Shown here one piece after another: positions 1 through 61,585 of a stretch of DNA of 61,585 bases. Under the pieces are notes generated by a model that searched no databases, had not been told where the DNA came from, and was given only the letters and a program-made list of their open reading frames with translations. Source of the stretch: Myxococcales bacterium (GTDB taxonomy: Bacteria > Desulfobacterota > Binatia > HRBIN30 > BPIQ01); assembly GCA_037440145.1 (NCBI GenBank), contig JBBIUR010000020.1, positions 1-61,585 of the forward strand, given 5' to 3'. A program made the position numbers and the translations under genes. Within the stretch, counting starts at the first letter, position 1, and each line of letters starts with the position of its first letter.

Positions 1-656
1 GTTGGCCTCTGACATGTTGGCCTCCCTTCTTCGTGCGCGCAGCCGCGCCCCTACCTGTGTCGTTCGCGCCACCACGACGCCCAGCGGGCGAGCGCCCAGG
101 CCGCGCGCTCCACTGTCGGGAACACCGCGAGGCGGGCGTCGACGAGGTGTGCTTCAACATGGAGGTGTGGGAGGAGCGCTTGTGGGACGAGATCGTCCCC
201 GGCAAGCAACGCCACATCGGCCGCCGCGCCTGGATGGATCGCCTCGCGGCAGCGGCCGAGCGGTTCGGCCGGGGCCGCGCACTGTGCCAGTTCGTCGTCG
301 GCGTGGAAATGGTGTCCGGGGCATTTTCCTCCTTCGCGGAAGGGCTGCGGTCGGTGATCGCCGGCTTCGAATGGTGCGCGCAGAATGGCGTCCAGCCGCG
401 CAGCCACATCTGGTGCAATACGCCGGGCTCTCTGTACGAGCCGCGGCCCGTCCCGCCCACGGAGTATTTCCTCACCCTGGCTCGCGAGCACTACCGGATC
501 ACCGAGAAGTACGGAATGCGCTTTCCCGCCGAGTACCGGCCCCCGTACACCGCTTCGTGTCCTCGCTGCGGCTACCTGAGCGCGGACGCGGACTTCGCAT
601 GGCTCTTGGCCGGCGCGGGCGCCGAGCCCGCGAGTGCGAGCTCGCACCCGCACTGA
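1..656 (+). CDS. radical SAM-like protein, C-terminal part (5' end outside the window); paralogue of the next gene
   Basis: Frame 3 is open from the window edge (first full codon at nt 3) to TGA 654-656. MEVWEERLWDEIVPGKQRHIGRRAWMDRL, FVVGVEM, GFEWCAQNGVQP and PPTEYFL align by eye with MEVWDERLFPVVCPGKARHVGRSRWLEDL, FVAGVEM, GFEWLCRHDVRP and PPATEYYL of the following ORF. Confidence 0.6.
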   Translation, partial: WPLTCWPPFFVRAAAPLPVSFAPPRRPAGERPGRALHCREHREAGVDEVCFNMEVWEERLWDEIVPGKQRHIGRRAWMDRLAAAAERFGRGRALCQFVVGVEMVSGAFSSFAEGLRSVIAGFEWCAQNGVQPRSHIWCNTPGSLYEPRPVPPTEYFLTLAREHYRITEKYGMRFPAEYRPPYTASCPRCGYLSADADFAWLLAGAGAEPASASSHPH

Positions 657-675
657 AGCGATGGGGAGGGACGCC

Positions 676-2019
676 ATGCGCGAGGGGAACGCGAGGTCAG
701 CGGCAGAAGCTGCGGCTCCGGGATGCAGCCGCTTGGCGGCGCTCGAAGACCGCTTTCCCGAGATGCCGCGGAGCATCGTGCTGAAGGCGGACGTGTTGCG
801 CGAGGGCGTCCGCTTCACCCCCGAACTCGCGCAGCTCGGGCGCTGGGCGCTGCCGCAGATTCACTTCATCTTCGAGTGGGACCACGAAGATATCCACCGC
901 CCCGAGGACGTGGCCGAGGGGTGGCTCACGGTACCGCAGGTGTTCTGCCTTCCCGACGGCACCAATGTGCTGATCAAGCTCGATTCGGCGAGCCCGTACG
1001 AGATCCGCTATTTCGGAGACGGGATCTACGGCCTCTGTCGCGACGGGGCGCTCGTCGAGCGGGTGTCTTTCCCGCCGCGGCCACAGTGGTTCACCAAGAG
1101 AACGCGCGACGGCTCGCTCATGTGCAAAGTGGCGGGCGGCAACGGCGAGTGCGTTTTTTCCGTTCTCAATGTCTCTTTCTGCCAGTACTTCACCACCGGC
1201 GAGCAGTGCCGCTTTTGCACCATCGTGCCCACGCAGGACCGCAACCGCGACCTCGGCATGGGGAAGCTCTCGGCCCGCGACCTGGACCGCATTGTGGAGA
1301 CCTTCGACACGGCGGCCGCGGAAGGGGGCATTCAGCATTTTTGCCTGAGCGGCGGCGGCATGCTCGATCGCAGCCAGGAGGCAGCATACTTCGCCCAGCT
1401 CGTGCGCGCTTTGCGAGCTGCCGAGGGGTACGCGGGGCAGCCGTTTTTGATCGCCTCGCAGGCGCTAGACCGCGACGATGCCCTGCGGCTGTGCGAAGCA
1501 GGCGAGGGGGCAATCCAAGTCTCGTATCCCATGGAGGTTTGGGACGAGCGCCTGTTTCCGGTGGTCTGTCCCGGAAAGGCGCGGCACGTGGGGCGCAGCC
1601 GATGGCTGGAGGACCTCTGTCTGGCAGTCGAGATCTTTGGCCGCGGCAACGTCGGTACCAACTTCGTCGCCGGGGTCGAGATGGCGCGGCCCGAGGGGTT
1701 TTCCGACCCCGAACAGGGATTGCGCTCCGTCGTGGAGGGGTTCGAGTGGCTGTGCCGGCACGACGTGCGGCCGTCGTTTAGCCCGTGGACCGTGGCGCCG
1801 GGCTCCGCGTGGGCCGATGCCGAACCCCCGGCCACGGAGTATTACCTGGCTCTCGGCATCGAGCTGTACCGGCTCCAGAAGCGCTACGGTTTGTCGTACG
1901 ACGTGGGCTTGAACGCGGGCTGCTACAAGTGCGGCGTGTACACGATCACGCGCGACTTTCCGCGGCTGCTCGACGGTGCAGAGCAGGACGGCTCTGCAAT
2001 GGTGGGAGAGGCGGGGTGA
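676..2019 (+). CDS. radical SAM-like protein with non-canonical Cys spacing
   Basis: ORF 634-2019. ATG 676 is preferred because GGGGAGGG (663-670) lies 5 nt upstream; ATG 634 and 661 are alternatives. Cys triad SFCQYFTTGEQCRFC (C-x8-C-x2-C), glycine-rich FCLSGGG, and a BioB-like barrel segment (VCPGKARHVG...NFVAGVEM). Confidence 0.55.
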   Translation: MREGNARSAAEAAAPGCSRLAALEDRFPEMPRSIVLKADVLREGVRFTPELAQLGRWALPQIHFIFEWDHEDIHRPEDVAEGWLTVPQVFCLPDGTNVLIKLDSASPYEIRYFGDGIYGLCRDGALVERVSFPPRPQWFTKRTRDGSLMCKVAGGNGECVFSVLNVSFCQYFTTGEQCRFCTIVPTQDRNRDLGMGKLSARDLDRIVETFDTAAAEGGIQHFCLSGGGMLDRSQEAAYFAQLVRALRAAEGYAGQPFLIASQALDRDDALRLCEAGEGAIQVSYPMEVWDERLFPVVCPGKARHVGRSRWLEDLCLAVEIFGRGNVGTNFVAGVEMARPEGFSDPEQGLRSVVEGFEWLCRHDVRPSFSPWTVAPGSAWADAEPPATEYYLALGIELYRLQKRYGLSYDVGLNAGCYKCGVYTITRDFPRLLDGAEQDGSAMVGEAG

Positions 2020-2080
2020 AGGTCGCGTCGGAGCCGATGGCGGGCGCGGGCAACGCGGCGGCAAGCACCTGGGGGCGCGC

Positions 2081-2857
2081 ATGAGCCGGGGCCGGCTAGC
2101 GGGCAAGGTCGCGCTGATCACCGGAGCCGCGTCGGGCATCGGGCGCGCGAGCGCGGAGCTGTTCGCGGCAGAAGGGGCGCGCGTGGTGTGCGTCGACTGG
2201 AACGAGGCGGCGGGACGGGAAGCGGTGGAGGAGGTCCGGGCCGCCGGCGGAGAGGCGGCGTTTTTCTGCGCGAACGTAGCCGTGGAGGCCGAGGTGCGGG
2301 CGATGATCGCGTTCGCCGTTTCCGCGTACGGCGGGCTCGACATCCTGTTCAACAACGCGGGCGTCGCTGCGATCCGCGAGGGGCGCGATAACGTCGTCAC
2401 CGAACTGCCGGCCGAGGATTGGGATTACACCCACGCGATCAACCTGAAGGGCGTCTTTTTCGGCTGCAAGCACGGCATCCCGGAGCTCATCCGGCGCGGT
2501 GGCGGTGCTATTGTCAACACTGCGTCCGCGGCGGCAGTGCGCGGGAGCCCGTTCCCCATCCACGCGTACACCGCGGCAAAGGGCGGCGTCGTGGCGCTCA
2601 CGCGGGCCATTGCCGTGGCCTACGGGCGACAGGGCGTGCGCGCGAACGCGATCGTTGCAGGAGCCATCGCCACGCCGATGTCGAATTACTACCGGGACGA
2701 GTGGGTGCGGAAGATGTACGAGGAAGCGATCCCGCTCGGGCGCGTCGGAGAGGCGCGCGACGTGGCCTATGCGGCTCTGTATCTGGCCTCCGACGAGGCC
2801 CGGTTCGTCACCGGCCACGCCTTGGTGGTCGACGGGGGCAAGAGCATCCGGGGATGA
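2081..2857 (+). CDS. SDR family oxidoreductase
   Basis: ATG 2081 inside ORF 1976-2857. Motifs LITGAASGIGRA (TGxxxGxG), NNAG and YTAAKGG (YxxxK); C-terminal VVDGG. Confidence 0.85.
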   Translation: MSRGRLAGKVALITGAASGIGRASAELFAAEGARVVCVDWNEAAGREAVEEVRAAGGEAAFFCANVAVEAEVRAMIAFAVSAYGGLDILFNNAGVAAIREGRDNVVTELPAEDWDYTHAINLKGVFFGCKHGIPELIRRGGGAIVNTASAAAVRGSPFPIHAYTAAKGGVVALTRAIAVAYGRQGVRANAIVAGAIATPMSNYYRDEWVRKMYEEAIPLGRVGEARDVAYAALYLASDEARFVTGHALVVDGGKSIRG

Positions 2858-2975
2858 GCGGAGCAGTGGCACCTCGGGCCTCGATGGACCCGCTCGCGGG
2901 CCGGTACGGCGCCGCTGTGCCGGCTCGGCGCCGTGCCCCGGGCCGCGTGCCGGCGCGCCGCGGAGGGCTCCGGTA

Positions 2976-5852
2976 GTGGGGATCACGCGGCGCGACTTTC
3001 TCAGAGGCGCAGCGGCGCTGTCGCTCGCCGCGCCGGCGCTCCGCCTCCGCAACCTCGCCGCAGCACCTGCCGCAGGGGCAGCGCCGCCGGGTTCGGAGCT
3101 CCCCGCGTACCGGAGCTGGGAGGACGTGTACCGGCGCCAGTGGCAATGGGACCGCATCGTCCGCGGTACCCACTTGTGGGCCAACTGCGCTTCGGCGTGC
3201 AGCATGATGCTCTACGTGCGCGACGGCGTGGTGTGGCGCGAAGAGCAGGCTGGGGTCTATGAGCAAACCAACCCGCAGCTCCCCGACTTCAACCCGCGCG
3301 GCTGCCAGAAGGGGGCGTGTTACACCGAGCTCATGTATGGCCCGGGACGGCTTCGCTACCCGTTGCGCCGGGTGGGCCCGCGGGGCTCGGGAAGATGGCA
3401 GCGAGTCTCCTGGGACGAGGCGCTGACCGAGATCGCGGATCGCGTGATCGATGTCTTCCTCGAGGACGGGCCCCAGTGCATCACCTGGGACTTCGGCAAC
3501 ATGGATTTCGGGCCGTGCGCGGCGGCACAGATGCGGCTGTTCGGCCTCCTGGGGGTGCCCACTACCGATGCTCTGGCAGGGACGGGCGACCTCCCTCTGG
3601 GAGCGCTGCAGACGTGGGGCTTCGGGGCCGTAGATGGGTCGGCCGACGACTGGTTCCGCTCGGATTGCATCCTCGTGTGGAGCATGAACCCCGCCTACAC
3701 GCGCATCCCCGAGGCGCACTTCCTCTGGGAAGCGCGCTACCGCGGTGCCACGGTCATATCGATCGCGCCGGACTACAACGCGAGTTCGATCCACGCGGAT
3801 CTGTGGCTCAATCCCCGCGTGGGCACCGACACCGCACTCGCGCTCGGCATGGCGCGAGTGATCGTCGAGGAAAAGCTCTACCGCGAGCGGTATGTCCAGG
3901 AGCAGACCGACCTGCCGTTGCTCGTGCGCGACGACACGCGGCGGTTCCTGCGCGCGAGGGACCTGGGGGGAGCCGGAGACGGATTCTTCGTTTGGGACCG
4001 CAAAACTGGCCGGATCGCACGCGCCCCGGGCCCCAGTGGTTGGCGGGGCGGAAGCCTGGAGCTCGGGGAGCTCGATCCAGCCCTCGAAGGCGCGTACCGC
4101 GTGCGCGTGGCCGAGGGCGAAGTGACCGTGCGCCCCGTCTTCGCCCTCCTGCGCGAACAGCTCGCCCCGTACTCGCCGCAGCGGGTCGCCGCGATCACCG
4201 GCGTGGGCGCCGATATCGTGGTCGCCGTGGCGCGCAAGCTAGCGGCCGCGCGGGCCGCGTCGATCCTGGCTTCGTTCGGTTCCTGCAAGCACTATCACGC
4301 CGATCTCCTGCAGCGCAGCATGATCCTCTTGCTCGCGCTCTCGGGCCACCAGGGCAAGCCCGGAGGGGGCCTGCGCCTGAGCGCGATGTGGTCGCTCAGC
4401 GGCTTCGAGTGGCTGGCGGGTGCCTACGAGCCGCCGTTCTGGCAGCGCCTCGCCCTCTCCTGGTACCGACCGCGGCCAGCTACCGTGGAGCGGCATCTGG
4501 CCGCATACGTGCGCGAGAAACACCCGTTCCAGCCCATCCTGCTGTGGCTCTGGTACCACGGCGGCTTGCGAGAGTTACTCGGAGAACGGGATCCCGAGCT
4601 GGCAGTAGCAGTGGACAAAGCGTGCCGGCTCGGGTGGATGCCCATCTTTCCGCGCCCCGAGGCGCGGCCGCGGATTTTCTTTGCCACGGGCGCCAACGCG
4701 CTGCGCCGCTGGCCCGTACCGCAGCTCGTGCGGGAGCACCTGTGGCCCAAGCTCGACCTCGTCGTGGCCGTCGATTTCCGCATGTCGACCACGGCGCTGC
4801 ACGCCGATCTCGTGCTGCCCGCAGCCGGGTACTACGAGAAGCGCGGCATCAAGTACGCGCAGAGCTATCTGCCCTACGTCGTCTTCGGCGACCGCGCCGT
4901 GGCCCCGCCCGGGGAGGCCCGCAGCGAGTGGGAAATCTATGGCGCGCTGGCGCAGCGCATCCAAGAGCGCGCGCGGGAAAGGGGAGCGGGCCGCTATCGC
5001 GACGCGCTCGGCCACGAGCGGGACCTGACGTCGCTCTACGACCGCTGGAGCGGCGGCGGTGCCTTCCCCTGGAGCGACGACCGCCCCGCCCTGGATTTCA
5101 TCGTCGAGCGCTCCTCCCCCTTGGCAGGGGTCTCCTGGGACCAGGGAGCCGCAGCCGGAGCCGTGCGCATTCGAGACATCGGAATGTACGGGCCGGGCAA
5201 CGCGATCTGCAGCGATTTTCGCCCCGGCCAGAGCATCTACCCGTCGCAGTGGTTCGTCGAGCGGAAAATTCCGTGGCCGACAGAGACGGGCCGCCAGCAG
5301 TTCTACATCGACCATCCGTGGTTCCTGCAAGACGGCGAAGCGCTCCCCACCTACAAGGAGCCGCCGGCGGATCCGCGGTATCCGCTGCGGCTCACCGGGG
5401 GCCATACGCGATGGTCGGTCCACGCGATCTGGCGTTCCGATCCTACCATGTTGCGGTTGCAGCGGGGTGAGCCCGTGCTGTACCTCTCGGAGCGAGACGC
5501 GCGAGTGCGGGGCATCCGGGACCACGATCTCGTGCGCGTCTTCAACGCCGTTGGCTCCTTCCGCGCGCGCGCCAAGGTCGCGCCCGCGGTGCAGCCGGGC
5601 CAGGTGGCGATCTACCACGCGTGGGAGCCGTTCCAGTTTCCAGAGTGGCGGAGCAGCCAGGACGTCATCGCCTCGCCCTTCAAGCGCACCCACCTGGTTG
5701 GGAATCACGGCCACATCCGCTATCGGATGTATGCGCTGTCGCCTGGATACACGCCGCGGGGAACCCCGGTCGAAGTGGTCCTGGACACCGGGGCAGCCGA
5801 AGGCGCTGGGTGCCGCCGAATCGCGGGCATCGAAGGGCAGGCGAATCTCTGA
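2976..5852 (+). CDS. Tat-signal molybdopterin (bis-PGD) oxidoreductase catalytic subunit, type II DMSO-reductase family (NarG/EbdA-like), paralogue A1
   Basis: GTG 2976 follows GGAGGG (2963-2968); the longer ORF start at 2499 is rejected. N-terminus GITRRDFLRGAAALSLAAP is a twin-arginine motif. FS0-type motif THLWANCASAC...NPRGCQKGAC, GDLPLGALQTWG, and IPEAHFLWEARYRG...APDYNASSIHADLWL resemble NarG as I remember it. 958 aa. Confidence 0.8.
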   Translation: MGITRRDFLRGAAALSLAAPALRLRNLAAAPAAGAAPPGSELPAYRSWEDVYRRQWQWDRIVRGTHLWANCASACSMMLYVRDGVVWREEQAGVYEQTNPQLPDFNPRGCQKGACYTELMYGPGRLRYPLRRVGPRGSGRWQRVSWDEALTEIADRVIDVFLEDGPQCITWDFGNMDFGPCAAAQMRLFGLLGVPTTDALAGTGDLPLGALQTWGFGAVDGSADDWFRSDCILVWSMNPAYTRIPEAHFLWEARYRGATVISIAPDYNASSIHADLWLNPRVGTDTALALGMARVIVEEKLYRERYVQEQTDLPLLVRDDTRRFLRARDLGGAGDGFFVWDRKTGRIARAPGPSGWRGGSLELGELDPALEGAYRVRVAEGEVTVRPVFALLREQLAPYSPQRVAAITGVGADIVVAVARKLAAARAASILASFGSCKHYHADLLQRSMILLLALSGHQGKPGGGLRLSAMWSLSGFEWLAGAYEPPFWQRLALSWYRPRPATVERHLAAYVREKHPFQPILLWLWYHGGLRELLGERDPELAVAVDKACRLGWMPIFPRPEARPRIFFATGANALRRWPVPQLVREHLWPKLDLVVAVDFRMSTTALHADLVLPAAGYYEKRGIKYAQSYLPYVVFGDRAVAPPGEARSEWEIYGALAQRIQERARERGAGRYRDALGHERDLTSLYDRWSGGGAFPWSDDRPALDFIVERSSPLAGVSWDQGAAAGAVRIRDIGMYGPGNAICSDFRPGQSIYPSQWFVERKIPWPTETGRQQFYIDHPWFLQDGEALPTYKEPPADPRYPLRLTGGHTRWSVHAIWRSDPTMLRLQRGEPVLYLSERDARVRGIRDHDLVRVFNAVGSFRARAKVAPAVQPGQVAIYHAWEPFQFPEWRSSQDVIASPFKRTHLVGNHGHIRYRMYALSPGYTPRGTPVEVVLDTGAAEGAGCRRIAGIEGQANL

Positions 5853-5880
5853 ATTGCCGCGCTAGCGGCGGAGGGAAGAA

Positions 5881-7779
5881 ATGGAAAACCGACTGCAGAC
5901 GAAGAGCCGGCCGGCCGCCGAGCCGTCGCAGGCCACCGAGCGCGACCTCCAAGCGTACGCGGTGCGCCTCCGGGCGCACTGCCTGCGCGCGACCTCCGAA
6001 GCGGGCTCGGGCCACCCGACTACGTGCCTGTCGGCCGCCGATATCGTCGCCGCGCTCTTCTTCCGGGTGATGCGGTATTATCCCGAAGACCCCGCACACC
6101 CCGACAACGACCGCTTCGTTCTCTCGAAGGGCCACGCGGCGCCGCTGTTGTACGCCGCGTGGGCCGAAGCCGGCGCCCTGCCGGAGGAGAAGCTGCTCAA
6201 GCTGCGCCAGTGGGAGAGCGAGCTCGAAGGGCACCCCACGCCGCGGTTTCCAGGAACCGTAGCAGCGACGGGGTCGCTGGGCCAGGGCCTGTCCATTGGC
6301 GCCGGCGTAGCCCTCGCGGCCAAGTTCGACCGCCAGCCGGTGCGCGTGTACGTCTTGCTCGGCGACGGCGAGATGGCCGAGGGAGCGGTGTGGGAAGCTG
6401 TGGGGCTCGCGGCGCATTACCGGCTCGACAACCTGGTGGCGATCGTGGACGTGAACGGCCTGGGCCAGAGCGGCCGGACCATGTACGGGTTCGACCTCGA
6501 GGCGTACCGCGCGCGTTTTGCCGCATTCGGGTGGCATGCGCTCGCCGTCGACGGGCACGACATGCGCCAGATCCTGGACGCGTTCGCAGCTGCCGAGGGC
6601 ATCGCGGGGCGACCCGTGGCGATTATCGCCAAGACCATCAAGGGACGTGGGGTCTCGTTCCTCGAGGATCGCGAGGGATGGCATGGAAAGCCGCTGAAAA
6701 AAGGCGAGGAGCTCGAGCGCGCCTTGCAGGACCTGGGACCTCTGCCCGAACGGCCTGCCCCCATGGCCCCCGTCTCGCGGCCAGTGGCGCGCTGGAAACT
6801 GGAGGCGCCGCTCATCCCGCCACTGCCGCCCCCGGCGTATCGCGAGGGGGAAATGGTAGCGACGCGGGAAGCGTACGGCACGGCCCTGGCGAAACTCGGC
6901 AGCGCGGCGCCGCACGTGGTGGCGCTGGATGCGGACACGAAGAATTCGACCTTCGCCGAGCGCTTCTTGGCCGCGCACCCGGATCGGTTCATCGAGAGCT
7001 ACATCGCCGAGCAGAACATGATCGGCACGGCAGTGGGGCTGGCGGCTTGCGGGAAGATTCCGTTCCTCTCCAGCTTCGCGTGCTTCCTCACTCGGGGCTT
7101 CGACCACCTGCGCATGGCGGCGATCTCGCGCGCAAACATCAAGTGCGCGGGTTCCCACTGCGGCGTTTCCATCGGCGAGGACGGCCCGTCGCAGATGGGG
7201 CTCGAGGACATCGCGATGATGCGGGCTATTCCCGGTGCCGCGGTTCTGTATCCGGCAGATGCCGTCGCTGCGGAGCGGCTCGTGGAGGCGGCGGCGCGCC
7301 ACCGGGGCATGGTGTACCTACGCCTCACCCGGCCCAAGACCCCGGTGCTCTACCCGCCGGAGGAGGAGTTTCCGATCGGCGGGTGCAAGGTGCTGCGCGC
7401 GGGCGAGCGCGACGCGCTCACGGTGGTGGCGGGGGGGATCACGGTTTTCGAGGCGCTCAAGGCCCACGCGGAGCTCGCCGAAGAGGGGATCGGCATTCGC
7501 GTCATCGACGCCTACTCCGTTCGCCCCCTCGACGAGCGCGCCATCGCCAGCGCCGCCCGCGCTACCCGCAACCGCGTCTTGACGGTGGAGGATCACTATT
7601 TCGACGGCGGCCTGGGCGATGCGGTGCTGAACGCGCTGGCGGGCAGTGGCGTGCGCGTGCACAAGCTCGCAGTGCGCGACGTCCCGCGCTCTGCCAAGCC
7701 CGAGGAGTTGCTGGACGCCTTCGGGATCAGCGCGCGGGCGATCGCGGAATTCGCGCGGGAGGTGGTGCGGGAGCGCTGA
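5881..7779 (+). CDS. tkt: transketolase (single-chain, ~630 aa type)
   Basis: RBS GGAGGGAAGAA directly upstream of ATG 5881. Motifs GSGHPTTCLSAADI, SKGHAAPLLYA and the TPP-binding GDGEMAEG; C-terminal pyrimidine-binding and C-terminal domains are present. Confidence 0.85.
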   Translation: MENRLQTKSRPAAEPSQATERDLQAYAVRLRAHCLRATSEAGSGHPTTCLSAADIVAALFFRVMRYYPEDPAHPDNDRFVLSKGHAAPLLYAAWAEAGALPEEKLLKLRQWESELEGHPTPRFPGTVAATGSLGQGLSIGAGVALAAKFDRQPVRVYVLLGDGEMAEGAVWEAVGLAAHYRLDNLVAIVDVNGLGQSGRTMYGFDLEAYRARFAAFGWHALAVDGHDMRQILDAFAAAEGIAGRPVAIIAKTIKGRGVSFLEDREGWHGKPLKKGEELERALQDLGPLPERPAPMAPVSRPVARWKLEAPLIPPLPPPAYREGEMVATREAYGTALAKLGSAAPHVVALDADTKNSTFAERFLAAHPDRFIESYIAEQNMIGTAVGLAACGKIPFLSSFACFLTRGFDHLRMAAISRANIKCAGSHCGVSIGEDGPSQMGLEDIAMMRAIPGAAVLYPADAVAAERLVEAAARHRGMVYLRLTRPKTPVLYPPEEEFPIGGCKVLRAGERDALTVVAGGITVFEALKAHAELAEEGIGIRVIDAYSVRPLDERAIASAARATRNRVLTVEDHYFDGGLGDAVLNALAGSGVRVHKLAVRDVPRSAKPEELLDAFGISARAIAEFAREVVRER

Positions 7780-7826
7780 GCGCGGGGGAGGGAAGGCACG
7801 AACGGGTGTGCAGAAAGGAGGTTGCC

Positions 7827-8771
7827 GTGAAGAAGCCCGATCGCATCCGGTTTGGAATCCAGACGGGACAGCAGTTCGCCTCTTGGGACGAGATCGTTCG
7901 CATCTGGAGGCGCGCGGAAGAGCTCGGCTACCACACCGCGTGGACGTACGACCACTTCGTCGCCGTGATGATGGACCCCTTCGACCCTTGCCTGGAGGCG
8001 TGGAGCTGCCTGGCCGCGCTGGCCGTGTACACGCGCAAGATCCGCATCGGCGCCCTCGTGACCGGGAACACGTACCGCCACCCGGCCATCTTGGCCAAGA
8101 TCGCGACGACGGTCGACGTGATCAGCGGCGGCCGGCTGGAGTTAGGGATCGGCACGGGCTGGTACGAGCCCGAGCACTCCATGTTCGGCATCCCATTCGG
8201 TTCGGCCCGCGAGCGGTGCGAGCGCTTGGACGAAGCGCTCACCGTGATCCGGTCGTTGTGGACCCAGAAGGAAACTACGTTCGAAGGCAAGCACTACCGA
8301 CTGCGGGCGGCGGTTGCCGAACCCAAGCCCGTGCAGAAGCCGCATCCTCCCATCACGGTTGCCGGCGCAGGGGAGAAGCGACTTCTGCCCATCGTGGCGC
8401 GCCACGCGAACACGTGGAGCTCGTTTGGCTCGCCGGAGGTGTACCGCCGCAAGATCGAGATCCTGCGGAGCTATTGCGAGCGCGAGCAGCGCGACTGCGA
8501 CGCAATCGAAAAGCAGGTCCTGGTGCCGACTCTGGTGGGGGACGACCTGTCGATGGCCGGCCCCATGATCCAGGGGTACGCCATGTACCAGCAGATCAGC
8601 GAAGACGAGGCGCGGCGATGGATGTTGCTCGGGACCGCCGATGAGGTCTGCCGCCAGATCGACGCCTTCATCGACGCTGGCGTGAGCCACTTCGTCATCA
8701 CCTTGTCCCCGTACAACATGGATGTCTTCGAGCGTTTCGCGACCGAAGTGATGCCCCGCTACGGGACGTAG
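7827..8771 (+). CDS. LLM-class (luciferase-like) flavin/F420-dependent oxidoreductase
   Basis: GTG 7827 with AAAGGAGG (7814-7821) upstream. Motifs ISGGRLELGIGTGW, KPVQKPHPPI and TADEVCRQIDAFIDAGVSHFV are typical of LLM family proteins. Confidence 0.8.
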   Translation: MKKPDRIRFGIQTGQQFASWDEIVRIWRRAEELGYHTAWTYDHFVAVMMDPFDPCLEAWSCLAALAVYTRKIRIGALVTGNTYRHPAILAKIATTVDVISGGRLELGIGTGWYEPEHSMFGIPFGSARERCERLDEALTVIRSLWTQKETTFEGKHYRLRAAVAEPKPVQKPHPPITVAGAGEKRLLPIVARHANTWSSFGSPEVYRRKIEILRSYCEREQRDCDAIEKQVLVPTLVGDDLSMAGPMIQGYAMYQQISEDEARRWMLLGTADEVCRQIDAFIDAGVSHFVITLSPYNMDVFERFATEVMPRYGT

Positions 8772-8778
8772 TTTCACG

Positions 8779-8796
8779 ATCCGGGGGATATTTTTT
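8779..8796 (+). terminator. weak candidate intrinsic terminator after the LLM gene
   Basis: A 4-bp stem ATCC/GGAT with a GGG loop, followed by A and a T6 run (8791-8796). A T-run is conspicuous in this GC-rich DNA, but the stem is very short. Confidence 0.25.
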
Positions 8797-8885
8797 CGCT
8801 CTTTACCGCTGGGTTGGGAGGCACCGGGGTGGTGTTTCGTCGAGTCGCCCCGGCGTCGCCCGCCGCGGGTTCTCGCGCCGCGGCT

Positions 8886-9902
8886 TTACGCACCGAAGTC
8901 CGTGCCTTCGATCCACCCGCAAATGCGGGTAAAGATTTCTTCGGGCGCGCGGTGGCCGAAGACGAGATCCACGTGCCCGTAGTCCGCGCCGAGTCCCGCC
9001 GCCCGGCCCGCAACCCACAGCTCCTTTGCGCGCGAACCGAGCTTTGCGTGGGCGAGGGCGACGACTTCCGGGGGCGCGAGGCGATCGGCGGCTCCGGCGA
9101 CCAGGAGGGCGGGAACGGGGATGTGTTTCAAGTTCGCGCGGTAGTCGATGGCGCCGTCGCGGGAGCAGAATTGGCCGGTGAGGGCCCATCGGGCAAACTG
9201 CTGGACCTTCTCGCGGGCGACGTTGCAGATGAACTTCGATAGCGCGCGGCCGAAGGCGCGCTGGTCGAGGTTGCTTCGATTCATCCCGATCTCCGGGAAC
9301 CAGGGAGCCACAGCCATCAGGGACCACAGGGCCACCAGGAGGTTGCGCTGCGGCAGGCGCGCAGGGCCCGGCAAGCGGAGGAGGAATTCCCCTGCCCGCC
9401 GCCAGGGGCTCGGGGACGGGGAGGGGAAGGTGACGGGCGAGGCCATGGTCACGAGCGATCGGACCAGGGGCTGGATTTCGCGGTCCCGGCCCAGCGCCGC
9501 GTAGGCGACCAGGCCGCCCATGCTGTGCCCGATCCAGACCGGAGCCCGGCCCGTGCGGCCGCACACGTGCCGCACTGCGGTGGGGAAATCGTGTTGGGCG
9601 AGGTCGTCGAACGTCCACCCGCGGCCCCGGCGGCCAAGCACGGGCTCGCTGCAGCCCCGCCCCCGCAGCTCGAGCACCCAGACCTCGAAGCCCCGGCGGG
9701 CGAGAAAGCGGGCCAGCGAGTAGCGGTCGTCGAAGTCCAGAAAGTAGCGGTTGCACCCGAAGCCGGGGCACAGGATGACGGGCGGGAGGTCATCGCGCTT
9801 GCCCGGGTAGCGGTGCAGTGCGAGGTCCCAGTCGTCAGGGGTTCGCGCGTATTCCACTCGCGCCGATCCCACGGGCGGTGCGGTGCTCGCGGCCGCGCTC
9901 AT
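8886..9902 (-). CDS. alpha/beta hydrolase
   Basis: ATG 9902, TAA 8886-8888. Nucleophile elbow GHSMGG; N-terminal ILCPGFGCN loop typical of the fold. Confidence 0.75.
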   Translation of the reverse strand: MSAAASTAPPVGSARVEYARTPDDWDLALHRYPGKRDDLPPVILCPGFGCNRYFLDFDDRYSLARFLARRGFEVWVLELRGRGCSEPVLGRRGRGWTFDDLAQHDFPTAVRHVCGRTGRAPVWIGHSMGGLVAYAALGRDREIQPLVRSLVTMASPVTFPSPSPSPWRRAGEFLLRLPGPARLPQRNLLVALWSLMAVAPWFPEIGMNRSNLDQRAFGRALSKFICNVAREKVQQFARWALTGQFCSRDGAIDYRANLKHIPVPALLVAGAADRLAPPEVVALAHAKLGSRAKELWVAGRAAGLGADYGHVDLVFGHRAPEEIFTRICGWIEGTDFGA

Positions 9903-9945
9903 GCGCGCCGCTCCGGCCTGCGGGCGCGATCGGGATCGGTCGAAG

Positions 9946-10881
9946 TCATGCGTCGAGCCGCAGGAACTCGATAGCGTTTTCTCTCAGGACCCGCCGCTTC
10001 GTCTCCTCGCGAATCGGCAGCTCCAGGAACTGCTGCAGGCAGGGTTCCAGGCCCAATCCGTTCGTTCCGAAGAGCACCTTGTCGCGGCCGCGCGAGCTGT
10101 CCATGAAGCGGACCTGCCGCTCGTCCAGTGAGCGCGGAAAGTACGCCGAGATATCGCCGTACACGTTAGGATGGCGCCAGAGCATCGAGCACCACTCGTC
10201 GATCCAGGGCCAGCCGGTATGCGAGAGGTTGATCCGGAGGTTGGGGAAGTCGATCGCGACGCAGTCGACGAGCATCGGGCGGCCGACGTCCGAGGGGAGT
10301 ACCTCCGCGGAATGCCCGACCTGCATCCCGACGGCAATCCCGAGCTCGTTGCACTTCGCGTACAGCGGGTAGCAGCGCCGGTCGTTGGGCGGGAGCCCGA
10401 ACGAGAGCGGGTGGAACCATACGTATTTGAACCCGTACTCCTTCACTCCGCGCTCGATCTCCCGCAAGCTCTCCTCGATGCGGAGGGGGTTGTAGCTCGC
10501 CGCGCCGATCAGCCGGCCTTTTCCCTCCGCCACCAGGCGCCCCACGTCGTCGACGGAGTAGTCGAGAATGAGCTTGTGGTGGTAGTAGTACGACCACATC
10601 TTGGTCGCGCAGATCACGATGCGGTCGTAGCCAAGGCGGTCCATGTCGGCGATCAGCTCGGCCACCGAACCGTGCCCGGCCAGCACCCGCGGCCGCCCTT
10701 CGCTGCCGGCCGCCCCCTTCTCCCCTTCGCGGGCCGCGTCGCGAGAGGAGCCGCGGAAGACGGTCTTGAACGTCGTCCGCTTCATGATCTTGAACTCTTC
10801 GTACTGGAACGGGTTCTGGCCCAGGTCGCGCTGGGCTTCGGGCGGATGGTTCATGATGTCGATGGCGCCGATTCGCTCCAT
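9946..10881 (-). CDS. amidohydrolase family 2 (metal-dependent hydrolase/decarboxylase-like)
   Basis: ATG 10881 (MERIGAIDIM) with GGAGG upstream; the 472-aa extended ORF is rejected. Motifs FHPLSFG, LSHTGWPWIDEW and VLFGTN. Confidence 0.7.
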   Translation of the reverse strand: MERIGAIDIMNHPPEAQRDLGQNPFQYEEFKIMKRTTFKTVFRGSSRDAAREGEKGAAGSEGRPRVLAGHGSVAELIADMDRLGYDRIVICATKMWSYYYHHKLILDYSVDDVGRLVAEGKGRLIGAASYNPLRIEESLREIERGVKEYGFKYVWFHPLSFGLPPNDRRCYPLYAKCNELGIAVGMQVGHSAEVLPSDVGRPMLVDCVAIDFPNLRINLSHTGWPWIDEWCSMLWRHPNVYGDISAYFPRSLDERQVRFMDSSRGRDKVLFGTNGLGLEPCLQQFLELPIREETKRRVLRENAIEFLRLDA

Positions 10882-10898
10882 GCTGTCCTTCCTCCCCT

Positions 10899-12059
10899 CT
10901 AGGTGCCTCGCGGCAAGCCGAGCACTTGTTCGGCGATGATGTTGCGCATGACCTCCGACGTGCCGCCGCCGATCGTGTACGCCCGCGCATCCAGGTACAG
11001 CCCCTGCCAGCGGCCGCGGTCGAGCGCCCGCGGGTTGCCCCGCCCGAGGTGGGCATAGACGCCCTCGATTTCCATGGCCACGTCCATCACGCGCTGGCGC
11101 AGCTCGGACGAGAAGAGCTTTCCGATCGCGGCGACGGGCCCCGGCGGCTCGCCGCGCAGTTGCTGCGTGAGGGTCCGGCAGCCCGTATACCGGAGGCTTT
11201 CCATTTCGATATAGACCTGCGCGAGCCGCTGGCGGGTGATCGGATCGCGGATGCGGCCGGTGGCGGCTGCGAGCCGCACGAGCCGCGCGATTTGCTGCTC
11301 CAGAGCGACCACGCCCGCGAGTCCGGAGCGCTCGAAAGAAAGCGTCGCCTTGGCGATCTTCCATCCCTGGTTCTTTTCCCCCACCAAATTCGCCTTCGGG
11401 ACGCGCACCCCGTCGAGGAACAGCTCGCAGAAGTGGCTCTTGCCCGTCATCTGGCGGATGGGCCGCACGTGCACGCCGGGCGACCGCATGTCGAGCAGCA
11501 AATAGCTGATCCCTTCGTGCTTGGGCGCGTCTGGATCACTGCGGGCGAGCAGGAAGCACCAGTCCGCAATCTGAGCGAGGCTGCTCCACACTTTTTGTCC
11601 CGTGACGACGAAGAAGTCGCCATCTTCGACCGCGCGCGTCCGCAGCGACGCCAGATCGGACCCCGCTCCCGGTTCCGAGAAGCCCTGGCACCAGATCTCC
11701 TCCGCCGTCAGGATTTTCGGCAGGAAGCGGCGTTTCTGCTCTTCGGTGCCGTAGACGATCAGGGCGGGGCCGATGATGTCGAGGCCGAGGGCGGTGATCA
11801 GCGGCGGCGCGCCCGCGCGGGCCAGCTCTTCGTTGAGGATCACCTGCCGCGTGAGCGAGGCGTCCTGCCCCCCGTAGGCGCGCGGCCACGCAATGCCCAC
11901 GAGCCCGGCTTCGTACATCTTGCGCTGCCACGCCTTCGCGTCGCTCAGTGCCTCCGCCCGATCCCTCGCCTTCCGGCGCGCCTCGGGCAAGTGCTCCCGG
12001 AGCCAGCGCCGCACATGCGCCCGGAATGCCTCGTCTTCAGGGCCGAAGGTCAGGTCCAT
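10899..12059 (-). CDS. acyl-CoA dehydrogenase
   Basis: Motifs CQGFSEPGAGSDLASLRTRAVEDGDFFVVTGQKVWSS and C-terminal GGGTSEVMRNIIAE. RBS GAGGAAAAGGGGA lies upstream of ATG 12059. Confidence 0.85.
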   Translation of the reverse strand: MDLTFGPEDEAFRAHVRRWLREHLPEARRKARDRAEALSDAKAWQRKMYEAGLVGIAWPRAYGGQDASLTRQVILNEELARAGAPPLITALGLDIIGPALIVYGTEEQKRRFLPKILTAEEIWCQGFSEPGAGSDLASLRTRAVEDGDFFVVTGQKVWSSLAQIADWCFLLARSDPDAPKHEGISYLLLDMRSPGVHVRPIRQMTGKSHFCELFLDGVRVPKANLVGEKNQGWKIAKATLSFERSGLAGVVALEQQIARLVRLAAATGRIRDPITRQRLAQVYIEMESLRYTGCRTLTQQLRGEPPGPVAAIGKLFSSELRQRVMDVAMEIEGVYAHLGRGNPRALDRGRWQGLYLDARAYTIGGGTSEVMRNIIAEQVLGLPRGT

Positions 12060-12087
12060 TGCCGCATCCCCTTTTCCTCTCTCTCGC

Positions 12088-14043
12088 TCAGAGCAGCCGG
12101 CCGACGTTGGCTCCGTGCTGCGTCGCCTCGGCCAGACCGCGCGGCGCGAAGGCCGAGCCCACTACGTAGAGTTCCGCCACCTTCCCGCGCAGGGCGCGGT
12201 AGAGGCGGTCGTCGGGCTGGCTCCCGAGCGAGAGAACGACGTGGTCGATCTCTTCCAGGCGGCGCTCCTCGCCGGTGTGGACGTCGTACACGATTACCGC
12301 GCGGCCGTCGATCGCGCGCACCCGCGTGGAGGGCCAGGTGCGAACTCCTTGCCGGTGGAGCCAGTAAAAGACGACCCCTTCTGTGTAGCGCTCGATGCGG
12401 CTGCCGAACAAGTGCCACTTGTGGGCGATCGCCACCTCTTTTCCCCGTGCCGCGAGGTAGTCCGCAATGCTGGGCGTTTCCATCCCGTCCTCTTCGGAGA
12501 CGACGAGGACGCGCGCACCGACCTCGGCGCGCCCCAGCAGCACGTCGCGCCCCTGCACCACGTTTGGCTGCTCGGCGCCGGGGACTGACAGCGGCCGCGG
12601 CTCCGATCCGGTGGCCACGACCACCGCATCCGGTGCGAGTTCCAAGACCAACTCCGGAGTGGCCTCGACTCCCATCCGCACGTCGACTCCGAGCCGCCGC
12701 ATCTGCACCTCTTGGTACCGGGGCAGATCCAGAAAGCCCTCGCGCCGCGGCGCGCGCGCCGCCGCCAGCAGTTGCCCTCCTAGCTCCGCGTTGCGCTCGA
12801 GCACGATGACCTCGTGCCCGCGCCCGGCGGCGACGCGCGCGGCCTCCAGGCCTGCGGGCCCGCCGCCGATCACGACCACCCGCTTTCGCTTTTTCGCGGG
12901 CTCGACGCGCGCCCAGGCGCGCTCGTGGCCGATGGTGGGATTGACCGCACACACGGGCGTCTTGCGCTCGCCGTGGATGACGCGGCCGATGCAGGTGTTG
13001 CAGCCGATGCACTTGCGGATCTCGTCGAGGCGCCCCTCCCGCGCCTTGCGCGGAAATTCCGGGTCCGCAATCGACGCCCGCGTCATGCCGATCAGGTCCG
13101 CTTGACCCTCGGCGAGCAAGCGCTCCGCGAGCACCGGGTCGTTGACCCTCCCGGCATAGAGCACGGGCACCGCCACCACCTGCCGGATCTCCGCTGCCGC
13201 GTAGGCGAAGGCCGCCAGGGGGTACTGCATGGGCGGCACGTAGCTCGGCATTCCCCAAGGCGCGCCGACGTCGACGCTCACGTAGTCGATCGGCACCGCG
13301 CTGCAGATCAAGCGCAGCATTTCCTTCATATCCTCGAGGGTGTACCCACCGTCCTTGTACTCGTCGGCGCACACCCGTAGCCCAACGTTGAGACTGCGCG
13401 GGACGCGGTCGCGGATGCGGCGCACCGCTTCGACGACGAAGCGGACGCGGTTTTCTGGACTTCCGCCCCAGCGGTCCGCGCGGCGGTTCGTGTAAGGGGA
13501 AAGGAACCACTGGGGCAGCGTCTCGTGCGCGCAGTGAATTTCCACGGCGTCGGCCCCGGCAGCGTGGAACTTTTCCGCCGCTTGCCAGTAGGTGTCGAGC
13601 ATGAACTCGATCTCCTCCTCGGTGAGTTCGTGGGGCACGTGGTCATAGAGCAGGCCGATCGGCACCGGAGAGGGTCCCATCAAGGACTGCAGGTGGGTGA
13701 GCTGCATCACGCAGACTGCGCCGCACCCGTGGATGGCGTCCGTGAACTCCTTCACCCGGGCGACGAAGTCCGGATGGTTGTAGATCGCGAAGCGGATGGC
13801 GGCCGCCCCAGGCGTGAATTCCTCCGGACGCCCGGGCGGCAGCGGCGTCGGCAACACCCACGTCTGGCTTCCGATCCAGCCGACGCCGCCGCGCGCTTTT
13901 TGCAGGTGGTGCTCGAGGAAGGGCTCGTCGGGCAGGCCGTCGAGACGCCCCGCGTTGATGGAATAGGTGGTCTCGGCGATGCGGTTGGGGACGGTCATCG
14001 TGCCAACCGTGATCGGGGTGAACAGGTACTGAAAGTCAGCCAC
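12088..14043 (-). CDS. 2,4-dienoyl-CoA reductase (FadH)-like protein: Old Yellow Enzyme domain, 4Fe-4S site and FAD/NAD(P) domain
   Basis: Candidate GTG 14043 preceded by GGAGG with an 8-nt spacer. Motifs HCAHETLPQWFLSPYTNRRADRWGGSPENRVRF (OYE), CIGCNTCIGRV...C (Fe-S) and VVVIGGGPAGLEAA (dinucleotide fold). No stop codon separates it from the upstream EtfB-like frame. Confidence 0.75.
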   Translation of the reverse strand: MADFQYLFTPITVGTMTVPNRIAETTYSINAGRLDGLPDEPFLEHHLQKARGGVGWIGSQTWVLPTPLPPGRPEEFTPGAAAIRFAIYNHPDFVARVKEFTDAIHGCGAVCVMQLTHLQSLMGPSPVPIGLLYDHVPHELTEEEIEFMLDTYWQAAEKFHAAGADAVEIHCAHETLPQWFLSPYTNRRADRWGGSPENRVRFVVEAVRRIRDRVPRSLNVGLRVCADEYKDGGYTLEDMKEMLRLICSAVPIDYVSVDVGAPWGMPSYVPPMQYPLAAFAYAAAEIRQVVAVPVLYAGRVNDPVLAERLLAEGQADLIGMTRASIADPEFPRKAREGRLDEIRKCIGCNTCIGRVIHGERKTPVCAVNPTIGHERAWARVEPAKKRKRVVVIGGGPAGLEAARVAAGRGHEVIVLERNAELGGQLLAAARAPRREGFLDLPRYQEVQMRRLGVDVRMGVEATPELVLELAPDAVVVATGSEPRPLSVPGAEQPNVVQGRDVLLGRAEVGARVLVVSEEDGMETPSIADYLAARGKEVAIAHKWHLFGSRIERYTEGVVFYWLHRQGVRTWPSTRVRAIDGRAVIVYDVHTGEERRLEEIDHVVLSLGSQPDDRLYRALRGKVAELYVVGSAFAPRGLAEATQHGANVGRLL

Positions 14044-14901
14044 GGTTCGGACCTCCGCTAGGACCCAGGAATCCCCGCTGTTCCAGGAAGCGCAGCTATA
14101 CCCCGCTACGGCGGACGGGTCGCCTACGAGGAAGCTGCTGCCCTGCTTGCGCTGCAAGCCGCCGCGCATCAGATAGGCCACGCGGTCGCGGGCCGAGAGC
14201 CGCGAATCGGGGGCAGCGACGCGCTTGGGCCGTGGTCTGGGCAGCTCGACCGCGAGCACCTTCCACGGGGACTCTCCCGCAGGTGCGCAGCTCGCCTCGT
14301 CCACCGCAGCAGCCGCGGCCCGCCGCAGCGCGCCCGCGGATACGTAGTGCGGCTCGGCGAGGGCGCTGTCCGCGCCCACCACGGCGGGAAGCCTGCAGCG
14401 CACGCGCTCGCGCCCACCGCGGTCCACGCGCCGCTCCGCTTCCAGCCACCCCGCGGCCGGTAGCCGCAGCTCGACTGCTCGAGTCACCAGCGGCCAATCC
14501 ATTTCTTCGGCGAGCCGCGCCGGGAAGAGGCCCGATCCGCCGTCCGCGCTGTACGTCCCGCACAGGACGAGGTCGGCGGGGTCGGCCGAGAGCAGCGCGG
14601 CAACGGCGTGCGCCGCAACCATGGGATCGAGAGGTTCGGGGCAGCGGATGTGAACAGCGCGGTGTGCGCCTGCCGCGAGGGCAAAGCGCAGCGCTGCCGG
14701 GGCCTCCGGCCCCCCGGCGCTGATCGCGGTCACGGCGCCCCCCAGCTCGCGGCAGAGCTGCAGGGCCTTTTCCAGCGCTGCCCGCTCGGCGGGCGGCACG
14801 CACGTGACCGGCCAGGGAGAGTCCTGCTCGATCCTGCCGTTCACGACGCGCAGAGGGACGCTGGGATCCAGGGTGTGCTTGACACAGACCGCGATCTTCA
14901 T
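14044..14901 (-). CDS. etfB: electron transfer flavoprotein beta-subunit-like protein that reads in frame into the FadH-like gene without its own stop codon
   Basis: ATG 14901; N-terminus MKIAVCVKHTLDP is typical of EtfB. About 286 codons precede the internal GGAGG-GTG of the next domain. The whole ORF 12088-14901 is continuous (937 aa). Confidence 0.65.
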
Positions 14902-14950
14902 CGGGCGCCCCCGCTTTCCCGTAAAGCCGCGCAGTGCGATTCGAGGCGGT

Positions 14951-16906
14951 TCACAGACATGCCTCCGCGAGCACCTCGGCCACGTCTCGAACGGTCACGC
15001 GCCCCTCGAGACCTCGTTCCGCCGGCACTGGAGCGAGCATGATCTTGCAAAACGGGCAGGCCGTGGCGATCCCCTCTGCGCCCGTCGCCCGCGCCTCCTC
15101 GAAGCGCAGATCGGGGATCCGCTGGCCCACTCGGATGTCCACGAGCACCTGCCCGCCGCCGCCGCCGCAGCACAGCGCGCGCGCTCCGCTGCGCGGCATC
15201 TCGCGCACCGAGCAACCCGGGACCGCTGCCAGCAGCGCGCGCGGTGCGTCTCCGAGGCCATGGTACCGAGTCAGATAGCAGGGATCGTGGAAGGTGAGCA
15301 CGCGCGCCGCGGGCCGTGCGGGTTGCAGCCTGCCCTCGGCCACCAGTTGCACCAGAAAAGCCGTGTGGTGGACGATTTCGATCTCTCCCAGCTCGTATTC
15401 GCGCCGGAAGGTGTTCAGACAGTGCGGGCAGTGCGTCACGATCCGCCGCGGGCGGTGCGAGAGGAGGGCGCGAGTGTTTGCCGCGGCCAGGTTCTGGAAG
15501 AGCCCTTCGTCGCCCACGCGGCGCGCAAAGTCCCCGCTGCAGCGCTCCCGGGAGCCGAGGACGCCAAAAGACACCCCCGCTTTGCGGAGCAGGCGCAGCG
15601 TCGCCTCGGCGACCCGGCGCGCTTGCTCGTCGCAGGCCGCCGCGCAGCCGATCCAGTAAATGGTTTCGCAGGCCTCGCCCTCGGAAAGGGGGGGCACGCC
15701 AAGCGCTTCCAGCCACTGCCCGCGCTCGCCCGGCGCGTTGCCCCAGAGGTTCCCCTTGCCCGCGAGGCTTTCCATTGCCCGCGCCGCAGCAGCGGGCACG
15801 TCGCCGCGCTCCACCAGATAGCGGCGCAAGTCGACGATGCGGTCGATGTGGTGGATCGCGACCGGGCACACTTCTTCGCACGCGCCACATGTCGTGCAGG
15901 ACCAGAGCTCGTCCGGATCCACCGCCGTGCCGACCAGCGCGGCGTCCGTGCCGTCGCCCGCTTCGCGCAGGTGCTGCAGGAGCCCCATGGGCGAGAGGGG
16001 CCTTTCGGCCAGGGTGGCGGGGCACACGGCGGAGCACCGGCCGCAGCCCGTGCAGGTGTCGAGATCGAGGAGTTGCTTCCAGCTAAAAGCTCCCAGCGTC
16101 CCGGCCGGCGGCAGCTCGGGCGCCGCGGGGCGCAGGCCGCCCAGCGGGCGGGCCCGCAGCAGGATGTTCGCCGGGGCAGCGAGGAGATGGAGCAGCTGGG
16201 AGAATGGGAGCGCGAGGAAAAAAGCCGCCACGGCGACGACATGCGCGGCCCACAGGGCCCGGTGGACCGCGCGCGGATCGGCGCTCCCTTCGAGCGCGGC
16301 GACCGCCAGGCCGAAGAGCCAGCCGCCGACCGATACTCGCTCGTGCGCGGGCCAGTGGTCAGCGGCGATTCGCGCGCCCTCGACCAGAAAGCCCGTGAGG
16401 CCCACGGCGTACAGGGCGAGGAGCGCAATGTTGTCGGCGCGCCGGCGGTAGGTCGGGGCGGCTCCGGGCTGTGGGGCCAACCGCCGGTACAGGAGGATCG
16501 AGAGGCCGGCCAGGAACAGAAGCCCGAAGAAATCCGCCGTAAACGCGAACAGCAGGTAGAAACGCCCGCGGAGCAGGGGCACACCGAGGTCGTGGTCGAT
16601 TGCGGTGAGCACCGTGGCGAGGAAGGCCACCAGGAAGCCCGAGACGACCATTTTGTGGGCGATGCCCGCCGCGCGGTCCGTGGAGCCGATCTGCCGCTGT
16701 GCGACAGCGCGTTGGGCGAAATCTCGCACCCGCTCCCGGAAGGGAAGTTGCTGTGTCTCGGGCTGGCCGCGCGCCCAGCGGCGCGCGCGTGCGGCGACGC
16801 GCAGCCCGGCAATGACCGCGGACCCTAGCGTCGCCGCGTACATGCCGGCCTGCAGCCACGGGGGGATGTTCCCCAGAATTTCCCGGCCCGCGGTCGCGGC
16901 GTTCAT
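14951..16906 (-). CDS. membrane-bound Fe-S oxidoreductase with CCG domains (HdrD/DsrK-like; resembles the ETF-associated EMO type)
   Basis: The N-terminal ~260 aa is hydrophobic with several predicted helices. Then CTGCGRCSAVCP and CTTCGACEEVCP (two 4Fe-4S motifs), then cysteine-rich CCG-type repeats (HCPHC, CCGGGG, CPFC). Its ATG 16906 overlaps the etfA TGA as ATGA. Confidence 0.75.
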   Translation of the reverse strand: MNAATAGREILGNIPPWLQAGMYAATLGSAVIAGLRVAARARRWARGQPETQQLPFRERVRDFAQRAVAQRQIGSTDRAAGIAHKMVVSGFLVAFLATVLTAIDHDLGVPLLRGRFYLLFAFTADFFGLLFLAGLSILLYRRLAPQPGAAPTYRRRADNIALLALYAVGLTGFLVEGARIAADHWPAHERVSVGGWLFGLAVAALEGSADPRAVHRALWAAHVVAVAAFFLALPFSQLLHLLAAPANILLRARPLGGLRPAAPELPPAGTLGAFSWKQLLDLDTCTGCGRCSAVCPATLAERPLSPMGLLQHLREAGDGTDAALVGTAVDPDELWSCTTCGACEEVCPVAIHHIDRIVDLRRYLVERGDVPAAAARAMESLAGKGNLWGNAPGERGQWLEALGVPPLSEGEACETIYWIGCAAACDEQARRVAEATLRLLRKAGVSFGVLGSRERCSGDFARRVGDEGLFQNLAAANTRALLSHRPRRIVTHCPHCLNTFRREYELGEIEIVHHTAFLVQLVAEGRLQPARPAARVLTFHDPCYLTRYHGLGDAPRALLAAVPGCSVREMPRSGARALCCGGGGGQVLVDIRVGQRIPDLRFEEARATGAEGIATACPFCKIMLAPVPAERGLEGRVTVRDVAEVLAEACL

Positions 16907-17895
16907 GCAGCCTGCCTCTGCGCGAGCTGGCGCAACAGCGCCGGCATGAGCTCGCGGAGATCCGCCACCACTTTCAGGTCAGCGAGTTTGAAGATCTCGG
17001 CATTCTTGTCCCGGTTGATCGCCACGATGCACTCCGACCCTCTCATCCCGAGGGTGTGGTGGCTGGCGCCGGAGATTCCCGCTGCAATGTACAAGCGCGG
17101 CGCGACGATCCGCCCCGTCTGACCCACCTGCCGCTCGAACGGCAGCCACTTCGCGTCGACCACGGGGCGCGAGGCGGCCAGCGCCGCTCCGAGGCGATCG
17201 GCAAGCTCTTGGTACAGCTCCAGCGCTTCGCGCGCGCCGACGCCGCGGCCCACCGCCACGATCCGCTCGGCTTCGGTGATGTCGATCGCGCGCGGGTCCG
17301 CGGGGATATGGGCGACGGATTCGACGCGGGCTGGGGCGCTTTCGAGGGGCGCCAATTCCTGCACCTCGACGGCACGGCGGGGTGCCGGCTTCCCGATGCC
17401 CGCCGCCCCGGGGTGCAGGGCCGCCAGCGCGGGCCGGGACTCGAGGCGCATGCGCGCGTAGAGCTTGCCGCCGTAAATCAACCGCGCGGCCTCCACAGTG
17501 CCGTCGGGTCCGAAGCGCACCCAGTTGCAATCGGAGGCGAGCGCCAGGCGGCAGCGGGCCGCAAGCCGGCAAGCAATCTCGCGCCCCAGCGCGGTCGCTG
17601 CGAACAGCAGCAGGCGGGGCGGCTCTGGGTCGAGGGCGCGCTCGAGCACGGCCGCGCAGCGCTCTGCGGAGCGCGCGTGCGCCTCCGAACCCCGGGCGAG
17701 GAGCAGGCGATCCGCGCCGTACTGGCGCGCCGCTTCGACCACGCCCTCGGGGGCGGGCCCGAAGGCGACGAGCGCGACGCGCCCGCCCGGCCCATCGGCC
17801 AGCTCTCGCGCGTCGCACAGTGCCTCGAGGCTCGCGGCGGCGAGCTTCCCGCCGTCGATCTCGCCGACCACCCAGATGTCGTTCCCTTCCGGCAC
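16903..17895 (-). CDS. etfA: electron transfer flavoprotein alpha subunit
   Basis: C-terminal FAD signature PRLYIAAGISGASHHTLGMRGSECIVAINRDKNAEIF. Start GTG 17895 has no clear RBS; the internal GTG at WVVGE is an alternative. Confidence 0.8.
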   Translation of the reverse strand: MPEGNDIWVVGEIDGGKLAAASLEALCDARELADGPGGRVALVAFGPAPEGVVEAARQYGADRLLLARGSEAHARSAERCAAVLERALDPEPPRLLLFAATALGREIACRLAARCRLALASDCNWVRFGPDGTVEAARLIYGGKLYARMRLESRPALAALHPGAAGIGKPAPRRAVEVQELAPLESAPARVESVAHIPADPRAIDITEAERIVAVGRGVGAREALELYQELADRLGAALAASRPVVDAKWLPFERQVGQTGRIVAPRLYIAAGISGASHHTLGMRGSECIVAINRDKNAEIFKLADLKVVADLRELMPALLRQLAQRQAA

Positions 17896-17923
17896 GGCCC
17901 TGCAACCGGGATTGCCGGCGGCC

Positions 17924-18475
17924 CTACGGCCGCCGCACCCCGACGTTCACCCAGCTGATCATCTTCAGGGGGCGCAGTCGGATGGCTACGCGGTTGGGCG
18001 TGAACAGGAGCCGGTGCATCGTGCGCTGGGCAGCTTCATCGGAGTAGTAGCGCCGCGCGTGCTCCCAGCATACCTGCTCGATGGTGTTCCGGTCCTCCAC
18101 GATCTCCGCGTGCGCTTTAATGCACACGCCGCCCCCGAAGGGCAATTTCAGCCCGGTGGTCGAAAGGCACACCGAGCAGCGCGGATCGCGGCGGTAGGCC
18201 CGCTCCTTGGCGCGCCCGCGAACCGTCGTCGTCCAGATCTCGCCATCGCGCACGCAGTACAGGTGCACCGTGACGATGGGAAACCCGTCCCGCGTGAGGT
18301 GCGAGATGAACATCTCGCGCCCCGCCGCGATCAGTTGCTCGATCTGTTCGGGCGAGAGCTGCGTCTCGCCCTTCGGCTTCGCGGGATCTCCCCACTTGTC
18401 GACAAGCTCCGGATCGAGGGTCTGGAGCCGCTCGGTGTGGATGTATGCCTTCTTTTCCGTGCTCTCCTCGGCCAT
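17924..18475 (-). CDS. pyridoxamine 5'-phosphate oxidase family / flavin- or F420-binding split-barrel protein
   Basis: ATG 18475 with GGGAGGAAA upstream. The segment FISHLTRDGFPIVTVHLYCVRDGEIWTTT...RAKERAYRRDPRCSVC looks like the PNPOx-like fold; the call is from general resemblance only. Confidence 0.5.
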   Translation of the reverse strand: MAEESTEKKAYIHTERLQTLDPELVDKWGDPAKPKGETQLSPEQIEQLIAAGREMFISHLTRDGFPIVTVHLYCVRDGEIWTTTVRGRAKERAYRRDPRCSVCLSTTGLKLPFGGGVCIKAHAEIVEDRNTIEQVCWEHARRYYSDEAAQRTMHRLLFTPNRVAIRLRPLKMISWVNVGVRRP

Positions 18476-18487
18476 CGGCTTTCCTCC

Positions 18488-19519
18488 CTAGGGGTTATTC
18501 GTCGCCCGCCGGTCAGCGGAGCGCTTGCGAAAGGCCGGCAGGACCTCGCGCGCGAACAGTTCCTTCTGGCCCGTGGCGACGAACATGGCCTCGACGCCCA
18601 GGCGCTCGTAGCGCTCGATCTCGGCGGCGACCATCTCGGGCGTGCCCGCGAAGATGCTCTCGACGAACTGCGCGTAGAGCGGGTGGGTTCGCGGCGGGTT
18701 GTAGAGGTGGCGCCCCGCTTCGTCGACCAGGTAGCCGAACCCGAGAATGTGCTCGTCGTAGAACGCGTGCAGCACTTTCTCCCGGAGCGCGAGCGCCTGC
18801 TCGCGAGTGGCGGCAATGCAGAAGTCTTTGAACACCGCCACGCGCAAGCGCTCGGGCGGAATTCCGGCCTCGCGCCCCGCGTCCCGGTACGCCTGCACAC
18901 ACTCGGCGGCCCGCTCGTAGGTACAGGTCGCGAGCCAATAGGGTAGCCCGGCCGAGCCGGCGCGCTGGGCGGCGCGCTTCGTGTTCCCCCCGCAAAACCA
19001 TAGCGGCGGGTGGGGCTTCTGCACCGGGCGCGGCCACACCGCGGCGTTCTCGAAGCAGTAGTGCTCGCCGCGGAATGTGAACCGCTCCTGGCTGAGGGCG
19101 AGGCGCAAGAGCTCGATCATCTCGACCAGGCGCTTGCCGCGCGTTTTCTTCTCGCTCGCCAGCCCGTCGAACTCCAGCGGGCGGTATCCCATCCCCAGCC
19201 CCAGGATCAGGCGGCCGCCGGACAGGCGGTCGAGCGTGGCTGCGTCCTCCGCGATCCGCAGCGGATCGTAGAGCGGGAGCAGCAGTGCCCCGGTGACGAG
19301 CTTGATGCGCCGCGTGCTCAGCGCGAGCCCGGCGAGCGCCACGAGCGGCGCGGGGCAGAAGCCGTCGTACGTGAAATGGTGCTCCGAGGCGCTGAACGCG
19401 TCGAAGCCCATTTCCTCGAGCGCCTGGGCGCTGTCAACCAGTTGCGCGTAGTCGAGCGCCAGGCTCCGCGGCGCCGCCCGCGATTTCGCAAGCCCGCCGA
19501 TGCCGCTCCAGAACTCCAT
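18488..19519 (-). CDS. LLM-class flavin/F420-dependent oxidoreductase
   Basis: ATG 19519 (MEFWSG); the extended 400-aa ORF is rejected. Motifs SASEHHF, LSGGRLILGLGMGY and PVQKPHPPLW. Confidence 0.75.
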   Translation of the reverse strand: MEFWSGIGGLAKSRAAPRSLALDYAQLVDSAQALEEMGFDAFSASEHHFTYDGFCPAPLVALAGLALSTRRIKLVTGALLLPLYDPLRIAEDAATLDRLSGGRLILGLGMGYRPLEFDGLASEKKTRGKRLVEMIELLRLALSQERFTFRGEHYCFENAAVWPRPVQKPHPPLWFCGGNTKRAAQRAGSAGLPYWLATCTYERAAECVQAYRDAGREAGIPPERLRVAVFKDFCIAATREQALALREKVLHAFYDEHILGFGYLVDEAGRHLYNPPRTHPLYAQFVESIFAGTPEMVAAEIERYERLGVEAMFVATGQKELFAREVLPAFRKRSADRRATNNP

Positions 19520-19541
19520 CGCTTTCTCCCGCCCACTTTCG

Positions 19542-20453
19542 CTATGCCTGCAAGTGGGGTTGCACCTCGCTCGCCAGGCGCCGCAGAGACGCGGCGATCG
19601 CGGCGTGTGGCGCGCCGGGAAAGGGGATGCGCCACACGATGTGGTTCGCCCCCGTCGCCCCATGTAGCCCGTGCGCGCGCTCGAGCGCATCCGGGGCCAG
19701 CCCCTCGGGGCCCAGTGGTAGGTCGGCGATCACGGCGAGCTCCACCTCGCTGCGCGCGCGCCCGGCTCGCCGCAGCCCTTCTTCGTAGGCATCCGCAGCG
19801 GCTTGCAGAGAGGGAAGGGGCGCCGGCGGCAAGACGAGCGAATAGCCGCGCTCCGCGGCAAGCGGCACGAGCCAGCGCGCGCTGGCGAGAATCCAGATCG
19901 GGGGTCGCGGCTGCTGCAGGGGTTTCGGGGTCACGGTCAGAAAATCGGGCAGTTCAGGGCCCCGCTCCCACTGCGGCCGATATGGCTCGGCGCCGAATCG
20001 CTTGCGCCGCAGGCCGGTGCCGGGCGCCGTGTGTGCCGGAAACCGGTAGTGCGTGCCGCCATAAGAGAACTCGTCGAACGCCCAGGCGGCAGCGATCAGG
20101 TCGAGCGCCTCCTGCAGGTGCTCCCGTACATCTGCCTCGGCGCCATCGGCTTCTAGGGCCGCGCCGAAGTTCAAGCGGCCTCCCGAGAGGAGGTCGACGA
20201 GCGCGAAATCTTCTGCCGTGCGCACGGGGTGTTCGGCGCCAAGTTGTTTGAATGTGCCGAGCCGGATGGCTGCGGTCCGCTTGGCGAGCGCTGCCAGCAC
20301 GATTGCCGGGGAACCCAGGGTGTCGGGCTGCCCGCGCCGGTCGGCGATCCAAACGCTGTCGATGCCGAGCCGGTCTGCCAGGCCGATTTGCTCCACGAGC
20401 TGCGAGAGCTGCTCGGGCGTGCCGCCGCTGCCGTAAAAGATGCCGACGCGCAT
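19542..20453 (-). CDS. LLM-class flavin-dependent oxidoreductase
   Basis: Motifs MRVGIFYG, IDSVWIAD, LSGGRLNFG and PLQQPRPPIW show the luciferase-like layout. Confidence 0.65.
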   Translation of the reverse strand: MRVGIFYGSGGTPEQLSQLVEQIGLADRLGIDSVWIADRRGQPDTLGSPAIVLAALAKRTAAIRLGTFKQLGAEHPVRTAEDFALVDLLSGGRLNFGAALEADGAEADVREHLQEALDLIAAAWAFDEFSYGGTHYRFPAHTAPGTGLRRKRFGAEPYRPQWERGPELPDFLTVTPKPLQQPRPPIWILASARWLVPLAAERGYSLVLPPAPLPSLQAAADAYEEGLRRAGRARSEVELAVIADLPLGPEGLAPDALERAHGLHGATGANHIVWRIPFPGAPHAAIAASLRRLASEVQPHLQA

Positions 20454-20466
20454 GGGCTCTGCGGTC

Positions 20467-21246
20467 TCAGGTGATCAGATACCCGCCATCCACGACGAGC
20501 GTGATGCCGGTGATGTAGCTCGCCGCGGGGCTAGCGAGAAAAAGGATCGCCGCGGCGATGTCCTCCGGCGTGGCCACGCGCCGCAGGGGAATTCTGGGCT
20601 CCAGGGCGGCGCGCACTCCCTGTTCGAACGCGGTGGCCGTGCCTGCGGTCAGCGTGGCTCCCGGGCAGACGGCGTTCACCGTGATCCCGTACCGGGCGAA
20701 TTCCAGCGCCGCGCTCTTCGTGAAGAGGTTCACGCCGCTTTTGGACGCGTTGTAGTGGGCGAGGCCCGGGAAGGCCGGGTGGAAAGACTCGATCGAGGAT
20801 ACGTTCACGATCCGCCCGCCCTTGCCGCCCGCGCGCATGAGGCGCGCGGCTTCGCGCGTGCAGAGGAACGTGCCGCGCAAGTTCACCTCCATCACCTGGT
20901 CCCACTCCGCAGCGGTCATGTCGAGGATCCGCTGCGACGGAAAGATCCCGGCGCTGTGGACGAGGATGTCGAGACGGCCCAGCTCCTGCTGCGTGCGGGC
21001 GAACATCTCCTCCACTTGAGCCTCCTGCGCCACGTCGGCCGAGACGGCCACTGCGCGCCGCCCTCCCCCGGCAATCTCTTCAGCGACGCGCTCCGCGCCG
21101 GCGCGATCCCGATCCCCTACGGCCACGTCCGCGCCGGCTTGCGCCAGGCGCAGCGCGGCGGCGCGCCCGATGCCGGAGGCACCCCCGGTCACCAGCGCCG
21201 CGCAGCCGCTCAAGTCGAAAAGCCGCTGAATTTCCGGATGGAGCAT
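20467..21246 (-). CDS. SDR family oxidoreductase
   Basis: ATG 21246 with AAGGAGG upstream. Motifs VTGGASGIGRA and YNASKSG (YxxxK); C-terminal VVDGGY. Confidence 0.85.
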   Translation of the reverse strand: MLHPEIQRLFDLSGCAALVTGGASGIGRAAALRLAQAGADVAVGDRDRAGAERVAEEIAGGGRRAVAVSADVAQEAQVEEMFARTQQELGRLDILVHSAGIFPSQRILDMTAAEWDQVMEVNLRGTFLCTREAARLMRAGGKGGRIVNVSSIESFHPAFPGLAHYNASKSGVNLFTKSAALEFARYGITVNAVCPGATLTAGTATAFEQGVRAALEPRIPLRRVATPEDIAAAILFLASPAASYITGITLVVDGGYLIT

Positions 21247-21280
21247 AAGCCCTCCTTTCGCAGGTGCCGAGCGCCGCGGG

Positions 21281-22426
21281 TCATCGCCGGTCCTCGCGCG
21301 CGGGGAGCAAGACGATGGCTTCGCCCGTAGTCGTGACGTCGCCGCGCTGGTTGACGGTCCACACTGCGCAGCGCACGGCGTGGCGTTTGGAGTCGATTTC
21401 CCGGTCGAGAACGAGCTTTTCCTCGACCCGCCCGTGGCACCACGTGGTGTCGCCGAGCAGGCTGAAACTCGGAAACCGCTGCGTGAGCCGGTGAAGGAAT
21501 CCGTCGTCCCCCATCCAGTTGGTGAGCATGTGGACGATCCAGCCCGTGCGCTCGTATCCGGCCTCGTACGCGCCCGGCAGGCCGAGGATCCGCTGCGAGC
21601 GCTCGTTGGACCAGTGGATGGCGACCGGCGCTTCCGGGATGCCCTGCTCGTTGATGAACGCGAGCCCCGGGTGCTTCTCGAAGAGCTCGAAGGCCAAGCG
21701 GTGGCCGACAAACCATCCTCCGGCGCCCACCCAGCTCTCGAACGCAAACTTGCTCACTTGGGTCGTCGGTCCCTTGACCACGAACGGAATCTCCTCGCCC
21801 TCGCGCACATCTTCCCACCACAGCGTTTCCGCGCCCCGCCGACGTTCCTTCTTGTAGTCGGCTTTGATCTTCTCGATTTCCTCTGGCGTGTAATGCGCGA
21901 GCTCGCGGTTTGCGTACTTGCTCGCCTGCTTCGCGGCGGCGCGCTCGAACCGGTGCCACGACGTCTTGTAGTTGGCGACGCTTTCCCCGCGCTGGTTCCA
22001 AATCGGGGTTTCGTAGTCCTGAACGACGGCGCGGCCTCCGGCGAACCGGCTCGGGACCACTTCGACCCGGCGCAGGTAGGAGCTCGAGTCGAGCACGTCG
22101 TCCAGCCGCAGGGGCTGGTACCACTCGAGCTCCGCCTCGCGCCAGATCGTATGGCAGCCAGGCAGGCCATCGGTGGCTCCGTTGGCGCGCTCGAGAAAGC
22201 CAATGATACTCGGCGGCGCGATGATCGTTCCGAAGCGGCTGCGGCGCGCGTATTCCGGGTCGAGATAGAGAGGGTTGTCGTCGCCGAGACCCAAAGCAAA
22301 GCGCCGGATCGTCTCCCGGGTCAGCCGGAGCGGGCGCCGGCGGAGCATGCTGCTGCCCTTACGCTCCACCCCGATGCGGGCTCGGAGCCGCTCGATAGCG
22401 TCATCGGTAATCTTGCCGAATTCCAC
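21281..22426 (-). CDS. MaoC-like (R)-hydratase/dehydratase with two hotdog domains
   Basis: GTG 22426 with GAGGAGG upstream. The N-terminal half has RFALGLGDDNPLYLDPEYARRSRFGTIIAPP (MaoC N-terminal type). A second hotdog-like half ends in HGRVEEK...AVWTVNQRGDVTTTGEA. Confidence 0.65.
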   Translation of the reverse strand: MEFGKITDDAIERLRARIGVERKGSSMLRRRPLRLTRETIRRFALGLGDDNPLYLDPEYARRSRFGTIIAPPSIIGFLERANGATDGLPGCHTIWREAELEWYQPLRLDDVLDSSSYLRRVEVVPSRFAGGRAVVQDYETPIWNQRGESVANYKTSWHRFERAAAKQASKYANRELAHYTPEEIEKIKADYKKERRRGAETLWWEDVREGEEIPFVVKGPTTQVSKFAFESWVGAGGWFVGHRLAFELFEKHPGLAFINEQGIPEAPVAIHWSNERSQRILGLPGAYEAGYERTGWIVHMLTNWMGDDGFLHRLTQRFPSFSLLGDTTWCHGRVEEKLVLDREIDSKRHAVRCAVWTVNQRGDVTTTGEAIVLLPAREDRR

Positions 22427-22483
22427 GGTACCTCCTCGCAGCGGATCGAGTCCGAACCAGCTTTTCCCTTGTCTCGCAGCCCC

Positions 22484-24871
22484 TCACCACGCGACTCCTT
22501 GCTCGGCCAGGTGTTGGACCTCCGCGGGGCAGAGCTTCAGCAGCTCGCCGAGCACGGCCTCGGTGTGTTCCCCCACTCGGGGCGACGGGCCCGCCGGGCC
22601 CGCTGCAGAGGCGCTGAACTGCCACGGTGTGCGGCACACCAGGCTTTTTCTGCCTTCGAAGCTCTCGGTCTCGTCCCACAAGCCGCGCGCGCGAAAGTGC
22701 GGGTGGGCGAGCACTTCTTCGATGCCGAGCACGGGCGCCGCGGCCACGCCGGCGCGCTGCAGGCGTTCGGCGAGCAGGTCGCGCGGAAACCCGGCCGTCC
22801 ACTCGGCCAGCCGGGCGTCGATTTCGCCAGCGCGGGCGCAGCGCGCTGGAGCATGGGCGAGGGTCTCGCTGCACGCCCACTCGGGCTTGCCCATCGCTTC
22901 CACCAGCGCCCGCCACTCGGCATCGCTGCCGACGGCGATGGCGATCCACTGCTCCTTGCCGGCCGCTGGGTAAATCCCGTGCGGCGCCATGTGCGGGTGG
23001 CGGTTGCCACGCCGCGCCGGAGGCTCTCCTCGCACCTGGAACTCGCAGAGGGGCTCGGCCACGAGCGCAGCAGCAGCTTCGATCTGCGAGAGGTCGATAA
23101 ACTGGCCCACCCCGGTGTTCTCCCGGTGCCACAGCGCCGCCAGGACGGCGATCACCGCTTGGATCGCCGCGTTTACGTCTCCGATGCCCAGCAGTTGCAG
23201 TCCGGAGGGCCCGGTGTCCGGATATCCCACGAGCGCTTCGAGCCCGGCGAAGCCCGTGGCAATGGTGGCGAACCCGCGCAAGTGCCGCAGCGGTCCCGAC
23301 TGCCCGGCCATGGCCATCGAGAGCGCGATGATGTCGGGCTTCGCGGCGCGCAGCGATTCGTAGTCGAGTCCGTTGCGTGCCATCACGCCGGCGGCGAAGT
23401 TGTCGAAAACGACGTCCGCGCAACTCGCCAGCCGCCGGGCCAGTTCCACGCCTTCCGATTTCTTGACGTTGATGGCCACGCTCCGCTTGCCGCGGTTCGC
23501 GTTGTGGAAAAACCGGCGCGCGTGTACCCAGTGGCGCATGAAGTCCAAGCGCTTGCGCGTCTCGATCTTGATGACGTCCATACCCAGATCCGCCAGGATT
23601 TGGCCCACCAGCGGGCCCGCCCAGTTGAAGCCGAACTCGATGGCGCGGTAGCCTTCCAGAGGGCGGCGCGGGGGAAGAGTCGCTGCGGCGCGCGGTTGCG
23701 GCCTGGGGTCCCAGCGGGGCGGGTCGGGCCGGGTTTCGGGCAGCGGTCCGAGCCGCCAGGGCGTGGCGGACATGGCGTATCCCATTCCGGGGAGCCGCAA
23801 AGTCGCCTTGCCGACGCGATAGGCGGTCCAGTAGCGCCGCGCTTCGAAGTGCGGCTCCTCCAGCAATTCGTCGGGGGTGAGGATCGGGCCCAGAACGAGG
23901 TTGGCGTCGCGTGCCATCTCCACCAGCTCGCGGCGCGTGAACTGGGTGAGCCACGGTATGAAGTACACATCGACCTCGTCGGCTCTCCGCCATCCGATAG
24001 CAACACCGTCCTGCAGTGCCGGGTCCTGTCGCGCCCAATCGGGTTCGCCCATGCAGCGGAGAAAGTTCCGCCACTGCTCGCGCGTCTGACTGGCCAGGAA
24101 GACGTATCCGTCCTTGCACGGATAAAAGCCCGAGGGGTAGATGAAGCCGTGCCGCTCGAGCCCGCGGCGGCGCCACTTGCCGCCGCTGCCGAGAACGAAG
24201 AGCGACATGCCGCCGCAGTAGAACGCCAAAACGTCCGCTTCGGCGATCTCCACTCGCTGCCCGTGGCCCGAGCGCCGCCGCGCCAGCAGCGCGGCCAGCG
24301 CGGCAGCGGCGCCATGCAGTCCCGCCTGGAGCGCGGGAAGGTCGTAGGGGAAGTGAAGTGGGGGCCGGTCTGGCTCGCCCAGGATCACGCTCGCCCCGCT
24401 TAGAGCCGACACGTGGATCTCGTACGCGCGCCAGTCGGCCAGGGGGCCGCTCTCGCCCAGCGAGCTGAGCGCAACGGCGATCAGTGCGGGATATGCCGCG
24501 CACAGGGAGTCGAGGTCGAACCCCCACGCGGCGCGCTCGCGAGGCGGCAGGTTCGTGACGAGCACGTCCGCTCCCGCTGCCAGAGCGGCGATCTGGGGAG
24601 CGTCGGCTGCCGGGTTTCCGCTCAGCTGGACGCACTGCTTTCCGGCGTTCAAGAAGGCGAACAGGGCTCCGTACTCGGCCGGTCCCCCCGGAGGGAAGGG
24701 AACGAAGCCGCGCGCTGGATCGCCGCCGGGCGGCTCGACCTTGACGACCTCTGCCCCGAGGTCGGCGAAGATGCGCGCGCAAAAGGGGGCGGAGACGCCC
24801 AGCCCGCATTCCAGCACGCGGATACCCGCCAGGGCGCTGCCGTTCTGTGACGCAGAGGTCCCAGAGCTCAT
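22484..24871 (-). CDS. tandem-fused family III (CaiB/BaiF) CoA-transferase, two complete repeats
   Basis: ATG 24871 overlaps the TGA of molybdoenzyme A2 as ATGA. The N-terminal signature occurs twice: LAGIRVLECGLGVSAPFCARIFADLGAEVVKVE and PLEGYRAIEFGFNWAGPLVGQILADLGMDVIKIE. 795 aa; the extended 1282-aa ORF is rejected. Confidence 0.75.
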   Translation of the reverse strand: MSSGTSASQNGSALAGIRVLECGLGVSAPFCARIFADLGAEVVKVEPPGGDPARGFVPFPPGGPAEYGALFAFLNAGKQCVQLSGNPAADAPQIAALAAGADVLVTNLPPRERAAWGFDLDSLCAAYPALIAVALSSLGESGPLADWRAYEIHVSALSGASVILGEPDRPPLHFPYDLPALQAGLHGAAAALAALLARRRSGHGQRVEIAEADVLAFYCGGMSLFVLGSGGKWRRRGLERHGFIYPSGFYPCKDGYVFLASQTREQWRNFLRCMGEPDWARQDPALQDGVAIGWRRADEVDVYFIPWLTQFTRRELVEMARDANLVLGPILTPDELLEEPHFEARRYWTAYRVGKATLRLPGMGYAMSATPWRLGPLPETRPDPPRWDPRPQPRAAATLPPRRPLEGYRAIEFGFNWAGPLVGQILADLGMDVIKIETRKRLDFMRHWVHARRFFHNANRGKRSVAINVKKSEGVELARRLASCADVVFDNFAAGVMARNGLDYESLRAAKPDIIALSMAMAGQSGPLRHLRGFATIATGFAGLEALVGYPDTGPSGLQLLGIGDVNAAIQAVIAVLAALWHRENTGVGQFIDLSQIEAAAALVAEPLCEFQVRGEPPARRGNRHPHMAPHGIYPAAGKEQWIAIAVGSDAEWRALVEAMGKPEWACSETLAHAPARCARAGEIDARLAEWTAGFPRDLLAERLQRAGVAAAPVLGIEEVLAHPHFRARGLWDETESFEGRKSLVCRTPWQFSASAAGPAGPSPRVGEHTEAVLGELLKLCPAEVQHLAEQGVAW

Positions 24872-27801
24872 CGGTCCCCCGTCGGATTGCGGGCACCCGA
24901 CGCGGCCGGCGCTGCGGCTATGCCGGTTGTGCCGGGAGCCCGCTCGACTTCCACCGCCACGCAGCGCGGGGTGTACGCCGGTTCCGCATAGTACATCCGG
25001 TGCTGCAAGTGCCCGTAGTCGCCGACAAGGTGCAGGGGTTTGATCGGCGAGGGCACGACCTCCTGGTGGCCCTTCCAGTGGCGAAACTGAAGCGGCTCCC
25101 AGGCGTGGTAGCTGATCACCGTGCCGGGCTGAACTGCGGGGCTGACTTTGAGCACGGCTTCGAACGCGCCGTGATCGTCGAGTCCCCGCGCCCGAGCATC
25201 GCGATCGTTCATGTAGAGGACCGGCTCTCCGCGCTGCAGCCGCAGCATGTACTCCTGATCGCGCCAGATGGCGTGGATAGACCAGCGCGTGTGGCCGCCC
25301 GTCAGGCGCAGCGGGTAGCTCCCGCCCGCTGCCGGTGGCTCCTTGTGGCAGGGTAAGGCCTCGCCCGCTTCGAGGAACCACGGGTGGTCCAGGTAAAACT
25401 GCTGCCGACCGGTCAGCGTGGGCCAGGGCTCCTTGTGCTCGACAAACCACTGCGACGGGTACACCGTGTCGCCCGGGTCGTAGTCGCTGCAGACGGCGTT
25501 GCCCGGACCGTACATACCGATGGACGCAATGCGCACGGCGCCGCGCTCGGCGGCCTCGGACCAGGAGAGGCCCGGGGTCTGAGCGGAATGGCTCAAGATG
25601 TGGTCGAGCGGCGCCCGGTCGTCTCGCCAGTCGAAGCGGCCGTGGAAGCTCCAGCGGTCGTACAGCGTCGCGAGGTCCCGCGCTTCGCCGAAGACACCGG
25701 TATAGCGCCCGACGCCTCGCTGGCGAGCGCGCTTCTGAATTTCCTCCGCGAGGCGGCCATAAATCTCCCACTCGCCCTTGGCTTCCCCGAGCGGCTCCAC
25801 CGCTTGCTCCCCGAACACGAGGTAGGGGAGGTAGCTCTGGCCGTACTTGATGCCCCGCTTTTCGTAGTAGGCCGCGGCGGGCAGTACGACGTCCGACTTC
25901 ATGGCGGTGGTGGACATGCGGAAGTTCACCGTGACGACGAGCTCCAGCTTGGGCCAGAGCACCTGCTCGGCGTGTTGCGGTGCCGCCCAGCGGCGGAGCG
26001 GGTTGGCGGCCGTGGCGAAGAAGATGCGGGGCTTCTTGTCCGCGCCGAGGTATAGCGGCATCCACTTTTTGGCCAGCGCTTCTTCGACGTACGCCGCCGG
26101 AGGCCGCCTCAGAGTCGGGTCGCACCACTCGGCTCGCCCCGCTACCTCGCGCATTCCGGCGTGGTGCCAGAGCCACAGGGCGTAGGGCTGGAACGGCCGC
26201 TCCTCGCGCGCAACTTGCCGCATGCGCTCCTCGATCTGGCGGACGCGCGGGCGGTACACCTTCAGGGCGAGCCGCTGCAGCGCGTTGAGCTCGAAACCAC
26301 TGGCCAGCGATTCGAATCCGAACAAGCCCCACATGGCGCTCAGCCGCAATCCGCCCCCGCGCTTTCCCTGATTTCCCGTCAGGGCCATGAGGAGGATCAT
26401 CGCGCGCTGCAGGAGATCGGTGTGGTAATGCTTGCAGGAGCCGAAGGAGGCGAGCAGGAGGGCCGCGCGCGCGCGCGCGAGAGCGCGCGCCACCCGGCGA
26501 ATGGTTTCGGCCCCGACTCCGGTGATTTCTGCGGCGCGCTCGGGGCGATAGTCCTGGAGCCGGTCGCGCAGGAGTTCGAAGACCGGCCGCACGGTCACCG
26601 TTTGCCCGCCGGCGGTCCGCACGGGGAATCGGCCGCGCAGCGCCGGACGGATCGGCGAGCCGAAGAAGCGGCCTGTGTGCAGCCGCAAGGACTGTGTCGG
26701 GTGGCCGAGCGAACCAGGTGCGGCGACGGGCGCGCGGCGCGCCTCGTCCCAGAAGTAGAACACGTCGTCGCGGCCGCCGTCCTTCAGATCGCTCTCGCGC
26801 AGAAAGCGCGCGGTGTCGTCGCGCACCAGAAGCGGCAAGTCGGTCTGTTCCCGCACGTACTCTTCCTGGAACAGGCCCTCGTGCACGAGCACCTGGGCCA
26901 TGCCCAGCGCCAGCGCCGCGTCCGTGCCGAGGCGGGGATGGAGCCAGAGGTCCGCGTGGATTGCAGTGGCGTTGTAATCAGGGGTCACGACGACGACCTG
27001 TGCGCCCCGGTAGCGCGCTTCCCACAGGAAGTGGGCTTCCGGAATGCGCGAGTAACTGGGATTCATGGACCAGACGAGGATGAAATCCGAGCGAAACCAG
27101 TCGTCCGCCGTGCCGTCGACGTTGACCATACCCCAGGTCTGCACCGCCCCGAGCGGCATGTCGCCCACGCCCGCCAGGGTGTCGAGGGTCGGCACTCCGA
27201 GCAGGGAAAAGAACAGCAGCTCGCCCGAGGTGTTGGGGCCGAAGTCGATGTTGGTTCCGAAGTCGTACGCAATCGCGGCGGGCCCGTCTTCGAGGCACAC
27301 GTCGATGACCTTGTCGGCGATTTTCCGCAGGGCTTCGTCCCACGAGATCCGCCGCCATTTGCCGGAGCCCCGCGGGCCCACGCGCTCGAGCGGGAACTTC
27401 AGGCGTGCGGGATGGTACGAGAGGGCGCTGTAGCAGGCGCCCTTTTGGCAGCCGCGCGGGCCGAAATCCGGCAGCGAGGAATTCGTCTGGTCGTAGACGG
27501 CTGCCTGTTCTTCGCGCCATGCGATGCCGTCTTTGACGTAGACGTCCCAACTGCATGCAGCGGCGCAGTTCGCGCGCAGGTGCGTGGCGCGCACCACGCG
27601 GTCCCACGTCCACTGCTTGCGGTAGAGGTCTTCCCAGGCGCGGTACGAGGCCACGGACGGGAGGCCGGAAGGCGAGGCGGGCTCGCTCGCACGCGCGGGG
27701 GCGGCCAGTCGCAACTGGCGCAGCGAGAGCAAGAGCGCGGCGGTGCCAGTGGTCTGGAGAAAGCGCCGCCGCGAGAGTTGGGGGTTCCAGCGCCCGCTCA
27801 C
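24868..27801 (-). CDS. Tat-signal molybdopterin oxidoreductase catalytic subunit (NarG/EbdA-like), paralogue A2
   Basis: GTG 27801 overlaps the upstream TGA as GTGA. Motifs SRRRFLQTTGTAALLLSL...ARA-SE, THLRANCAAAC...GPRGCQKGAC, GDMPLGAVQTWG, IPEAHFLWEARYRG and TPDYNATAIHADLWL. 977 aa. Confidence 0.8.
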   Translation of the reverse strand: MSGRWNPQLSRRRFLQTTGTAALLLSLRQLRLAAPARASEPASPSGLPSVASYRAWEDLYRKQWTWDRVVRATHLRANCAAACSWDVYVKDGIAWREEQAAVYDQTNSSLPDFGPRGCQKGACYSALSYHPARLKFPLERVGPRGSGKWRRISWDEALRKIADKVIDVCLEDGPAAIAYDFGTNIDFGPNTSGELLFFSLLGVPTLDTLAGVGDMPLGAVQTWGMVNVDGTADDWFRSDFILVWSMNPSYSRIPEAHFLWEARYRGAQVVVVTPDYNATAIHADLWLHPRLGTDAALALGMAQVLVHEGLFQEEYVREQTDLPLLVRDDTARFLRESDLKDGGRDDVFYFWDEARRAPVAAPGSLGHPTQSLRLHTGRFFGSPIRPALRGRFPVRTAGGQTVTVRPVFELLRDRLQDYRPERAAEITGVGAETIRRVARALARARAALLLASFGSCKHYHTDLLQRAMILLMALTGNQGKRGGGLRLSAMWGLFGFESLASGFELNALQRLALKVYRPRVRQIEERMRQVAREERPFQPYALWLWHHAGMREVAGRAEWCDPTLRRPPAAYVEEALAKKWMPLYLGADKKPRIFFATAANPLRRWAAPQHAEQVLWPKLELVVTVNFRMSTTAMKSDVVLPAAAYYEKRGIKYGQSYLPYLVFGEQAVEPLGEAKGEWEIYGRLAEEIQKRARQRGVGRYTGVFGEARDLATLYDRWSFHGRFDWRDDRAPLDHILSHSAQTPGLSWSEAAERGAVRIASIGMYGPGNAVCSDYDPGDTVYPSQWFVEHKEPWPTLTGRQQFYLDHPWFLEAGEALPCHKEPPAAGGSYPLRLTGGHTRWSIHAIWRDQEYMLRLQRGEPVLYMNDRDARARGLDDHGAFEAVLKVSPAVQPGTVISYHAWEPLQFRHWKGHQEVVPSPIKPLHLVGDYGHLQHRMYYAEPAYTPRCVAVEVERAPGTTGIAAAPAASGARNPTGDR

Positions 27802-30344
27802 TGCAAGACCCCCCGCGCCGTGAGCTCGTCGATCTCGTCCCGGGACATGCGGAGGAGTTCGCCGAAGACGTACGCGTTGTCTTCGCCGATGCGGCGGTAC
27901 GGCCCGAACAGGCACGGCGTCTCGGAGAAGACCAGCGGCAGGCGCGCTGCCAAGACGTCTGGGCCGCGCTCCCACTCGATGCCCGGGCGCTTGGGGTCGG
28001 CGACGAAATACGCCGTCGGGCGGTACAGAGCCCGGCTGGCGAGCTGGGGATCGGATGCGAGATCTTCGCCCTTGGCCACGATGCCCGCGGGAACGCCGGC
28101 TCGTTGCAGCGCGTCCATCAATGCGTGCTTTTCCCAGGTGCAGGTTGCGGCCGCGATCGCTCGGTCCAGTTCGCCCTCGTGCGCGCGACGCCGCTCCGCG
28201 GTGCGGAAGCGGTCGTCCTCGGCCCAGTCGGGGTGCCCGAGCACGCGGCACAGGGCGCGCCACTGCGGTTCCGTCCACACGGCCAGCGCGCACCACTCGT
28301 CCTCCCCTTTGCAGGGATAGGCATTGTGGGGCACCGCGATCGGGTCGTGATTGCCCCGCCGCGCGGGCAGCCGCGCGCCCGCCTGGTAGTCGAGGAGCGC
28401 GGTGGCGACGGTGCTGACTCCCGATCGGAAGATCGATCCCTCGATTCCCATTCCCATCCCCGTCTCGCGGCGCCGGTGCAGGGCGACTAGAACGGCCAGC
28501 GCCTGGAAAAGCGGCGTGTGGTAATCGGAATAGGCCGAGTTGAGGCAGCACGGGGGATCTTCGGGCTGGCCGCTCATCGTCGAGACGCCGCAGATGTGCT
28601 GGGCCATGATCCCGTAGAGCTTGTACCGCTCGTACGGGCCGCTGCCGAAGCCGCTCTGGAGCACCACGATGAGCCGCGGGTATTCTCGGCGCAGCTGTTC
28701 CAGATCGAGGCCCCAGCGGGCGAGAGCGTCGCGGCGGAAGTTGGTCAGGAAGACATCGGCAATGCCCAGCAGACGGCGGAGGATCGCGGCGCCTTCGGGT
28801 GTCCGCACGTCGAGAGTGATGCGGCGCTTGAGCGCCTGGTATTCCGGCTGCCCCATACCCCTGCCCCAAGGGGGCACGAAGGCGAGCTGGTCAGGGACCT
28901 TGTTGCTCTCCACCTTGATCACGGTAGCCCCGAGGGCCGCCAGGATTCGCCCCGTGAGCGGCAGGGCGATGAAGGGGCCGAACTCGACCACGCGCACGCC
29001 CTCGAGCAGCGCCACCCACGGCGCGTCGCGGCACGGCGGGGGCTCGGCCAGGTATCCAGCCCCTCGGCGCTGGGCTTGGTAGGGAAGCGCGCGCGCCCCG
29101 TCGCCCGCGCTGCCGGGTGCCGGGCCGATGACGCCGGCGGCGCGCAGGCTCTCGAATTCAGCGGCGGACATGCCCAGCTCGCGGCACAGGATTTCCTCGT
29201 TTGCTTCGCCGAGCTGAGGAGCGGCCCGGCTAGCAGTTGCCACCTCCGGGCCCAGGAGGTTCAGCGGGTAGCGGAGCGGCCCGACCACGGGGTGCTCGAG
29301 CGTCTTCCAGAAATTCGCCTCGGCCAGGGCGGGGTCCGCTAGCAGGTCCGCGATCGTGTTCACGGGCACGACCACCAGGTTGCGCCGCTGCCCCTCGCGG
29401 AACAGCTCCGCACGGGTCTGGCGCAGCGTGAAATCCAGCAGCACCGCCTCGATCAGATCGCGATGCGGGGCGCGCGCGTGAATGCCGCCGCGCAGCTCTT
29501 GGGCGAGGATCTCTTCGCGGCCCGTGACTTCGTAGAGCCACTGCGCGAGGACGTCCCACTCCCGGTCGGTGAAAATGCCAATGCCGACCCAGCCGTCGGC
29601 ACAGGGAAACACGCCGGCAGGGACGGACAGACTCGAGACCGGGCCCACGCGGACCACGTTTTTCTTCCGCACATTCCAGCAGAGCACCGGATGCTGCTCG
29701 AGGTAGAAGCTGAGCAGTGCCTCCTGCATCGAGATGTCGATGTGCTGGCCGCCGATGCCGTGCCAGTCGCGGTAGAACAGCGCCGCCACCGTGCCCAGTG
29801 CGGCGTACAGCGCGCCAGGAAAGCGCGACTGCTCGTTGCCGAGCCGCATGGGAGGGCCGTCCGGATCGCCTGTGACCTGCATGAACCCGCTGGTCGCCAG
29901 CGACACGATATCGCTCGCGAGGTATCCGCTGCGCGGCCCGCTTGCGCCGTACGGCGTGATCGACACCCAGACGAGGTGCGCGTTCGCCTCGTGCAGCGCC
30001 CTCCAGCTCAGGCCTTGGGCCTCGAGTTCGCCCGGCAGGAAATTTTCGACGAGCGCATCGGCAGTGCGGAGCAGGCGGAGGAACCAATCGCGGCCTCGCG
30101 AGTGGGCGATGTCGAGGGAAAGCGAGCGCTTGTTGGTGTTGAACGCGAGAAAGTCGAGACTCGTTTCGGCGCTGGCTTGGTCGCGGAAAAACGGCGGCCG
30201 CCACCGGCTCGGATCGCCCGCGGGCGGCTCGACCTTGATCACCTCGGCACCGAGGTCGGCCAGTAGCTTGCCGGCGAACGCCCCGGTTGCGTCGGTGAGG
30301 TCGAGGATGCGGTACCGCGGCAGGAAGAACTCGCTCGCCGGCAT
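27798..30344 (-). CDS. tandem-fused family III CoA-transferase, two complete repeats
   Basis: Signature twice: RYRILDLTDATGAFAGKLLADLGAEVIKVE and LLEGVRVVEFGPFIALPLTGRILAALGATVIKVE. ATG 30344 lies 11 nt after GGAGGAG. GTG 30356 is the ORF-track start but abuts the RBS. Confidence 0.75.
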   Translation of the reverse strand: MPASEFFLPRYRILDLTDATGAFAGKLLADLGAEVIKVEPPAGDPSRWRPPFFRDQASAETSLDFLAFNTNKRSLSLDIAHSRGRDWFLRLLRTADALVENFLPGELEAQGLSWRALHEANAHLVWVSITPYGASGPRSGYLASDIVSLATSGFMQVTGDPDGPPMRLGNEQSRFPGALYAALGTVAALFYRDWHGIGGQHIDISMQEALLSFYLEQHPVLCWNVRKKNVVRVGPVSSLSVPAGVFPCADGWVGIGIFTDREWDVLAQWLYEVTGREEILAQELRGGIHARAPHRDLIEAVLLDFTLRQTRAELFREGQRRNLVVVPVNTIADLLADPALAEANFWKTLEHPVVGPLRYPLNLLGPEVATASRAAPQLGEANEEILCRELGMSAAEFESLRAAGVIGPAPGSAGDGARALPYQAQRRGAGYLAEPPPCRDAPWVALLEGVRVVEFGPFIALPLTGRILAALGATVIKVESNKVPDQLAFVPPWGRGMGQPEYQALKRRITLDVRTPEGAAILRRLLGIADVFLTNFRRDALARWGLDLEQLRREYPRLIVVLQSGFGSGPYERYKLYGIMAQHICGVSTMSGQPEDPPCCLNSAYSDYHTPLFQALAVLVALHRRRETGMGMGIEGSIFRSGVSTVATALLDYQAGARLPARRGNHDPIAVPHNAYPCKGEDEWCALAVWTEPQWRALCRVLGHPDWAEDDRFRTAERRRAHEGELDRAIAAATCTWEKHALMDALQRAGVPAGIVAKGEDLASDPQLASRALYRPTAYFVADPKRPGIEWERGPDVLAARLPLVFSETPCLFGPYRRIGEDNAYVFGELLRMSRDEIDELTARGVLQ

Positions 30345-30362
30345 CGGCGCCTGCACTCCTCC

Positions 30363-31493
30363 TCAAGCATTTTGCGAGGTTGCCCCTTCGGCCGGCGCTG
30401 GGCTCTCCCCCAGGATCTCGCAAGCCTGCTGGATCATTTCCGCCACCACCTCGGCAGCGGGCCGGAGCTTCTGCAGCATGCCGACGATTTGCCCAGCGGC
30501 GGTGGCACACACGTCCTTCAGGCGCGCCCGCCCGGCGCCGGCCAGCACCGGCGCCGAAAGCAGCATCTGATAGGGCATCGGGAGAGCCTCGAGACCCGAG
30601 GCTTCGAACTCTTCGACCCACTTGTTCTTCAGGACCCGCATGGGCTTCCCGGTGAGCGCGCGGCTGACGACGGTGCCCTCCTCGTCGCTTTCGAGCAACG
30701 CCTCCTTCAGGAACCCCGAAAGCGCCGCTTCGTGCGTGGCGCAAAAGACCGTGCCGCACCACACGCCCGCGGCCCCTAGTGCGAGCGACGCTACCAGCGC
30801 TCGCCCGTCGGCGATGCCGCCGGCTGCGAGCACGGGCGTGCCGCGGGCGGCGTCGACGGCTTGGGGCACCAGTGCCATCGTGCCGATGCGCCCGTTGTGC
30901 CCTCCGGCTTCGGTGCCCTGGGCGACGATGATGTCGACGCCTCCGTCGCGCATGCGCCGCACGTGTTTCACGTTGCCGGCAATGCCGATGACGCGGATGC
31001 CGCGCCCGTGGAACTCGCGGACGAACGGCGACGGGTCGCCGAGTCCTGCGGCGTAAACTGGGACCTTCTGGTCCATGATGACTTCGAGCTGTTTTTCGAA
31101 GAAATCGTGGGTCCAGCCCCACGACAGCTCGTGCGCGAGGCCGTCCCGCGGGGGCTCGGGGATGCCGTACTTTTCCTGGAAGCGGCGCGCGAAGTCGATG
31201 TGGCTCTGAGGGATCTTCTGCTTTAGCTCGCCCTTCGAACCCGAGCGCGGCACGCGGGCGGGAAGGAGCGTGTCGACTCCGAAGGGCGCCGAGGTGAGGC
31301 GGCGCGTCTGTTCGATCCACTGATTGAGGAGATCCGCGGGAAGCGGGGCGCCGCCGAGAATGCCGAGGCCGCCGGCATTCGAGACCGCTGCAGCGAGTTC
31401 GGGGGACGAAATGCGCCCCATCCCCGCAAGGAAGATCGGGTAGCGGATCCCCAGCATGTCGCAGACGGGCGTGTGGAGGGTGAGGCGGTTCAT
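30363..31493 (-). CDS. nitronate monooxygenase / FabK-like FMN-dependent oxidoreductase
   Basis: ATG 31493 overlaps the AOR TGA as ATGA. Motifs IRYPIFLAGMG, IVAQGTEAGGH and PVLAAGGIADGR. Confidence 0.75.
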   Translation of the reverse strand: MNRLTLHTPVCDMLGIRYPIFLAGMGRISSPELAAAVSNAGGLGILGGAPLPADLLNQWIEQTRRLTSAPFGVDTLLPARVPRSGSKGELKQKIPQSHIDFARRFQEKYGIPEPPRDGLAHELSWGWTHDFFEKQLEVIMDQKVPVYAAGLGDPSPFVREFHGRGIRVIGIAGNVKHVRRMRDGGVDIIVAQGTEAGGHNGRIGTMALVPQAVDAARGTPVLAAGGIADGRALVASLALGAAGVWCGTVFCATHEAALSGFLKEALLESDEEGTVVSRALTGKPMRVLKNKWVEEFEASGLEALPMPYQMLLSAPVLAGAGRARLKDVCATAAGQIVGMLQKLRPAAEVVAEMIQQACEILGESPAPAEGATSQNA

Positions 31494-33469
31494 GGGCTGA
31501 TTCCTCCGCGGTCGGGGGCGAGCAGGCCGGCGGCTTCTAGGCGCGCGGCCACGTCGTCCAGTCCCAGGTCTACTAGGCGCGCCCGCGTGGGCCGGCCTTC
31601 CGCATCCCAGCCCCGGAGGCGGTAGAGGTTTTCGAGCTCCCGGGTGTACTCCTCGCGGTCGAGCACGGCGCCTTCGAACCGGCCGTGCTCGACGGGCACG
31701 CCGTAGTAGTTGTCGGGGAAGTAGTCGTGCTCTTTGCGAAAGCCGTGCAGGAGTTGCATGGCCTGCTCGATCTGGCGGATGCGGTCGCCCGCGCGGTGCA
31801 GGTCTTCCCACGAGACGTCGATGCCCGTAGTGGCGCTGAAGCAGTGCGCGAAGTCCTCGAGGCCCATTCGCATTTGCGCCCACGTGGTGAAGCGCTGGCA
31901 GATGCCGAGGCTGTTGCAGACGGTTACGTGGTTGTCGGAGTAGAACTTGGCGAGCGACTTGTCGTCGAAGACCATCGGGTTGCCGATGTACGTATCGGCC
32001 CACTGGCGCGCGATGGGTTCCGGGATTCCGATGCGGCGGAACCGCTCGTAGTCCACGTTGCCCTCGGCCAGCAAGGTGTCCGTGTTCAGGACGTCGCACT
32101 CGCGGATGTCGAGGCCGCGGGAGAACGCGAGGCCCTTCAGGGGCCGGAAATCGGCCGGTACTTCCCTCCGCTTCTTGTTCGCGCGGATCAGCCGCATCAG
32201 TCGTTCGGGTTCCACCCCGCGTCGCCGAGCGAGCTCGCGGGCGGCGTGAAAGATTCCGTCGGCCAGCAGCGCGCCGTATCCGCGGCGCTCGGCGATCTGC
32301 ACGATCAACTCCTCTTGGGCCGCGGCATTGCCCCACTCTAACGGGAGGCCGCCGGTGTCCTCAGGGGTTAGCAGGCCTTCCTGCCACCAGTGCATCGAGG
32401 TGGCCACCGCGGTGCCGATGGCGATGCTGTCGAAGCCGAGGTCGTTGACGAGGTTGGTGAGGTGGAGAATGGTGGCGTAGTCGGAGACGCCGCACGCCGG
32501 GCCGAGGGGGATGATCGTGCCCGCTTCCCCGCCCGAGCCTTGCTCGCCGGCGAACCGGCCCTGGCGGATGTGCCAGTGGTGGTCGCAGTGCTGGAAGCAC
32601 GCGTGGCAGGCCTTGGAGGCAGTGGCGAATTCCTTCCGGAAGCGCTCGACGCTCAAGTTCGCGTAAGGGAAATCGCGCGGCTGGACGTTGTACTGGCAGT
32701 TCAGCACCCCCGAGAGCTCGACCAGCCACTTCGTGCCCTGCTCGCCGAAGCGCCGGAAGCGAGGTTCGGCGCGGTTTTTCTCGAACACAGCCGCGAAGGC
32801 GGCAAAGGCGTCTTGCGGCCGCGCCACCCGCACGCCGCGGGTTCCCTTGACCACAATCGCTTTTAAGTTCTTGGCGCCGAAGACCGCTCCTGTGGAGCCT
32901 GCGGACGGGGCGCGGAAGAGGTCGCACGTGGGCATCGACCCGTGGGCGCGATTTTCCCCGGCGGGCCCGATAATCAGGCGCGCGTACTGCGCCAGCCCCG
33001 CCTCGGCCTGCAGGAGGCGGTCGGTTTCGCGCACGCGCTTGCCCCACAGGTGGCGCGCATCCCGCAGCTCGACCGCGTCGTCGGCGATCCGGAGGTAGAC
33101 CGGGTGCGGCGCGCGGCCCGTGATCACGATCGCATCGTAGTTCGCGTATTTCAGCTCCGCGCCGAACTGGCCTCCCGCGTTGGCGTCGAGGTAGCCGCCG
33201 AGCGATGGGCTCAAGCCCACGGCCACGGTGACGCGCCCCGACCCTGGCGTCAGGGTTCCCGTCAGCGCGCCGGGGGCGATGCAGAGGACGTTTTTCGGGC
33301 TGAAGGGATCGCGCTCGGCGAAGTCGTGCTCGTCGAAGATCAGCCGCTCGGCAAATCCCTGGCCGCCCAGGTACTGCTCGGCAAAGCGCGGGTCGAGGTC
33401 CTGGCACCGAATGGTTCCGGAGCTCAGATCGACGCGCAGGATCCTGCCGGTCCAGCCGCACAGGGCCAT
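31490..33469 (-). CDS. aldehyde:ferredoxin oxidoreductase (AOR) family tungsto/molybdopterin enzyme
   Basis: ATG 33469 (MALCGWTGRILRVDLSSG) with GGAGG upstream; it shares one nt with the ferredoxin TGA (TGATG). Motifs GGQGFAERL, IGPAGEN and GxDS-type segments (DLGFDSIAIG); 659 aa. Confidence 0.8.
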   Translation of the reverse strand: MALCGWTGRILRVDLSSGTIRCQDLDPRFAEQYLGGQGFAERLIFDEHDFAERDPFSPKNVLCIAPGALTGTLTPGSGRVTVAVGLSPSLGGYLDANAGGQFGAELKYANYDAIVITGRAPHPVYLRIADDAVELRDARHLWGKRVRETDRLLQAEAGLAQYARLIIGPAGENRAHGSMPTCDLFRAPSAGSTGAVFGAKNLKAIVVKGTRGVRVARPQDAFAAFAAVFEKNRAEPRFRRFGEQGTKWLVELSGVLNCQYNVQPRDFPYANLSVERFRKEFATASKACHACFQHCDHHWHIRQGRFAGEQGSGGEAGTIIPLGPACGVSDYATILHLTNLVNDLGFDSIAIGTAVATSMHWWQEGLLTPEDTGGLPLEWGNAAAQEELIVQIAERRGYGALLADGIFHAARELARRRGVEPERLMRLIRANKKRREVPADFRPLKGLAFSRGLDIRECDVLNTDTLLAEGNVDYERFRRIGIPEPIARQWADTYIGNPMVFDDKSLAKFYSDNHVTVCNSLGICQRFTTWAQMRMGLEDFAHCFSATTGIDVSWEDLHRAGDRIRQIEQAMQLLHGFRKEHDYFPDNYYGVPVEHGRFEGAVLDREEYTRELENLYRLRGWDAEGRPTRARLVDLGLDDVAARLEAAGLLAPDRGGISP

Positions 33470-33933
33470 CAAGCACCTCCGGATAGAGCGCGCGCGGTGG
33501 CGGCGCGCTTGGCAAAGGCGACTGCTTCGGGCTCGGCATACCGCAGCGCGCCCGTCTCGCAAAAGCGCACGCACTGCGGGTCGCCGCTGCAGAGGTCGCA
33601 CTTGATCACGCGGCGGGTGGCCGGATGGACGGACATCGCGCCGTACGGGCAACCCACCACGCACATGCGGCAGCCGATGCAGAGGGCGGAGTCGACCAGG
33701 AGTGCTCCGGTGCCGGGGTTGCGGTGGATCGCGCGGGGTTGGCACACCGCCTCGCACATGGCCGTGTCGCACTGCTGGCAGACGGCGGGCACGTGCAGCC
33801 CCTCCTCGTCCCAGTGAATCACGGCCAGCCGGGCCGCGGCGGGGTTCGCAACCCCGTCGTGGTGCAGCGAGCAGGCGATCTCGCACAGGCGGCATCCGGT
33901 GCAGCGCGTGTAGTCCACGGCCAACATCTTCAT
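33469..33933 (-). CDS. four-cluster 4Fe-4S ferredoxin-like electron-transfer subunit (DmsB/AorA type, small)
   Basis: Four Cys groups: CTGCRLCEIAC, CQQCDTAMCEAVC, CIGCRMCVVGCP and CDLCSGDPQCVRFC. ATG 33933 overlaps the upstream TGA as ATGA; RBS GGGAGGA. Confidence 0.8.
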   Translation of the reverse strand: MKMLAVDYTRCTGCRLCEIACSLHHDGVANPAAARLAVIHWDEEGLHVPAVCQQCDTAMCEAVCQPRAIHRNPGTGALLVDSALCIGCRMCVVGCPYGAMSVHPATRRVIKCDLCSGDPQCVRFCETGALRYAEPEAVAFAKRAATARALSGGA

Positions 33934-35927
33934 CGCCCAGATCCTCCCATCGCTGCTGCCGCGGGCACTGCCCGGGCGCTCAGCTCTGCCCGCGCCAGGA
34001 TTTCCAGGGGATGGACCACCTGCCGGCCGGTTCCGTGTTCGATCTGGAGCTTGCACGCTCCGCAATCGGTCGCGATCTCGTCCCAGCGCGTGGAGCGCGC
34101 GGCAGCGAAGAGACCGGCGCCGATGGCCATCGACTCGCGGTAGTGCGCGCGCTCGAGGCCGAAGGTTCCCGACAGGCCGCAGCAGCCGCGGTCCAGCGGT
34201 GCGACCTCCACCCCGCGGACCCGCGCCAGCAGTTGCGGCGTCTCGTCGCGCAGCCCGAGCGCGCGGAGGTGGCAAGGGAGATGATAGCCGACTCGCCACG
34301 CGCGCCCGGGCAGCGTTCCCTCGACCCCGCGCTCGAGCAGAAACGGCGAAATGAAGCGCGTGTGGGCAGCGACGCGGTCGGCGGCGCTCGACGGAAACAG
34401 GCGCGGGTAATCCCGGGCGAGCGCGAGCTGGCAGCTCGGGCAGGTGGTGAGGATGGTAAGCCCGCGCTCCGCGTACGCCGCCAACGTGCGGACGTTGAAC
34501 TCCACGAGGCGCCGCGCGGCATCGATCTCGCCCTTCGCGTACAGCGGGATCCCGCAGCACTTCCAGGGCGGCAGGAGGACTTGGTAGCCGAGGTGTTCGA
34601 GGATCCGCACCGCGGTTTCCGCGACCTCGGGGTGGTTGTAGTTGGCAAAGCAGCCGTAGAAGTAGACCACGGGTGGGGTCCCGTTTCCCGCCGGCCGGCG
34701 GGGGCGCGCGTCGAAGCGGTCGCGCCGGAAGCGCGGCAGCTGGCGCTGCGGTGCAATGCCGAACACCTTGTCCATCACGGCCCGCACCGGGGGCAGCCCG
34801 ACCAGGTGGTTGCTGACCGGCGCCGCCCGCGAAAAGGCTCGGCTCAATGCCTCCACGTTACCCTGCACCCGCCGCTGCCAGTCCCCCCAGTTGCGGCCGC
34901 GCGCGCGCAGCGTCTCTTGCCGGCGCGCGGCGATCATGGCGGGAATCGGGATGTCGAGGGGGCAGTCGGCCTCGCAGTTCCCGCACAAGGTGCAAAGGTC
35001 GAGGCTCGGGTTTTCGCCGCGCAGGTGGCTCCACAGGTAATCCTTGGGCGACCACCCCCGCGGCCCCCGGAAAAACGGATAGGTCGGGCAGCGCGCGGAG
35101 CAGGCGCGGCAGCCGATGCAGTCGTAAAGAGCGCGGTGCGGCCCCTCGAGCAGGTCCCGCCGGCCGTTGTCGAGGAGGATCACTTCCACCGCCCGTTCTC
35201 CTTCGGAGAGGCCAGCCAGCGCGGCCAGTGGCTGCGCCGGCGCTGGGGTGCGCCCGAGATCGAGCAGCACTGCCTCGCAGCCGTAGGCGCTGCACGCGGC
35301 CACCTGCCGCTGTGCGGCGGCATCGTCGGCGACGATCTTCTCGCGGCCGACGGCAAACACCAGCGTCTGTGCCGCGGCGAGCAGCTCGCCGATATTCTCG
35401 GAGTGCTGCAGCAGGTAGAGCGAGCCGTTAGCGGCGCTCGCGGCGTTCACGCCCAGCAGGCCGAGCAGTGCGCGCGGCGGGTTCGAAGGCTCCTGCCAGG
35501 GGCGTGTCTGCCAGTTCGCGAGCGCTGGGGGGCGGGGCAACTGCCAGGCGTGCTCGTAGCGCGGCGCGAAGGAGCTGCCCTGGGGCCCGTAGGTCGAGAT
35601 CACCCGCACGCCCAGGTCGAGCAGGGATTCGTACAGCTCCGCCACCACCGCGGCGCGCGAGGCAGCGACGGGGCGCTCTTGGGCAAGGGCGGCAATGCGC
35701 GCCGCGGCTGCTGCGGCCGTGGGCGCCCAGGTTACGCGGACCCCCCGGGCTGCAAGGGCCTCAGCGAAGCGGGCGACCAGGACATCCGCATCGCAGGCGG
35801 CGCGTTGCCGGTCCGCCCGCAGCCGCGAGAGGTCGAGCGGCGCCTCGCTGGCCCTGCGGGCCAGGACTGCGGCCGAGCGCTCCTGCGCGGTGCGATTGCA
35901 TGGTTCGCGGAGGTAGATCGGCACCAT
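33930..35927 (-). CDS. LUD-domain + 2x[4Fe-4S] + two CCG-domain protein (LutB/LutA- or GlcF/HdrD-like fusion)
   Basis: ATG 35927 shares one nt with the hydantoinase B TGA (TGATG). The N-terminal region resembles the LutB/LutC LUD fold (GVNAASAANGSLYLL...FAVGREKIV). Then CIGCRACSARCP and CTLCGNCEADCP, then CCG motifs WKCCGIPL and RGCCGLSG. Confidence 0.65.
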   Translation of the reverse strand: MVPIYLREPCNRTAQERSAAVLARRASEAPLDLSRLRADRQRAACDADVLVARFAEALAARGVRVTWAPTAAAAAARIAALAQERPVAASRAAVVAELYESLLDLGVRVISTYGPQGSSFAPRYEHAWQLPRPPALANWQTRPWQEPSNPPRALLGLLGVNAASAANGSLYLLQHSENIGELLAAAQTLVFAVGREKIVADDAAAQRQVAACSAYGCEAVLLDLGRTPAPAQPLAALAGLSEGERAVEVILLDNGRRDLLEGPHRALYDCIGCRACSARCPTYPFFRGPRGWSPKDYLWSHLRGENPSLDLCTLCGNCEADCPLDIPIPAMIAARRQETLRARGRNWGDWQRRVQGNVEALSRAFSRAAPVSNHLVGLPPVRAVMDKVFGIAPQRQLPRFRRDRFDARPRRPAGNGTPPVVYFYGCFANYNHPEVAETAVRILEHLGYQVLLPPWKCCGIPLYAKGEIDAARRLVEFNVRTLAAYAERGLTILTTCPSCQLALARDYPRLFPSSAADRVAAHTRFISPFLLERGVEGTLPGRAWRVGYHLPCHLRALGLRDETPQLLARVRGVEVAPLDRGCCGLSGTFGLERAHYRESMAIGAGLFAAARSTRWDEIATDCGACKLQIEHGTGRQVVHPLEILARAELSARAVPAAAAMGGSGR

Positions 35928-37681
35928 CAGTGGCCACGGGCGGTCGACCGGGCGCCGCGCGGCGGCCGAGCCGCGGCGCTCGCTTTGCGGGCGTTGCGGC
36001 GGCTGCGAAGCCGCGCCGTCTTGGCCCAGTCGATTTGCCGCGTGCGGGGATCGATCACGACGCGGTAGACCTTTTCCGCTTGTTCGATAGAGACGTAGTC
36101 GTCGAGGACGTCGGCCAGCACTTTCTCGGGATCGCGGCGCCACGGCGGTCCGTACCCCCCGCCGCCGTTGGCGCGGATGCGCACCGTGTCTCCGGGCTGG
36201 AGCAGGTACCCCTTCTTCGGGTGTGGGCGCACCTTGCCGTTGATCAGGATGTCCGCTGGGGCTCCGGGCAGCCCGCCGCGCAACCCGAGCGGCGGGTGCT
36301 TGATTCGCTCCTGCATGCAGAAAAACGTCGCTGGCTTTTGGCTGCGCACCTGCACTTCGATTTCCTGGCCGAGGCCGCCGCGGTATTTTCCCGCGCCCGC
36401 GGAGTCGCGGATCATTTCGCGGCGCCGGACGAAGAGGGGGAACTCGTTTTCGATGACCTCGATCGGGATATCGGCGATCACGAAGGGGAAGAGCGTCGTG
36501 TACGAAAACATTGTAGATCTCGCTCCAATCCCTAACAATAAAAAAAAAATTCCGACCATGGGATCGCCGCGCTCGTTCGTGCCGATCACGCCGAAGTTCG
36601 ACACTGCGGCGGAATCAGCGACCACGCGGTTCGGGATGACCTTGCTCAGCGCGCCGAAGACCGCCGAGGGGATGTAGAAGCCCGTCAGGTGGCGGGCCAT
36701 GACGGGGGCGGGGTACTTCGCGTTCATGATGCTGCCCTCGGGCGCCACGAGAGTGAGCGGCCGGTAGCTGCCCTCGTTGTCGCGGACGTGCGGAAAGATC
36801 GAGCACATCAGGCACTGGTGGGTGAGGGCGAGGGTGTGGTTGTAGACGAGGTTGATTCCGTACATGCTCTGGGGCGAGCTTCCGGAGTAGTCGATCACGA
36901 TTTCCGAGCCTCGGATCGTGAGCGCCAGGGCGATCTTGACGGGATCGGTGGCATCGTAACCGTCGGCGAAGACCGTGTGGCGGTAAGTGCCGTCGGGAAT
37001 TGCCTCGATCGCCTGCCGCGTCGCCTGCTCCGTGGTGCCGATCATGGCCCGCGAAAGCCCCTGGAGGTCTTCCAGGCCGAACTCGTCCATCATCTTCGCG
37101 ATCTTCCTCGCAGCGGCTTCTGCGGCGCCCATTTGCGCTCGGATGTCGGAGACGACGACTTCTGGATGGCGGATGTTGCTCGAGAGGAACTCGAACACCT
37201 CGAAATTCGGCTCCCCTTCGGAATAGAGCTTCACGAACGGAATCAGGATGCCTTCCTCGTAAAGGGAGGTGCTGTCGGCCGAGAAGCCGCGGCCGCCCAT
37301 GTCGATGTGGTGGCCCAGGTACGCCGTGAACCCCACGAGGCGGTCGCGGAAGAAGATGGGAACCACGACCGCCGTGTCGTTGATGTGCCCTCCGACGCGC
37401 CAGGGGTCGTTGGAAATCAACACGTCGCCGGGGCGGAGGTCGTCGGGAGTGAACTTTTCCAGGAAGCACTTGACCGTCTGGCGGATGTGGCACTCGCCCT
37501 CGTCCGCGTGGGTCATGAAATTCCCCTCGCGGTCGTAGAGGCCTGCCGAGCAGTCCTTCGCCTCGCGGATGATCGGCGAAAAAGCCGCGCGAATCAGCCC
37601 GGCGATTTCCTCGTTGAGGATCGCGCGGCAACGATTCCAGAGGATCTCCAGCGTGACCGGATCGAACGCTTCCATCGGCAT
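35927..37681 (-). CDS. hydantoinase B / oxoprolinase family protein
   Basis: N-terminus DPVTLEILWNR; C-terminal NEFPLFVRRREMIRDSAGAGKYRGGLG and GGGGYGPP. The second ATG (37675) has better spacing to AAGGAG than ATG 37681. Confidence 0.8.
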   Translation of the reverse strand: MPMEAFDPVTLEILWNRCRAILNEEIAGLIRAAFSPIIREAKDCSAGLYDREGNFMTHADEGECHIRQTVKCFLEKFTPDDLRPGDVLISNDPWRVGGHINDTAVVVPIFFRDRLVGFTAYLGHHIDMGGRGFSADSTSLYEEGILIPFVKLYSEGEPNFEVFEFLSSNIRHPEVVVSDIRAQMGAAEAAARKIAKMMDEFGLEDLQGLSRAMIGTTEQATRQAIEAIPDGTYRHTVFADGYDATDPVKIALALTIRGSEIVIDYSGSSPQSMYGINLVYNHTLALTHQCLMCSIFPHVRDNEGSYRPLTLVAPEGSIMNAKYPAPVMARHLTGFYIPSAVFGALSKVIPNRVVADSAAVSNFGVIGTNERGDPMVGIFFLLLGIGARSTMFSYTTLFPFVIADIPIEVIENEFPLFVRRREMIRDSAGAGKYRGGLGQEIEVQVRSQKPATFFCMQERIKHPPLGLRGGLPGAPADILINGKVRPHPKKGYLLQPGDTVRIRANGGGGYGPPWRRDPEKVLADVLDDYVSIEQAEKVYRVVIDPRTRQIDWAKTARLRSRRNARKASAAARPPRGARSTARGH

Positions 37682-37696
37682 GCTCCTTCCGCCTGG

Positions 37697-39784
37697 CTAT
37701 TTTCCGGGCACGGAAACGACCAGGTTGCCAAGCTCGTCCACGACGACGCTGCCCCCGGGGCCGACTACGGTGGTGGACTCCCGCTCCTCGATCACCGCCG
37801 GGCCCTCGCAGCGAAACCCGGGCTGGAGGCGATAGCGGTCGTAGACCGGGCACGGCTGCGCGCGGCCGAACTCGGGGAAGTACACGTCGCGTTCGCCTTT
37901 CAAGGGGCTGCCTCCTGCGGCGCCCGCGTCGCTGCGAAATTGCAGCTCCAGGCGGGGCCGGGGCCCGGAGGCCATGACCTTCCAGTTCACGCCCATGACC
38001 TCCAGGTCCGGATGGCTCCAGTTGAACTTCTGCATGTGCACGCTGGCAAAGGCCGCTAGGATCTCCTCGCGATGCTTTGGCTGCAATTCCCCGGCGGGAA
38101 TAGGCACCTCGATCTCCCGGCCCTGCAGCGCGTAACGCATGTCGGCGGTGCGCGTGTACGCGATTTGGTCGGGCCGCACTCCCGCGCGCCCGAGCAGCCG
38201 CCGCCCTTCTTCTTCCATCTCCCGGTAGATTCGGTTGAGAACCGCGCAGTCGAGCTGGTTCATCTTCAGGATATACGTGCGGATGAAATCGAACGAGAGA
38301 GGCGCGACCAGAAAGCCCAGGGCGGAGGCCACCCCCGCCGCGTGCGGCACGACGAAGCGCCGGATGTTCAGCTTGCGGCAGAGGTTGAAAGCGTGCACCG
38401 GGCCGGCGCCGCCGAAGGCGATCATCGTGTAGGGATCGAGCTCGACGCCCTTTTCGACCGCTAGCACTCGCGCGGCGTTGGCCATGTTCTCATCGACCAC
38501 GTTGCACACGCCCCACGCAGCCTCGAGCAGCCCCAAGCGCGCCGGCCGCGCGACGTGCTTTTCGAGCGCTTCTACGGCGGCTCCGACATCGAGCGCCATC
38601 TCCCCGCCGAGAAAGTAGTTGGGGTTCAGCCACCCCAAGACGAGATCCGCGTCGGTCACGGTCGCCGCCTGGCCACCCCGCCCGTAGCATGCCGGCCCTG
38701 GATCGGCACCTGCGCTCATCGGCCCCACAGCAAGGAGGCCCATTTCATCGATGCGCGCGATCGAGCCGCCGCCGGCGCCGATCTCCAACATCTCGATCAC
38801 CGGCAGGTTGATCGGCAGGCCGCTTCCCTTCTTGAAGCGCGCCATCCGCGCGATCTCGAACTCCTTGGTGACCGATGGCTTCGCATTGTCGATCAGGCAG
38901 CTCTTGGCCGTCGTGCCGCCCATGTCGAACGAGAGTACGCGGGGGCACTGCAGGCGCTCGCTCAGGGAGGCAGCCAGCACGGCGCCCGCGGCGGGGCCCG
39001 ATTCGAGGATCCGAATCGGAAAGTCGCGCGCTACCTCTGGCGTCGTGATGCCGCCGTGGGAGAGCATCATGAAGAACTCGCCGCCGAAGCGGAGGTCCTG
39101 CAGGCGCTGGACGAAGCTGGACAGGTAGCGGCGCGTCTCGGGTAGGGCAAACGCGTTCGCCACCGTCGTCGAGGCTCGCTCGTATTCGCGGATCTCGGGA
39201 ATCAACTCCGAGGAGAGCGTCACGCTCGTGCCCGGCGCGATTTTGTGGATGATCTCCCGCATCCGCCGCTCGTGCACGGGGTTGCGGAACGAGTGGAGAA
39301 AGCAAACCGCAAAGGCCTCCACCCCGTCGGCGAGGAGCTCGCGCACCACGCGCGCCGCCTGGCGCTCGTCGAGCTTGGTGTGCACTGCGCCCTGCGCGTC
39401 GATGCGCTCCCGGATGCCCCTGCGCCAGCGCCGGGGCACCAGCGGCTTCGGCATCTCGATGTTGATGTCGTAGTTGTCGTAGCGGCTGCCCCGGCCGACC
39501 TCGAGGAAGTCCCGAAACCCTTCGGTTACCAGCAGCGCTGTCTTCGCGCCCGTGCGCTGGATCAGGGTGTTGATCACCAGCGTGGTGCCGTGGATCAACT
39601 GCTGCACATCGCGCTCGAGCGATACCCCCCGGGCCTTGCACAAGCCCCGCAGCCCCTCGACGGCCGCCCGCGCCGGGTCCACCGGATCGGTCAAAACCTT
39701 CGCGGTGTGCACCTCCTGCCGGGCGGCGTCCACCATCGCCAAATCCGTAAACGTCCCCCCGATGTCGCAACCAATTCGATACAC
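37697..39784 (-). CDS. hydantoinase A / oxoprolinase family protein (ATP-binding subunit)
   Basis: GTG 39784 lies 7 nt after AGGAG; the 751-aa extended ORF is rejected. Motifs YRIGCDIGGTFTD, SFDMGGTTAK and FGGAGPVHA. Confidence 0.8.
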   Translation of the reverse strand: MYRIGCDIGGTFTDLAMVDAARQEVHTAKVLTDPVDPARAAVEGLRGLCKARGVSLERDVQQLIHGTTLVINTLIQRTGAKTALLVTEGFRDFLEVGRGSRYDNYDINIEMPKPLVPRRWRRGIRERIDAQGAVHTKLDERQAARVVRELLADGVEAFAVCFLHSFRNPVHERRMREIIHKIAPGTSVTLSSELIPEIREYERASTTVANAFALPETRRYLSSFVQRLQDLRFGGEFFMMLSHGGITTPEVARDFPIRILESGPAAGAVLAASLSERLQCPRVLSFDMGGTTAKSCLIDNAKPSVTKEFEIARMARFKKGSGLPINLPVIEMLEIGAGGGSIARIDEMGLLAVGPMSAGADPGPACYGRGGQAATVTDADLVLGWLNPNYFLGGEMALDVGAAVEALEKHVARPARLGLLEAAWGVCNVVDENMANAARVLAVEKGVELDPYTMIAFGGAGPVHAFNLCRKLNIRRFVVPHAAGVASALGFLVAPLSFDFIRTYILKMNQLDCAVLNRIYREMEEEGRRLLGRAGVRPDQIAYTRTADMRYALQGREIEVPIPAGELQPKHREEILAAFASVHMQKFNWSHPDLEVMGVNWKVMASGPRPRLELQFRSDAGAAGGSPLKGERDVYFPEFGRAQPCPVYDRYRLQPGFRCEGPAVIEERESTTVVGPGGSVVVDELGNLVVSVPGK

Positions 39785-39794
39785 GCCTGTGCTC

Positions 39795-39807
39795 CTGGTC
39801 TGACCAG
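39795..39807. promoter_or_regulatory. palindromic operator, copy 1 (CTGGTC-T-GACCAG)
   Basis: Perfect 6-1-6 inverted repeat. On the minus strand it sits between the candidate -10 box and the hydantoinase A RBS, which it overlaps by 2 nt. The core TGGTCTGACCA fits the GntR/FadR-type pattern T.GT-N3-AC.A. Confidence 0.6.
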
Positions 39808-39808
39808 C

Positions 39809-39838
39809 TATATACCGGCACAGGCGTGGAAGTGTCAA
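39809..39838 (-). promoter_or_regulatory. candidate sigma70-type promoter of the minus-strand gene train
   Basis: Read on the minus strand: TTGACA (39838-39833), an 18-nt spacer, then TATATA (39814-39809). It lies in the only AT-rich patch upstream of hydantoinase A. Confidence 0.55.
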
Positions 39839-39853
39839 GCAATCAAGCCATAA

Positions 39854-39882
39854 TTGACAATTCCGCCCGGCCGCGATAGACG
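39854..39882 (+). promoter_or_regulatory. candidate promoter of the plus-strand gene train (weak -10)
   Basis: TTGACA (39854-39859), a 17-nt spacer, then TAGACG (39877-39882; 3 of 6 matches to TATAAT). It is arranged back-to-back with the minus-strand -35 box (TGTCAA-N15-TTGACA). Confidence 0.35.
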
Positions 39883-39892
39883 GGGGTGGTTT

Positions 39893-39907
39893 ACTGGTCT
39901 GACCAGT
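39893..39907. promoter_or_regulatory. palindromic operator, copy 2 (ACTGGTC-T-GACCAGT)
   Basis: Perfect 7-1-7 inverted repeat immediately upstream of the RBS AGGAGGGAG (39909-39917) of the first plus-strand gene. It has the same 13-nt core as copy 1. Confidence 0.6.
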
Positions 39908-39921
39908 CAGGAGGGAGAACT

Positions 39922-40770
39922 GTGGAACCGACGGGCGTCGATGTTGCTGCATTGGATCATCCCTTTCGGGAAGGGCTGCTGGCGGGCCGCGTGGCGATCG
40001 TCACCGGAGGCGGCACCGGGTTGGGCAAGGCGATCGCGTCGCTGTATGCGCGGCTCGGGGCGCGCGTGGTGCTGGCGAGCCGATCGATGGACCATCTGCT
40101 GCCGGCGGCCGAGGAGATCCGAGCCGCCGGCGGGGTGGCGTCGGTGGTTTCGGTGGACGTGCGCAAGGTGGAGGACGTCGACCGGATGATCGCGCACACG
40201 CTGGAGACCTTCGGGAAAATGGACATCTTGGTGAACAACGCGGCGGCAAACTTCCTCGTGCAAGCGGAAAACCTTTCGCCGCGCGGCTGGAACGCCTTGG
40301 TGGACATCGTGCTCAACGGCTCGTACTACGCCAGCCGGGCGTTCGGGCGCGCCTTGATCGAGCGCAAGCAGCCCGGCCAGATCTTGAACATAGTGTCCAC
40401 CTATCCCTGGACGGGCTGTCCGGGTGCCGTGCACCACGCTTCCGCCAAAGCGGGTGTGATGGCGCTGACAATGACGCTGGCGGTAGAGTGGGCGCGCTAC
40501 GGGATCCGCGTGAACGCCATTGCGCCCGGCCCCTTCGAAACCCCAGGGCCGATGGAAAAGTTCAACTTCACCGTCGGCGACGAGGTCTACGAGCGGGTGC
40601 GGCAGGACGTGCCCCTCAAGCGCTTCGGCCAGCCGCGCGAGCTGGCATGGCTGGCAGCGTACCTGGTCAGCGATTACGCCGCATTTATCAACGGAGAAAC
40701 CGTGGTCATCGACGGCGGCACGTGGCTGAGCAAGGGGTATTTCCCTTACTTCACGCCCGGCGTGCTCTGA
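39922..40770 (+). CDS. SDR family oxidoreductase, 2,4-dienoyl-CoA-reductase-like subtype
   Basis: GTG 39922 follows AGGAGGGAG. Motifs VTGGGTGLGKA and NNAA. The active-site region VHHASAKAGV lacks the classical Tyr, as in DECR-type SDRs (from memory). Confidence 0.75.
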   Translation: MEPTGVDVAALDHPFREGLLAGRVAIVTGGGTGLGKAIASLYARLGARVVLASRSMDHLLPAAEEIRAAGGVASVVSVDVRKVEDVDRMIAHTLETFGKMDILVNNAAANFLVQAENLSPRGWNALVDIVLNGSYYASRAFGRALIERKQPGQILNIVSTYPWTGCPGAVHHASAKAGVMALTMTLAVEWARYGIRVNAIAPGPFETPGPMEKFNFTVGDEVYERVRQDVPLKRFGQPRELAWLAAYLVSDYAAFINGETVVIDGGTWLSKGYFPYFTPGVL

Positions 40771-40775
40771 ACGCC

Positions 40776-41078
40776 ATGCCCCCGCGCCAGGTTCGGGTTA
40801 CGGTCGAACTCATGGGCCCGTTCGAGTTCGACTTCGGTGCCACCGGCGCCGAGATCGACGTGCCCGAGCCCGCTACCGTAGGCGCCCTCGTCGAGGCGCT
40901 CGCTGCAAAGTGGCCCGCCGCAGTGCGGCTGCGCGAACTGCTCTGCGATCCCTCGCCGCGCGGCCGCTATTGCTGCGTCTCGCTCGACCACGAAGTGCTG
41001 CCCCCCGAGGACGTGCTGGCCACACCGCTGCGCGATGGCGCCCACGTCTGCTTCGCGCTCCCCATGGCCGGGGGCTGA
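40776..41078 (+). CDS. MoaD/ThiS-family ubiquitin-like (beta-grasp) protein with a C-terminal Gly-Gly
   Basis: ATG 40776, 5 nt after the SDR stop; 100 aa. It ends LRDGAHVCFALPMAGG-stop, compared with the MoaD ending L.DGDEVAFFPPVTGG (from memory). Confidence 0.6.
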   Translation: MPPRQVRVTVELMGPFEFDFGATGAEIDVPEPATVGALVEALAAKWPAAVRLRELLCDPSPRGRYCCVSLDHEVLPPEDVLATPLRDGAHVCFALPMAGG

Positions 41079-41174
41079 CAGGTGCGGCACCCGCGCCGCG
41101 AGTTGGCCAAAATCAGCGCTTGCCTAAAAGGCCCGTCATCTGTTAACAAACGTTCGTTTGCTGCTGAGGGGCCA

Positions 41175-43173
41175 ATGGGGAGCCGAGTCGTCCCGGGGGA
41201 CGGAGCCGCGGTTCGGTTTGCGGCGGGCAGTGGGCGGGTGCCGGAGGGCATCAGCCGGCGCGGGTTTCTCTGCAGTGCGGGAGCGGCTGCGGTAGCGCTC
41301 TGTCTGGGCCGCCTGGTGCCTCGGGCGACTGCAAGTGGTGCCGGGGCGGTGGCGGTGAGCCCCGCAGTGCCTGACTACCGGAGCTGGGAGGACGTGTACC
41401 TGAGGCGGTGGACTTGGGATCGCGTGGTCAAAGGCGCCCACCACGTGATCAACTGCGTCTCATCGTGCCCGTTCCTCGTCTTCGTCAAGGACGGCATCGC
41501 TTGGCGCGAGGAACAGAACGCGGTGATGGAGGCGAACGGCCCAGCGCTGCCCGACTTCAATCCCCGCGGCTGCCAGAAGGGCATCTGCACGAGCCAACTC
41601 ATGTACGGCCCGCAGCGCCTGAAGTATCCGCTCGAGCGGGTGGGGCCGCGCGGTTCGGGGAAATGGAGGCGGATTTCGTGGGACGAAGCCCTCACGCCGA
41701 TCGCCGACGCGATCCTCGATGTGGCCGCGCAGGACGGGACGGAGTGCGTGGTGTACGACAGCGGCACGGCGAACGCCGATTACAGCGCTTCGACTGCGGG
41801 CGAGGTGCACTTTTTCGATCTGCTGGGTGCCACCCAGCTCGACGGCTGGGCCGCGGCGGGTGACATGCCGCTCGGCGTCCTCATGACGTGGGGGATCTTC
41901 AATGTCGACGGAACCTCCGACGACTATTTCCACGCCGACCTGATCTACTTGTGGCTCGGCAACCCGACGTACACGCGCATTCCCGATGCGCACTTCATCT
42001 GGGAGGCGCGCTACCGCGGCAGCAAGGTGGTCAGCGTCGCCCCCGACTACAACGCCTCGAGCGTGCACGCGGACCTGTGGGTCCATCCCCGCGTGGGCAC
42101 CGATGCGGCGCTCGCCCTCGGCATGGCGCAGGTGATCGTCGCGGAGCGGCTCTACCGCGCCGACTTCGTAAAGGAGCAGACCGATCTCCCGCTGCTGGTC
42201 CGGGAAGACACGCGGCGCTTTCTGCGCCAGTCAGACCTGCGACAGGGCGGAGCGGAGAACATCTTCTACTTGTGGGATACCCGCAGGGGATCTGCCGTCC
42301 AGGCGCCGGGGTCCGAGGGATTGGATCGCGGCACGACGCTAGAGCTGGGCGCGCTGGATCCAGCCCTGGAGGGGCGCTTCGAAGTGCGCCTGGCCGACGG
42401 GCGGAGTGTCGGCGTGCGCCCGCGAGTTTGCTGCAGCCCGGGCCGTCACGGTCTTCGGATCGTGGGGCATGATGAAGCACCACCACAGCGATCTCGTCCA
42501 GCGCTCGCTCCTCCTGTTGCTGGCGCTCACCGGCAACGTGGGCCGCCGCGGCGCCGGGGTGCGCATCGGCGCCTGGTACATGATGAGCAGCCTCGAGCCC
42601 TTGCTGGCGAAGGTGAAGCCAGCCTGGTGGCAGAAGCTGCTCTTGCGAGTGTACCGCCCCACGGTGCGAGAGCTGATCAGCTACTTCCGCGATTACGAGC
42701 GCGAGCACATGTACATGAACATCCCCGCGCTCCTGTTCCTCTACTACCATGGGGGCCTGAAGGAGCTCGTCGACCGGCCGACCGGCGGCCACACGCGCTG
42801 GTCGATCCACTCGACCTTCCGCGACGAAGTGCACATGCTGCGGTTGCAGCGCGGCGCTCCCGTTGCCTACCTCAACCCGGAGGACGCAGCGGCGCGCGGC
42901 ATCCGCGACCACGACCGAATCCGCGTGTTCAACGACGTCGGATCGTGCGAGCTCGCGGCCAAGATTTCCCCTTCGGTCCAACCCGGCCAGGTGATCGTCT
43001 ACCACGCCTGGGAGCCGTTCCAGTTTCCCGAGTGGCGCAGCCCGCAAGACCCGGTCCCTTCGCCATGGAAGTCGCTCCACTTGGCGAGCTACGGGCAGCT
43101 CCACTACCGCTTCCTGTACGCGGGGCCGCACCACGCGCCGCGGGCGACGGCGGTGGAGGTGGCGAGGGCGTGA
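41175..43173 (+). pseudogene. decayed NarG/EbdA-like molybdoenzyme gene, paralogue A3 (frameshifting deletion plus a large in-frame deletion)
   Basis: The first ~415 codons (frame of ORF 41082-43226) match A4 closely up to ...GVRP (about nt 42420). Homology then resumes in another frame (ORF 42406-43173: REFAAARAVTVFGSWGMMKH...). A second gap joins LKELVDRP directly to TGGHTRWSIHS at nt 42780/42781. The twin-arginine motif SRRGFL is retained. Confidence 0.8.
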
Positions 43174-43207
43174 GGGGTGGCTCCGAGCGAAAGGGGGTTT
43201 CCGAGCC

Positions 43208-46066
43208 ATGCACGAGATGGGAATGACGCGCAGGCAGTTCCTGTGGGGGATCGGCGCGACGGGGTTGAGCTTGTCGCTCGCCCGCCTCGCGTGGCTGCCC
43301 GGGCGGGCACTCGCCCAAGGGGTCCCCGCTCCCCTGCCGCCCTACCGGGAGTGGGAGGACCTCTACCGGCAAAAGTGGCAGTGGGACAAGGTGGTCAAAG
43401 CCGCCCACCATGTCGTCAACTGCGCTTCCTCGTGCCCGTTCGACGTCTTCGTGAAGGACGGGATCGTGTGGCGCGAGGAGCAGAACGCGGTCATGGAGGC
43501 GAATAAGCCCTCGCTGCCCGACTTCAATCCCCGCGGCTGCCAGAAGGGCGTCTGCACGAGCCAGTTGATGTACAGCCCGCAGCGGCTGAAGTATCCCCTC
43601 AAGCGCGTCGGCCCGCGCGGCTCGGGAAAGTGGAAGCGCATCTCTTGGGACGAGGCGCTCACGGAGATCGCCGACAAGATCCTCGACGTCGCGCTCCGGG
43701 ACGGCATCGAGTGCGTCGTCTACGATAGCGGCACCGCGAACGCCGGTTACGACGCGCCGACCGCAGGGGAAACCCATTTCTTTAACCTGCTCGGCTGCAC
43801 GCAGCTCGATGGCTGGGCGGCTGTGGGCGACATGCCGCTCGGTATGATCCTCACGTGGGGCCTGTTCAACGTCGACAGCACGTCCGACGATTACATGAAC
43901 GCAGACTTGATCCTGCTGTGGCTGGGCAACCCGACGTACACGCGCATCCCCGACGCGCACTTCATCTGGGAGGCGCGCTACCACGGCAGCAAGGTGGTCA
44001 GCATTGCCCCGGACTACAATGCGTCGAGCATCCACGCCGACCTATGGTTGAACCCCCGCATCGGCACCGATGCTGCCCTCGCCCTCGGGATGGCCCACGT
44101 GCTGGTCGAGGAACAGCTCTACAACGCCGCCTTCGCGAAAGAGCAAACCGACCTGCCGTTGCTCGTCCGGGAGGATACGGGGCGCTTTCTGCGCGAGTCG
44201 GACCTCCGCCAGGGCGGGGCGGAGAACATCTTCTACCTCTGGGATACCCGCAGCGGCTCCGCCGTGCAGGCCCCGGGCAGCGAGGGGCTCGGGCGCAGCA
44301 CCACGCTCGCACTGGGCGGACTGGACCCCGCGCTGGAGGGACAGTTCGAAGTGCAGCTCGCAAGCGGGCAGAAGGTGCGCGTGCGGCCCGTTTTCGAACG
44401 GCTGCGGAAGCGACTGGCGGATTACCCGCCAGAGAAGGTGGCGCAGATCACCGGCGTGAACGCCAAGCTCGTCGCCGACCTGGCGCGAGAGATGGCCCGC
44501 GCCAAGGCCGTCACGATGTTCGGCTCCTGGGGCATGATGAAGCACTATCACAGCGACCTCTTCCAGAGATCGATCCTGTTGCTGCTGGCGCTTACGGGCA
44601 ACGTGGGCCGCCGCGGCGCGGGGATCCGGGTGGGCGCTTGGTATATGCTCAGCAGCCTCGAGTACATCCTGAGCGCCGTCAAGCCGACCTGGTACCAGAA
44701 GGCCCTGATGGCAGTCTTCAAGCCCACGGTGCGGGAGCTGATCGGGTATTTCCGCGCCTACGAGCGAGAGCACATGTACATGAACGTGCCTGCGCTGATG
44801 TTTCTGTACGAGCACGGCGGACTGAAGGAGGTGGTGGATCGGCCCGAGTACCATGATGCGAACCCCGGCAAGGTGCTGCCCGAAGCGATGAAGGAGTCGA
44901 TCGAGCACGAGTGGGTGCCGCTCTACCCGAAGCCCGGAAAACCGCCGCGCGTCTACATTCACACACGCGTCAACCCCCTGCGGCGCTGGCCGGCCCCGCA
45001 GGTGGTCGAGAAACACCTGTGGCCCAAGCTCGAGCTGATCGTGGCCGTGAACCTCAAGATGTCCACGACGGCGGCGAAGTCGGATATCGTGCTCCCCGCA
45101 TGCGGCCCGTACGAGCGGCGCGGAATCAAGTACGCCCAGAGCTACGTGCCCTATTACGCCGTGGGCGAGAAGGCCGTGGAGCCGCTGGGCGAGTCGAAGA
45201 GCGAGTGGGAAATCGCCGGCCTGCTGGCGCGCAAGATCCAGGAACGGGCGCGCGCCCGAGGCATGCAGCCCATTCGCGATGCCAAGGGCAAGCCCCGCGA
45301 CTTCACCACGCTCTATGACCAGTGGAGTCACCAGGGGCGGTTCCAGCCCGAGGACGATCTGCCTTTTTACGAAGCGGTGACGCGAGAGTCGCCCGAGATC
45401 GGCAAGATCCCGTGGGCGGAGGCCGCGCGGCAGGGGGCGGTGCGCATTCAGGATGTGGGTCCGTTCCGCACGCACACCAACCTCTGCAGCGACTACGAGC
45501 CCGGAGATACGATCTACCCCTGCCAGTGGTTCGTGCAGCACAAGCAGCCGTGGCCGACGCTGACGGGCCGGCAGCAGTTCTACATCGACCACGAGTGGTT
45601 CTTGCGCGCCGGAGAGGAGCTGCCGGTGCACAAGGAGCCCCCCAAGGCCGGGGGGGACTATCCGTTGCGCCTGACCGGCGGCCACACGCGCTGGTCGATC
45701 CACTCCATCTGGCGCGAGGAAAGGCACATGCTGCGGTTGCAACGGGGCGAGCCCGTGATGTACATCTCGCCTGCCGATGCGGCCGCGCGCGGCATCGGCG
45801 ACAACGATCGCGTGCGGATGTTCAACGACGTGGGCGCTTGCGTGCTGCGGGCAAAAATCGCCCCGGCGGTGCAGCCGGGAACGGTGATCGTGTACCACGC
45901 TTGGGAGCCGTTCCAGTTTCCCGGCTGGCGCGGGAGCCAGGAGCCCGTGGCCTCGCCGTGGAAGTCGCTGCACGTCGCGGAATACGGCCAGCTCCACTAC
46001 CGGTTCCTGTTCGCCGGCCCGCACCACGCACCGCGTGCGACCAGCGTGGAGGTCCAGCGTGCCTGA
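43208..46066 (+). CDS. Tat-signal molybdopterin oxidoreductase catalytic subunit (NarG/EbdA-like), paralogue A4
   Basis: Motifs MHEMGMTRRQFLWGIGATGLSLSLARL...ALA-QG, AAHHVVNCASSC...NPRGCQKGVC, GDMPLGMILTWG, IPDAHFIWEARYHG and APDYNASSIHADLWL; 952 aa. The exact start (ATG 43208, or the 2nd or 3rd ATG) is uncertain. Confidence 0.8.
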   Translation: MHEMGMTRRQFLWGIGATGLSLSLARLAWLPGRALAQGVPAPLPPYREWEDLYRQKWQWDKVVKAAHHVVNCASSCPFDVFVKDGIVWREEQNAVMEANKPSLPDFNPRGCQKGVCTSQLMYSPQRLKYPLKRVGPRGSGKWKRISWDEALTEIADKILDVALRDGIECVVYDSGTANAGYDAPTAGETHFFNLLGCTQLDGWAAVGDMPLGMILTWGLFNVDSTSDDYMNADLILLWLGNPTYTRIPDAHFIWEARYHGSKVVSIAPDYNASSIHADLWLNPRIGTDAALALGMAHVLVEEQLYNAAFAKEQTDLPLLVREDTGRFLRESDLRQGGAENIFYLWDTRSGSAVQAPGSEGLGRSTTLALGGLDPALEGQFEVQLASGQKVRVRPVFERLRKRLADYPPEKVAQITGVNAKLVADLAREMARAKAVTMFGSWGMMKHYHSDLFQRSILLLLALTGNVGRRGAGIRVGAWYMLSSLEYILSAVKPTWYQKALMAVFKPTVRELIGYFRAYEREHMYMNVPALMFLYEHGGLKEVVDRPEYHDANPGKVLPEAMKESIEHEWVPLYPKPGKPPRVYIHTRVNPLRRWPAPQVVEKHLWPKLELIVAVNLKMSTTAAKSDIVLPACGPYERRGIKYAQSYVPYYAVGEKAVEPLGESKSEWEIAGLLARKIQERARARGMQPIRDAKGKPRDFTTLYDQWSHQGRFQPEDDLPFYEAVTRESPEIGKIPWAEAARQGAVRIQDVGPFRTHTNLCSDYEPGDTIYPCQWFVQHKQPWPTLTGRQQFYIDHEWFLRAGEELPVHKEPPKAGGDYPLRLTGGHTRWSIHSIWREERHMLRLQRGEPVMYISPADAAARGIGDNDRVRMFNDVGACVLRAKIAPAVQPGTVIVYHAWEPFQFPGWRGSQEPVASPWKSLHVAEYGQLHYRFLFAGPHHAPRATSVEVQRA

Positions 46067-46072
46067 CGGGCG

Positions 46073-48970
46073 GTGGGAAGCCAGAGCGCGCGCGGGGGCG
46101 GGCGATCCGTGACGATCACGCGCCGCGAGTTTCTCCAGGGGACCGGGGCGGCGGTCCTGAGCTTATCGCTCGGGCGGCTCGCGTTCCTCGGCGAAGCGCA
46201 GGCCGCTCGCGCTGTCCCCGGCTCGGGCGTGCCCGACTACCGCAGTTGGGAGGACGTGTACCGGCGCAAGTGGACTTGGGACCGGATCGCAAAAGGCACC
46301 CATTACGTCAATTGCTGGTACCAGCGCGGGTGCAATTGGGATGTCTACGTCAAGGACGGCGTCGTTTTCCGCGAGGAGCAAGCGGCGACCTATCCGCAGA
46401 CGAACCCCGAGGTCCCCGATTTCAACCCCCGCGGCTGCCAAAAAGGGGCCTGCTACAGCTTGCGGATGTACGACCCGGATCGCATCCGCTACCCGCTCAA
46501 GCGAATCGGGCAGCGCGGCGAGGGCAAGTGGAAGCGCGTGAGCTGGGAAGAAGCGCTGCGCGAAATCGCATCGGCGCTGCTCGAGGTCCTCCGCGAGGAA
46601 GGGCCCGGAGCCATTTACTGGGACATGGGCACTGCTGCAACCAACGGCTGCCACGGGCTCGGCCTCTTCCGCACCTCGCAGGTGCTCGACACGCCCTTCC
46701 TCGACATGAACGCGGAGATCGGCGACCACCACCCGGGCGCAGCCGTCTCTTGCGGCAAGATCGTCTTCGCCAGCTCGGGCGACGATCTCTTTTACTCCGA
46801 CCTGATTCTCATCTGGGGCGGAAACCCGCTCTACACCCAAATTCCCAACGCCCATTTTTTCACCGAGGCGCGCTACCGCGGCGCGCGGGTAGTCACCATC
46901 GCGCCCGACTACAGCCCGTCGGCAATCCACGCGGATCTGTGGGTGCCCCTCCAGGTGGGTACGGACGCCGCGCTGGGCCTGGCACTCGCTCACGTGATCG
47001 TCGCCGAAGGGCTCTGCGACCGCAGCTTTGTGGCCGAGCAAACCGACCTGCCCTTGCTCGTGCGCAGGGACAACCGTCGCTTCCTGCGCGCGCGCGATCT
47101 GCAAAAAGGAGGCAGCGAGGAGACGTTCTATCTCTACGACCGCCGCACCGGTCGGGTCCGGGAGGCTCCATCGGCCCGCCTCGACCTGCAAGGGATCGAG
47201 CCTGCGCTCGAAGGGGAGTTCGAGGTCTCGACGCCTTCGGGACCCGTGACCGTCGTTCCGGTCTTCCAGTTGCTGCGTGAGCACCTGGCGGCCTATTCGC
47301 CCGAGGCGGCGGCGAAGATTACGGGTACGCCCCCCGAGGTAATCCGTCGCCTCGCGCGCGACATCGCCCGGGCAAAGGCCGCCACGGTGCTGACGCAGTC
47401 GAATTTCTCGAAGTTCTACCACGGCCTGGAAATGGAGCGCGCGCAGATCCTGGTGCTCGCACTCTGCGGCCACTTCGGGAAAAAGGGCAGCGGCCTGAAC
47501 GCCTTCCCTTGGTTGACGATCGACTCTTCCGAGGCGCTCGGAACCGCTCCGGCCCTGCCGATGCAGTTGGCCCTGATCGCGCTGGGAGCGCAGAACGCGC
47601 CGAAGTGGGCGGCGGCGAAGTGGAAGGGCTGGACTGACGAGATGTTCCTCTACAACGAGGCGCGCGAGATGTACCGCAAAGGGGGGTTCGTCTCCTCGGT
47701 CCTCTTCTATTACCTTCACGGGGGCTTCAAGGAGCAGATGCGCCGTGCCGGCAAGGTGGATCCGAGCTTGCGGCGGGAACTGGACGCGTACGTGGAGGAG
47801 GCCTTGGCCAGGGGCTGGCAGATCGCGCCGACCACGCCCCCGAAAATTCTCTTCGCGGAGGGCGGCAACATCTTCCGTCGGGTGCGCGGCTACCCGGTGC
47901 TGCTGGAGAACCTGCTCCCCAAGCTGCGGCTGCTCGTGACGGTCGACTGGCGCATGAGCACGACAGGTCTGTACAGCGATTACGTGTTGCCCGCGGCCGG
48001 GTATTACGAAAAGGATGACATAACCTGGGCGACGCCGATCGCGCCGTTCGCCCACGTGACCACCAAGGCAGTCGAGCCCCTCGGCGAGGCGAAGCACGAG
48101 TGGCAGTTCCATTGCCTGCTGCTGAAGGAGCTGCAGGCCCAGGCGGTCGCCGCCGGGCAGACCACGTACCGCGATCGCGCCGGCAACGAGCGGCGCCTCG
48201 ATCGCGTGTACGACGAGTTCACGTTCGGCCAGCGCTACACCGAGCGCGATGCGGAGCCGTTCTTGCGCGACATGGTCGCAATGGCGACAAACCTGAAGGG
48301 CACGACCTGGGACGAGCTGAAGGAGAAGGGATTTGCCCGCTACACGGGGCTCGGCATGGGCCTGATCAACATCGGGAACGCGACCGATATCGAACCCGGC
48401 CAGACGGTCACGGCAAACCGCTGGCACGTCGAGAAGAAAATGCCGTGGCCGACTCTTACCCGCCGCATCCAGTTTTACATCGACCACGACCTCTACCTCG
48501 AGCTGGGCGAGGAGCTGCCGGTGCACAAAGACAATCCGCCAATCGGCGGCAACTACCCGCTGCAGATGACCGGCGGGCACGCGCGCTGGTCCATCCATAC
48601 GATGTGGCGGCCCGATCCGCGGCTGCTGCGGTTGCAGCGGGGCGAGCCGGTCTTGTTTCTCAGCACAGCCGACGCGCGCGCTCGCGGCATTGGCGACAAC
48701 GACCGCGTGCGGGTCTACAACGATTTCGGTTCCTTCGAGGTCCGGGCCCGCATCGCCCCCTCGGTGCGCCCCGGCCAGGTGATCATCTACCACGCCTGGG
48801 AGCCGTTCCAGTTTCGGGGGCGGCGGTCCCACCAAGTCGTCACTCCCAGCCCGATCAACCCGATCCAACTGGCGGGCGGGTATTTTCACTTGCAGCCGAT
48901 GCCCATTGCGTGCGAGCCGGGGCAGAACGACCGCGGCACGCGCGTGGAGGTGGAAAAGATCGCGACCTGA
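46073..48970 (+). CDS. Tat-signal molybdopterin oxidoreductase catalytic subunit (NarG/EbdA-like), divergent paralogue A5
   Basis: Motifs ITRREFLQGTGAAVLSLSLGRL...AQA-A, GTHYVNCWYQRGC...NPRGCQKGAC, IGDHHPG, IPNAHFFTEARYRG and APDYSPSAIHADLWV. The start is GTG 46073 or GTG 46109 (giving VTITRREFL). Confidence 0.8.
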   Translation: MGSQSARGGGRSVTITRREFLQGTGAAVLSLSLGRLAFLGEAQAARAVPGSGVPDYRSWEDVYRRKWTWDRIAKGTHYVNCWYQRGCNWDVYVKDGVVFREEQAATYPQTNPEVPDFNPRGCQKGACYSLRMYDPDRIRYPLKRIGQRGEGKWKRVSWEEALREIASALLEVLREEGPGAIYWDMGTAATNGCHGLGLFRTSQVLDTPFLDMNAEIGDHHPGAAVSCGKIVFASSGDDLFYSDLILIWGGNPLYTQIPNAHFFTEARYRGARVVTIAPDYSPSAIHADLWVPLQVGTDAALGLALAHVIVAEGLCDRSFVAEQTDLPLLVRRDNRRFLRARDLQKGGSEETFYLYDRRTGRVREAPSARLDLQGIEPALEGEFEVSTPSGPVTVVPVFQLLREHLAAYSPEAAAKITGTPPEVIRRLARDIARAKAATVLTQSNFSKFYHGLEMERAQILVLALCGHFGKKGSGLNAFPWLTIDSSEALGTAPALPMQLALIALGAQNAPKWAAAKWKGWTDEMFLYNEAREMYRKGGFVSSVLFYYLHGGFKEQMRRAGKVDPSLRRELDAYVEEALARGWQIAPTTPPKILFAEGGNIFRRVRGYPVLLENLLPKLRLLVTVDWRMSTTGLYSDYVLPAAGYYEKDDITWATPIAPFAHVTTKAVEPLGEAKHEWQFHCLLLKELQAQAVAAGQTTYRDRAGNERRLDRVYDEFTFGQRYTERDAEPFLRDMVAMATNLKGTTWDELKEKGFARYTGLGMGLINIGNATDIEPGQTVTANRWHVEKKMPWPTLTRRIQFYIDHDLYLELGEELPVHKDNPPIGGNYPLQMTGGHARWSIHTMWRPDPRLLRLQRGEPVLFLSTADARARGIGDNDRVRVYNDFGSFEVRARIAPSVRPGQVIIYHAWEPFQFRGRRSHQVVTPSPINPIQLAGGYFHLQPMPIACEPGQNDRGTRVEVEKIAT

Positions 48971-48992
48971 GCAGTCGCTCGGGGGTGGAGCC

Positions 48993-50474
48993 ATGCAGGA
49001 CAGCGCTTACGACGCCGTCGTGATCGGCAGCGGGCCCGGCGGCGTGACGTGCGCGGCCTTGCTCGCCAAGGAAGGGCTGCGCACGCTCCTGGTGGAGAAG
49101 AACGCTGCGCTCGGCGGCAAGATGATGACCGTGACGCGCGATGGGTTCACTTACGACCTGTGGCCCCACGGGCAGGTGCCGATGCGCGGCTGTGCCTTCG
49201 AAACCGTCTTCCGCGAGCTCGGCGTCGAGGCGGAGTTCGAGCCCGCTCTCTCGCCCGACGACCCGCGCGAGGTGGTCGGGATCAGTTACCGGGCGCGCGA
49301 CTGGAAGGAGTACCGGACGGTGGCCTTTGCGCAAACCCTGCAAGACGCCACGCCGTTTTTCGACCTGTGGGGCCTGAACGAGTCCGAGCGCGCCAAGGCC
49401 ATGCAGTTTCTCACCGAAATGGTGACCCTGCCACCCGAGCGGCTCGACGAGCTCGACGACGTGTCGATGCACGAGTTCGTCTCGCGCTACGACGTGCCGT
49501 ACCCTCTCTACAGCTACCTGGCCTTTCACGCGAACGCCTCCCTGGCTGAGCCGATCGACCTTGTGGCGGCTTCGGAGCAAATCAAGATCATGCAGCGGAT
49601 CGCGCTCCAGGGCGGCGGGGGATATTACAAGGGGACGTTCGGCCGCCTGATCGACGTGATGGCGCGCGAGTTCCAAGCGCGCGGCGGCACCGTGGTGACC
49701 CGCGCCCGCGTGGAGAAGATCACCGTCGAGGGAGGGCGGGTGACCGGCGTGGTGACAGCGGCCGGGCGCTTCTCGGCGCCGATCGTCGTCAGCAGTGCCG
49801 GCATTCAGCCCACGGTTCTCAAGTTGGTGGGCGAGGAGCATTTCGACCGCAGTTACGTGAACTACATCAAGAGCCTGGCGCCGGGTTGGGGCTTTACCGG
49901 CGTTCGCTATTTCCTGAGCCGGCCGGCGTTGCGCTACCCGATGTACGTGGCGTACTCGGACGAGAGCTGGTGGGATCTGGAGCGGTTCCGCCGCGTGCGC
50001 CAAGGCGAAATCCCCGCCGAAGGGATCTACTTCATGTCCGTTCTCTCGAACTGCGACCCCGACCTAGCCCCGCCGGGAAAGCAAATCGCCGTGGCGGGCA
50101 CGATCTGCTCGCCCAATCCCGACGCCAAGGAAGTCGAGATGCTGTGGCGGAAAACGGACGAGATGATTGCGCGCCTTCTGCCCGAGATGGCAGCCGCGGT
50201 GGAGTTCAAGGAGTACAGCGGCCCGCGCGAGGTCTCTTCGGCCACCCGCGATTCCGTCCTGCCGGGACAGGGCGGTGAGTGCGTGGGCCTGGGCCAGATC
50301 GTGGGCCAGTGTGGGCGCAAGAAGCCTTCGCCGCAAGCGCCGATCTGCGGCCTTTTCTACGTGGGCGCCGATGCGGGCAGCGCGGGGATGGGCACGCACC
50401 AGGCCGCCGATTCCGCCCTTCGCGTGGCGCGCATGGTGGTCCAGCACTACCGCAAGCAGTACTCCTGGTGGTGA
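48993..50474 (+). CDS. CrtI/phytoene-desaturase-family FAD-dependent oxidoreductase, copy 1
   Basis: ATG 48993 follows GGGGGTGGAG. Dinucleotide fold DAVVIGSGPGGVTCAALLAKEGLRTLLVEKNAALGGK; C-terminal GLFYVGADAG. Confidence 0.7.
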   Translation: MQDSAYDAVVIGSGPGGVTCAALLAKEGLRTLLVEKNAALGGKMMTVTRDGFTYDLWPHGQVPMRGCAFETVFRELGVEAEFEPALSPDDPREVVGISYRARDWKEYRTVAFAQTLQDATPFFDLWGLNESERAKAMQFLTEMVTLPPERLDELDDVSMHEFVSRYDVPYPLYSYLAFHANASLAEPIDLVAASEQIKIMQRIALQGGGGYYKGTFGRLIDVMAREFQARGGTVVTRARVEKITVEGGRVTGVVTAAGRFSAPIVVSSAGIQPTVLKLVGEEHFDRSYVNYIKSLAPGWGFTGVRYFLSRPALRYPMYVAYSDESWWDLERFRRVRQGEIPAEGIYFMSVLSNCDPDLAPPGKQIAVAGTICSPNPDAKEVEMLWRKTDEMIARLLPEMAAAVEFKEYSGPREVSSATRDSVLPGQGGECVGLGQIVGQCGRKKPSPQAPICGLFYVGADAGSAGMGTHQAADSALRVARMVVQHYRKQYSWW

Positions 50475-50492
50475 GGCCGCGGGGAGAGAGAC

Positions 50493-52022
50493 GTGCCGCA
50501 GGAGAGTTTCGACGCGATCGTGGTGGGGGCGGGGTTCGGCGGGGCCGCGTGTGCGGCGTTGTTGGCCAAGCGCGGTGCCCGCGTGCTCTTGCTCGAGAAG
50601 AACGCGCGCGCGGGCGGCAAGGCGATGGTGGTTTCGAAGAACGGCTTCACGTACGAGCTGTGGCCGGTCATCCACGCGCCGGCGCAGGAGAGCCGGTGCG
50701 TTGCGGTCCTGCGCGAGCTCGGGATGGAAGGCGAGGTCGATTTGGTCTTCCCGCGCGTGCGGGGTGCGATCTACATCGATTCGAGCGGCGCGCTGCGCCG
50801 CTTTCCGGACGACCCGAGCCCCGACCCGGCAAAGGTTTTTGACGCGATCGGAGTCGCTCCCGAAGAGCGAGAGCGCGCCCTTGCGGTCCTCACCGAGCTC
50901 GTGACGATGAGCGCTGCAGACGCAGCGGCGCTCGACGAGGTCTCGTTCGCGCAGTGGCTGGAGCAGCGGCAGACCCCGCGGCCCGTGGCGACCTATCTCC
51001 ACGCGATCGCCAACGGCGTCTTCATGGTTCCCTCGGATCTGCTGGCCGCTTCGGAGGCGATCCGCACGGTGCAGGAGATCCTCCTGCGCGGGGGTGGGTT
51101 GTACTGCCGCAATGGCGGCATCGGGCGCCTGGCAGAAGTGTACGCTTCGGCCGTGGAGAAGTTCGGAGGGCGCGTCCTGTACCGCACGCGCGTCCGCAAG
51201 ATCGCAGTGCGTGAGGGCCGGGTGACCGGGGTGATCGCGGACAAGGGCGCCTTTGCCGCGCCGGTCGTGGTGAGCAACGCGGGGTTGCAGCCGACGGTGC
51301 TGCGGCTGGCAGGCAAAGAGCACTTCGACCGCAGCTATGTGAACTACGTGCGCGACCTCACCCCGTCTTGGGGAATGATGGGCGTGCGCTACTTCCTGCG
51401 CCCCCGGATGCTCGACGAGCCGTTCTACATGGTCTTTTCGGACGACGCGTACTGGACCACCGAGCGCTGGCTGCGCGCCGCCAACGGCGACGTTCCCGAA
51501 CGGGTGATCCTTTGGGTCCAGGTTCCCTCGGCCTACGACTCTGCTCTCGCCCCACCCGACCGCCAGTGCGTGCTCACCGGAGTGTGGTGCTCGCCCGACC
51601 CGGCGGCGCCGGAAGCGGAGAAGGAAAAGTGGTGGCGGAAAGTGGACGAGATGATGGAGCGCGTATGGCCGGGTTTTCTCGGCCGGGTCTACGATCGCGA
51701 GCCGTATGACGTGCGAGAAGTCTCTGCGCTCTCGCGGGAGCCCGCTTTCCCGGGCGTGGGAGGCGAGTGCATCGGCCTGGGCCAGGTGATCGGCCAGTGC
51801 GGGCGCTTCAAGCCGTCGGCGCGAGCACCGCTGAGTGGCCTCTTCTATGTCGGCGCCGATGCGGAGGGGTACGGCTGCGGCACGCACCTGGCGGTCGAAT
51901 CGGGAATCCGGGTGGCCGAGCAGGTCGAGCGCTTCCTGCGGCTGCGGCGGGCTCTGTTCGGTACCCGGACGGCGCCTGGGGCTCGCCGGGCGCCGGGCGG
52001 CAGGGGCAAAGGCGGCCACTGA
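50493..52022 (+). CDS. CrtI/phytoene-desaturase-family FAD-dependent oxidoreductase, copy 2 (paralogue of the preceding gene)
   Basis: GTG 50493 follows GGGGAGAGAG. DAIVVGAGFGGAACAALLAKRGARVLLLEKNARAGGK. Shared blocks with copy 1 include FDRSYVNY, GGECIGLGQVIGQCGR and GLFYVGADA. Confidence 0.7.
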   Translation: MPQESFDAIVVGAGFGGAACAALLAKRGARVLLLEKNARAGGKAMVVSKNGFTYELWPVIHAPAQESRCVAVLRELGMEGEVDLVFPRVRGAIYIDSSGALRRFPDDPSPDPAKVFDAIGVAPEERERALAVLTELVTMSAADAAALDEVSFAQWLEQRQTPRPVATYLHAIANGVFMVPSDLLAASEAIRTVQEILLRGGGLYCRNGGIGRLAEVYASAVEKFGGRVLYRTRVRKIAVREGRVTGVIADKGAFAAPVVVSNAGLQPTVLRLAGKEHFDRSYVNYVRDLTPSWGMMGVRYFLRPRMLDEPFYMVFSDDAYWTTERWLRAANGDVPERVILWVQVPSAYDSALAPPDRQCVLTGVWCSPDPAAPEAEKEKWWRKVDEMMERVWPGFLGRVYDREPYDVREVSALSREPAFPGVGGECIGLGQVIGQCGRFKPSARAPLSGLFYVGADAEGYGCGTHLAVESGIRVAEQVERFLRLRRALFGTRTAPGARRAPGGRGKGGH

Positions 52023-52033
52023 GGAGCGGCGAG

Positions 52034-53209
52034 ATGTACCTGGACTTCACGCCCGAGCAACAGGCACTGCGCCGCGAGATCCGCGGATACATGCGCGCCC
52101 TGATGACCCCAGAGCTGCGCGCGGAAGTGGAGGCGAGCGAAGGCGGGGGCCCGCTGTACCGGCAGGCACTGCGCAAGATGGGCGCTGACGGGTGGCTCGG
52201 CATCGGCTGGCCGAGGGAATACGGCGGGCAGGGGCGCTCGGCGATCGAACAGTTCATCTTCAGCGACGAGGTGCAGCGGGCAGGGTTTCCGCTGCCGTTC
52301 CTCACCGTGAACTCCGTCGGCCCCACGATCATGAAGTACGGCACCGAGGAGCAAAAGGCGGAGTTTCTGCCGCGCATCCTTCGGGGCGAGGTGCACTTTG
52401 CAATCGGTTACTCGGAGCCGTCCGCGGGGACGGACCTGGCATCGCTGCGCACCCGGGCGGTTCGCGACGGGGACTGGTACGTGATCAACGGCAGCAAGGT
52501 GTTCACGAGCCTGGCGGAGTTCGCCGACTACATCTGGCTGGCAGCGCGCACCGATCCGGATGCCAAGAAGCACCGGGGCATCTCCATATTCATGGTCGAC
52601 ACGCGGTCGCCCGGTTACCGCTGTACCCCGATCTGGACCATGGCGGGCGTGCGCACGAACGCGACGTACTACGAGGACGTGCGCGTCCCGGCCTCGATGC
52701 GTGTGGGCGCGGAGAACGAGGGCTGGAGCTTGATCGTGAACCAGCTCAACCACGAGCGGATTTCGCTCGTCACTCCGGGCCCGGCCGAGCGCGTGTTCGA
52801 AGAACTGTGCGCCTGGGCGCGGCAGGCGCGCTTGCCCGACGGCAGGCGCGTGATCGACCAGGAGTGGGTGCAGCTCAAACTCGCGCGCGTCCGCGCCAAG
52901 CTCGCCGTGCTGCGCCTGCTGAGCTGGCGCCAGGCATGGGCGATCGCGCGCGACGAGCTGAACTTCGCGGAGGCATCCGCTGTGAAGGTCTACGGCACCG
53001 AGACCTGCGTCGAGGTGTGCCGGGATTTGCTCGAGATCGCGGGCCATCGGGGGTTCGTCCGGCGTGGCTCTCCGGAAGCGCTGCTGCGCGGCTTGCTGGA
53101 ACACCTCCACCGGGCCGCGCTGATCTTGACCTTCGGCGGCGGTACGAACGAAATCCAGCGCGATATCATTGCGATGGCAGGGCTCGGAATGCCGCGGGAA
53201 CTCCGGTGA
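52034..53209 (+). CDS. acyl-CoA dehydrogenase
   Basis: ATG 52034 follows GAGGAG. Motifs IGYSEPSAGTDLASLRTRAVRDGDWYVINGSKVFTS and C-terminal GGGTNEIQRDIIA. Confidence 0.85.
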   Translation: MYLDFTPEQQALRREIRGYMRALMTPELRAEVEASEGGGPLYRQALRKMGADGWLGIGWPREYGGQGRSAIEQFIFSDEVQRAGFPLPFLTVNSVGPTIMKYGTEEQKAEFLPRILRGEVHFAIGYSEPSAGTDLASLRTRAVRDGDWYVINGSKVFTSLAEFADYIWLAARTDPDAKKHRGISIFMVDTRSPGYRCTPIWTMAGVRTNATYYEDVRVPASMRVGAENEGWSLIVNQLNHERISLVTPGPAERVFEELCAWARQARLPDGRRVIDQEWVQLKLARVRAKLAVLRLLSWRQAWAIARDELNFAEASAVKVYGTETCVEVCRDLLEIAGHRGFVRRGSPEALLRGLLEHLHRAALILTFGGGTNEIQRDIIAMAGLGMPRELR

Positions 53210-53240
53210 CTGGACGGCGAGAGCCAGCGGGATCGGTGGG

Positions 53241-54344
53241 ATGGACTTCTCGTATACGGAAGAGCAAGCGGCGCTGCGAGAGCTGGCCCTGCGGATCGTT
53301 GGAGACCACGCGGCCCACGAGCGCCTGAAAGCGGTCGAGGCCGACCCGCAGCGGTTCGACCGAGAACTGTGGAGGGCGCTCGCTGAGGCGAGTGTGCTGG
53401 GCGTCGCGATCCCGCAGGAGTTCGGCGGTGCAGGGCTGGGCCTGGTGGAACTGTGCCTGCTCCTCGAAGCCGTCGGGCGCCACTGCGCCCCGATCCCCGC
53501 GTGGCCAAGCCTGGTGCTAGGTGCGCTCCCGATCGCCGAGTTGCCGGCGGTCGCGCGCGGCGATGCCGTGCTGACGGCCGCACTGGTCGATGCTGGGTCG
53601 GAGGACCCTCTGGCCCCCACGGTGGTGGCGCGGCGCGAGGGTTCGAGTTGGCGGCTTCGGGGAGTGAAGATCTGCGTGCCGGTGGTGCATCTGGCGGAAC
53701 GCGTGCTGGTGCCGGCGCGCGCCGACGGGGAAGGTCTCGGGGTGTTTCTGCTCGATCCAGAAGCGGCTGGCGTGGAGGCGGAGCGGCAGGAGACGACCAT
53801 GGGCGAGCCGCACTTCCGGCTCACCCTGCGCGATGTAGCGGTGGGCGGTGAGGATGTGCTGGCGGGCCCCGAGCAGGGCAGAGAGGTCGTCGACTGGATG
53901 CTCGACCGCGCGCTTGCGGGCCTGTGTGCCATCGAGGTGGGCGTCGTGGAACGCGCGCTGCGGATGACCGCCGAGTACACGTCGACCCGAGAGCAGTTCG
54001 GCAAGCCCCTGGCCAAGTTTCAGGCCGTGGCCCAGCGTGCTGCGGATGCCTTCATCGATACGGAAGCGGTGCGGTGGACGGCATGGCACGCGATCTGGCG
54101 CCTCTCGCAGGGTCTACCCGCCAAGGACGAACTGGCAATTGCGAAATTCTGGGTGGGAGAAGGCGGCCACCGCGTGGTGTGCGCCGCGCAGCACCTCCAC
54201 GGGGGCATCGGCCTCGACCTGGACTATCCCCTGTACCGCTCGTACCTGTGGTCGAAGCAGATCGAGTTGACCTTGGGTTCGGCCACGCGCCATCTGGTGG
54301 CGCTGGGCCGCCGGCTGGCCGCTGGCGAGGAGGGTGGCGGGTGA
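53241..54344 (+). CDS. acyl-CoA dehydrogenase family protein (second member of an adjacent pair)
   Basis: ATG 53241. Motifs MDFSYTEEQAALRE, IPQEFGGAGLGLVELCLLLE, REQFGKPLAKFQAV and HGGIGLDLDYPL. It lacks the GGGT.EI tail of its neighbour. Confidence 0.75.
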   Translation: MDFSYTEEQAALRELALRIVGDHAAHERLKAVEADPQRFDRELWRALAEASVLGVAIPQEFGGAGLGLVELCLLLEAVGRHCAPIPAWPSLVLGALPIAELPAVARGDAVLTAALVDAGSEDPLAPTVVARREGSSWRLRGVKICVPVVHLAERVLVPARADGEGLGVFLLDPEAAGVEAERQETTMGEPHFRLTLRDVAVGGEDVLAGPEQGREVVDWMLDRALAGLCAIEVGVVERALRMTAEYTSTREQFGKPLAKFQAVAQRAADAFIDTEAVRWTAWHAIWRLSQGLPAKDELAIAKFWVGEGGHRVVCAAQHLHGGIGLDLDYPLYRSYLWSKQIELTLGSATRHLVALGRRLAAGEEGGG

Positions 54345-54402
54345 GAGCCCCAAAGGGGAGCGGGAGCGGCAGCGCGCCCGCGGTGCCCCGCGCTTTGACG
54401 GC

Positions 54403-55545
54403 ATGAAGGACGAAGTTGCAATCGTCGGCATTGGCGAGACCGCCTTCGCGAAGCGCCTCGAACCGACGGAGCTGGAGCTCGCATGCCAAGCGGTGAAGGC
54501 AGCGCTCGACGATGCCGGGATCGCCCCCGCCGAGGTCGACGCGCTTGGCTCGTACACGATGGAGGAGACACAGGAGTTCGAACTGGCGCGCAACTTGGGC
54601 TTTGGCGACATCGCGTTTTTCAGCCAGGTCGGTTACGGCGGCGGGGCGGGCTGCGCTGCCGTGGGGCATGTGGCAATGGCCATCGCCGCGGGGGTGGCGA
54701 ACGTGGGGGTGGTTTGGCGGGCGCGCAAGCGGGGCGATCCGTCGAAGCGGGTGTGGGCGCAGGTGAGCGAGCGCGTCGCCGACCACTGGAAGTGGTCGCG
54801 CCCGTTCGGCCTGCTGCGCCCGGTGGACGAAGTCGCCTTGCTCACGCGGCGCTACATGCACGAGTACGGGGCGACGCGCGAGCACTTGGCAAACGTGGTC
54901 CTCGCGGTCCGCCGCCACGGCAATCGGAACCCGCGCGCTGCCATGTACGAGCGGTCGCTCACGCGCGAGGAGTACATGAACGCGCGCTGGATCTCCGAGC
55001 CCCTGTGCCTGTACGACAACTGCCTCGAAAGCGATGGGGCCGTCGCCGTCGTGCTGGCGCGCGCCGACCGTGCGCGCGATTGCCGGCACCGCCCGGCATA
55101 CGTGCACGCTTGGTCCCAGGGCCTCTCTCGCGAGCATCAGGTGATGACGAACTACCACTGCGAGAACCCGCTGCGCGGGACTGCAGCGGTGGCAGCCGCT
55201 AACCTGTGGCGGCGCGCGGATTTCGGGCCGCGCGACGTGAAGGTCGCGCAGTTCTACGACGCCTTCAGCCCGCTCATTCTCTTTTCTCTGGAAGCGTACG
55301 GGTTCTGCGGCCAGGGCGAGGCCGCGGCCTTCGCCGAAAGCGGGGCGCTCGAGCTCGGGGGCCGCCTCCCCGTCAATACCGCGGGCGGGAGCCTGTCGGA
55401 GGCGTACGTCCACGGCATGAACTTGATCGCGGAAGGGGTGCGCCAGATCCGCGGCACGTCGACGGCCCAGGTGCCCGACGCGGATACTTGCCTGGTCACG
55501 AGCGCGTACCCGGTGCCGACCAGCGCGCTTTTGTTGCGGAGGTGA
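54403..55545 (+). CDS. thiolase-like lipid-transfer-protein (Ltp / SCP-x type) enzyme
   Basis: ATG 54403 (MKDEVAIVGIGETAF). Motifs DNCLESDGAVAVVL, FYDAFSPLILFSLEAYGF and VNTAGGSLSEAYVHGMN are typical of the non-acetoacetyl thiolase-like group. Confidence 0.7.
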   Translation: MKDEVAIVGIGETAFAKRLEPTELELACQAVKAALDDAGIAPAEVDALGSYTMEETQEFELARNLGFGDIAFFSQVGYGGGAGCAAVGHVAMAIAAGVANVGVVWRARKRGDPSKRVWAQVSERVADHWKWSRPFGLLRPVDEVALLTRRYMHEYGATREHLANVVLAVRRHGNRNPRAAMYERSLTREEYMNARWISEPLCLYDNCLESDGAVAVVLARADRARDCRHRPAYVHAWSQGLSREHQVMTNYHCENPLRGTAAVAAANLWRRADFGPRDVKVAQFYDAFSPLILFSLEAYGFCGQGEAAAFAESGALELGGRLPVNTAGGSLSEAYVHGMNLIAEGVRQIRGTSTAQVPDADTCLVTSAYPVPTSALLLRR

Positions 55546-55550
55546 ACGCC

Positions 55551-56003
55551 GTGATCGAAGGAATCCCGCTCCCCGTTACCGACGACCCTCGCGACCAGCC
55601 CTTCTGGGAAGCAGCTCTGCGCGGAGAACTCGTGCTCCAGCGCTGCGCGCACTGCGGCCGGTGCCGCTTCCCCCCGCGGCCCATGTGCCCCCGTTGCCAG
55701 AGCTTCGAGCACGAGTGGCGCGCCGTTTCGGGCCGCGGCCGCATCTGGTCGTTCGCAGTGCTCCACCCCCCGCTGCTGCCGGCATTTGCCAAGTTCGCGC
55801 CGTACCCGGTGATCCTAGTGGAGCTCGAAGAAGACCCCTCGCTGCGCATGGTGGGCAACTTGGTGCCGGGGCCGGAGGGCGAGATCCATCAGGTGGACCC
55901 CCGCGGCGTGCAGATCGGGGCTCCCGTGCGCGTCGTGTTCCAGAAGGTCGCCGAGGACGTGGCTCTGCCGCGGTGGGTGCTGGTGGAACCGGAAGCTGCA
56001 TAG
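55551..56003 (+). CDS. DUF35-type Zn-ribbon + OB-fold protein
   Basis: GTG 55551 follows GGAGGTGA, which spans the upstream stop. Motif CAHCGRCRFPPRPMCPRC (CxxC...CxxC), followed by an OB-like segment VILVELEE...LRMVGNL. Confidence 0.7.
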   Translation: MIEGIPLPVTDDPRDQPFWEAALRGELVLQRCAHCGRCRFPPRPMCPRCQSFEHEWRAVSGRGRIWSFAVLHPPLLPAFAKFAPYPVILVELEEDPSLRMVGNLVPGPEGEIHQVDPRGVQIGAPVRVVFQKVAEDVALPRWVLVEPEAA

Positions 56004-56031
56004 CCAGACCTCGCGCGCAAAGGAGGGGGCG

Positions 56032-57186
56032 ATGCCCGAAGCATTCATCGCAGATGCCGTCCGCACCCCGGTGGGCAAGCGCGGCGGCGGCTTGAGCCGG
56101 ATCCACCCCGCCGATTTGGGTGCACACGTGATCCGGGCGCTGATCGAGCGCAACGGGCTCGATCCGCTCGCCGTCGAGGACGTGATTTTCGGCTGCGTCG
56201 ATACGATCGGCCCGCAGGCGGGCGACATCGCGCGGACGTGCTGGCTCGCTGCGGGCCTGCCCGAGGAGGTGCCGGGAGTCACGGTCGACCGGCAGTGTGG
56301 CTCTTCCCAGCAGGCGATTCACTTTGCTGCCCAAGCGGTCATGAGCGGCACGAGCGACGTGGTGATCGCTGGCGGGGTGCAGAGCATGAGCGTGATTCCG
56401 ATCGCCTCCGCGATGACCGTTGCGCAGCCCATGGGGTTTCCCGACCCGTTTTCCGGATCGCGCGGGTGGCGGGCTCGCTACGGCGCACAAGAGGTGTCCC
56501 AGTTCCGCGCCGCCGAGATGATCGCGGAGAAGTGGAATATCTCGCGCGCAGAGATGGAGCAGTTCGCTCTGGAAAGCCACCGCCGCGCCGTGCGCGCCAT
56601 CGACGAGGGGAAGTTCGCGGCTGAGATCGTGCCCTGCGACGGCGTCGCAGCGGACGAGGGGCCGCGCCGGGACACGTCGCTCGAAAAGATGGCGGCGCTG
56701 CCGCCGCTGCGCGGGGGAGGGCGGATCACGGCAGTAGTGTCGAGCCAGATTTCGGATGCCGCTGCGGCCCTGCTCATCGCCTCGGAGCGCGGGCTGCGGA
56801 GGTGCGGGTTGCGGCCGCGGGCGCGCATTCACCACCTCAGCGTTCGCGGCGCCGACCCGATCTGGATGCTCACGGCGCCGATCCCGGCGACGCGCTACGC
56901 GCTGGAGCGGACCGGTCTTTCCCCGGCGGATATCGACCTCGTGGAGATCAACGAGGCGTTCGCCTCCGTCGTGCTTGCCTGGCAGCGCGAGACCGGCTGG
57001 GATCTCTCGCGCGTGAACGTGAATGGCGGCGCGATCGCCCTCGGCCACCCGCTGGGAGCGACCGGTGCGCGGCTGATGACCACGCTGCTCTACGAGCTGG
57101 AGCGCCGCGCGGGCCGCTATGGACTGCAGACGATGTGCGAGGGCGGCGGGCAGGCGAACGTCACGATCATCGAGCGCACCGCATGA
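56032..57186 (+). CDS. acetyl-CoA C-acyltransferase (degradative thiolase)
   Basis: Motifs [21 protein letters not shown] (nucleophile Cys), [17 protein letters not shown] and CEGGGQA. Confidence 0.85.
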
Positions 57187-57262
57187 CGGCGGGACGAGGC
57201 CGGCTGTTGGCCCGAACGCAGCAAAGGCGGCAGGTCGCAAGCGAAGGCCGGGGAGGTGGGCG

Positions 57263-58429
57263 GTGAGGTTCGCTTTCACGGAGGAGCAAGAGGCGCTGCG
57301 CGCGACGGCGCGGGCCTTTTTGCGCGACCATTCGTCGCCGGCGCGCGTGCGGCGTGCCATGGCGACGGATGCGGGGTGGGAGCCCGAAGTGTGGCGGCGC
57401 ATAGCGGGCGAGCTGGCCTGGACGGCGATCTTGGTCCCCGAGCGCTAAGGCGGGCTCGGCCTGAGCTACGTGGAGCTCGTGGCGCTGATGGAGGAGATGG
57501 GCGCGGCGCTGCTCTGCGCCCCGTTCTTTTCCACCGTGTGTCTCGGAGCAAACGCGCTGCTGCTCGGCGGCAGCGAGTCGCAAAAAGAGGAGCATCTGCC
57601 GAAGATCGCCGTGGGGGAACGGACCGCCGCGCTCGCGCATGTCGGGCCCGCAGGCCGGTGGGGCGCCGAGGGCATCGAGGTGGTGGCGGAACGAGCGGGC
57701 GATGGGTTCCGGCTTTCCGGCGCTTCCTCGTTCGTAGTCGACGGCCATACGGCAGATCTGCTCGTCGTTGCGGCGCGGCGGCCGGGTTCGCAGGGAAGCG
57801 AGGGGGTGAGCCTGTTCGCAGTGCCCGCAGCGCTGCCCGGAATCGCGCGCCGCCTGTTGCCGACGATGGACCAGACGCGCAAGCTCGCCGAGGTGCAATT
57901 CGCGGGGGTGCGGGTGGCGCGCGCGGCGCTCCTGGGGGAGGAAGGCGAGGGCTGGGGTATCTTGAGCCGCACGCTCGACCTGGCTGCAATCGCGTTGGCT
58001 GCCGAGCAGGTCGGCGGCGCGCAGCGCTGCCTCGACCTGGCGGTGGAGTACGCGAAGCAGCGCGTGCAGTTCGGCCGCCCCATCGGTTCCTTCCAGGCGA
58101 TCCAGCACAAGTGCAGCGACATGCTCGTTCGCGTCGAGTCAGCTCGGTCCGCCGCCTACTACGCGGGCTGGGCAGCGGCGGTGGGGGACCCGGAAGTGCC
58201 AGTGCTGGCGTCGCTGGTGAAGGCGTATTGCTCCGAAGCGTACTTCTTCTGCGCGGCCGAAGCGATCCAGATCCACGGCGGCGTCGGGTTCACGTGGGAG
58301 TACGACATCCACCTGTATTTCAAGCGGGCGCGCGCCTGCGAGGCGCTTCTCGGCTCGCCCAGCTTTCACCGCGAGCGCGTGGCCGGTGCACTCGGCTTGG
58401 GCAGCGCCGCCGGAGGCGGGCCGGGATGA
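57263..58429 (+). pseudogene. acyl-CoA dehydrogenase gene interrupted by one in-frame TAA (57446-57448)
   Basis: GTG 57263 follows GGGGAGGTGGG. ORFs 57119-57448 and 57470-58429 are in the same frame. The translation reads ILVPER-stop-GGLGLSYVELVALMEE, where ACADs normally have PE.YGG.G. The rest is intact (REQ-type QRVQFGRPIGSFQAIQH, HGGVGFTWEYD). Confidence 0.7.
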
Positions 58430-58508
58430 ACCGCGCGCGGTGCTGGCAGCACGCCGGCCGCCGGTTGCCTTGCGACCGCGGCCGGGGGCGCTCGCGGCAG
58501 GCGGGGAG

Positions 58509-59303
58509 ATGAGCGGCGCTCTCGACATGACCGGCAAGGTCGTGATCGTCACCGGCGGAAGCCGGGGCGTGGGCCGGGGAATTGCGCTGCGGTTTCTCGA
58601 GGCGGGCGCAGAGGTGGTGATCTGCGGCCGCACGGAGCCGGCGGCGCCTCCCGCAGCGCGCGATCGGCGCGCGTGGTTCGTCGCCGCCGACGTGCGCGAG
58701 CCGGAGCAGATCGACCGGGTCGTCCGCTTCACCACCGGGCGCTTCGGGCGGCTCGACGTGCTGGTGAACAATGCGGGGGGCTCTCCCGTCGCCGAGGCGG
58801 CGACCGCTTCGTCGCGGTTTTTCGAAGCGATCATTCGCCTCAACTTGATCGCGCCCCTGGTCTTTGCGCAGCGGGCGAACGCCATCATGCAACGGCAGCC
58901 CGACGGCGGCGTGATCGTCAACATCGCAAGCGTGAGCGGCACGCGCCCCTCGCCGGGTGCCGCGGCATACGGCGCTGCGAAGGCGGGCCTGCTCAACCTC
59001 ACGCGGACCTTAGCCGTGGAGTGGGCGCCGAAGGTGCGGGTGAACGCGGTCGCGGCGGGAATGATCCGCACGGAACAGGCGCACCTCCATTACGGAGACG
59101 AGGGCGGGATCGCGGCGGTGGAAGGCACGGTGCCTCTCGGCCGCTTGGGCACGCCGGAGGAGATCGGCGACGTGTGCCTGTTCCTCGCTTCGCCCCTCGC
59201 GCGCTATGTGAGCGGCGCGAGCATCGAGGTCCACGGAGGCGGAGAGAGGCCCGCGTACCTGGTCGCGCTGGCGCTGCGGCAGCGAGGCAGCGGAGGGGCG
59301 TGA
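58509..59303 (+). CDS. SDR family oxidoreductase
   Basis: ATG 58509; motifs VTGGSRGVGRG, NNAG and YGAAKAG. Confidence 0.85.
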   Translation: MSGALDMTGKVVIVTGGSRGVGRGIALRFLEAGAEVVICGRTEPAAPPAARDRRAWFVAADVREPEQIDRVVRFTTGRFGRLDVLVNNAGGSPVAEAATASSRFFEAIIRLNLIAPLVFAQRANAIMQRQPDGGVIVNIASVSGTRPSPGAAAYGAAKAGLLNLTRTLAVEWAPKVRVNAVAAGMIRTEQAHLHYGDEGGIAAVEGTVPLGRLGTPEEIGDVCLFLASPLARYVSGASIEVHGGGERPAYLVALALRQRGSGGA

Positions 59304-59329
59304 GCGACGGATTAAGGAGGGCACCGAGA

Positions 59330-60079
59330 ATGCAGCGATTCGTGGGACGTACGGCGATCGTGACGGGGGCCGCTTCGGGCCTCGGGCGGGCGACCGCACT
59401 GCGGCTGGGCAGCGAGGGCGCAGCGGTTGCGTGCTTGGACGTGGTGCGCGAGGCGGCCGAGGAAACCGCGGCCGAGATCCGCGCGCGGGGAGGCAGGGGC
59501 CGCGCGTACCAGGTCGACGTCGCCGACCCGGCCTCCGTGCGCGCTGCGGTGAGCGCCGCGGTGGCGGATCTCGGCCGCCCCTCGGTCTTGGTGAACTGCG
59601 CGGGCATTGGCAAGTTCGCGCACTCGCACGAGATGGGGTTCGAGGAGTGGTCGCGCATCATCGCGGTGAACTTGACCGGTACGTTTCTCGTCTCGCAGGC
59701 GGTTTTGCCGTACCTGCTCGAAGGAGGCCGAAGCATCGTCAACGTCGCGTCGAGTGCGGGGCTGCGCGGACAACCGTACAGCGCCGCATACTGTGCTTCG
59801 AAAGGCGGTGTCATCCAGCTCACGCGGGCGCTGGCCGACGCGTACCTGCACCGCGGCGTGCGCGTGAACGCCGTTGCGCCCGGTGGGATCGAAACGCCGC
59901 TGCAGAGGGCCTTCCAGTTGCCGGAAGGCGCGGATCCGCGGTCGATCGCGAAGCTGATCTCTCCCTACGGGAACGCGCAGCCCGAGGAGGTCGCGGCGCT
60001 GATCGCCTTCGTGGCCTCCGAGGAAGGGCGGTACATGACCGGCTCAGTGGTGTCGATCGATGGGGGCATCACGCTCTGA
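59330..60079 (+). CDS. SDR family oxidoreductase
   Basis: ATG 59330 follows TAAGGAGGG; motifs VTGAASGLGRA and YCASKGG; C-terminal SIDGG. Confidence 0.85.
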   Translation: MQRFVGRTAIVTGAASGLGRATALRLGSEGAAVACLDVVREAAEETAAEIRARGGRGRAYQVDVADPASVRAAVSAAVADLGRPSVLVNCAGIGKFAHSHEMGFEEWSRIIAVNLTGTFLVSQAVLPYLLEGGRSIVNVASSAGLRGQPYSAAYCASKGGVIQLTRALADAYLHRGVRVNAVAPGGIETPLQRAFQLPEGADPRSIAKLISPYGNAQPEEVAALIAFVASEEGRYMTGSVVSIDGGITL

Positions 60080-60143
60080 GCGCGGCACGGTGGCGGCGCG
60101 GGTCTCGGGGGCAGGCGCCGCGGCCGGCTAGAGGAAGCGGGCG

Positions 60144-61013
60144 ATGCGGTTTTCCTATGCCGAGTCGATGTGCGATCCGAGCCACTACCTGCCGCTTGCC
60201 CGCGCGGCGGAAGAGGCGGGGTGGACGTCCTTCGTCGTTCCGGACAGCATCTTCTATCCCGAGCGCAGCGAAAGCCGGTATCCCTACACGCCAGACGGGG
60301 CGCGCGACTTTCTCGAAGACAAGCCGTTTCTGGATCCGTTTGCCCTGATCCCAGCAATGGCGGCCGTGACCCACCGGCTGCGCTTTACCACGTTCGTGCT
60401 CAAGCTCCCCGTGCGCCATCCCGTGCTCGTCGCCAAAGCGGCTACCTCGGTCGCCGTATTGAGCGGCGGCCGGCTCGCCTTGGGGGTCGGCACGAGCCCT
60501 TGGGTCGAGGACTTCCGCGTCTGCGGGCAGGATTGGCACTCGCGGGGAAAGCGCACCGACGAGGCCATCGAAATCCTGCGCGGCCTGTCCCGCGGAGGGT
60601 ATTTCGAGTATCACGGGCGCTACTATCAGTTCGAGCGCATCAAGATTTGCCCGGTGCCGGCGGAGCCAATTCCCGTCCTGATCGGAGGGCACTCCGAGGC
60701 CGCGCTGCGCCGTGCCGCGCGGCTGGGCGACGGCTGGATGCACGCCGGTAGCGGCGATCTCCAGCAGATGATCCGCCGGCTGCAAGAAATGCGGCGCGCA
60801 TGCGGGCGCGAGCGGGCTCCGTTTGAAATCCACGCCATTTCGCTCGACGCCTTCACCCTCGACGGCGTGCGGAGGCTGGAGGATCTCGGGGTGACGGACG
60901 TGATCGTGGGCTTTCGCAATGTGTACGCAGAGAGGGGGGACTCGATGACGCTGCAGCAGAAGATCGATGCCTTGCGGCGCTACGCGGATGCAGTGATCGC
61001 GAAAGCGGGCTGA
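60144..61013 (+). CDS. LLM-class F420/flavin-dependent oxidoreductase
   Basis: Motifs LSGGRLALGVGTS, PVPAEPIPVLIGG and LGVTDVIVGF. Confidence 0.7.
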   Translation: MRFSYAESMCDPSHYLPLARAAEEAGWTSFVVPDSIFYPERSESRYPYTPDGARDFLEDKPFLDPFALIPAMAAVTHRLRFTTFVLKLPVRHPVLVAKAATSVAVLSGGRLALGVGTSPWVEDFRVCGQDWHSRGKRTDEAIEILRGLSRGGYFEYHGRYYQFERIKICPVPAEPIPVLIGGHSEAALRRAARLGDGWMHAGSGDLQQMIRRLQEMRRACGRERAPFEIHAISLDAFTLDGVRRLEDLGVTDVIVGFRNVYAERGDSMTLQQKIDALRRYADAVIAKAG

Positions 61014-61054
61014 GTTCCGCCGGGCCGGGCTGCGCCCGGGGGGGGGAGACAGCC

Positions 61055-61585
61055 ATGGCGCATGCGGAGAGGCGAGACATCGAGGCGACAGGCCGAAAGC
61101 TGCAGGAATGGTTCGCGCGCACGCTGGGAGAGGCGCGCCGTGTCGAAGTCGACGGCCTGCGCGGCCCTTCGGAGACGGGCTTTTCGAGCGACACGCTGTT
61201 GTTCGATCTGCGCTGGGAGGACGCTCGAGGGCCGCACAGCGAGCCGCTGGTCGTTCGGCTCGAGCCCACGGGGTTCCCGATTTTTCCCCGCTACGACATC
61301 CCGCTGCAGTGCCGGCTGCTGCGGCTTCTGGCTGCCACCGACGTGCCGGTCCCGCGCGTGCGCTGGCTCGAAGAGGACCGCAGCGTGCTGGGCGTGCCGT
61401 TCTACATCATGGAGCGGGTGCCCGGCCGCGTTCCCCCTGACATCCCCCCGTACCACACCGGCGGCTGGATTTCCGAATTGTCGCCCGCCGAGCGCGAGCG
61501 GTTGTGGTGGAACGGCCTGGACGCCATGGCGCGGGTGCACCGGCTGGATTGGCAGAAACTCGGGCTCAGCTTTCTGGACGAGCCG
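61055..61585 (+). CDS. phosphotransferase (APH/ChoK-like kinase fold) family protein, 3' end outside the window
   Basis: Not in the supplied ORF track because it has no stop in the window. ATG 61055 follows a G-rich RBS (GGGGGGGGGAG). The open frame runs to the window edge (177 codons). Motifs GFSSDTLLFDL, LVVRLEP and VPFYIMERVPGRV are typical of the N-lobe of this family. Confidence 0.65.
   Translation, partial: MAHAERRDIEATGRKLQEWFARTLGEARRVEVDGLRGPSETGFSSDTLLFDLRWEDARGPHSEPLVVRLEPTGFPIFPRYDIPLQCRLLRLLAATDVPVPRVRWLEEDRSVLGVPFYIMERVPGRVPPDIPPYHTGGWISELSPAERERLWWNGLDAMARVHRLDWQKLGLSFLDEP

Follow-up and report, generated by a model that had tools for sequence, protein, structure and literature searches.

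Twin conserved palindromes in a divergent gap as putative FadR-type operators of a catabolic gene cluster in uncultured Binatia

Introduction

The locus described here raises the question of how two oppositely oriented trains of catabolic genes might be controlled from the short piece of DNA that lies between them. Within the window (the whole stretch of DNA analyzed, 61.6 kb), a 137-bp divergent gap at 39785-39921 separates hydA, on the minus strand, from an SDR gene on the plus strand. A preliminary description of this DNA had proposed that the gap is a compact divergent control region, with back-to-back promoter boxes, a tandem repeat, and two copies of a perfect palindrome to which a single repressor might bind, and all of the elements that it listed for the gap are indeed present where it placed them. 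It had also called the gap the most AT-rich intergenic stretch, which proved too strong. At 56% GC, against 68.5% for the whole window, the gap is only among the most AT-rich, as the 137-bp stretches at 36429-36565 (inside hydB; 47% GC) and 8667-8803 (55% GC) are lower. Here, we ask what the palindromes are, whether related bacteria keep them, which regulator they might serve, and how far their influence might extend.

Results

The minus-strand operon is headed by hydA (37697..39784), which starts at a GTG at 39784 (N-terminus VYRIGCDIGGTFTD) and carries the Pfam domains Hydant_A_N, Hydantoinase_A, and Hydant_A_C. Its product, a hydantoinase/oxoprolinase A-family protein, resembles the alpha subunit of caprolactamase and the subunits of acetophenone/acetone carboxylase. 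The best NCBIfam models (caprolactamase alpha subunit and acetophenone carboxylase subunits) all score far below their cut-offs, and the PDB matches (7hk5, 6yra, 5l9w, and 5m45) represent N-methylhydantoinase, 5-oxoprolinase/caprolactamase, and acetophenone and acetone carboxylase. The second gene of the operon is hydB (hydantoinase B family; 35927..37681, minus strand), after which the train continues with a LUD/4Fe-4S/CCG protein, a ferredoxin, an AFOR-family enzyme, NMO, a double CoA-transferase III, an EBDH-like Mo enzyme, a second CoA-transferase, a MaoC hydratase, an SDR, two luciferase-like enzymes, a PNPOx-like protein, ETF alpha, a membrane CCG/Fe-S protein, ETF beta, an OYE-like reductase, an ACAD, an amidohydrolase, and an alpha/beta hydrolase. 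The stretch at 7780-8885, which had earlier been left unannotated, is luciferase-like according to Pfam.

On the plus strand, the SDR gene (39922..40770; GTG start at 39922) has a 2,4-dienoyl-CoA reductase-type SDR as its best NCBIfam model, below the model cut-off. It is followed by a gene for a 100-aa MoaD/ThiS-like protein with a C-terminal Gly-Gly (40776..41078), whose ThiS/MoaD matches are weak, and then by three tandem EBDH-like (DMSO reductase type II) alpha-subunit genes (41247..48970), the first of which is frameshifted and truncated. Beyond these lie two FAD oxidoreductases, ACADs, thiolases, SDRs, a luciferase-like enzyme, and an APH-like kinase, the last identified through Pfam at the right end of the window. 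Altogether, the cluster holds five ethylbenzene-dehydrogenase-like Mo enzymes, in addition to beta-oxidation genes, and the EBDH-like alpha-subunit genes have no adjacent beta and gamma genes.

Two copies of one palindrome occupy the gap. The copy proximal to hydA, a putative operator (CTGGTCTGACCAG; 39795-39807), reads CTGGTCAGACCAG on the hydA-sense strand. It lies 1 bp past the -10-like box of hydA and overlaps the hydA Shine-Dalgarno sequence, AGGAG (39796-39792, minus strand), which shares the last two bases of the palindrome. In the distal copy, likewise a putative operator (39893-39907), the 13-bp palindrome (core at 39894-39906) is extended to a 15-bp palindrome, ACTGGTCTGACCAGT, which lies 11 bp past a plus-strand -10-like box; the SDR Shine-Dalgarno sequence (AGGAGGGAG; 39909-39917, plus strand) comes 2 nt after it. 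A repeat search also detected the two copies, as a direct repeat of 13 nt with a 99-bp spacing. These are the only two matches at up to one mismatch in the 61.6 kb, the next best (two mismatches) being at 47629, and the statement in the preliminary description that the window holds no further copy therefore stands. The core TGGT-N3-ACCA similarly occurs twice in the window, both times in the gap, against a chance expectation of 0.24. Both sites share the 11-bp core TGGTCTGACCA, and the resemblance to FadR-subfamily operators that had been pointed out earlier is real, as this core fits the FadR-type consensus TNGTNNNACNA (T.GT-N3-AC.A) (PMC11472048). A strong 11-nt inverted repeat that encloses the palindrome is specific to the window, with a partly similar one in a single related locus (L018).

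Each palindrome follows a set of promoter-like boxes. On the minus strand, the hydA -35 box, TTGACA (39838-39833), is separated by an 18-nt spacer from a predicted -10-like box, TATATA (39814-39809), for which the consensus among relatives is TATAnA. On the plus strand, a second TTGACA (39854-39859) is the -35 box of a predicted promoter of the SDR, moaD-like, and EBDH-like genes, and 17 nt past it we infer a weak -10-like box, TAGACG (39877-39882), with readable counterparts at the same spacing in three of the loci, L014 (TAGAGT), L018 (TAGAGG), and L019 (TAGGAC). From this -10-like box to the operator, the distance is 11 nt in the window and 7-8 nt in those three loci, while the two -35 boxes are separated by 15 bp in the window and usually by 18 bp in relatives. 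The back-to-back TTGACA boxes of the preliminary description have the right coordinates and are kept in most loci, but a strict sigma-70 consensus scan of the gap called no promoter, because the sixth base of TATATA is not the consensus T. Both window -35 boxes are perfect, and both -10 boxes (TATAnA and TAGACG) are non-canonical, being without the consensus final T. The tandem TCAAGC repeat, also described earlier, is present on the plus strand (39835-39840 and 39843-39848), but we rejected it as an element, given that it is not conserved across the aligned relatives. Its first copy is the hydA -35 box read on the other strand; its second copy, although real, has no counterpart in the relatives and, being window-specific in the alignment, is probably not a functional element.

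Relatives of the locus were found through HydA. The nearest HydA proteins, at 75-91% identity, belong to MAGs that carry the labels Candidatus Binatia, "Deltaproteobacteria," or "Desulfurellales"; the best match in the protein collection reaches 91%, and the window's own proteins are not among its entries. Scans of genomes and metagenomes with HydA gave five and two loci, respectively, with the true ortholog context in L001 only, and a search of the annotated plasmid collection returned no related record, just short 75-85% matches to single genes. In L002 and L003 (HydA identities of 61% and 53%), hydA lies within other operons and the palindrome is absent. With redundant loci folded together (L011 = L012 = L013; L015 = L016), the footprint set comprised 11 regions, namely, the window and L001, L008, L009, L010, L011, L014, L015, L017, L018, and L019, whose HydA proteins are 75-81% identical. 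The ten orthologs share the gene order hydA, hydB, LUD/CCG protein, ferredoxin, AFOR-family enzyme, NMO, and CoA-transferase, and they also share an upstream anatomy, which reads TTGAC(A/T), N17-18, TATAnA, 0-1 base, CTGGTC(A/T)GACCAG, GGAG, 5-11 nt, and the start codon.

The proximal site is exact or near-exact in 10 of the 11 loci, with its center 17-23 bp before the hydA start; L011 has the right half only. A second copy of the palindrome lies upstream of hydA in every one of the 11. Substitutions were seen in L019 (one in each site) and L015 (one in the distal site). The center-to-center spacings are 86, 87, 97, 98, 98, 99, 99, 99, 100, 110, and 230 bp, which places seven of the 11 loci at 97-100 bp. 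The opposite-strand TTGACA (TGTCAAT on the hydA-sense strand) is present in 8 of the 11 loci, most often at a distance of 18 bp from the -35 box of hydA, and is missing from L009 and L001. When ten of the regions were aligned with MAFFT, mean column identity was 55% over the aligned region, and nearly all of the invariant or near-invariant columns belonged to six blocks: the distal palindrome, TGTCAAT, CTTGAC (the hydA -35 box, invariant across the 10 loci), TATA.A, the proximal palindrome, and the ribosome-binding site. When 305 kb of related loci were scanned for the palindrome at up to one mismatch, 20 matches were obtained, compared with 1.4 in shuffles, and 19 of them were in the gap upstream of hydA. 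The remaining match (L014:2141, CTGGTCCGACCAG) precedes, by ~50 bp, a relocated moaD-like gene that is 8 kb away from hydA in this genome, and it is upstream, not downstream, of that gene's best promoter-like boxes. In 20 of 22 sites, the same strand has A as the central base of the palindrome.

The other side of the gap was compared as well. The divergent partner is the moaD-like gene, alone or with further genes, in L001, L008, L010, L017, L019, and L018 (where it is uncalled); in L011, the moaD-like gene is followed by an EBDH-like gene, and in L015/L016, an SDR precedes the moaD-like gene, as it does in the window. In L009, an unrelated 211-aa gene takes the place of the partner; there, the distal site is still found ~99 bp upstream of hydA, despite the loss of the opposite-strand TTGACA. 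It is also kept upstream of hydA in L014, from which the moaD-like gene has moved off with a site of its own. Since the palindromes are kept across 11 orthologous regions while other intergenic bases vary, the phylogenetic footprint is clear, and, judged by it, they are functional cis-regulatory elements tied to both transcription units.

The search for a regulator covered both the window and its relatives. Pfam searches of all sizeable ORFs in the 61.6-kb window, including both ends and 7780-8885, found no transcription-factor domain, which fits a regulator that is encoded outside, as the preliminary description had supposed of its repressor. The gene tables of 14 related loci list no GntR/FCD or other HTH regulator within 10 kb. 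The same description had suggested looking for a GntR/FadR (or TetR) gene nearby, outside the window, and these 10-kb flanks of the 14 related loci did not contain one. No cognate GntR gene was found in ~390 kb (window and related loci), and no regulator was found along ~40 kb of one 250-kb contig. The 250-kb contig and two further contigs, which were reached via the OYE-like ortholog, were followed for 20-30 kb, and neither a regulator nor the palindrome appeared there. As a regulator, the conserved 100-aa divergent protein was rejected, given its C-terminal Gly-Gly, its weak ThiS/MoaD similarity, and its lack of DNA-binding features. The GntR/FadR family is proposed from the resemblance of the operators, and acyl-CoA as the ligand would be a guess. 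The palindromes are almost certainly binding sites, here called putative operators, of a regulator encoded elsewhere that would switch on a large oxygen-independent degradation cluster.

Discussion

We consider it likely that the two 13-bp palindromes are operators of one dimeric regulator, most likely an unlinked FadR-subfamily repressor of the GntR type, which would gate both promoters. The gap would then hold two back-to-back sigma-70-type promoters, with one operator after each. On the hydA side, transcription would start 6-8 nt past the -10-like box and hence inside the left half-site, and an operator placed 1 bp after that box covers the predicted start and abuts the ribosome-binding site. 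The preliminary description had located the sites at or just downstream of the transcription starts; each does sit just past a -10-like box, although the starts themselves are predicted. A dimer in this position would occupy the DNA where RNA polymerase melts the duplex or clears the promoter, making repression the natural reading. When bound, the regulator would keep RNA polymerase from forming an open complex at, or escaping from, either promoter, until it was released by a pathway intermediate, either a carboxylate or a CoA thioester. One operon, with the SDR, moaD-like, and EBDH-like Mo enzyme genes (putatively for hydroxylation and alcohol oxidation), would be induced together with the other, comprising hydA/hydB and the genes for Fe-S proteins, the AFOR-family enzyme, and CoA-transferases (putatively for ketone activation and downstream steps). 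Such coinduction would be sensible, since EBDH-type, SDR, and hydantoinase-type enzymes together follow the logic of ethylbenzene to 1-phenylethanol to acetophenone to carboxylation. The two sites might also help each other, as at two-operator FadR and LldR promoters.

How far this control would reach is a separate matter. The preliminary description had one pair of sites gating two trains of ~20 genes each, or ~50 kb, and this part of its proposal was not upheld. In the relatives, the counterpart of the distal half of the minus-strand train (ETF, OYE-like reductase, ACAD, and neighbors) forms separate operons, which are convergent with the hydA operon or located on other contigs and lack the palindrome; control of the full 50 kb is therefore not demonstrated.

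The division of labor between the two sites can be read in more than one way. That the distal site is retained in L009, beside an unrelated neighbor and with the opposite-strand TTGACA gone, and in L014, after the moaD-like gene had moved, suggests, along with the shared orientation of the central base at both sites, that the two may cooperate on the hydA promoter, and the A found on the same strand in nearly every site counts against a purely symmetric, promoter-by-promoter model. The pair might accordingly serve mainly the hydA promoter, with a main operator at the start and an upstream auxiliary, possibly through looping. The 97-100 bp spacing that seven loci share, the looping proposed for the two operators of LldR (PMC8689689), and the two-site promoters of FadR (PMC4259882) all speak for such an arrangement. 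As the chief role of the pair, we nevertheless find it somewhat unlikely, because spacings of 86, 87, 110, and 230 bp exist too, because 97-100 bp amounts to ~9.2-9.5 helical turns, a non-integral number, and because the opposite-strand -35 box is kept in 8 of 11 loci and an operator accompanies the moaD-like gene in L014. Moreover, back-to-back promoter geometry yields the common spacing, in that -35 boxes ~18 bp apart, two promoter lengths, and the offsets add up to ~99 bp. Looping, which would have to span ~9.4 turns, is not required as its cause and was rejected in that role.

The identity of the binding protein leaves room for a different doubt, namely, that the sites are genuine operators of another dimeric family (TetR, IclR, MarR, Xre, or similar) or of an activator or dual regulator. 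Many families use short perfect palindromes, the ~390 kb searched yielded no cognate GntR gene, and the third site in L014, upstream of the promoter-like boxes, has a position more typical of activation. We regard this as unlikely, however, given that the 11-bp core is identical to that of an experimentally defined FadR-type operator, that the 13-mer is 2 positions off the fadBA site, and that a site directly past the -10 box, like the LldR site at -4 to +13, is typical of repression. A role in RNA, whether as 5'-UTR hairpins that act on translation or mRNA stability or as targets of an RNA-binding protein, would suit the placement of both copies within predicted short 5' leaders beside ribosome-binding sites, and the 13-mer can pair as a 5-bp stem with a 3-nt loop. 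Such a role is very improbable, as the hairpin is weak (-5.8 kcal/mol) and does not outscore shuffles (z = 0.27), the sequence is strictly conserved with no compensatory changes found, and an Rfam search of the gap gave no match; furthermore, the predicted hydA start inside the left arm would leave the full hairpin untranscribed. The idea of a chance or neutral duplication without function retains next to no probability and is effectively refuted by the comparative data, as only 0.24 cores are expected per window, the palindrome is conserved in 11 independent loci amid unconserved DNA, and the 20 matches in related loci, against 1.4 expected, are all promoter-proximal.

Returning to the unlinked FadR-type repressor, we can tentatively envision a broader picture, which we hold to be possible but doubtful. 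A lineage-wide Binatia regulon may exist in which an unlinked FadR-like regulator and a pathway intermediate induce an uncharacterized oxygen-independent pathway, with the twin operator both gating the promoters and cooperating. This pathway might combine EBDH-type hydroxylation, SDR oxidation, and ATP-dependent ketone activation of the hydantoinase type with a BamB-like AFOR-family enzyme and an HdrD-like partner, and its substrate might be alkyl-chain, isoprenoid, or steroid-like. If so, the operator would be a direct handle on the regulator, on the inducer, and hence on the substrate. Even apart from this picture, the switch, though conventional in type, is unusually clean, with a perfect palindrome in at least 11 uncultured genomes that heads a large uncharacterized cluster of Mo enzymes, a hydantoinase/carboxylase-like pair, an AFOR-family (tungsten-type) enzyme, CoA-transferases, and beta-oxidation genes. 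A defined operator can lead to the regulon by genome scanning, to the regulator by fishing, and via the effector to the substrate in organisms that cannot be cultured. The main value of the palindromes lies in the handle they offer on an uncharacterized catabolic island of uncultured Binatia.

Among the known systems that come close, the LldR operator of Corynebacterium glutamicum (cgl2917-lldD; GntR family, FadR subfamily) has an 11-bp core identical to that of the window sites. That site, TGTGGTCTGACCATGA, covers -4 to +13 and binds one dimer with a Kd of 81 nM (PMC2602784); it overlaps the transcription start and acts in repression, which the window sites fit by their predicted position. 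Unlike it, the window palindrome extends to 13 bp (CTGGTC-N-GACCAG), is present in two full-strength copies at divergent promoters, belongs to an uncultured Binatia-like bacterium, and has EBDH-like, hydantoinase-like, and AFOR-family enzymes as its targets, rather than lactate dehydrogenase. Because lldR, lldP, and lldD are absent from the window, where only a fused LUD/Fe-S/CCG protein occurs in the hydantoinase/AFOR/CoA-transferase operon, the region does not qualify as an LldR lactate regulon proper.

FadR of Escherichia coli has the half-site CTGGT(A/C) and the N3 center in common with the window. Its fadBA site is ATCTGGTACGACCAGAT, and fadL and fadD have two FadR palindromes each (PMC4259882); within the fadBA site, CTGGTACGACCAG matches the window 13-mer at 11 of 13 positions. 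The E. coli regulator gene is unlinked to its targets, which resembles the situation proposed for the window, and both the occurrence of two sites at some promoters and the beta-oxidation-type targets are paralleled here. Most of the sites in E. coli are 17-bp palindromes with imperfections, whereas the window 13-mer is perfect, and E. coli FadR additionally activates fabA and fabB. Its ligand is long-chain acyl-CoA, and no FadR homolog turned up in the window or in the related loci searched. A further parallel is offered by O1 and O2 of E. coli LldR at lldPRD, two operators around one promoter, where repression reportedly depends on the spacing of the operators and on DNA looping (PMC8689689). 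As in the window, FadR-subfamily operators flank a promoter, but both E. coli operators serve the same one, whereas each window operator follows its own predicted divergent promoter. Furthermore, E. coli LldR is encoded in its own operon, while the window regulator would be unlinked, and the spacing in the window does not come to a whole number of helical turns. PdhR boxes are related to this O1/O2 arrangement.

In terms of enzymes, the nearest counterparts are ebd-ped and apc-bal of Aromatoleum aromaticum, the operons of the ethylbenzene/acetophenone pathway. The enzyme logic is shared, with an EBDH-type Mo hydroxylase, an SDR alcohol dehydrogenase, and an ATP-dependent ketone carboxylase of the hydantoinase type. 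The window differs in that its HydA shows more similarity to the alpha subunit of caprolactamase than to Apc subunits, with scores far below the equivalog cut-offs, and in that its alpha-subunit genes stand without neighboring beta and gamma genes. In A. aromaticum, ethylbenzene and acetophenone degradation is controlled by sensor/regulator systems and is not known to involve a FadR-type palindrome. Set against these systems, the control region is plausibly a well-conserved new case of a familiar bacterial switch, a FadR-subfamily-like operator pair.

Operator orientation and promoter architecture

Across the window (palindrome centres 39801 and 39900) and the related loci from Binatia-like MAGs, the central palindrome base is A on the strand that reads in the sense of hydA, the hydantoinase-A-like gene, in 20 of 22 sites, and the two 13-bp operators are therefore direct, not mirror-image, copies. 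The pair keeps this direct orientation despite the divergent promoters that it faces. In one related locus, L014, ~8 kb of unrelated genes lie between hydA and the moaD-like gene, and a third copy of the palindrome (CTGGTCCGACCAG, L014 2141-2153) is found ~50 bp upstream of the latter, ahead of the best promoter-like boxes there (TTGCGT-N18-TACAAT).

The hydA promoter carries a perfect 11-nt inverted repeat (arms CACGCCTGTGC and GCACAGGCGTG, at 39782-39792 and 39818-39828), which spans the -10 box, the proximal operator, and the Shine-Dalgarno sequence, with its first arm placed within the -35/-10 spacer and its end falling on the GTG start. It is predicted to fold as RNA at -24.7 kcal/mol (z = -4.1), and such a fold would mask the hydA start; among the related loci, only L018 has a partly similar counterpart. 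An imperfect 11-nt inverted repeat, GGAAGTGTCAA and TTGACAATTCC, 15 nt apart (39828-39864), includes both -35 boxes. In the relatives, these boxes are usually separated by 18 nt, and comparison with the related loci revealed no conservation of their flanks.

A MoaD-like partner protein and the enzymes of the cluster

The moaD-like gene (40776-41078, plus strand) encodes a conserved product of 99-100 aa with a C-terminal Gly-Gly, for which the similarity to ThiS/MoaD/Urm1 is only weak. Orthologs occur in L001, L008, L010, L011, L014, L015, and L017. The protein is the constant partner encoded divergently from hydA, and may act as a sulfur carrier dedicated to the supply of Mo/W cofactor to the cluster enzymes.

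On the minus strand, an ETF-beta domain and an OYE-like/2,4-dienoyl-CoA-reductase-like enzyme share a single uninterrupted frame (12088-14994), which reflects either a gene fusion or an error in the sequence; the relatives have separate genes for the two, overlapping by 8 nt. The OYE-like reductase (12091-14019, minus strand) has a homolog at 50% identity in the anaerobic, steroid-degrading Steroidobacter denitrificans, and an APH-like kinase starts at ~61050; both are weak hints of a substrate of the steroid or isoprenoid type.

Five alpha-subunit genes of the ethylbenzene-dehydrogenase-like (EBDH-like; DMSO reductase type II) kind lie within this one 61-kb window (2448-5852, 24868-27750, and 41247-48970), and no gene for a beta or gamma subunit is adjacent to any of the five. 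The first after the moaD-like gene (41247-43170, plus strand) shares 76% identity with the paralog that follows it (43208-46066), switches reading frame near 42407-42423, and lacks ~274 residues, corresponding to positions 547-820 of that paralog; either this duplicate is decaying or the assembly is wrong here. The hydA operon also encodes an AFOR-family enzyme, accompanied by a ferredoxin together with an HdrD-like LUD/CCG protein, in an arrangement like that of BamBCD.

Follow-up and report, generated by a model that had tools for sequence, protein, structure and literature searches.

A plus-strand operon in a probable Binatia bacterium that may serve oxygenase-free degradation of a sterol-type isoprenoid side chain

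The gene train and its flanks

The window, i.e. the whole stretch of DNA analysed here, covers 61,585 nt (61.6 kb) of an uncultured bacterium that probably belongs to the class Binatia. Its main feature is a train of plus-strand genes, the positions of which were checked by GC3 frame analysis and Pfam:

39886..40770, plus: SDR that resembles 2,4-dienoyl-CoA reductases and opens the train (Pfam adh_short_C2)
40776..41078, plus: ThiS/MoaD-like small protein (Pfam ThiS, 29 bits)
41130..41173, no strand: imperfect palindrome of 44 nt, centre AACGTT (repeat search; 25-nt arms, 76% complementary)
41175..43173, plus: A3, pseudogene of a type II Mo-bisPGD alpha subunit, decayed paralogue of A4 (frame switch and deletions relative to A4)
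43208..46066, plus: A4, TAT-exported type II DMSO-reductase-family alpha subunit (alphaA type), 952 aa (Pfam Molybdopterin and Molydop_binding)
46073..48970, plus: A5, TAT-exported type II alpha subunit (alphaB type), 965 aa (EbdA match)
48993..50474, plus: Crt1, CrtI/amine-oxidase-superfamily flavoprotein (Pfam Amino_oxidase and NAD_binding_8; ATG and SD sequence)
50493..52022, plus: Crt2, uncharacterised CrtI-superfamily clade (Pfam)
52034..53209, plus: ACAD1, ChsE4-like alpha subunit of a heteromeric steroid-type acyl-CoA dehydrogenase (4X28_A)
53241..54344, plus: ACAD2, ChsE5/Tcur3481-like beta subunit (6WY8_A, 4X28_D)
54403..55545, plus: Ltp2-like SCP2/thiolase-fold aldolase (6OK1_A)
55551..56003, plus: free-standing DUF35 protein of 150 aa, C4 zinc ribbon and OB fold (Pfam zf-ChsH2 and OB_ChsH2_C)
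56032..57186, plus: degradative 3-ketoacyl-CoA thiolase (Pfam Thiolase_N/C)
57263..58429, plus: ACAD3, acyl-CoA dehydrogenase gene with an in-frame TAA (Pfam on the 3' part)

Further genes of the window, including those of a divergent minus-strand train, are:

2970..5852, plus: A1, Mo alpha subunit, the fourth that is intact; start placed approximately, at the TAT motif ITRRDFL (Pfam, translation, tree)
21281..22426, minus: double-hotdog MaoC-type hydratase, divergent train (Pfam FAS1_DH_region and MaoC)
22484-24859 and 27798-30356, minus: two double-length family III CoA-transferases flanking A2 (Pfam)
24868-27789, minus: A2, intact Mo alpha subunit, identical to P0116 and in the A1/A2/A4 clade (Pfam)
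31490..33895, minus: aldehyde:ferredoxin oxidoreductase (AOR) of the W/Mo family (Pfam AFOR_N and AFOR_C)
35927-39952, divergent from the operon: hydantoinase A/B genes, hydantoinase/acetone-carboxylase-like (domain search)

The initial annotation had described a plus-strand train of three Mo subunits, two flavoproteins, an acyl-CoA dehydrogenase (ACAD) pair, an Ltp-type gene, a DUF35 gene and a thiolase. This is partly confirmed: the train is present at these positions, with intergenic gaps of 5-58 nt from A3 to the thiolase, while A3 is a pseudogene and corrections are also needed for the beta and gamma subunits, DUF35, MaoC and ACAD3. The leading SDR scores 305 bits with the 2,4-dienoyl-CoA reductase model NF005811, slightly below the cutoff of 318, and its real start is probably further downstream. 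The SDR gene and that of the ThiS/MoaD-like protein, which terminates in Gly-Gly (...PMAGG), are both kept in L089, a locus that runs collinear with the window and is 82-84% identical to it in DNA. The palindrome lies immediately 5' of the A3 start, and its core, TGTTAACAAACGTT(C/T)GTTT, is also kept in L089; it is a candidate operator or promoter region. At the 3' end, the thiolase exceeds the cutoff of NF005865 (696 vs 591), and FadA5 is its second-best PDB match (276 bits), which is not distinctive. The TAA of ACAD3 lies at 57446-57448 (PER*GGLG, with Tyr expected at the stop), suggesting either a pseudogene or a sequencing error.

Molybdenum alpha subunits

A3 and A4 are 76% identical in amino acids. 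Relative to A4, A3 carries a net 98-nt frameshifting deletion at about 42422-42440 and an 828-nt in-frame deletion at 42779/42780, by which A4 residues 547-820 are gone. GC3 frame analysis shows its coding frame moving from 0 to 1 near 42300-42440, and only half of its Molybdopterin domain is matched by Pfam. The dN/dS ratio is 0.18 between A3 and A4 and 0.06 for a pair of A4 orthologues. In L089, A3 is almost wholly missing. Because A3 is a pseudogene, the operon holds two intact hydroxylase genes, not three.

A TAT signal, an FS0 cluster motif, an Asp Mo ligand and a match to TIGR03479 (1010 for A4, cutoff 985) are common to A4 and A5. A4 shows the motifs TRRQFL (TAT) and H-x3-C-x3-C (FS0), and aligns with EbdA of ethylbenzene dehydrogenase (EbdABC of Aromatoleum aromaticum, PDB 2IVF) at 612 bits, Asp223 included. 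A5 is the window alpha subunit nearest to EbdA (709 bits, against 509 for PcrA) and has the same C-x5-C spacing in its FS0 motif as EbdA; its orthologues lie immediately 5' of Crt2 orthologues in 7 loci. The window alphas share subfamily, Asp ligand and His/Cys3 FS0 cluster with EbdABC, and in relatives the gamma subunit is of the EB_dh type with haem b, while the beta subunit has four clusters. However, identity to EbdA is only 37-39%, no higher than to PcrA (37-41%), which counts against the sterol reading developed below; A1, A2 and A4 make up a clade of their own, in which the motif, H-x3-C-x3-C, is PcrA-like.

Could these proteins be respiratory oxyanion reductases of the chlorate, selenate, perchlorate or nitrate type that only happen to lie next to beta-oxidation genes of the fatty-acid type? 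A4 does score equally with PcrA and EbdA (612 bits each). In neighbor-joining trees with EbdA, ClrA, PcrA and NarG as references, A4 groups with A1 and A2 at 99-100% bootstrap, and all window alphas join EbdA and ClrA in a clade that leaves PcrA, haloarchaeal NarG and E. coli NarG outside at 100%. PcrA and NarG therefore do not group with A4 and A5, as would be expected from the initial annotation. ClrA falls within the same clade and is excluded from the group of window alphas and EbdA at 68% only, so that separation from chlorate reductase has only moderate support. The genomic context argues against respiration: there are five Mo alpha paralogues in 61 kb, each among acyl-CoA catabolic genes (Pfam), the order alphaA-alphaB-Crt2-ACAD-ChsH-Ltp2 is kept in several MAGs, and neither chlorite dismutase nor NarJ/NarI-type neighbors are seen beside A3-A5. 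We consider the oxyanion reductase explanation very improbable.

By tblastn, no genes for beta (Fer4_11; FeS) or gamma (EB_dh; haem b) subunits are present in the 61.6-kb window, and it has no chaperone genes. Since A4 and A5 need both subunits, the corresponding genes would have to lie elsewhere in the genome. The ORFs scanned by domain search yielded no P450, Rieske or extradiol oxygenase domains.

Flavoproteins and steroid-type beta-oxidation genes

Crt1 and Crt2 are paralogues (46% identity in alignment) of a family found in uncultured lineages only. Crt2 scores 82 bits with crtI_fam, below the cutoff of 238, and its PDB matches are all distant. CtmAB of Castellaniella defragrans and the delta24-steroid desaturase of Sterolibacterium denitrificans are likewise CrtI/amine-oxidase-superfamily proteins, present as two adjacent paralogues and tied to the anaerobic oxidation of isoprenoid units at their allylic positions. 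However, a limonene dehydrogenase type was rejected for Crt1 and Crt2: they carry Trp at the flavinylated His site of the G-F-[LR]-x-[NS]-[TL]-H-A motif and are 19-21% identical to CtmAB-type proteins. A delta24-desaturase type was also rejected; the family is uncharacterised. Unlike in both known systems, most Crt relatives are single-copy. The Crt2 family adjoins Mo hydroxylases in Binatia-like MAGs. In Dehalococcoidia it stands beside CtmAB-type flavoenzyme genes, not replacing them, and near several Ltp/DUF35 pairs as well.

In Mycobacterium tuberculosis, the igr operon for removal of the cholesterol side chain contains cyp125, fadE28, fadE29, chsH1, chsH2 and ltp2, and ChsE4-ChsE5 corresponds to FadE26-FadE27. 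The initial annotation had proposed an igr-type module here, and the similarity searches bear this out for the ACAD pair, the Ltp2-type protein and DUF35. ACAD1 matches M. tuberculosis ChsE4 (4X28_A) at 498 bits and 58% identity, against at most 157 bits for generic ACADs, and keeps the catalytic Glu247 (NHER). ACAD2, the middle domain of which is below the Pfam cutoff, matches Tcur3481 (6WY8_A) at 279 bits and ChsE5 (4X28_D) at 190 bits, generic ACADs reaching 99. The Ltp protein matches the T. curvata Ltp2 aldolase (6OK1_A) at 339 bits and 46% identity, the next thiolase reaching 145 bits, and exceeds the cutoff of NF005892 (543 vs 469). Both catalytic Tyr residues, as defined for Ltp2 aldolase (PMC12329534), are present (motifs YDAF and EAYVHGMN). 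Because YDAF replaces YDHF, the oxyanion-hole His is missing, which we counted against a sterol role; the Ltp2 genes adjoining ChsH1/2 in relatives have YDAF, too. The DUF35 protein has a canonical C4 zinc ribbon (C-x2-C-x10-C-x2-C) and its best match is the DUF35 domain of ChsH2 (6OK1_B, 72 bits). Its ribosome-binding site (GGAGG) overlaps the Ltp stop codon, as described initially, and it is presumed to be the aldolase partner.

Both the window and M. tuberculosis have ACAD genes side by side for a heteromeric enzyme, together with an Ltp2-type aldolase, a DUF35 module and a thiolase; in the window, Mo hydroxylases take the place of Cyp125. Other departures from igr are that the DUF35 protein is separate, that the operon has no ChsH1/ChsH2-type hotdog hydratase gene, and that the ACAD pair is nearest, among the solved structures compared, to the first-cycle ChsE4-ChsE5. 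The MaoC gene of the divergent train had been put forward for the hydratase step. It is indeed a double-hotdog gene and the sole hydratase candidate in the window, but a ChsH1/2 type was ruled out: its PDB matches are generic (E ~1e-5), it has no NCBIfam match, and against ChsH2/ChsH1 of relatives there is no full-length match, only a 36-aa stretch to ChsH2.

The related loci contain the beta/gamma and ChsH genes that the window lacks. In a Candidatus Binatia MAG (L001/L006), genes for a FadD3-family ligase, a KstD-family FAD protein, gamma, beta, alphaA, alphaB, Crt2, an ACAD pair, ChsH2 (with DUF35), ChsH1 and Ltp2 follow each other; a second locus (L002) has gamma, beta, alphaA, alphaB, Crt, a fused ChsH2-ChsH1, Ltp2, thiolase and SDR. 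The neighborhoods of relatives provide the full igr-like order, including the ChsH2(DUF35)-ChsH1-Ltp2 block, with gamma-beta-alpha-alpha in front.

These data bear on an anaerobic hydrocarbon pathway of the ethylbenzene or alkane type, in which an EbdA/AhyA-like hydroxylase would form a secondary alcohol, an SDR would yield the ketone, and acetone/acetophenone-carboxylase-like carboxylation would precede beta-oxidation. The proximity of A5 to EbdA, several SDR genes, the family III CoA-transferases and the divergent hydantoinase A/B genes would also fit such an alkane or alkylbenzene pathway. However, the window alphas score only 658-722 bits with the NCBIfam EbdA equivalog model (722 for A5), far below its cutoff of 2000. 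Moreover, the downstream genes are of the steroid type (ChsE4/5, Ltp2, DUF35) and not of the Bal/Bbs type (BbsB 92 bits, BbsA 26 bits), ped/apc/bal genes are not the context, and relatives carry ChsH1/ChsH2. A hydrocarbon pathway is therefore quite unlikely.

A non-steroid isoprenoid (a hopanoid side chain, squalene, phytol-derived compounds, a carotenoid or a monoterpenoid) could be degraded by the same logic, with water-dependent hydroxylation beside a tertiary carbon followed by beta-oxidation and aldol cleavage at branch points. Two CrtI-superfamily flavoproteins within the operon and the Dehalococcoidia neighborhoods are consistent with this. In addition, the window yielded no markers of ring degradation (AtcABC/1-TDH, AcmB), and the S25DH/S26DH cascade of S. 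denitrificans could work on non-steroidal isoprenoids according to Jacoby et al. (PMC7411048). On the other hand, the 58% identity to ChsE4 and 46% to TcLtp2, an aldolase for a C3 side chain, extend across phyla and suggest the same substrate class, and the relative's locus has the KstD-family protein and a FadD3-family gene (HIP-CoA-ligase family) that exceeds the equivalog cutoff. We regard a non-steroid substrate as rather unlikely.

A possible route and its known counterparts

Taken together, we think it probable, judging by gene content and homology, that the operon is an oxygenase-free catabolic module that strips off a sterol-type isoprenoid side chain, present here as a rearranged and partly decayed copy. 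This retains the central part of the initial proposal, O2-independent hydroxylation plus degradation of a branched side chain in one transcription unit, but not three intact hydroxylases or a hydratase within the operon, nor electron-transfer subunits within the window. First, A4 and A5 would leave by the TAT pathway and, with beta and gamma from elsewhere, hydroxylate the side-chain terminus with water; by analogy with S25DH and S26DH of S. denitrificans, one may attack the tertiary carbon, the other an allylic methyl group. Second, and least certain, cytoplasmic Crt1/Crt2 may take part in the double-bond chemistry of the terminal isoprene unit, between the hydroxylations or after them, most likely by a desaturation creating the allylic system. 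Third, the aldehyde would be oxidized to the acid and converted to the CoA thioester, for which the AOR (242 bits with NF007354, below cutoff) and the family III CoA-transferases, respectively, are candidates. Fourth, the ChsE4/ChsE5-like ACAD would open beta-oxidation of a 2-methyl-branched acyl-CoA, and the thiolase would free propionyl- or acetyl-CoA. Finally, the Ltp2-like aldolase with DUF35 may carry out retro-aldol cleavage at a fully substituted beta-carbon, which in steroids is C17.

The copy in the window shows signs of decay: two deletions in A3, the premature TAA in ACAD3, and the absence of the beta/gamma and ChsH genes of relatives. It could thus be a remnant of a Binatia sterol operon that no longer supports the pathway. 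We find this improbable, as A4, A5, Crt1, Crt2, both ACADs of the pair, Ltp, DUF35 and thiolase are intact with a strong GC3 coding signal, and dN/dS against orthologues is low (0.06-0.11). The A3 and ACAD3 lesions could be assembly or sequencing errors, and there is precedent for alphas sharing distant beta/gamma genes (PMC6016249). The locus may well still be functional.

In S. denitrificans, the pathway comprises S25DH1-4, S26DH1-3, a 25-hydroxysteroid kinase and lyase or the delta24-steroid desaturase, and then beta-oxidation (PMC6016249, PMC7411048, PMC11061730). Pairs of S25DH and S26DH serve one side chain there, their alpha subunits share beta/gamma (PMC7411048, PMC6016249), and a flavoprotein desaturase supplies the Mo C26 hydroxylase (PMC11061730). 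The window is alike in having several paralogous TAT-exported type II Mo-bisPGD alphas, with two different hydroxylases that would serve one side chain and may use beta/gamma encoded elsewhere, a CrtI-superfamily flavoprotein tied to them, and steroid-type beta-oxidation enzymes. This likeness is one of gene types. In contrast to S. denitrificans, the window comes from another phylum, its hydroxylase, flavoprotein, ACAD, aldolase and thiolase genes are packed into one operon, its flavoproteins are without the covalent-FMN His motif, no phosphotransferase-type kinase gene is seen in it, and AOR and CoA-transferases stand where that organism has an NAD-dependent ALDH and a CoA ligase.

To our knowledge, the O2-free sterol side-chain pathway has so far been known from one denitrifier. 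If the sterol reading is true, water-using Mo hydroxylases, flavoproteins and relatives of the cholesterol side-chain ACAD, aldolase and thiolase would be joined in one packed operon, representing a new variant of that pathway.

Gene order and disrupted genes in the plus-strand train

The G+C content of the window is 68%, and plain ORF lists are therefore crowded with spurious frames. The gene map below comes from third-position GC (GC3) analysis, with domains assigned with Pfam, and it bears out the gene coordinates of the initial annotation. From the SDR to the thiolase, the genes are separated by intergenic gaps of 5-96 nt.

Table. Genes of the plus-strand train (window positions, strand, product).
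39886-40770, +, SDR at the head of the train
40776-41078, +, ThiS/MoaD-like protein ending in GG
41175-43173, +, A3, Mo alpha pseudogene
43208-46066, +, A4, Mo alpha subunit
46073-48970, +, A5, Mo alpha subunit
48993-50474, +, Crt1, amine-oxidase/CrtI-superfamily flavoprotein
50493-52022, +, Crt2, amine-oxidase/CrtI-superfamily flavoprotein
52034-53209, +, ACAD1, acyl-CoA dehydrogenase
53241-54344, +, ACAD2, acyl-CoA dehydrogenase
54403-55545, +, Ltp, SCP2/Ltp-type thiolase-fold protein
55551-56003, +, DUF35 protein
56032-57186, +, thiolase
57263-58429, +, ACAD3, acyl-CoA dehydrogenase with an in-frame TAA at 57446-57448

The Shine-Dalgarno sequence of the DUF35 gene overlaps the Ltp stop codon, as had been claimed. 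A promoter/terminator scan, which is uninformative in DNA of 68% GC, found no promoter-like sites, and all its terminator-like matches lie inside genes. Just 5′ of the A3 start there is an imperfect palindrome of 44 nt (41130-41173) with the centre AACGTT, a possible candidate operator. Its core, TGTTAACAAACGTT(C/T)GTTT, is kept at about 1170-1210 in L089, a metagenomic contig collinear with the window (82-84% DNA identity over 13.6 kb). The related operons in two relatives, L001 and L002, are headed by TetR genes.

A3 had been counted as a hydroxylase gene of the operon but, judged by its sequence, it is a pseudogene. Its coding frame switches near 42300-42440. Relative to its paralogue A4 (76% amino acid and 77-79% DNA identity), it has a frameshifting net deletion of 98 nt and a second, in-frame deletion of 828 nt, equivalent to A4 residues 547-820. 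In L089, A3 is almost wholly gone, the upstream palindrome and the first codons being its sole remains. The dN/dS ratio is 0.18 for A3 against A4 and 0.06 for a pair of A4 orthologues with similar dS, which fits relaxed constraint on A3. The ORF 41082-43226 was rejected as an intact 714-aa protein since its 3′ half falls outside the coding frame. The translation of ACAD3 reads PER*GGLG, with the TAA at 57446 in place of an expected Tyr codon (TAC/TAT); either ACAD3 is a pseudogene or the TAA is a sequencing error.

Steroid-type beta-oxidation enzymes and molybdenum alpha subunits

The beta-oxidation genes of the train could be assigned most clearly. In the solved heterotetrameric steroid ACADs, each of the adjacent acyl-CoA dehydrogenases ACAD1 and ACAD2 has a best-matching chain of its own. 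ACAD1 scores 498 bits with M. tuberculosis ChsE4 (4X28_A), to which it is 58% identical, and 439 bits with 6WY8_B, against 157 bits at most for ordinary ACADs. The best matches of ACAD2 are Tcur3481 (6WY8_A, 279 bits) and ChsE5 (4X28_D, 190 bits), again far above ordinary ACADs (at most 99 bits), in keeping with the igr-like pair proposed in the initial annotation. Reportedly, in work by Yang et al. from 2015, Glu247 of ChsE4, within an NHER motif, is the catalytic base. This Glu is kept in ACAD1 (NQLNHERISL, compared with NQLNHERVAL in ChsE4). ACAD2 has LDRA at the place comparable to NHER of ACAD1, and its middle domain is degenerate.

The Ltp protein is a clear relative of steroid aldolase Ltp2, as suggested before: it matches the Thermomonospora curvata enzyme (TcLtp2, 6OK1_A) at 339 bits and 46% identity, compared with 145 bits for the next thiolase, 109 for the proteobacterial aldolase Sal and 87 for BbsB, and it scores above the NCBIfam NF005892 cutoff. 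The catalytic tyrosines of TcLtp2 are Tyr294, in a YDHF motif, and Tyr344 (PMC12329534). Both are kept in Ltp (Y285 in YDAF, and the Y in EAYVHGMN). The oxyanion-hole His of YDHF is replaced by Ala; YDAF is also found in the ChsH1/2-adjacent Ltp2 of L001 and L002 and in one Ltp paralogue of L004, a Dehalococcoidia locus. The DUF35 protein, presumed partner of Ltp, is a separate ORF of 150 aa, not fused to ChsH2. Its best PDB match is 6OK1_B (ChsH2-DUF35), and its zinc ribbon, CAHC-GRCRFPPRPM-CPRC, has the canonical C4 pattern C-x2-C-x10-C-x2-C (PMC12329534), in agreement with the proposed relationship to ChsH2-DUF35. The thiolase fits NF005865 well and is not distinctively FadA5-like.

The hydratase is a different matter. 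No ChsH-type hotdog gene was found in the operon. The double-hotdog MaoC gene at 21281-22426, 20 kb off, had been cited alongside the igr-like genes; it was rejected as a ChsH1/ChsH2 equivalent, having only generic PDB matches (E ~1e-5) and no full-length similarity to the ChsH1/ChsH2 of the relatives. The igr-type organisation proposed for the window is incomplete there, lacking both the hydratase and a ChsH2-fused DUF35; both are present in L001 and L002.

The two intact alpha subunits of the operon have the motifs of their family. A4 carries the twin-arginine (TAT) motif TRRQFL, the FS0 motif HHVVNCASSC...C and the Mo-ligand region GDMPLG; the corresponding motifs of A5 are TRREFL, HYVNCWYQRGC and IGDHHPG. 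In both, an Asp is aligned with the Mo ligand Asp223 of EbdA. The alpha subunits A1 and A2 likewise have a twin-arginine signal, an FS0 His/Cys3 motif and the Mo-ligating Asp as in EbdA. With TIGR03479 (DMSO_red_II_alp, cutoff 984.75), A4 scores 1010, above the cutoff, and A5 966.5, just below it. The EbdA equivalog model stays far below its cutoff, so the alphas of the window are not EbdA orthologues. A5 is closer to EbdA (709 bits) than to PcrA (509 bits), and A4 is equidistant from the two (612 bits each).

The alpha trees were made by neighbour joining only, with references from PDB alignments, E. coli NarG, ClrA and haloarchaeal NarG, and without SerA, DdhA, S25dA, S26dA, CmdA and AhyA. 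ClrA and haloarchaeal NarG, taken from plasmid records, joined PcrA as oxyanion-reductase references, following PMC10100899, and their addition makes the support for grouping with EbdA weaker than PcrA alone does. In these trees, the window alphas, EbdA and ClrA form one clade with 100% bootstrap, leaving PcrA and both NarG types outside, and ClrA is set apart from EbdA and the window alphas at only 68%. The expectation that the Mo enzymes would not group with oxyanion reductases holds with respect to PcrA and NarG and has only moderate support with respect to ClrA. Two distinct alpha clades can be recognized: the A5 type, tending to EbdA, and the A1/A2/A4 type, at 99-100% bootstrap, in which the protein P0052 bears the JGI name 'steroid C-25 hydroxylase alpha subunit'. 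Phylogeny by itself is compatible with a hydroxylase and with a Cl/Se-oxyanion reductase; it is the gene context of the relatives that gives weight to a hydroxylase, and given that context it is very improbable that the Mo enzymes are respiratory oxyanion reductases.

Searches of the window by tblastn with the gamma (haem b, EB_dh) and beta (four FeS clusters) proteins of L001 and L002 revealed no gene for either subunit; in L001, L002, L009 and L010, both genes immediately precede the alpha pair. The missing partners, together with the two disrupted genes A3 and ACAD3, would be consistent with a locus that is partly or wholly non-functional in the genome of the window, which we regard as unlikely. 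The intact A1 lies within 634-7779 (+), after an SDR and a weak radical-SAM-like ORF and directly before the gene of a transketolase/DXS-like ThDP enzyme of 632 aa. The surroundings of A1 likewise contain neither a beta nor a gamma gene.

Related loci and the Crt2 flavoprotein family

The closest homologues are found in MAGs of uncultured organisms that bear the labels Candidatus Binatia, Deltaproteobacteria or Myxococcota. At L001/L006, from a Binatia MAG, a KstD-family FAD protein, F420-type luciferase-like genes and a FadD3-family ligase (above its equivalog cutoff) are followed by gamma, beta, alphaA (A4 type), alphaB (A5 type), a single Crt2 orthologue, the ACAD pair, ChsH2 with DUF35, ChsH1 and Ltp2. 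The identities are 73% between alphaA and A4, 70% between alphaB and A5, 69% for Crt2, and 77% and 68% for the ACAD pair. The order in L002 is gamma, beta, alphaA, alphaB, Crt, a fused ChsH2-ChsH1, Ltp2, thiolase and SDR. The idea of an igr-type block with Mo hydroxylases in the position of Cyp125 is in fact realized in these relatives, and L006, L008, L009, L010, L013 and L017 share its core, gamma-beta-alphaA-alphaB-Crt2 or alphaB-Crt2. The closest known system is the O2-independent sterol side-chain pathway of Sterolibacterium denitrificans, here combined with actinobacterial Chs-type enzymes. In S. denitrificans, each side-chain type requires one S25DH plus one S26DH, and beta and gamma subunits, even distantly encoded ones, can be shared between alpha paralogues (PMC7411048, PMC6016249). 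The conserved pair of different alphas in the Binatia-like loci matches this need.

The flavoproteins Crt1 and Crt2 resemble CrtI, from sequence, at the superfamily level only. Against TIGR02734 (CrtI phytoene desaturase, cutoff 238) they score 94 and 82 bits, respectively, no carotenoid equivalog model comes anywhere near its cutoff, and the PDB relatives of both proteins are distant only. CtmAB and delta24-steroid desaturases have a conserved covalent-flavin His motif near the N-terminus, G-F-[LR]-x-[NS]-[TL]-H-A (PMC11061730). At this motif, Crt1 has GFTYDLWPHG and Crt2 has GFTYELWPVIHA, with Trp in the His column of the alignment. The CtmAB-type proteins of L004 keep the covalent-FMN motif (GFRGNTHA and YFHNTHA), and Crt1 and Crt2 are only 19-21% identical to them. 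Homology of Crt1 and Crt2 to CtmAB or delta24-steroid desaturase was rejected on both counts.

A scan of 185,579 species genomes with Crt2 found 383 relatives. The best 80 of the 383 (46-69% identity) are all from uncultured lineages, and no Sterolibacterium or Castellaniella locus is among the relatives listed. Within 10 kb of these best 80, CtmAB-type genes were counted at 33 loci, mostly of Dehalococcoidia/Chloroflexota, and Mo alpha genes at 9, in a Binatia-like group. ChsE4-like ACAD genes were present at 15/80 loci, ChsH2/ChsH1-like genes at 10-12/80 and an Ltp2-like gene at 9/80. The Crt2-type gene comes immediately after the A5-type Mo alpha in the Binatia-like MAGs and after CtmAB-type flavoenzymes in Dehalococcoidia, and ChsE/ChsH/Ltp2-type genes are nearby in both settings. 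The counts indicate that the Crt2 family accompanies either class of O2-independent enzymes oxidising allylic or tertiary C-H bonds, as well as side-chain aldolase modules. This tie, which is an association only, is the most original result of the analysis.

One such setting is the Dehalococcoidia locus L004 (MAG chromosome CP070667.1, 2028206-2049681). It contains two family III CoA-transferases, a CtmAB-type pair with the covalent-FMN His motif and a Crt2-family gene. A free DUF35 gene accompanies each of its four Ltp-type genes, and a ChsE4-like ACAD and a hotdog pair are present as well. L004 is a candidate for a large anaerobic isoprenoid/sterol side-chain locus in an uncultured Dehalococcoidia lineage.

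Tentatively, the Crt2-type flavoprotein could represent a new enzyme family of anaerobic isoprenoid/sterol catabolism, partnering water-dependent hydroxylases. Its role may be to make or process a terminal C24=C25-type alkene without ATP. It may in this way stand in for two enzymes of S. denitrificans, the 25-hydroxysteroid kinase and a lyase not yet identified. That kinase co-purified with luciferase-like and phytoene-dehydrogenase-like proteins (PMC8449060). The window has several luciferase-like (LLM) genes and a PNPOx-like gene, at 17924-20453 (-) and 60144-61013 (+); the LLM gene of L001 belongs to the F420-dependent class (TIGR03619).

A possible pathway and its significance

The best explanation, and in our judgement a probable one, is that the operon serves O2-independent degradation of a sterol-type side chain. 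No P450, Rieske or extradiol oxygenase domains were found among the ORFs scanned in the window. From family and synteny, the TAT-exported A4 and A5, with beta and gamma subunits supplied from elsewhere, would hydroxylate the side-chain terminus with water. The cytoplasmic Crt1 and Crt2 might work on the isoprene unit at the chain end, for example by making an alkene that renders the methyl group allylic, or might alternatively carry out a later reduction or isomerisation of the alkene bond. In the divergent train, the aldehyde:ferredoxin oxidoreductase (AOR) and the family III CoA-transferases of double length would presumably lead to the acid and its CoA ester. The AOR gene (31490-33895, -) has an N-terminal extension of about 150 aa; a weak tblastn match of hydroxylase beta subunits to this extension (33559-33816) suggests a fused ferredoxin-like domain. 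The two CoA-transferases (22484-24859, -, and 27798-30356, -; about 790-850 aa each) have two family III domains apiece, as fused dimers, and flank A2.

The SDR at the head of the plus-strand train is just under the cutoff for 2,4-dienoyl-CoA reductase and would be well suited to conjugated dienoyl-CoAs, which delta22 sterols, among others, are expected to yield as intermediates. Chain shortening is predicted, from strong homology, to proceed by the ChsE4/5-like ACAD, the thiolase and the Ltp2/DUF35 aldolase. The putative electron takers of the ACADs are ETF-alpha, an ETF-beta/OYE fusion and a membrane HdrD/NarI-like FeS protein (12088-17895). The fusion (12088-14901, -) is an unusual single ORF of 937 aa with ETF (beta-type), OYE-like FMN and Pyr_redox_2 domains, in a FadH/2,4-dienoyl-CoA-reductase-like architecture. 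It adjoins the genes of the FeS protein (14951-16906) and ETF-alpha (16903-17895). Further along, an Amidohydro_2 family gene (9946-10896, -) lies beside an alpha/beta hydrolase gene (8886-9902, -).

The main alternative, that the substrate is a non-steroid isoprenoid, is rather unlikely. A hydrocarbon pathway of the EbdA/AhyA type would agree with the hydantoinase/acetone-carboxylase-like genes adjoining the operon, but it is improbable, being a misfit with the Chs-type genes. The adjoining hydantoinase A and B genes (35927-39952, -) are divergent from the operon and are acetone/acetophenone-carboxylase-like or oxoprolinase-like; a LUD/CCG FeS protein gene (33930-35924) comes after them. Taken together, the observation behind the initial annotation was largely right, and its interpretation was correct in essence, with errors in several details.

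To our knowledge, biochemical detail on the O2-independent attack on the inert isoprenoid side chain of sterols comes from S. denitrificans only, where the genes are scattered. A non-exhaustive search of the literature on Binatia and steroid catabolism found no description of such an operon, only a paper on sterol biosynthesis in sponge symbionts. What is new here is the lineage, the one-operon architecture and the uncharacterised flavoprotein partner. If sterol-type side-chain degradation is the correct reading, the same chemistry would occur in uncultured soil and sediment lineages, encoded in one operon with Chs-type enzymes, and a wider set of organisms would remove sterols, and possibly other isoprenoid lipids, where O2 is scarce. 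Such compact gene sets could then also be expressed in other hosts, for example to obtain 25- or 26-hydroxylated steroids. The Crt family would be a candidate for a step, missing or alternative, that lies between the two hydroxylations by Mo enzymes. If the proposal for the Crt2 family is also true, two large uncultured lineages would be unrecognised O2-independent degraders of sterols or related isoprenoids.
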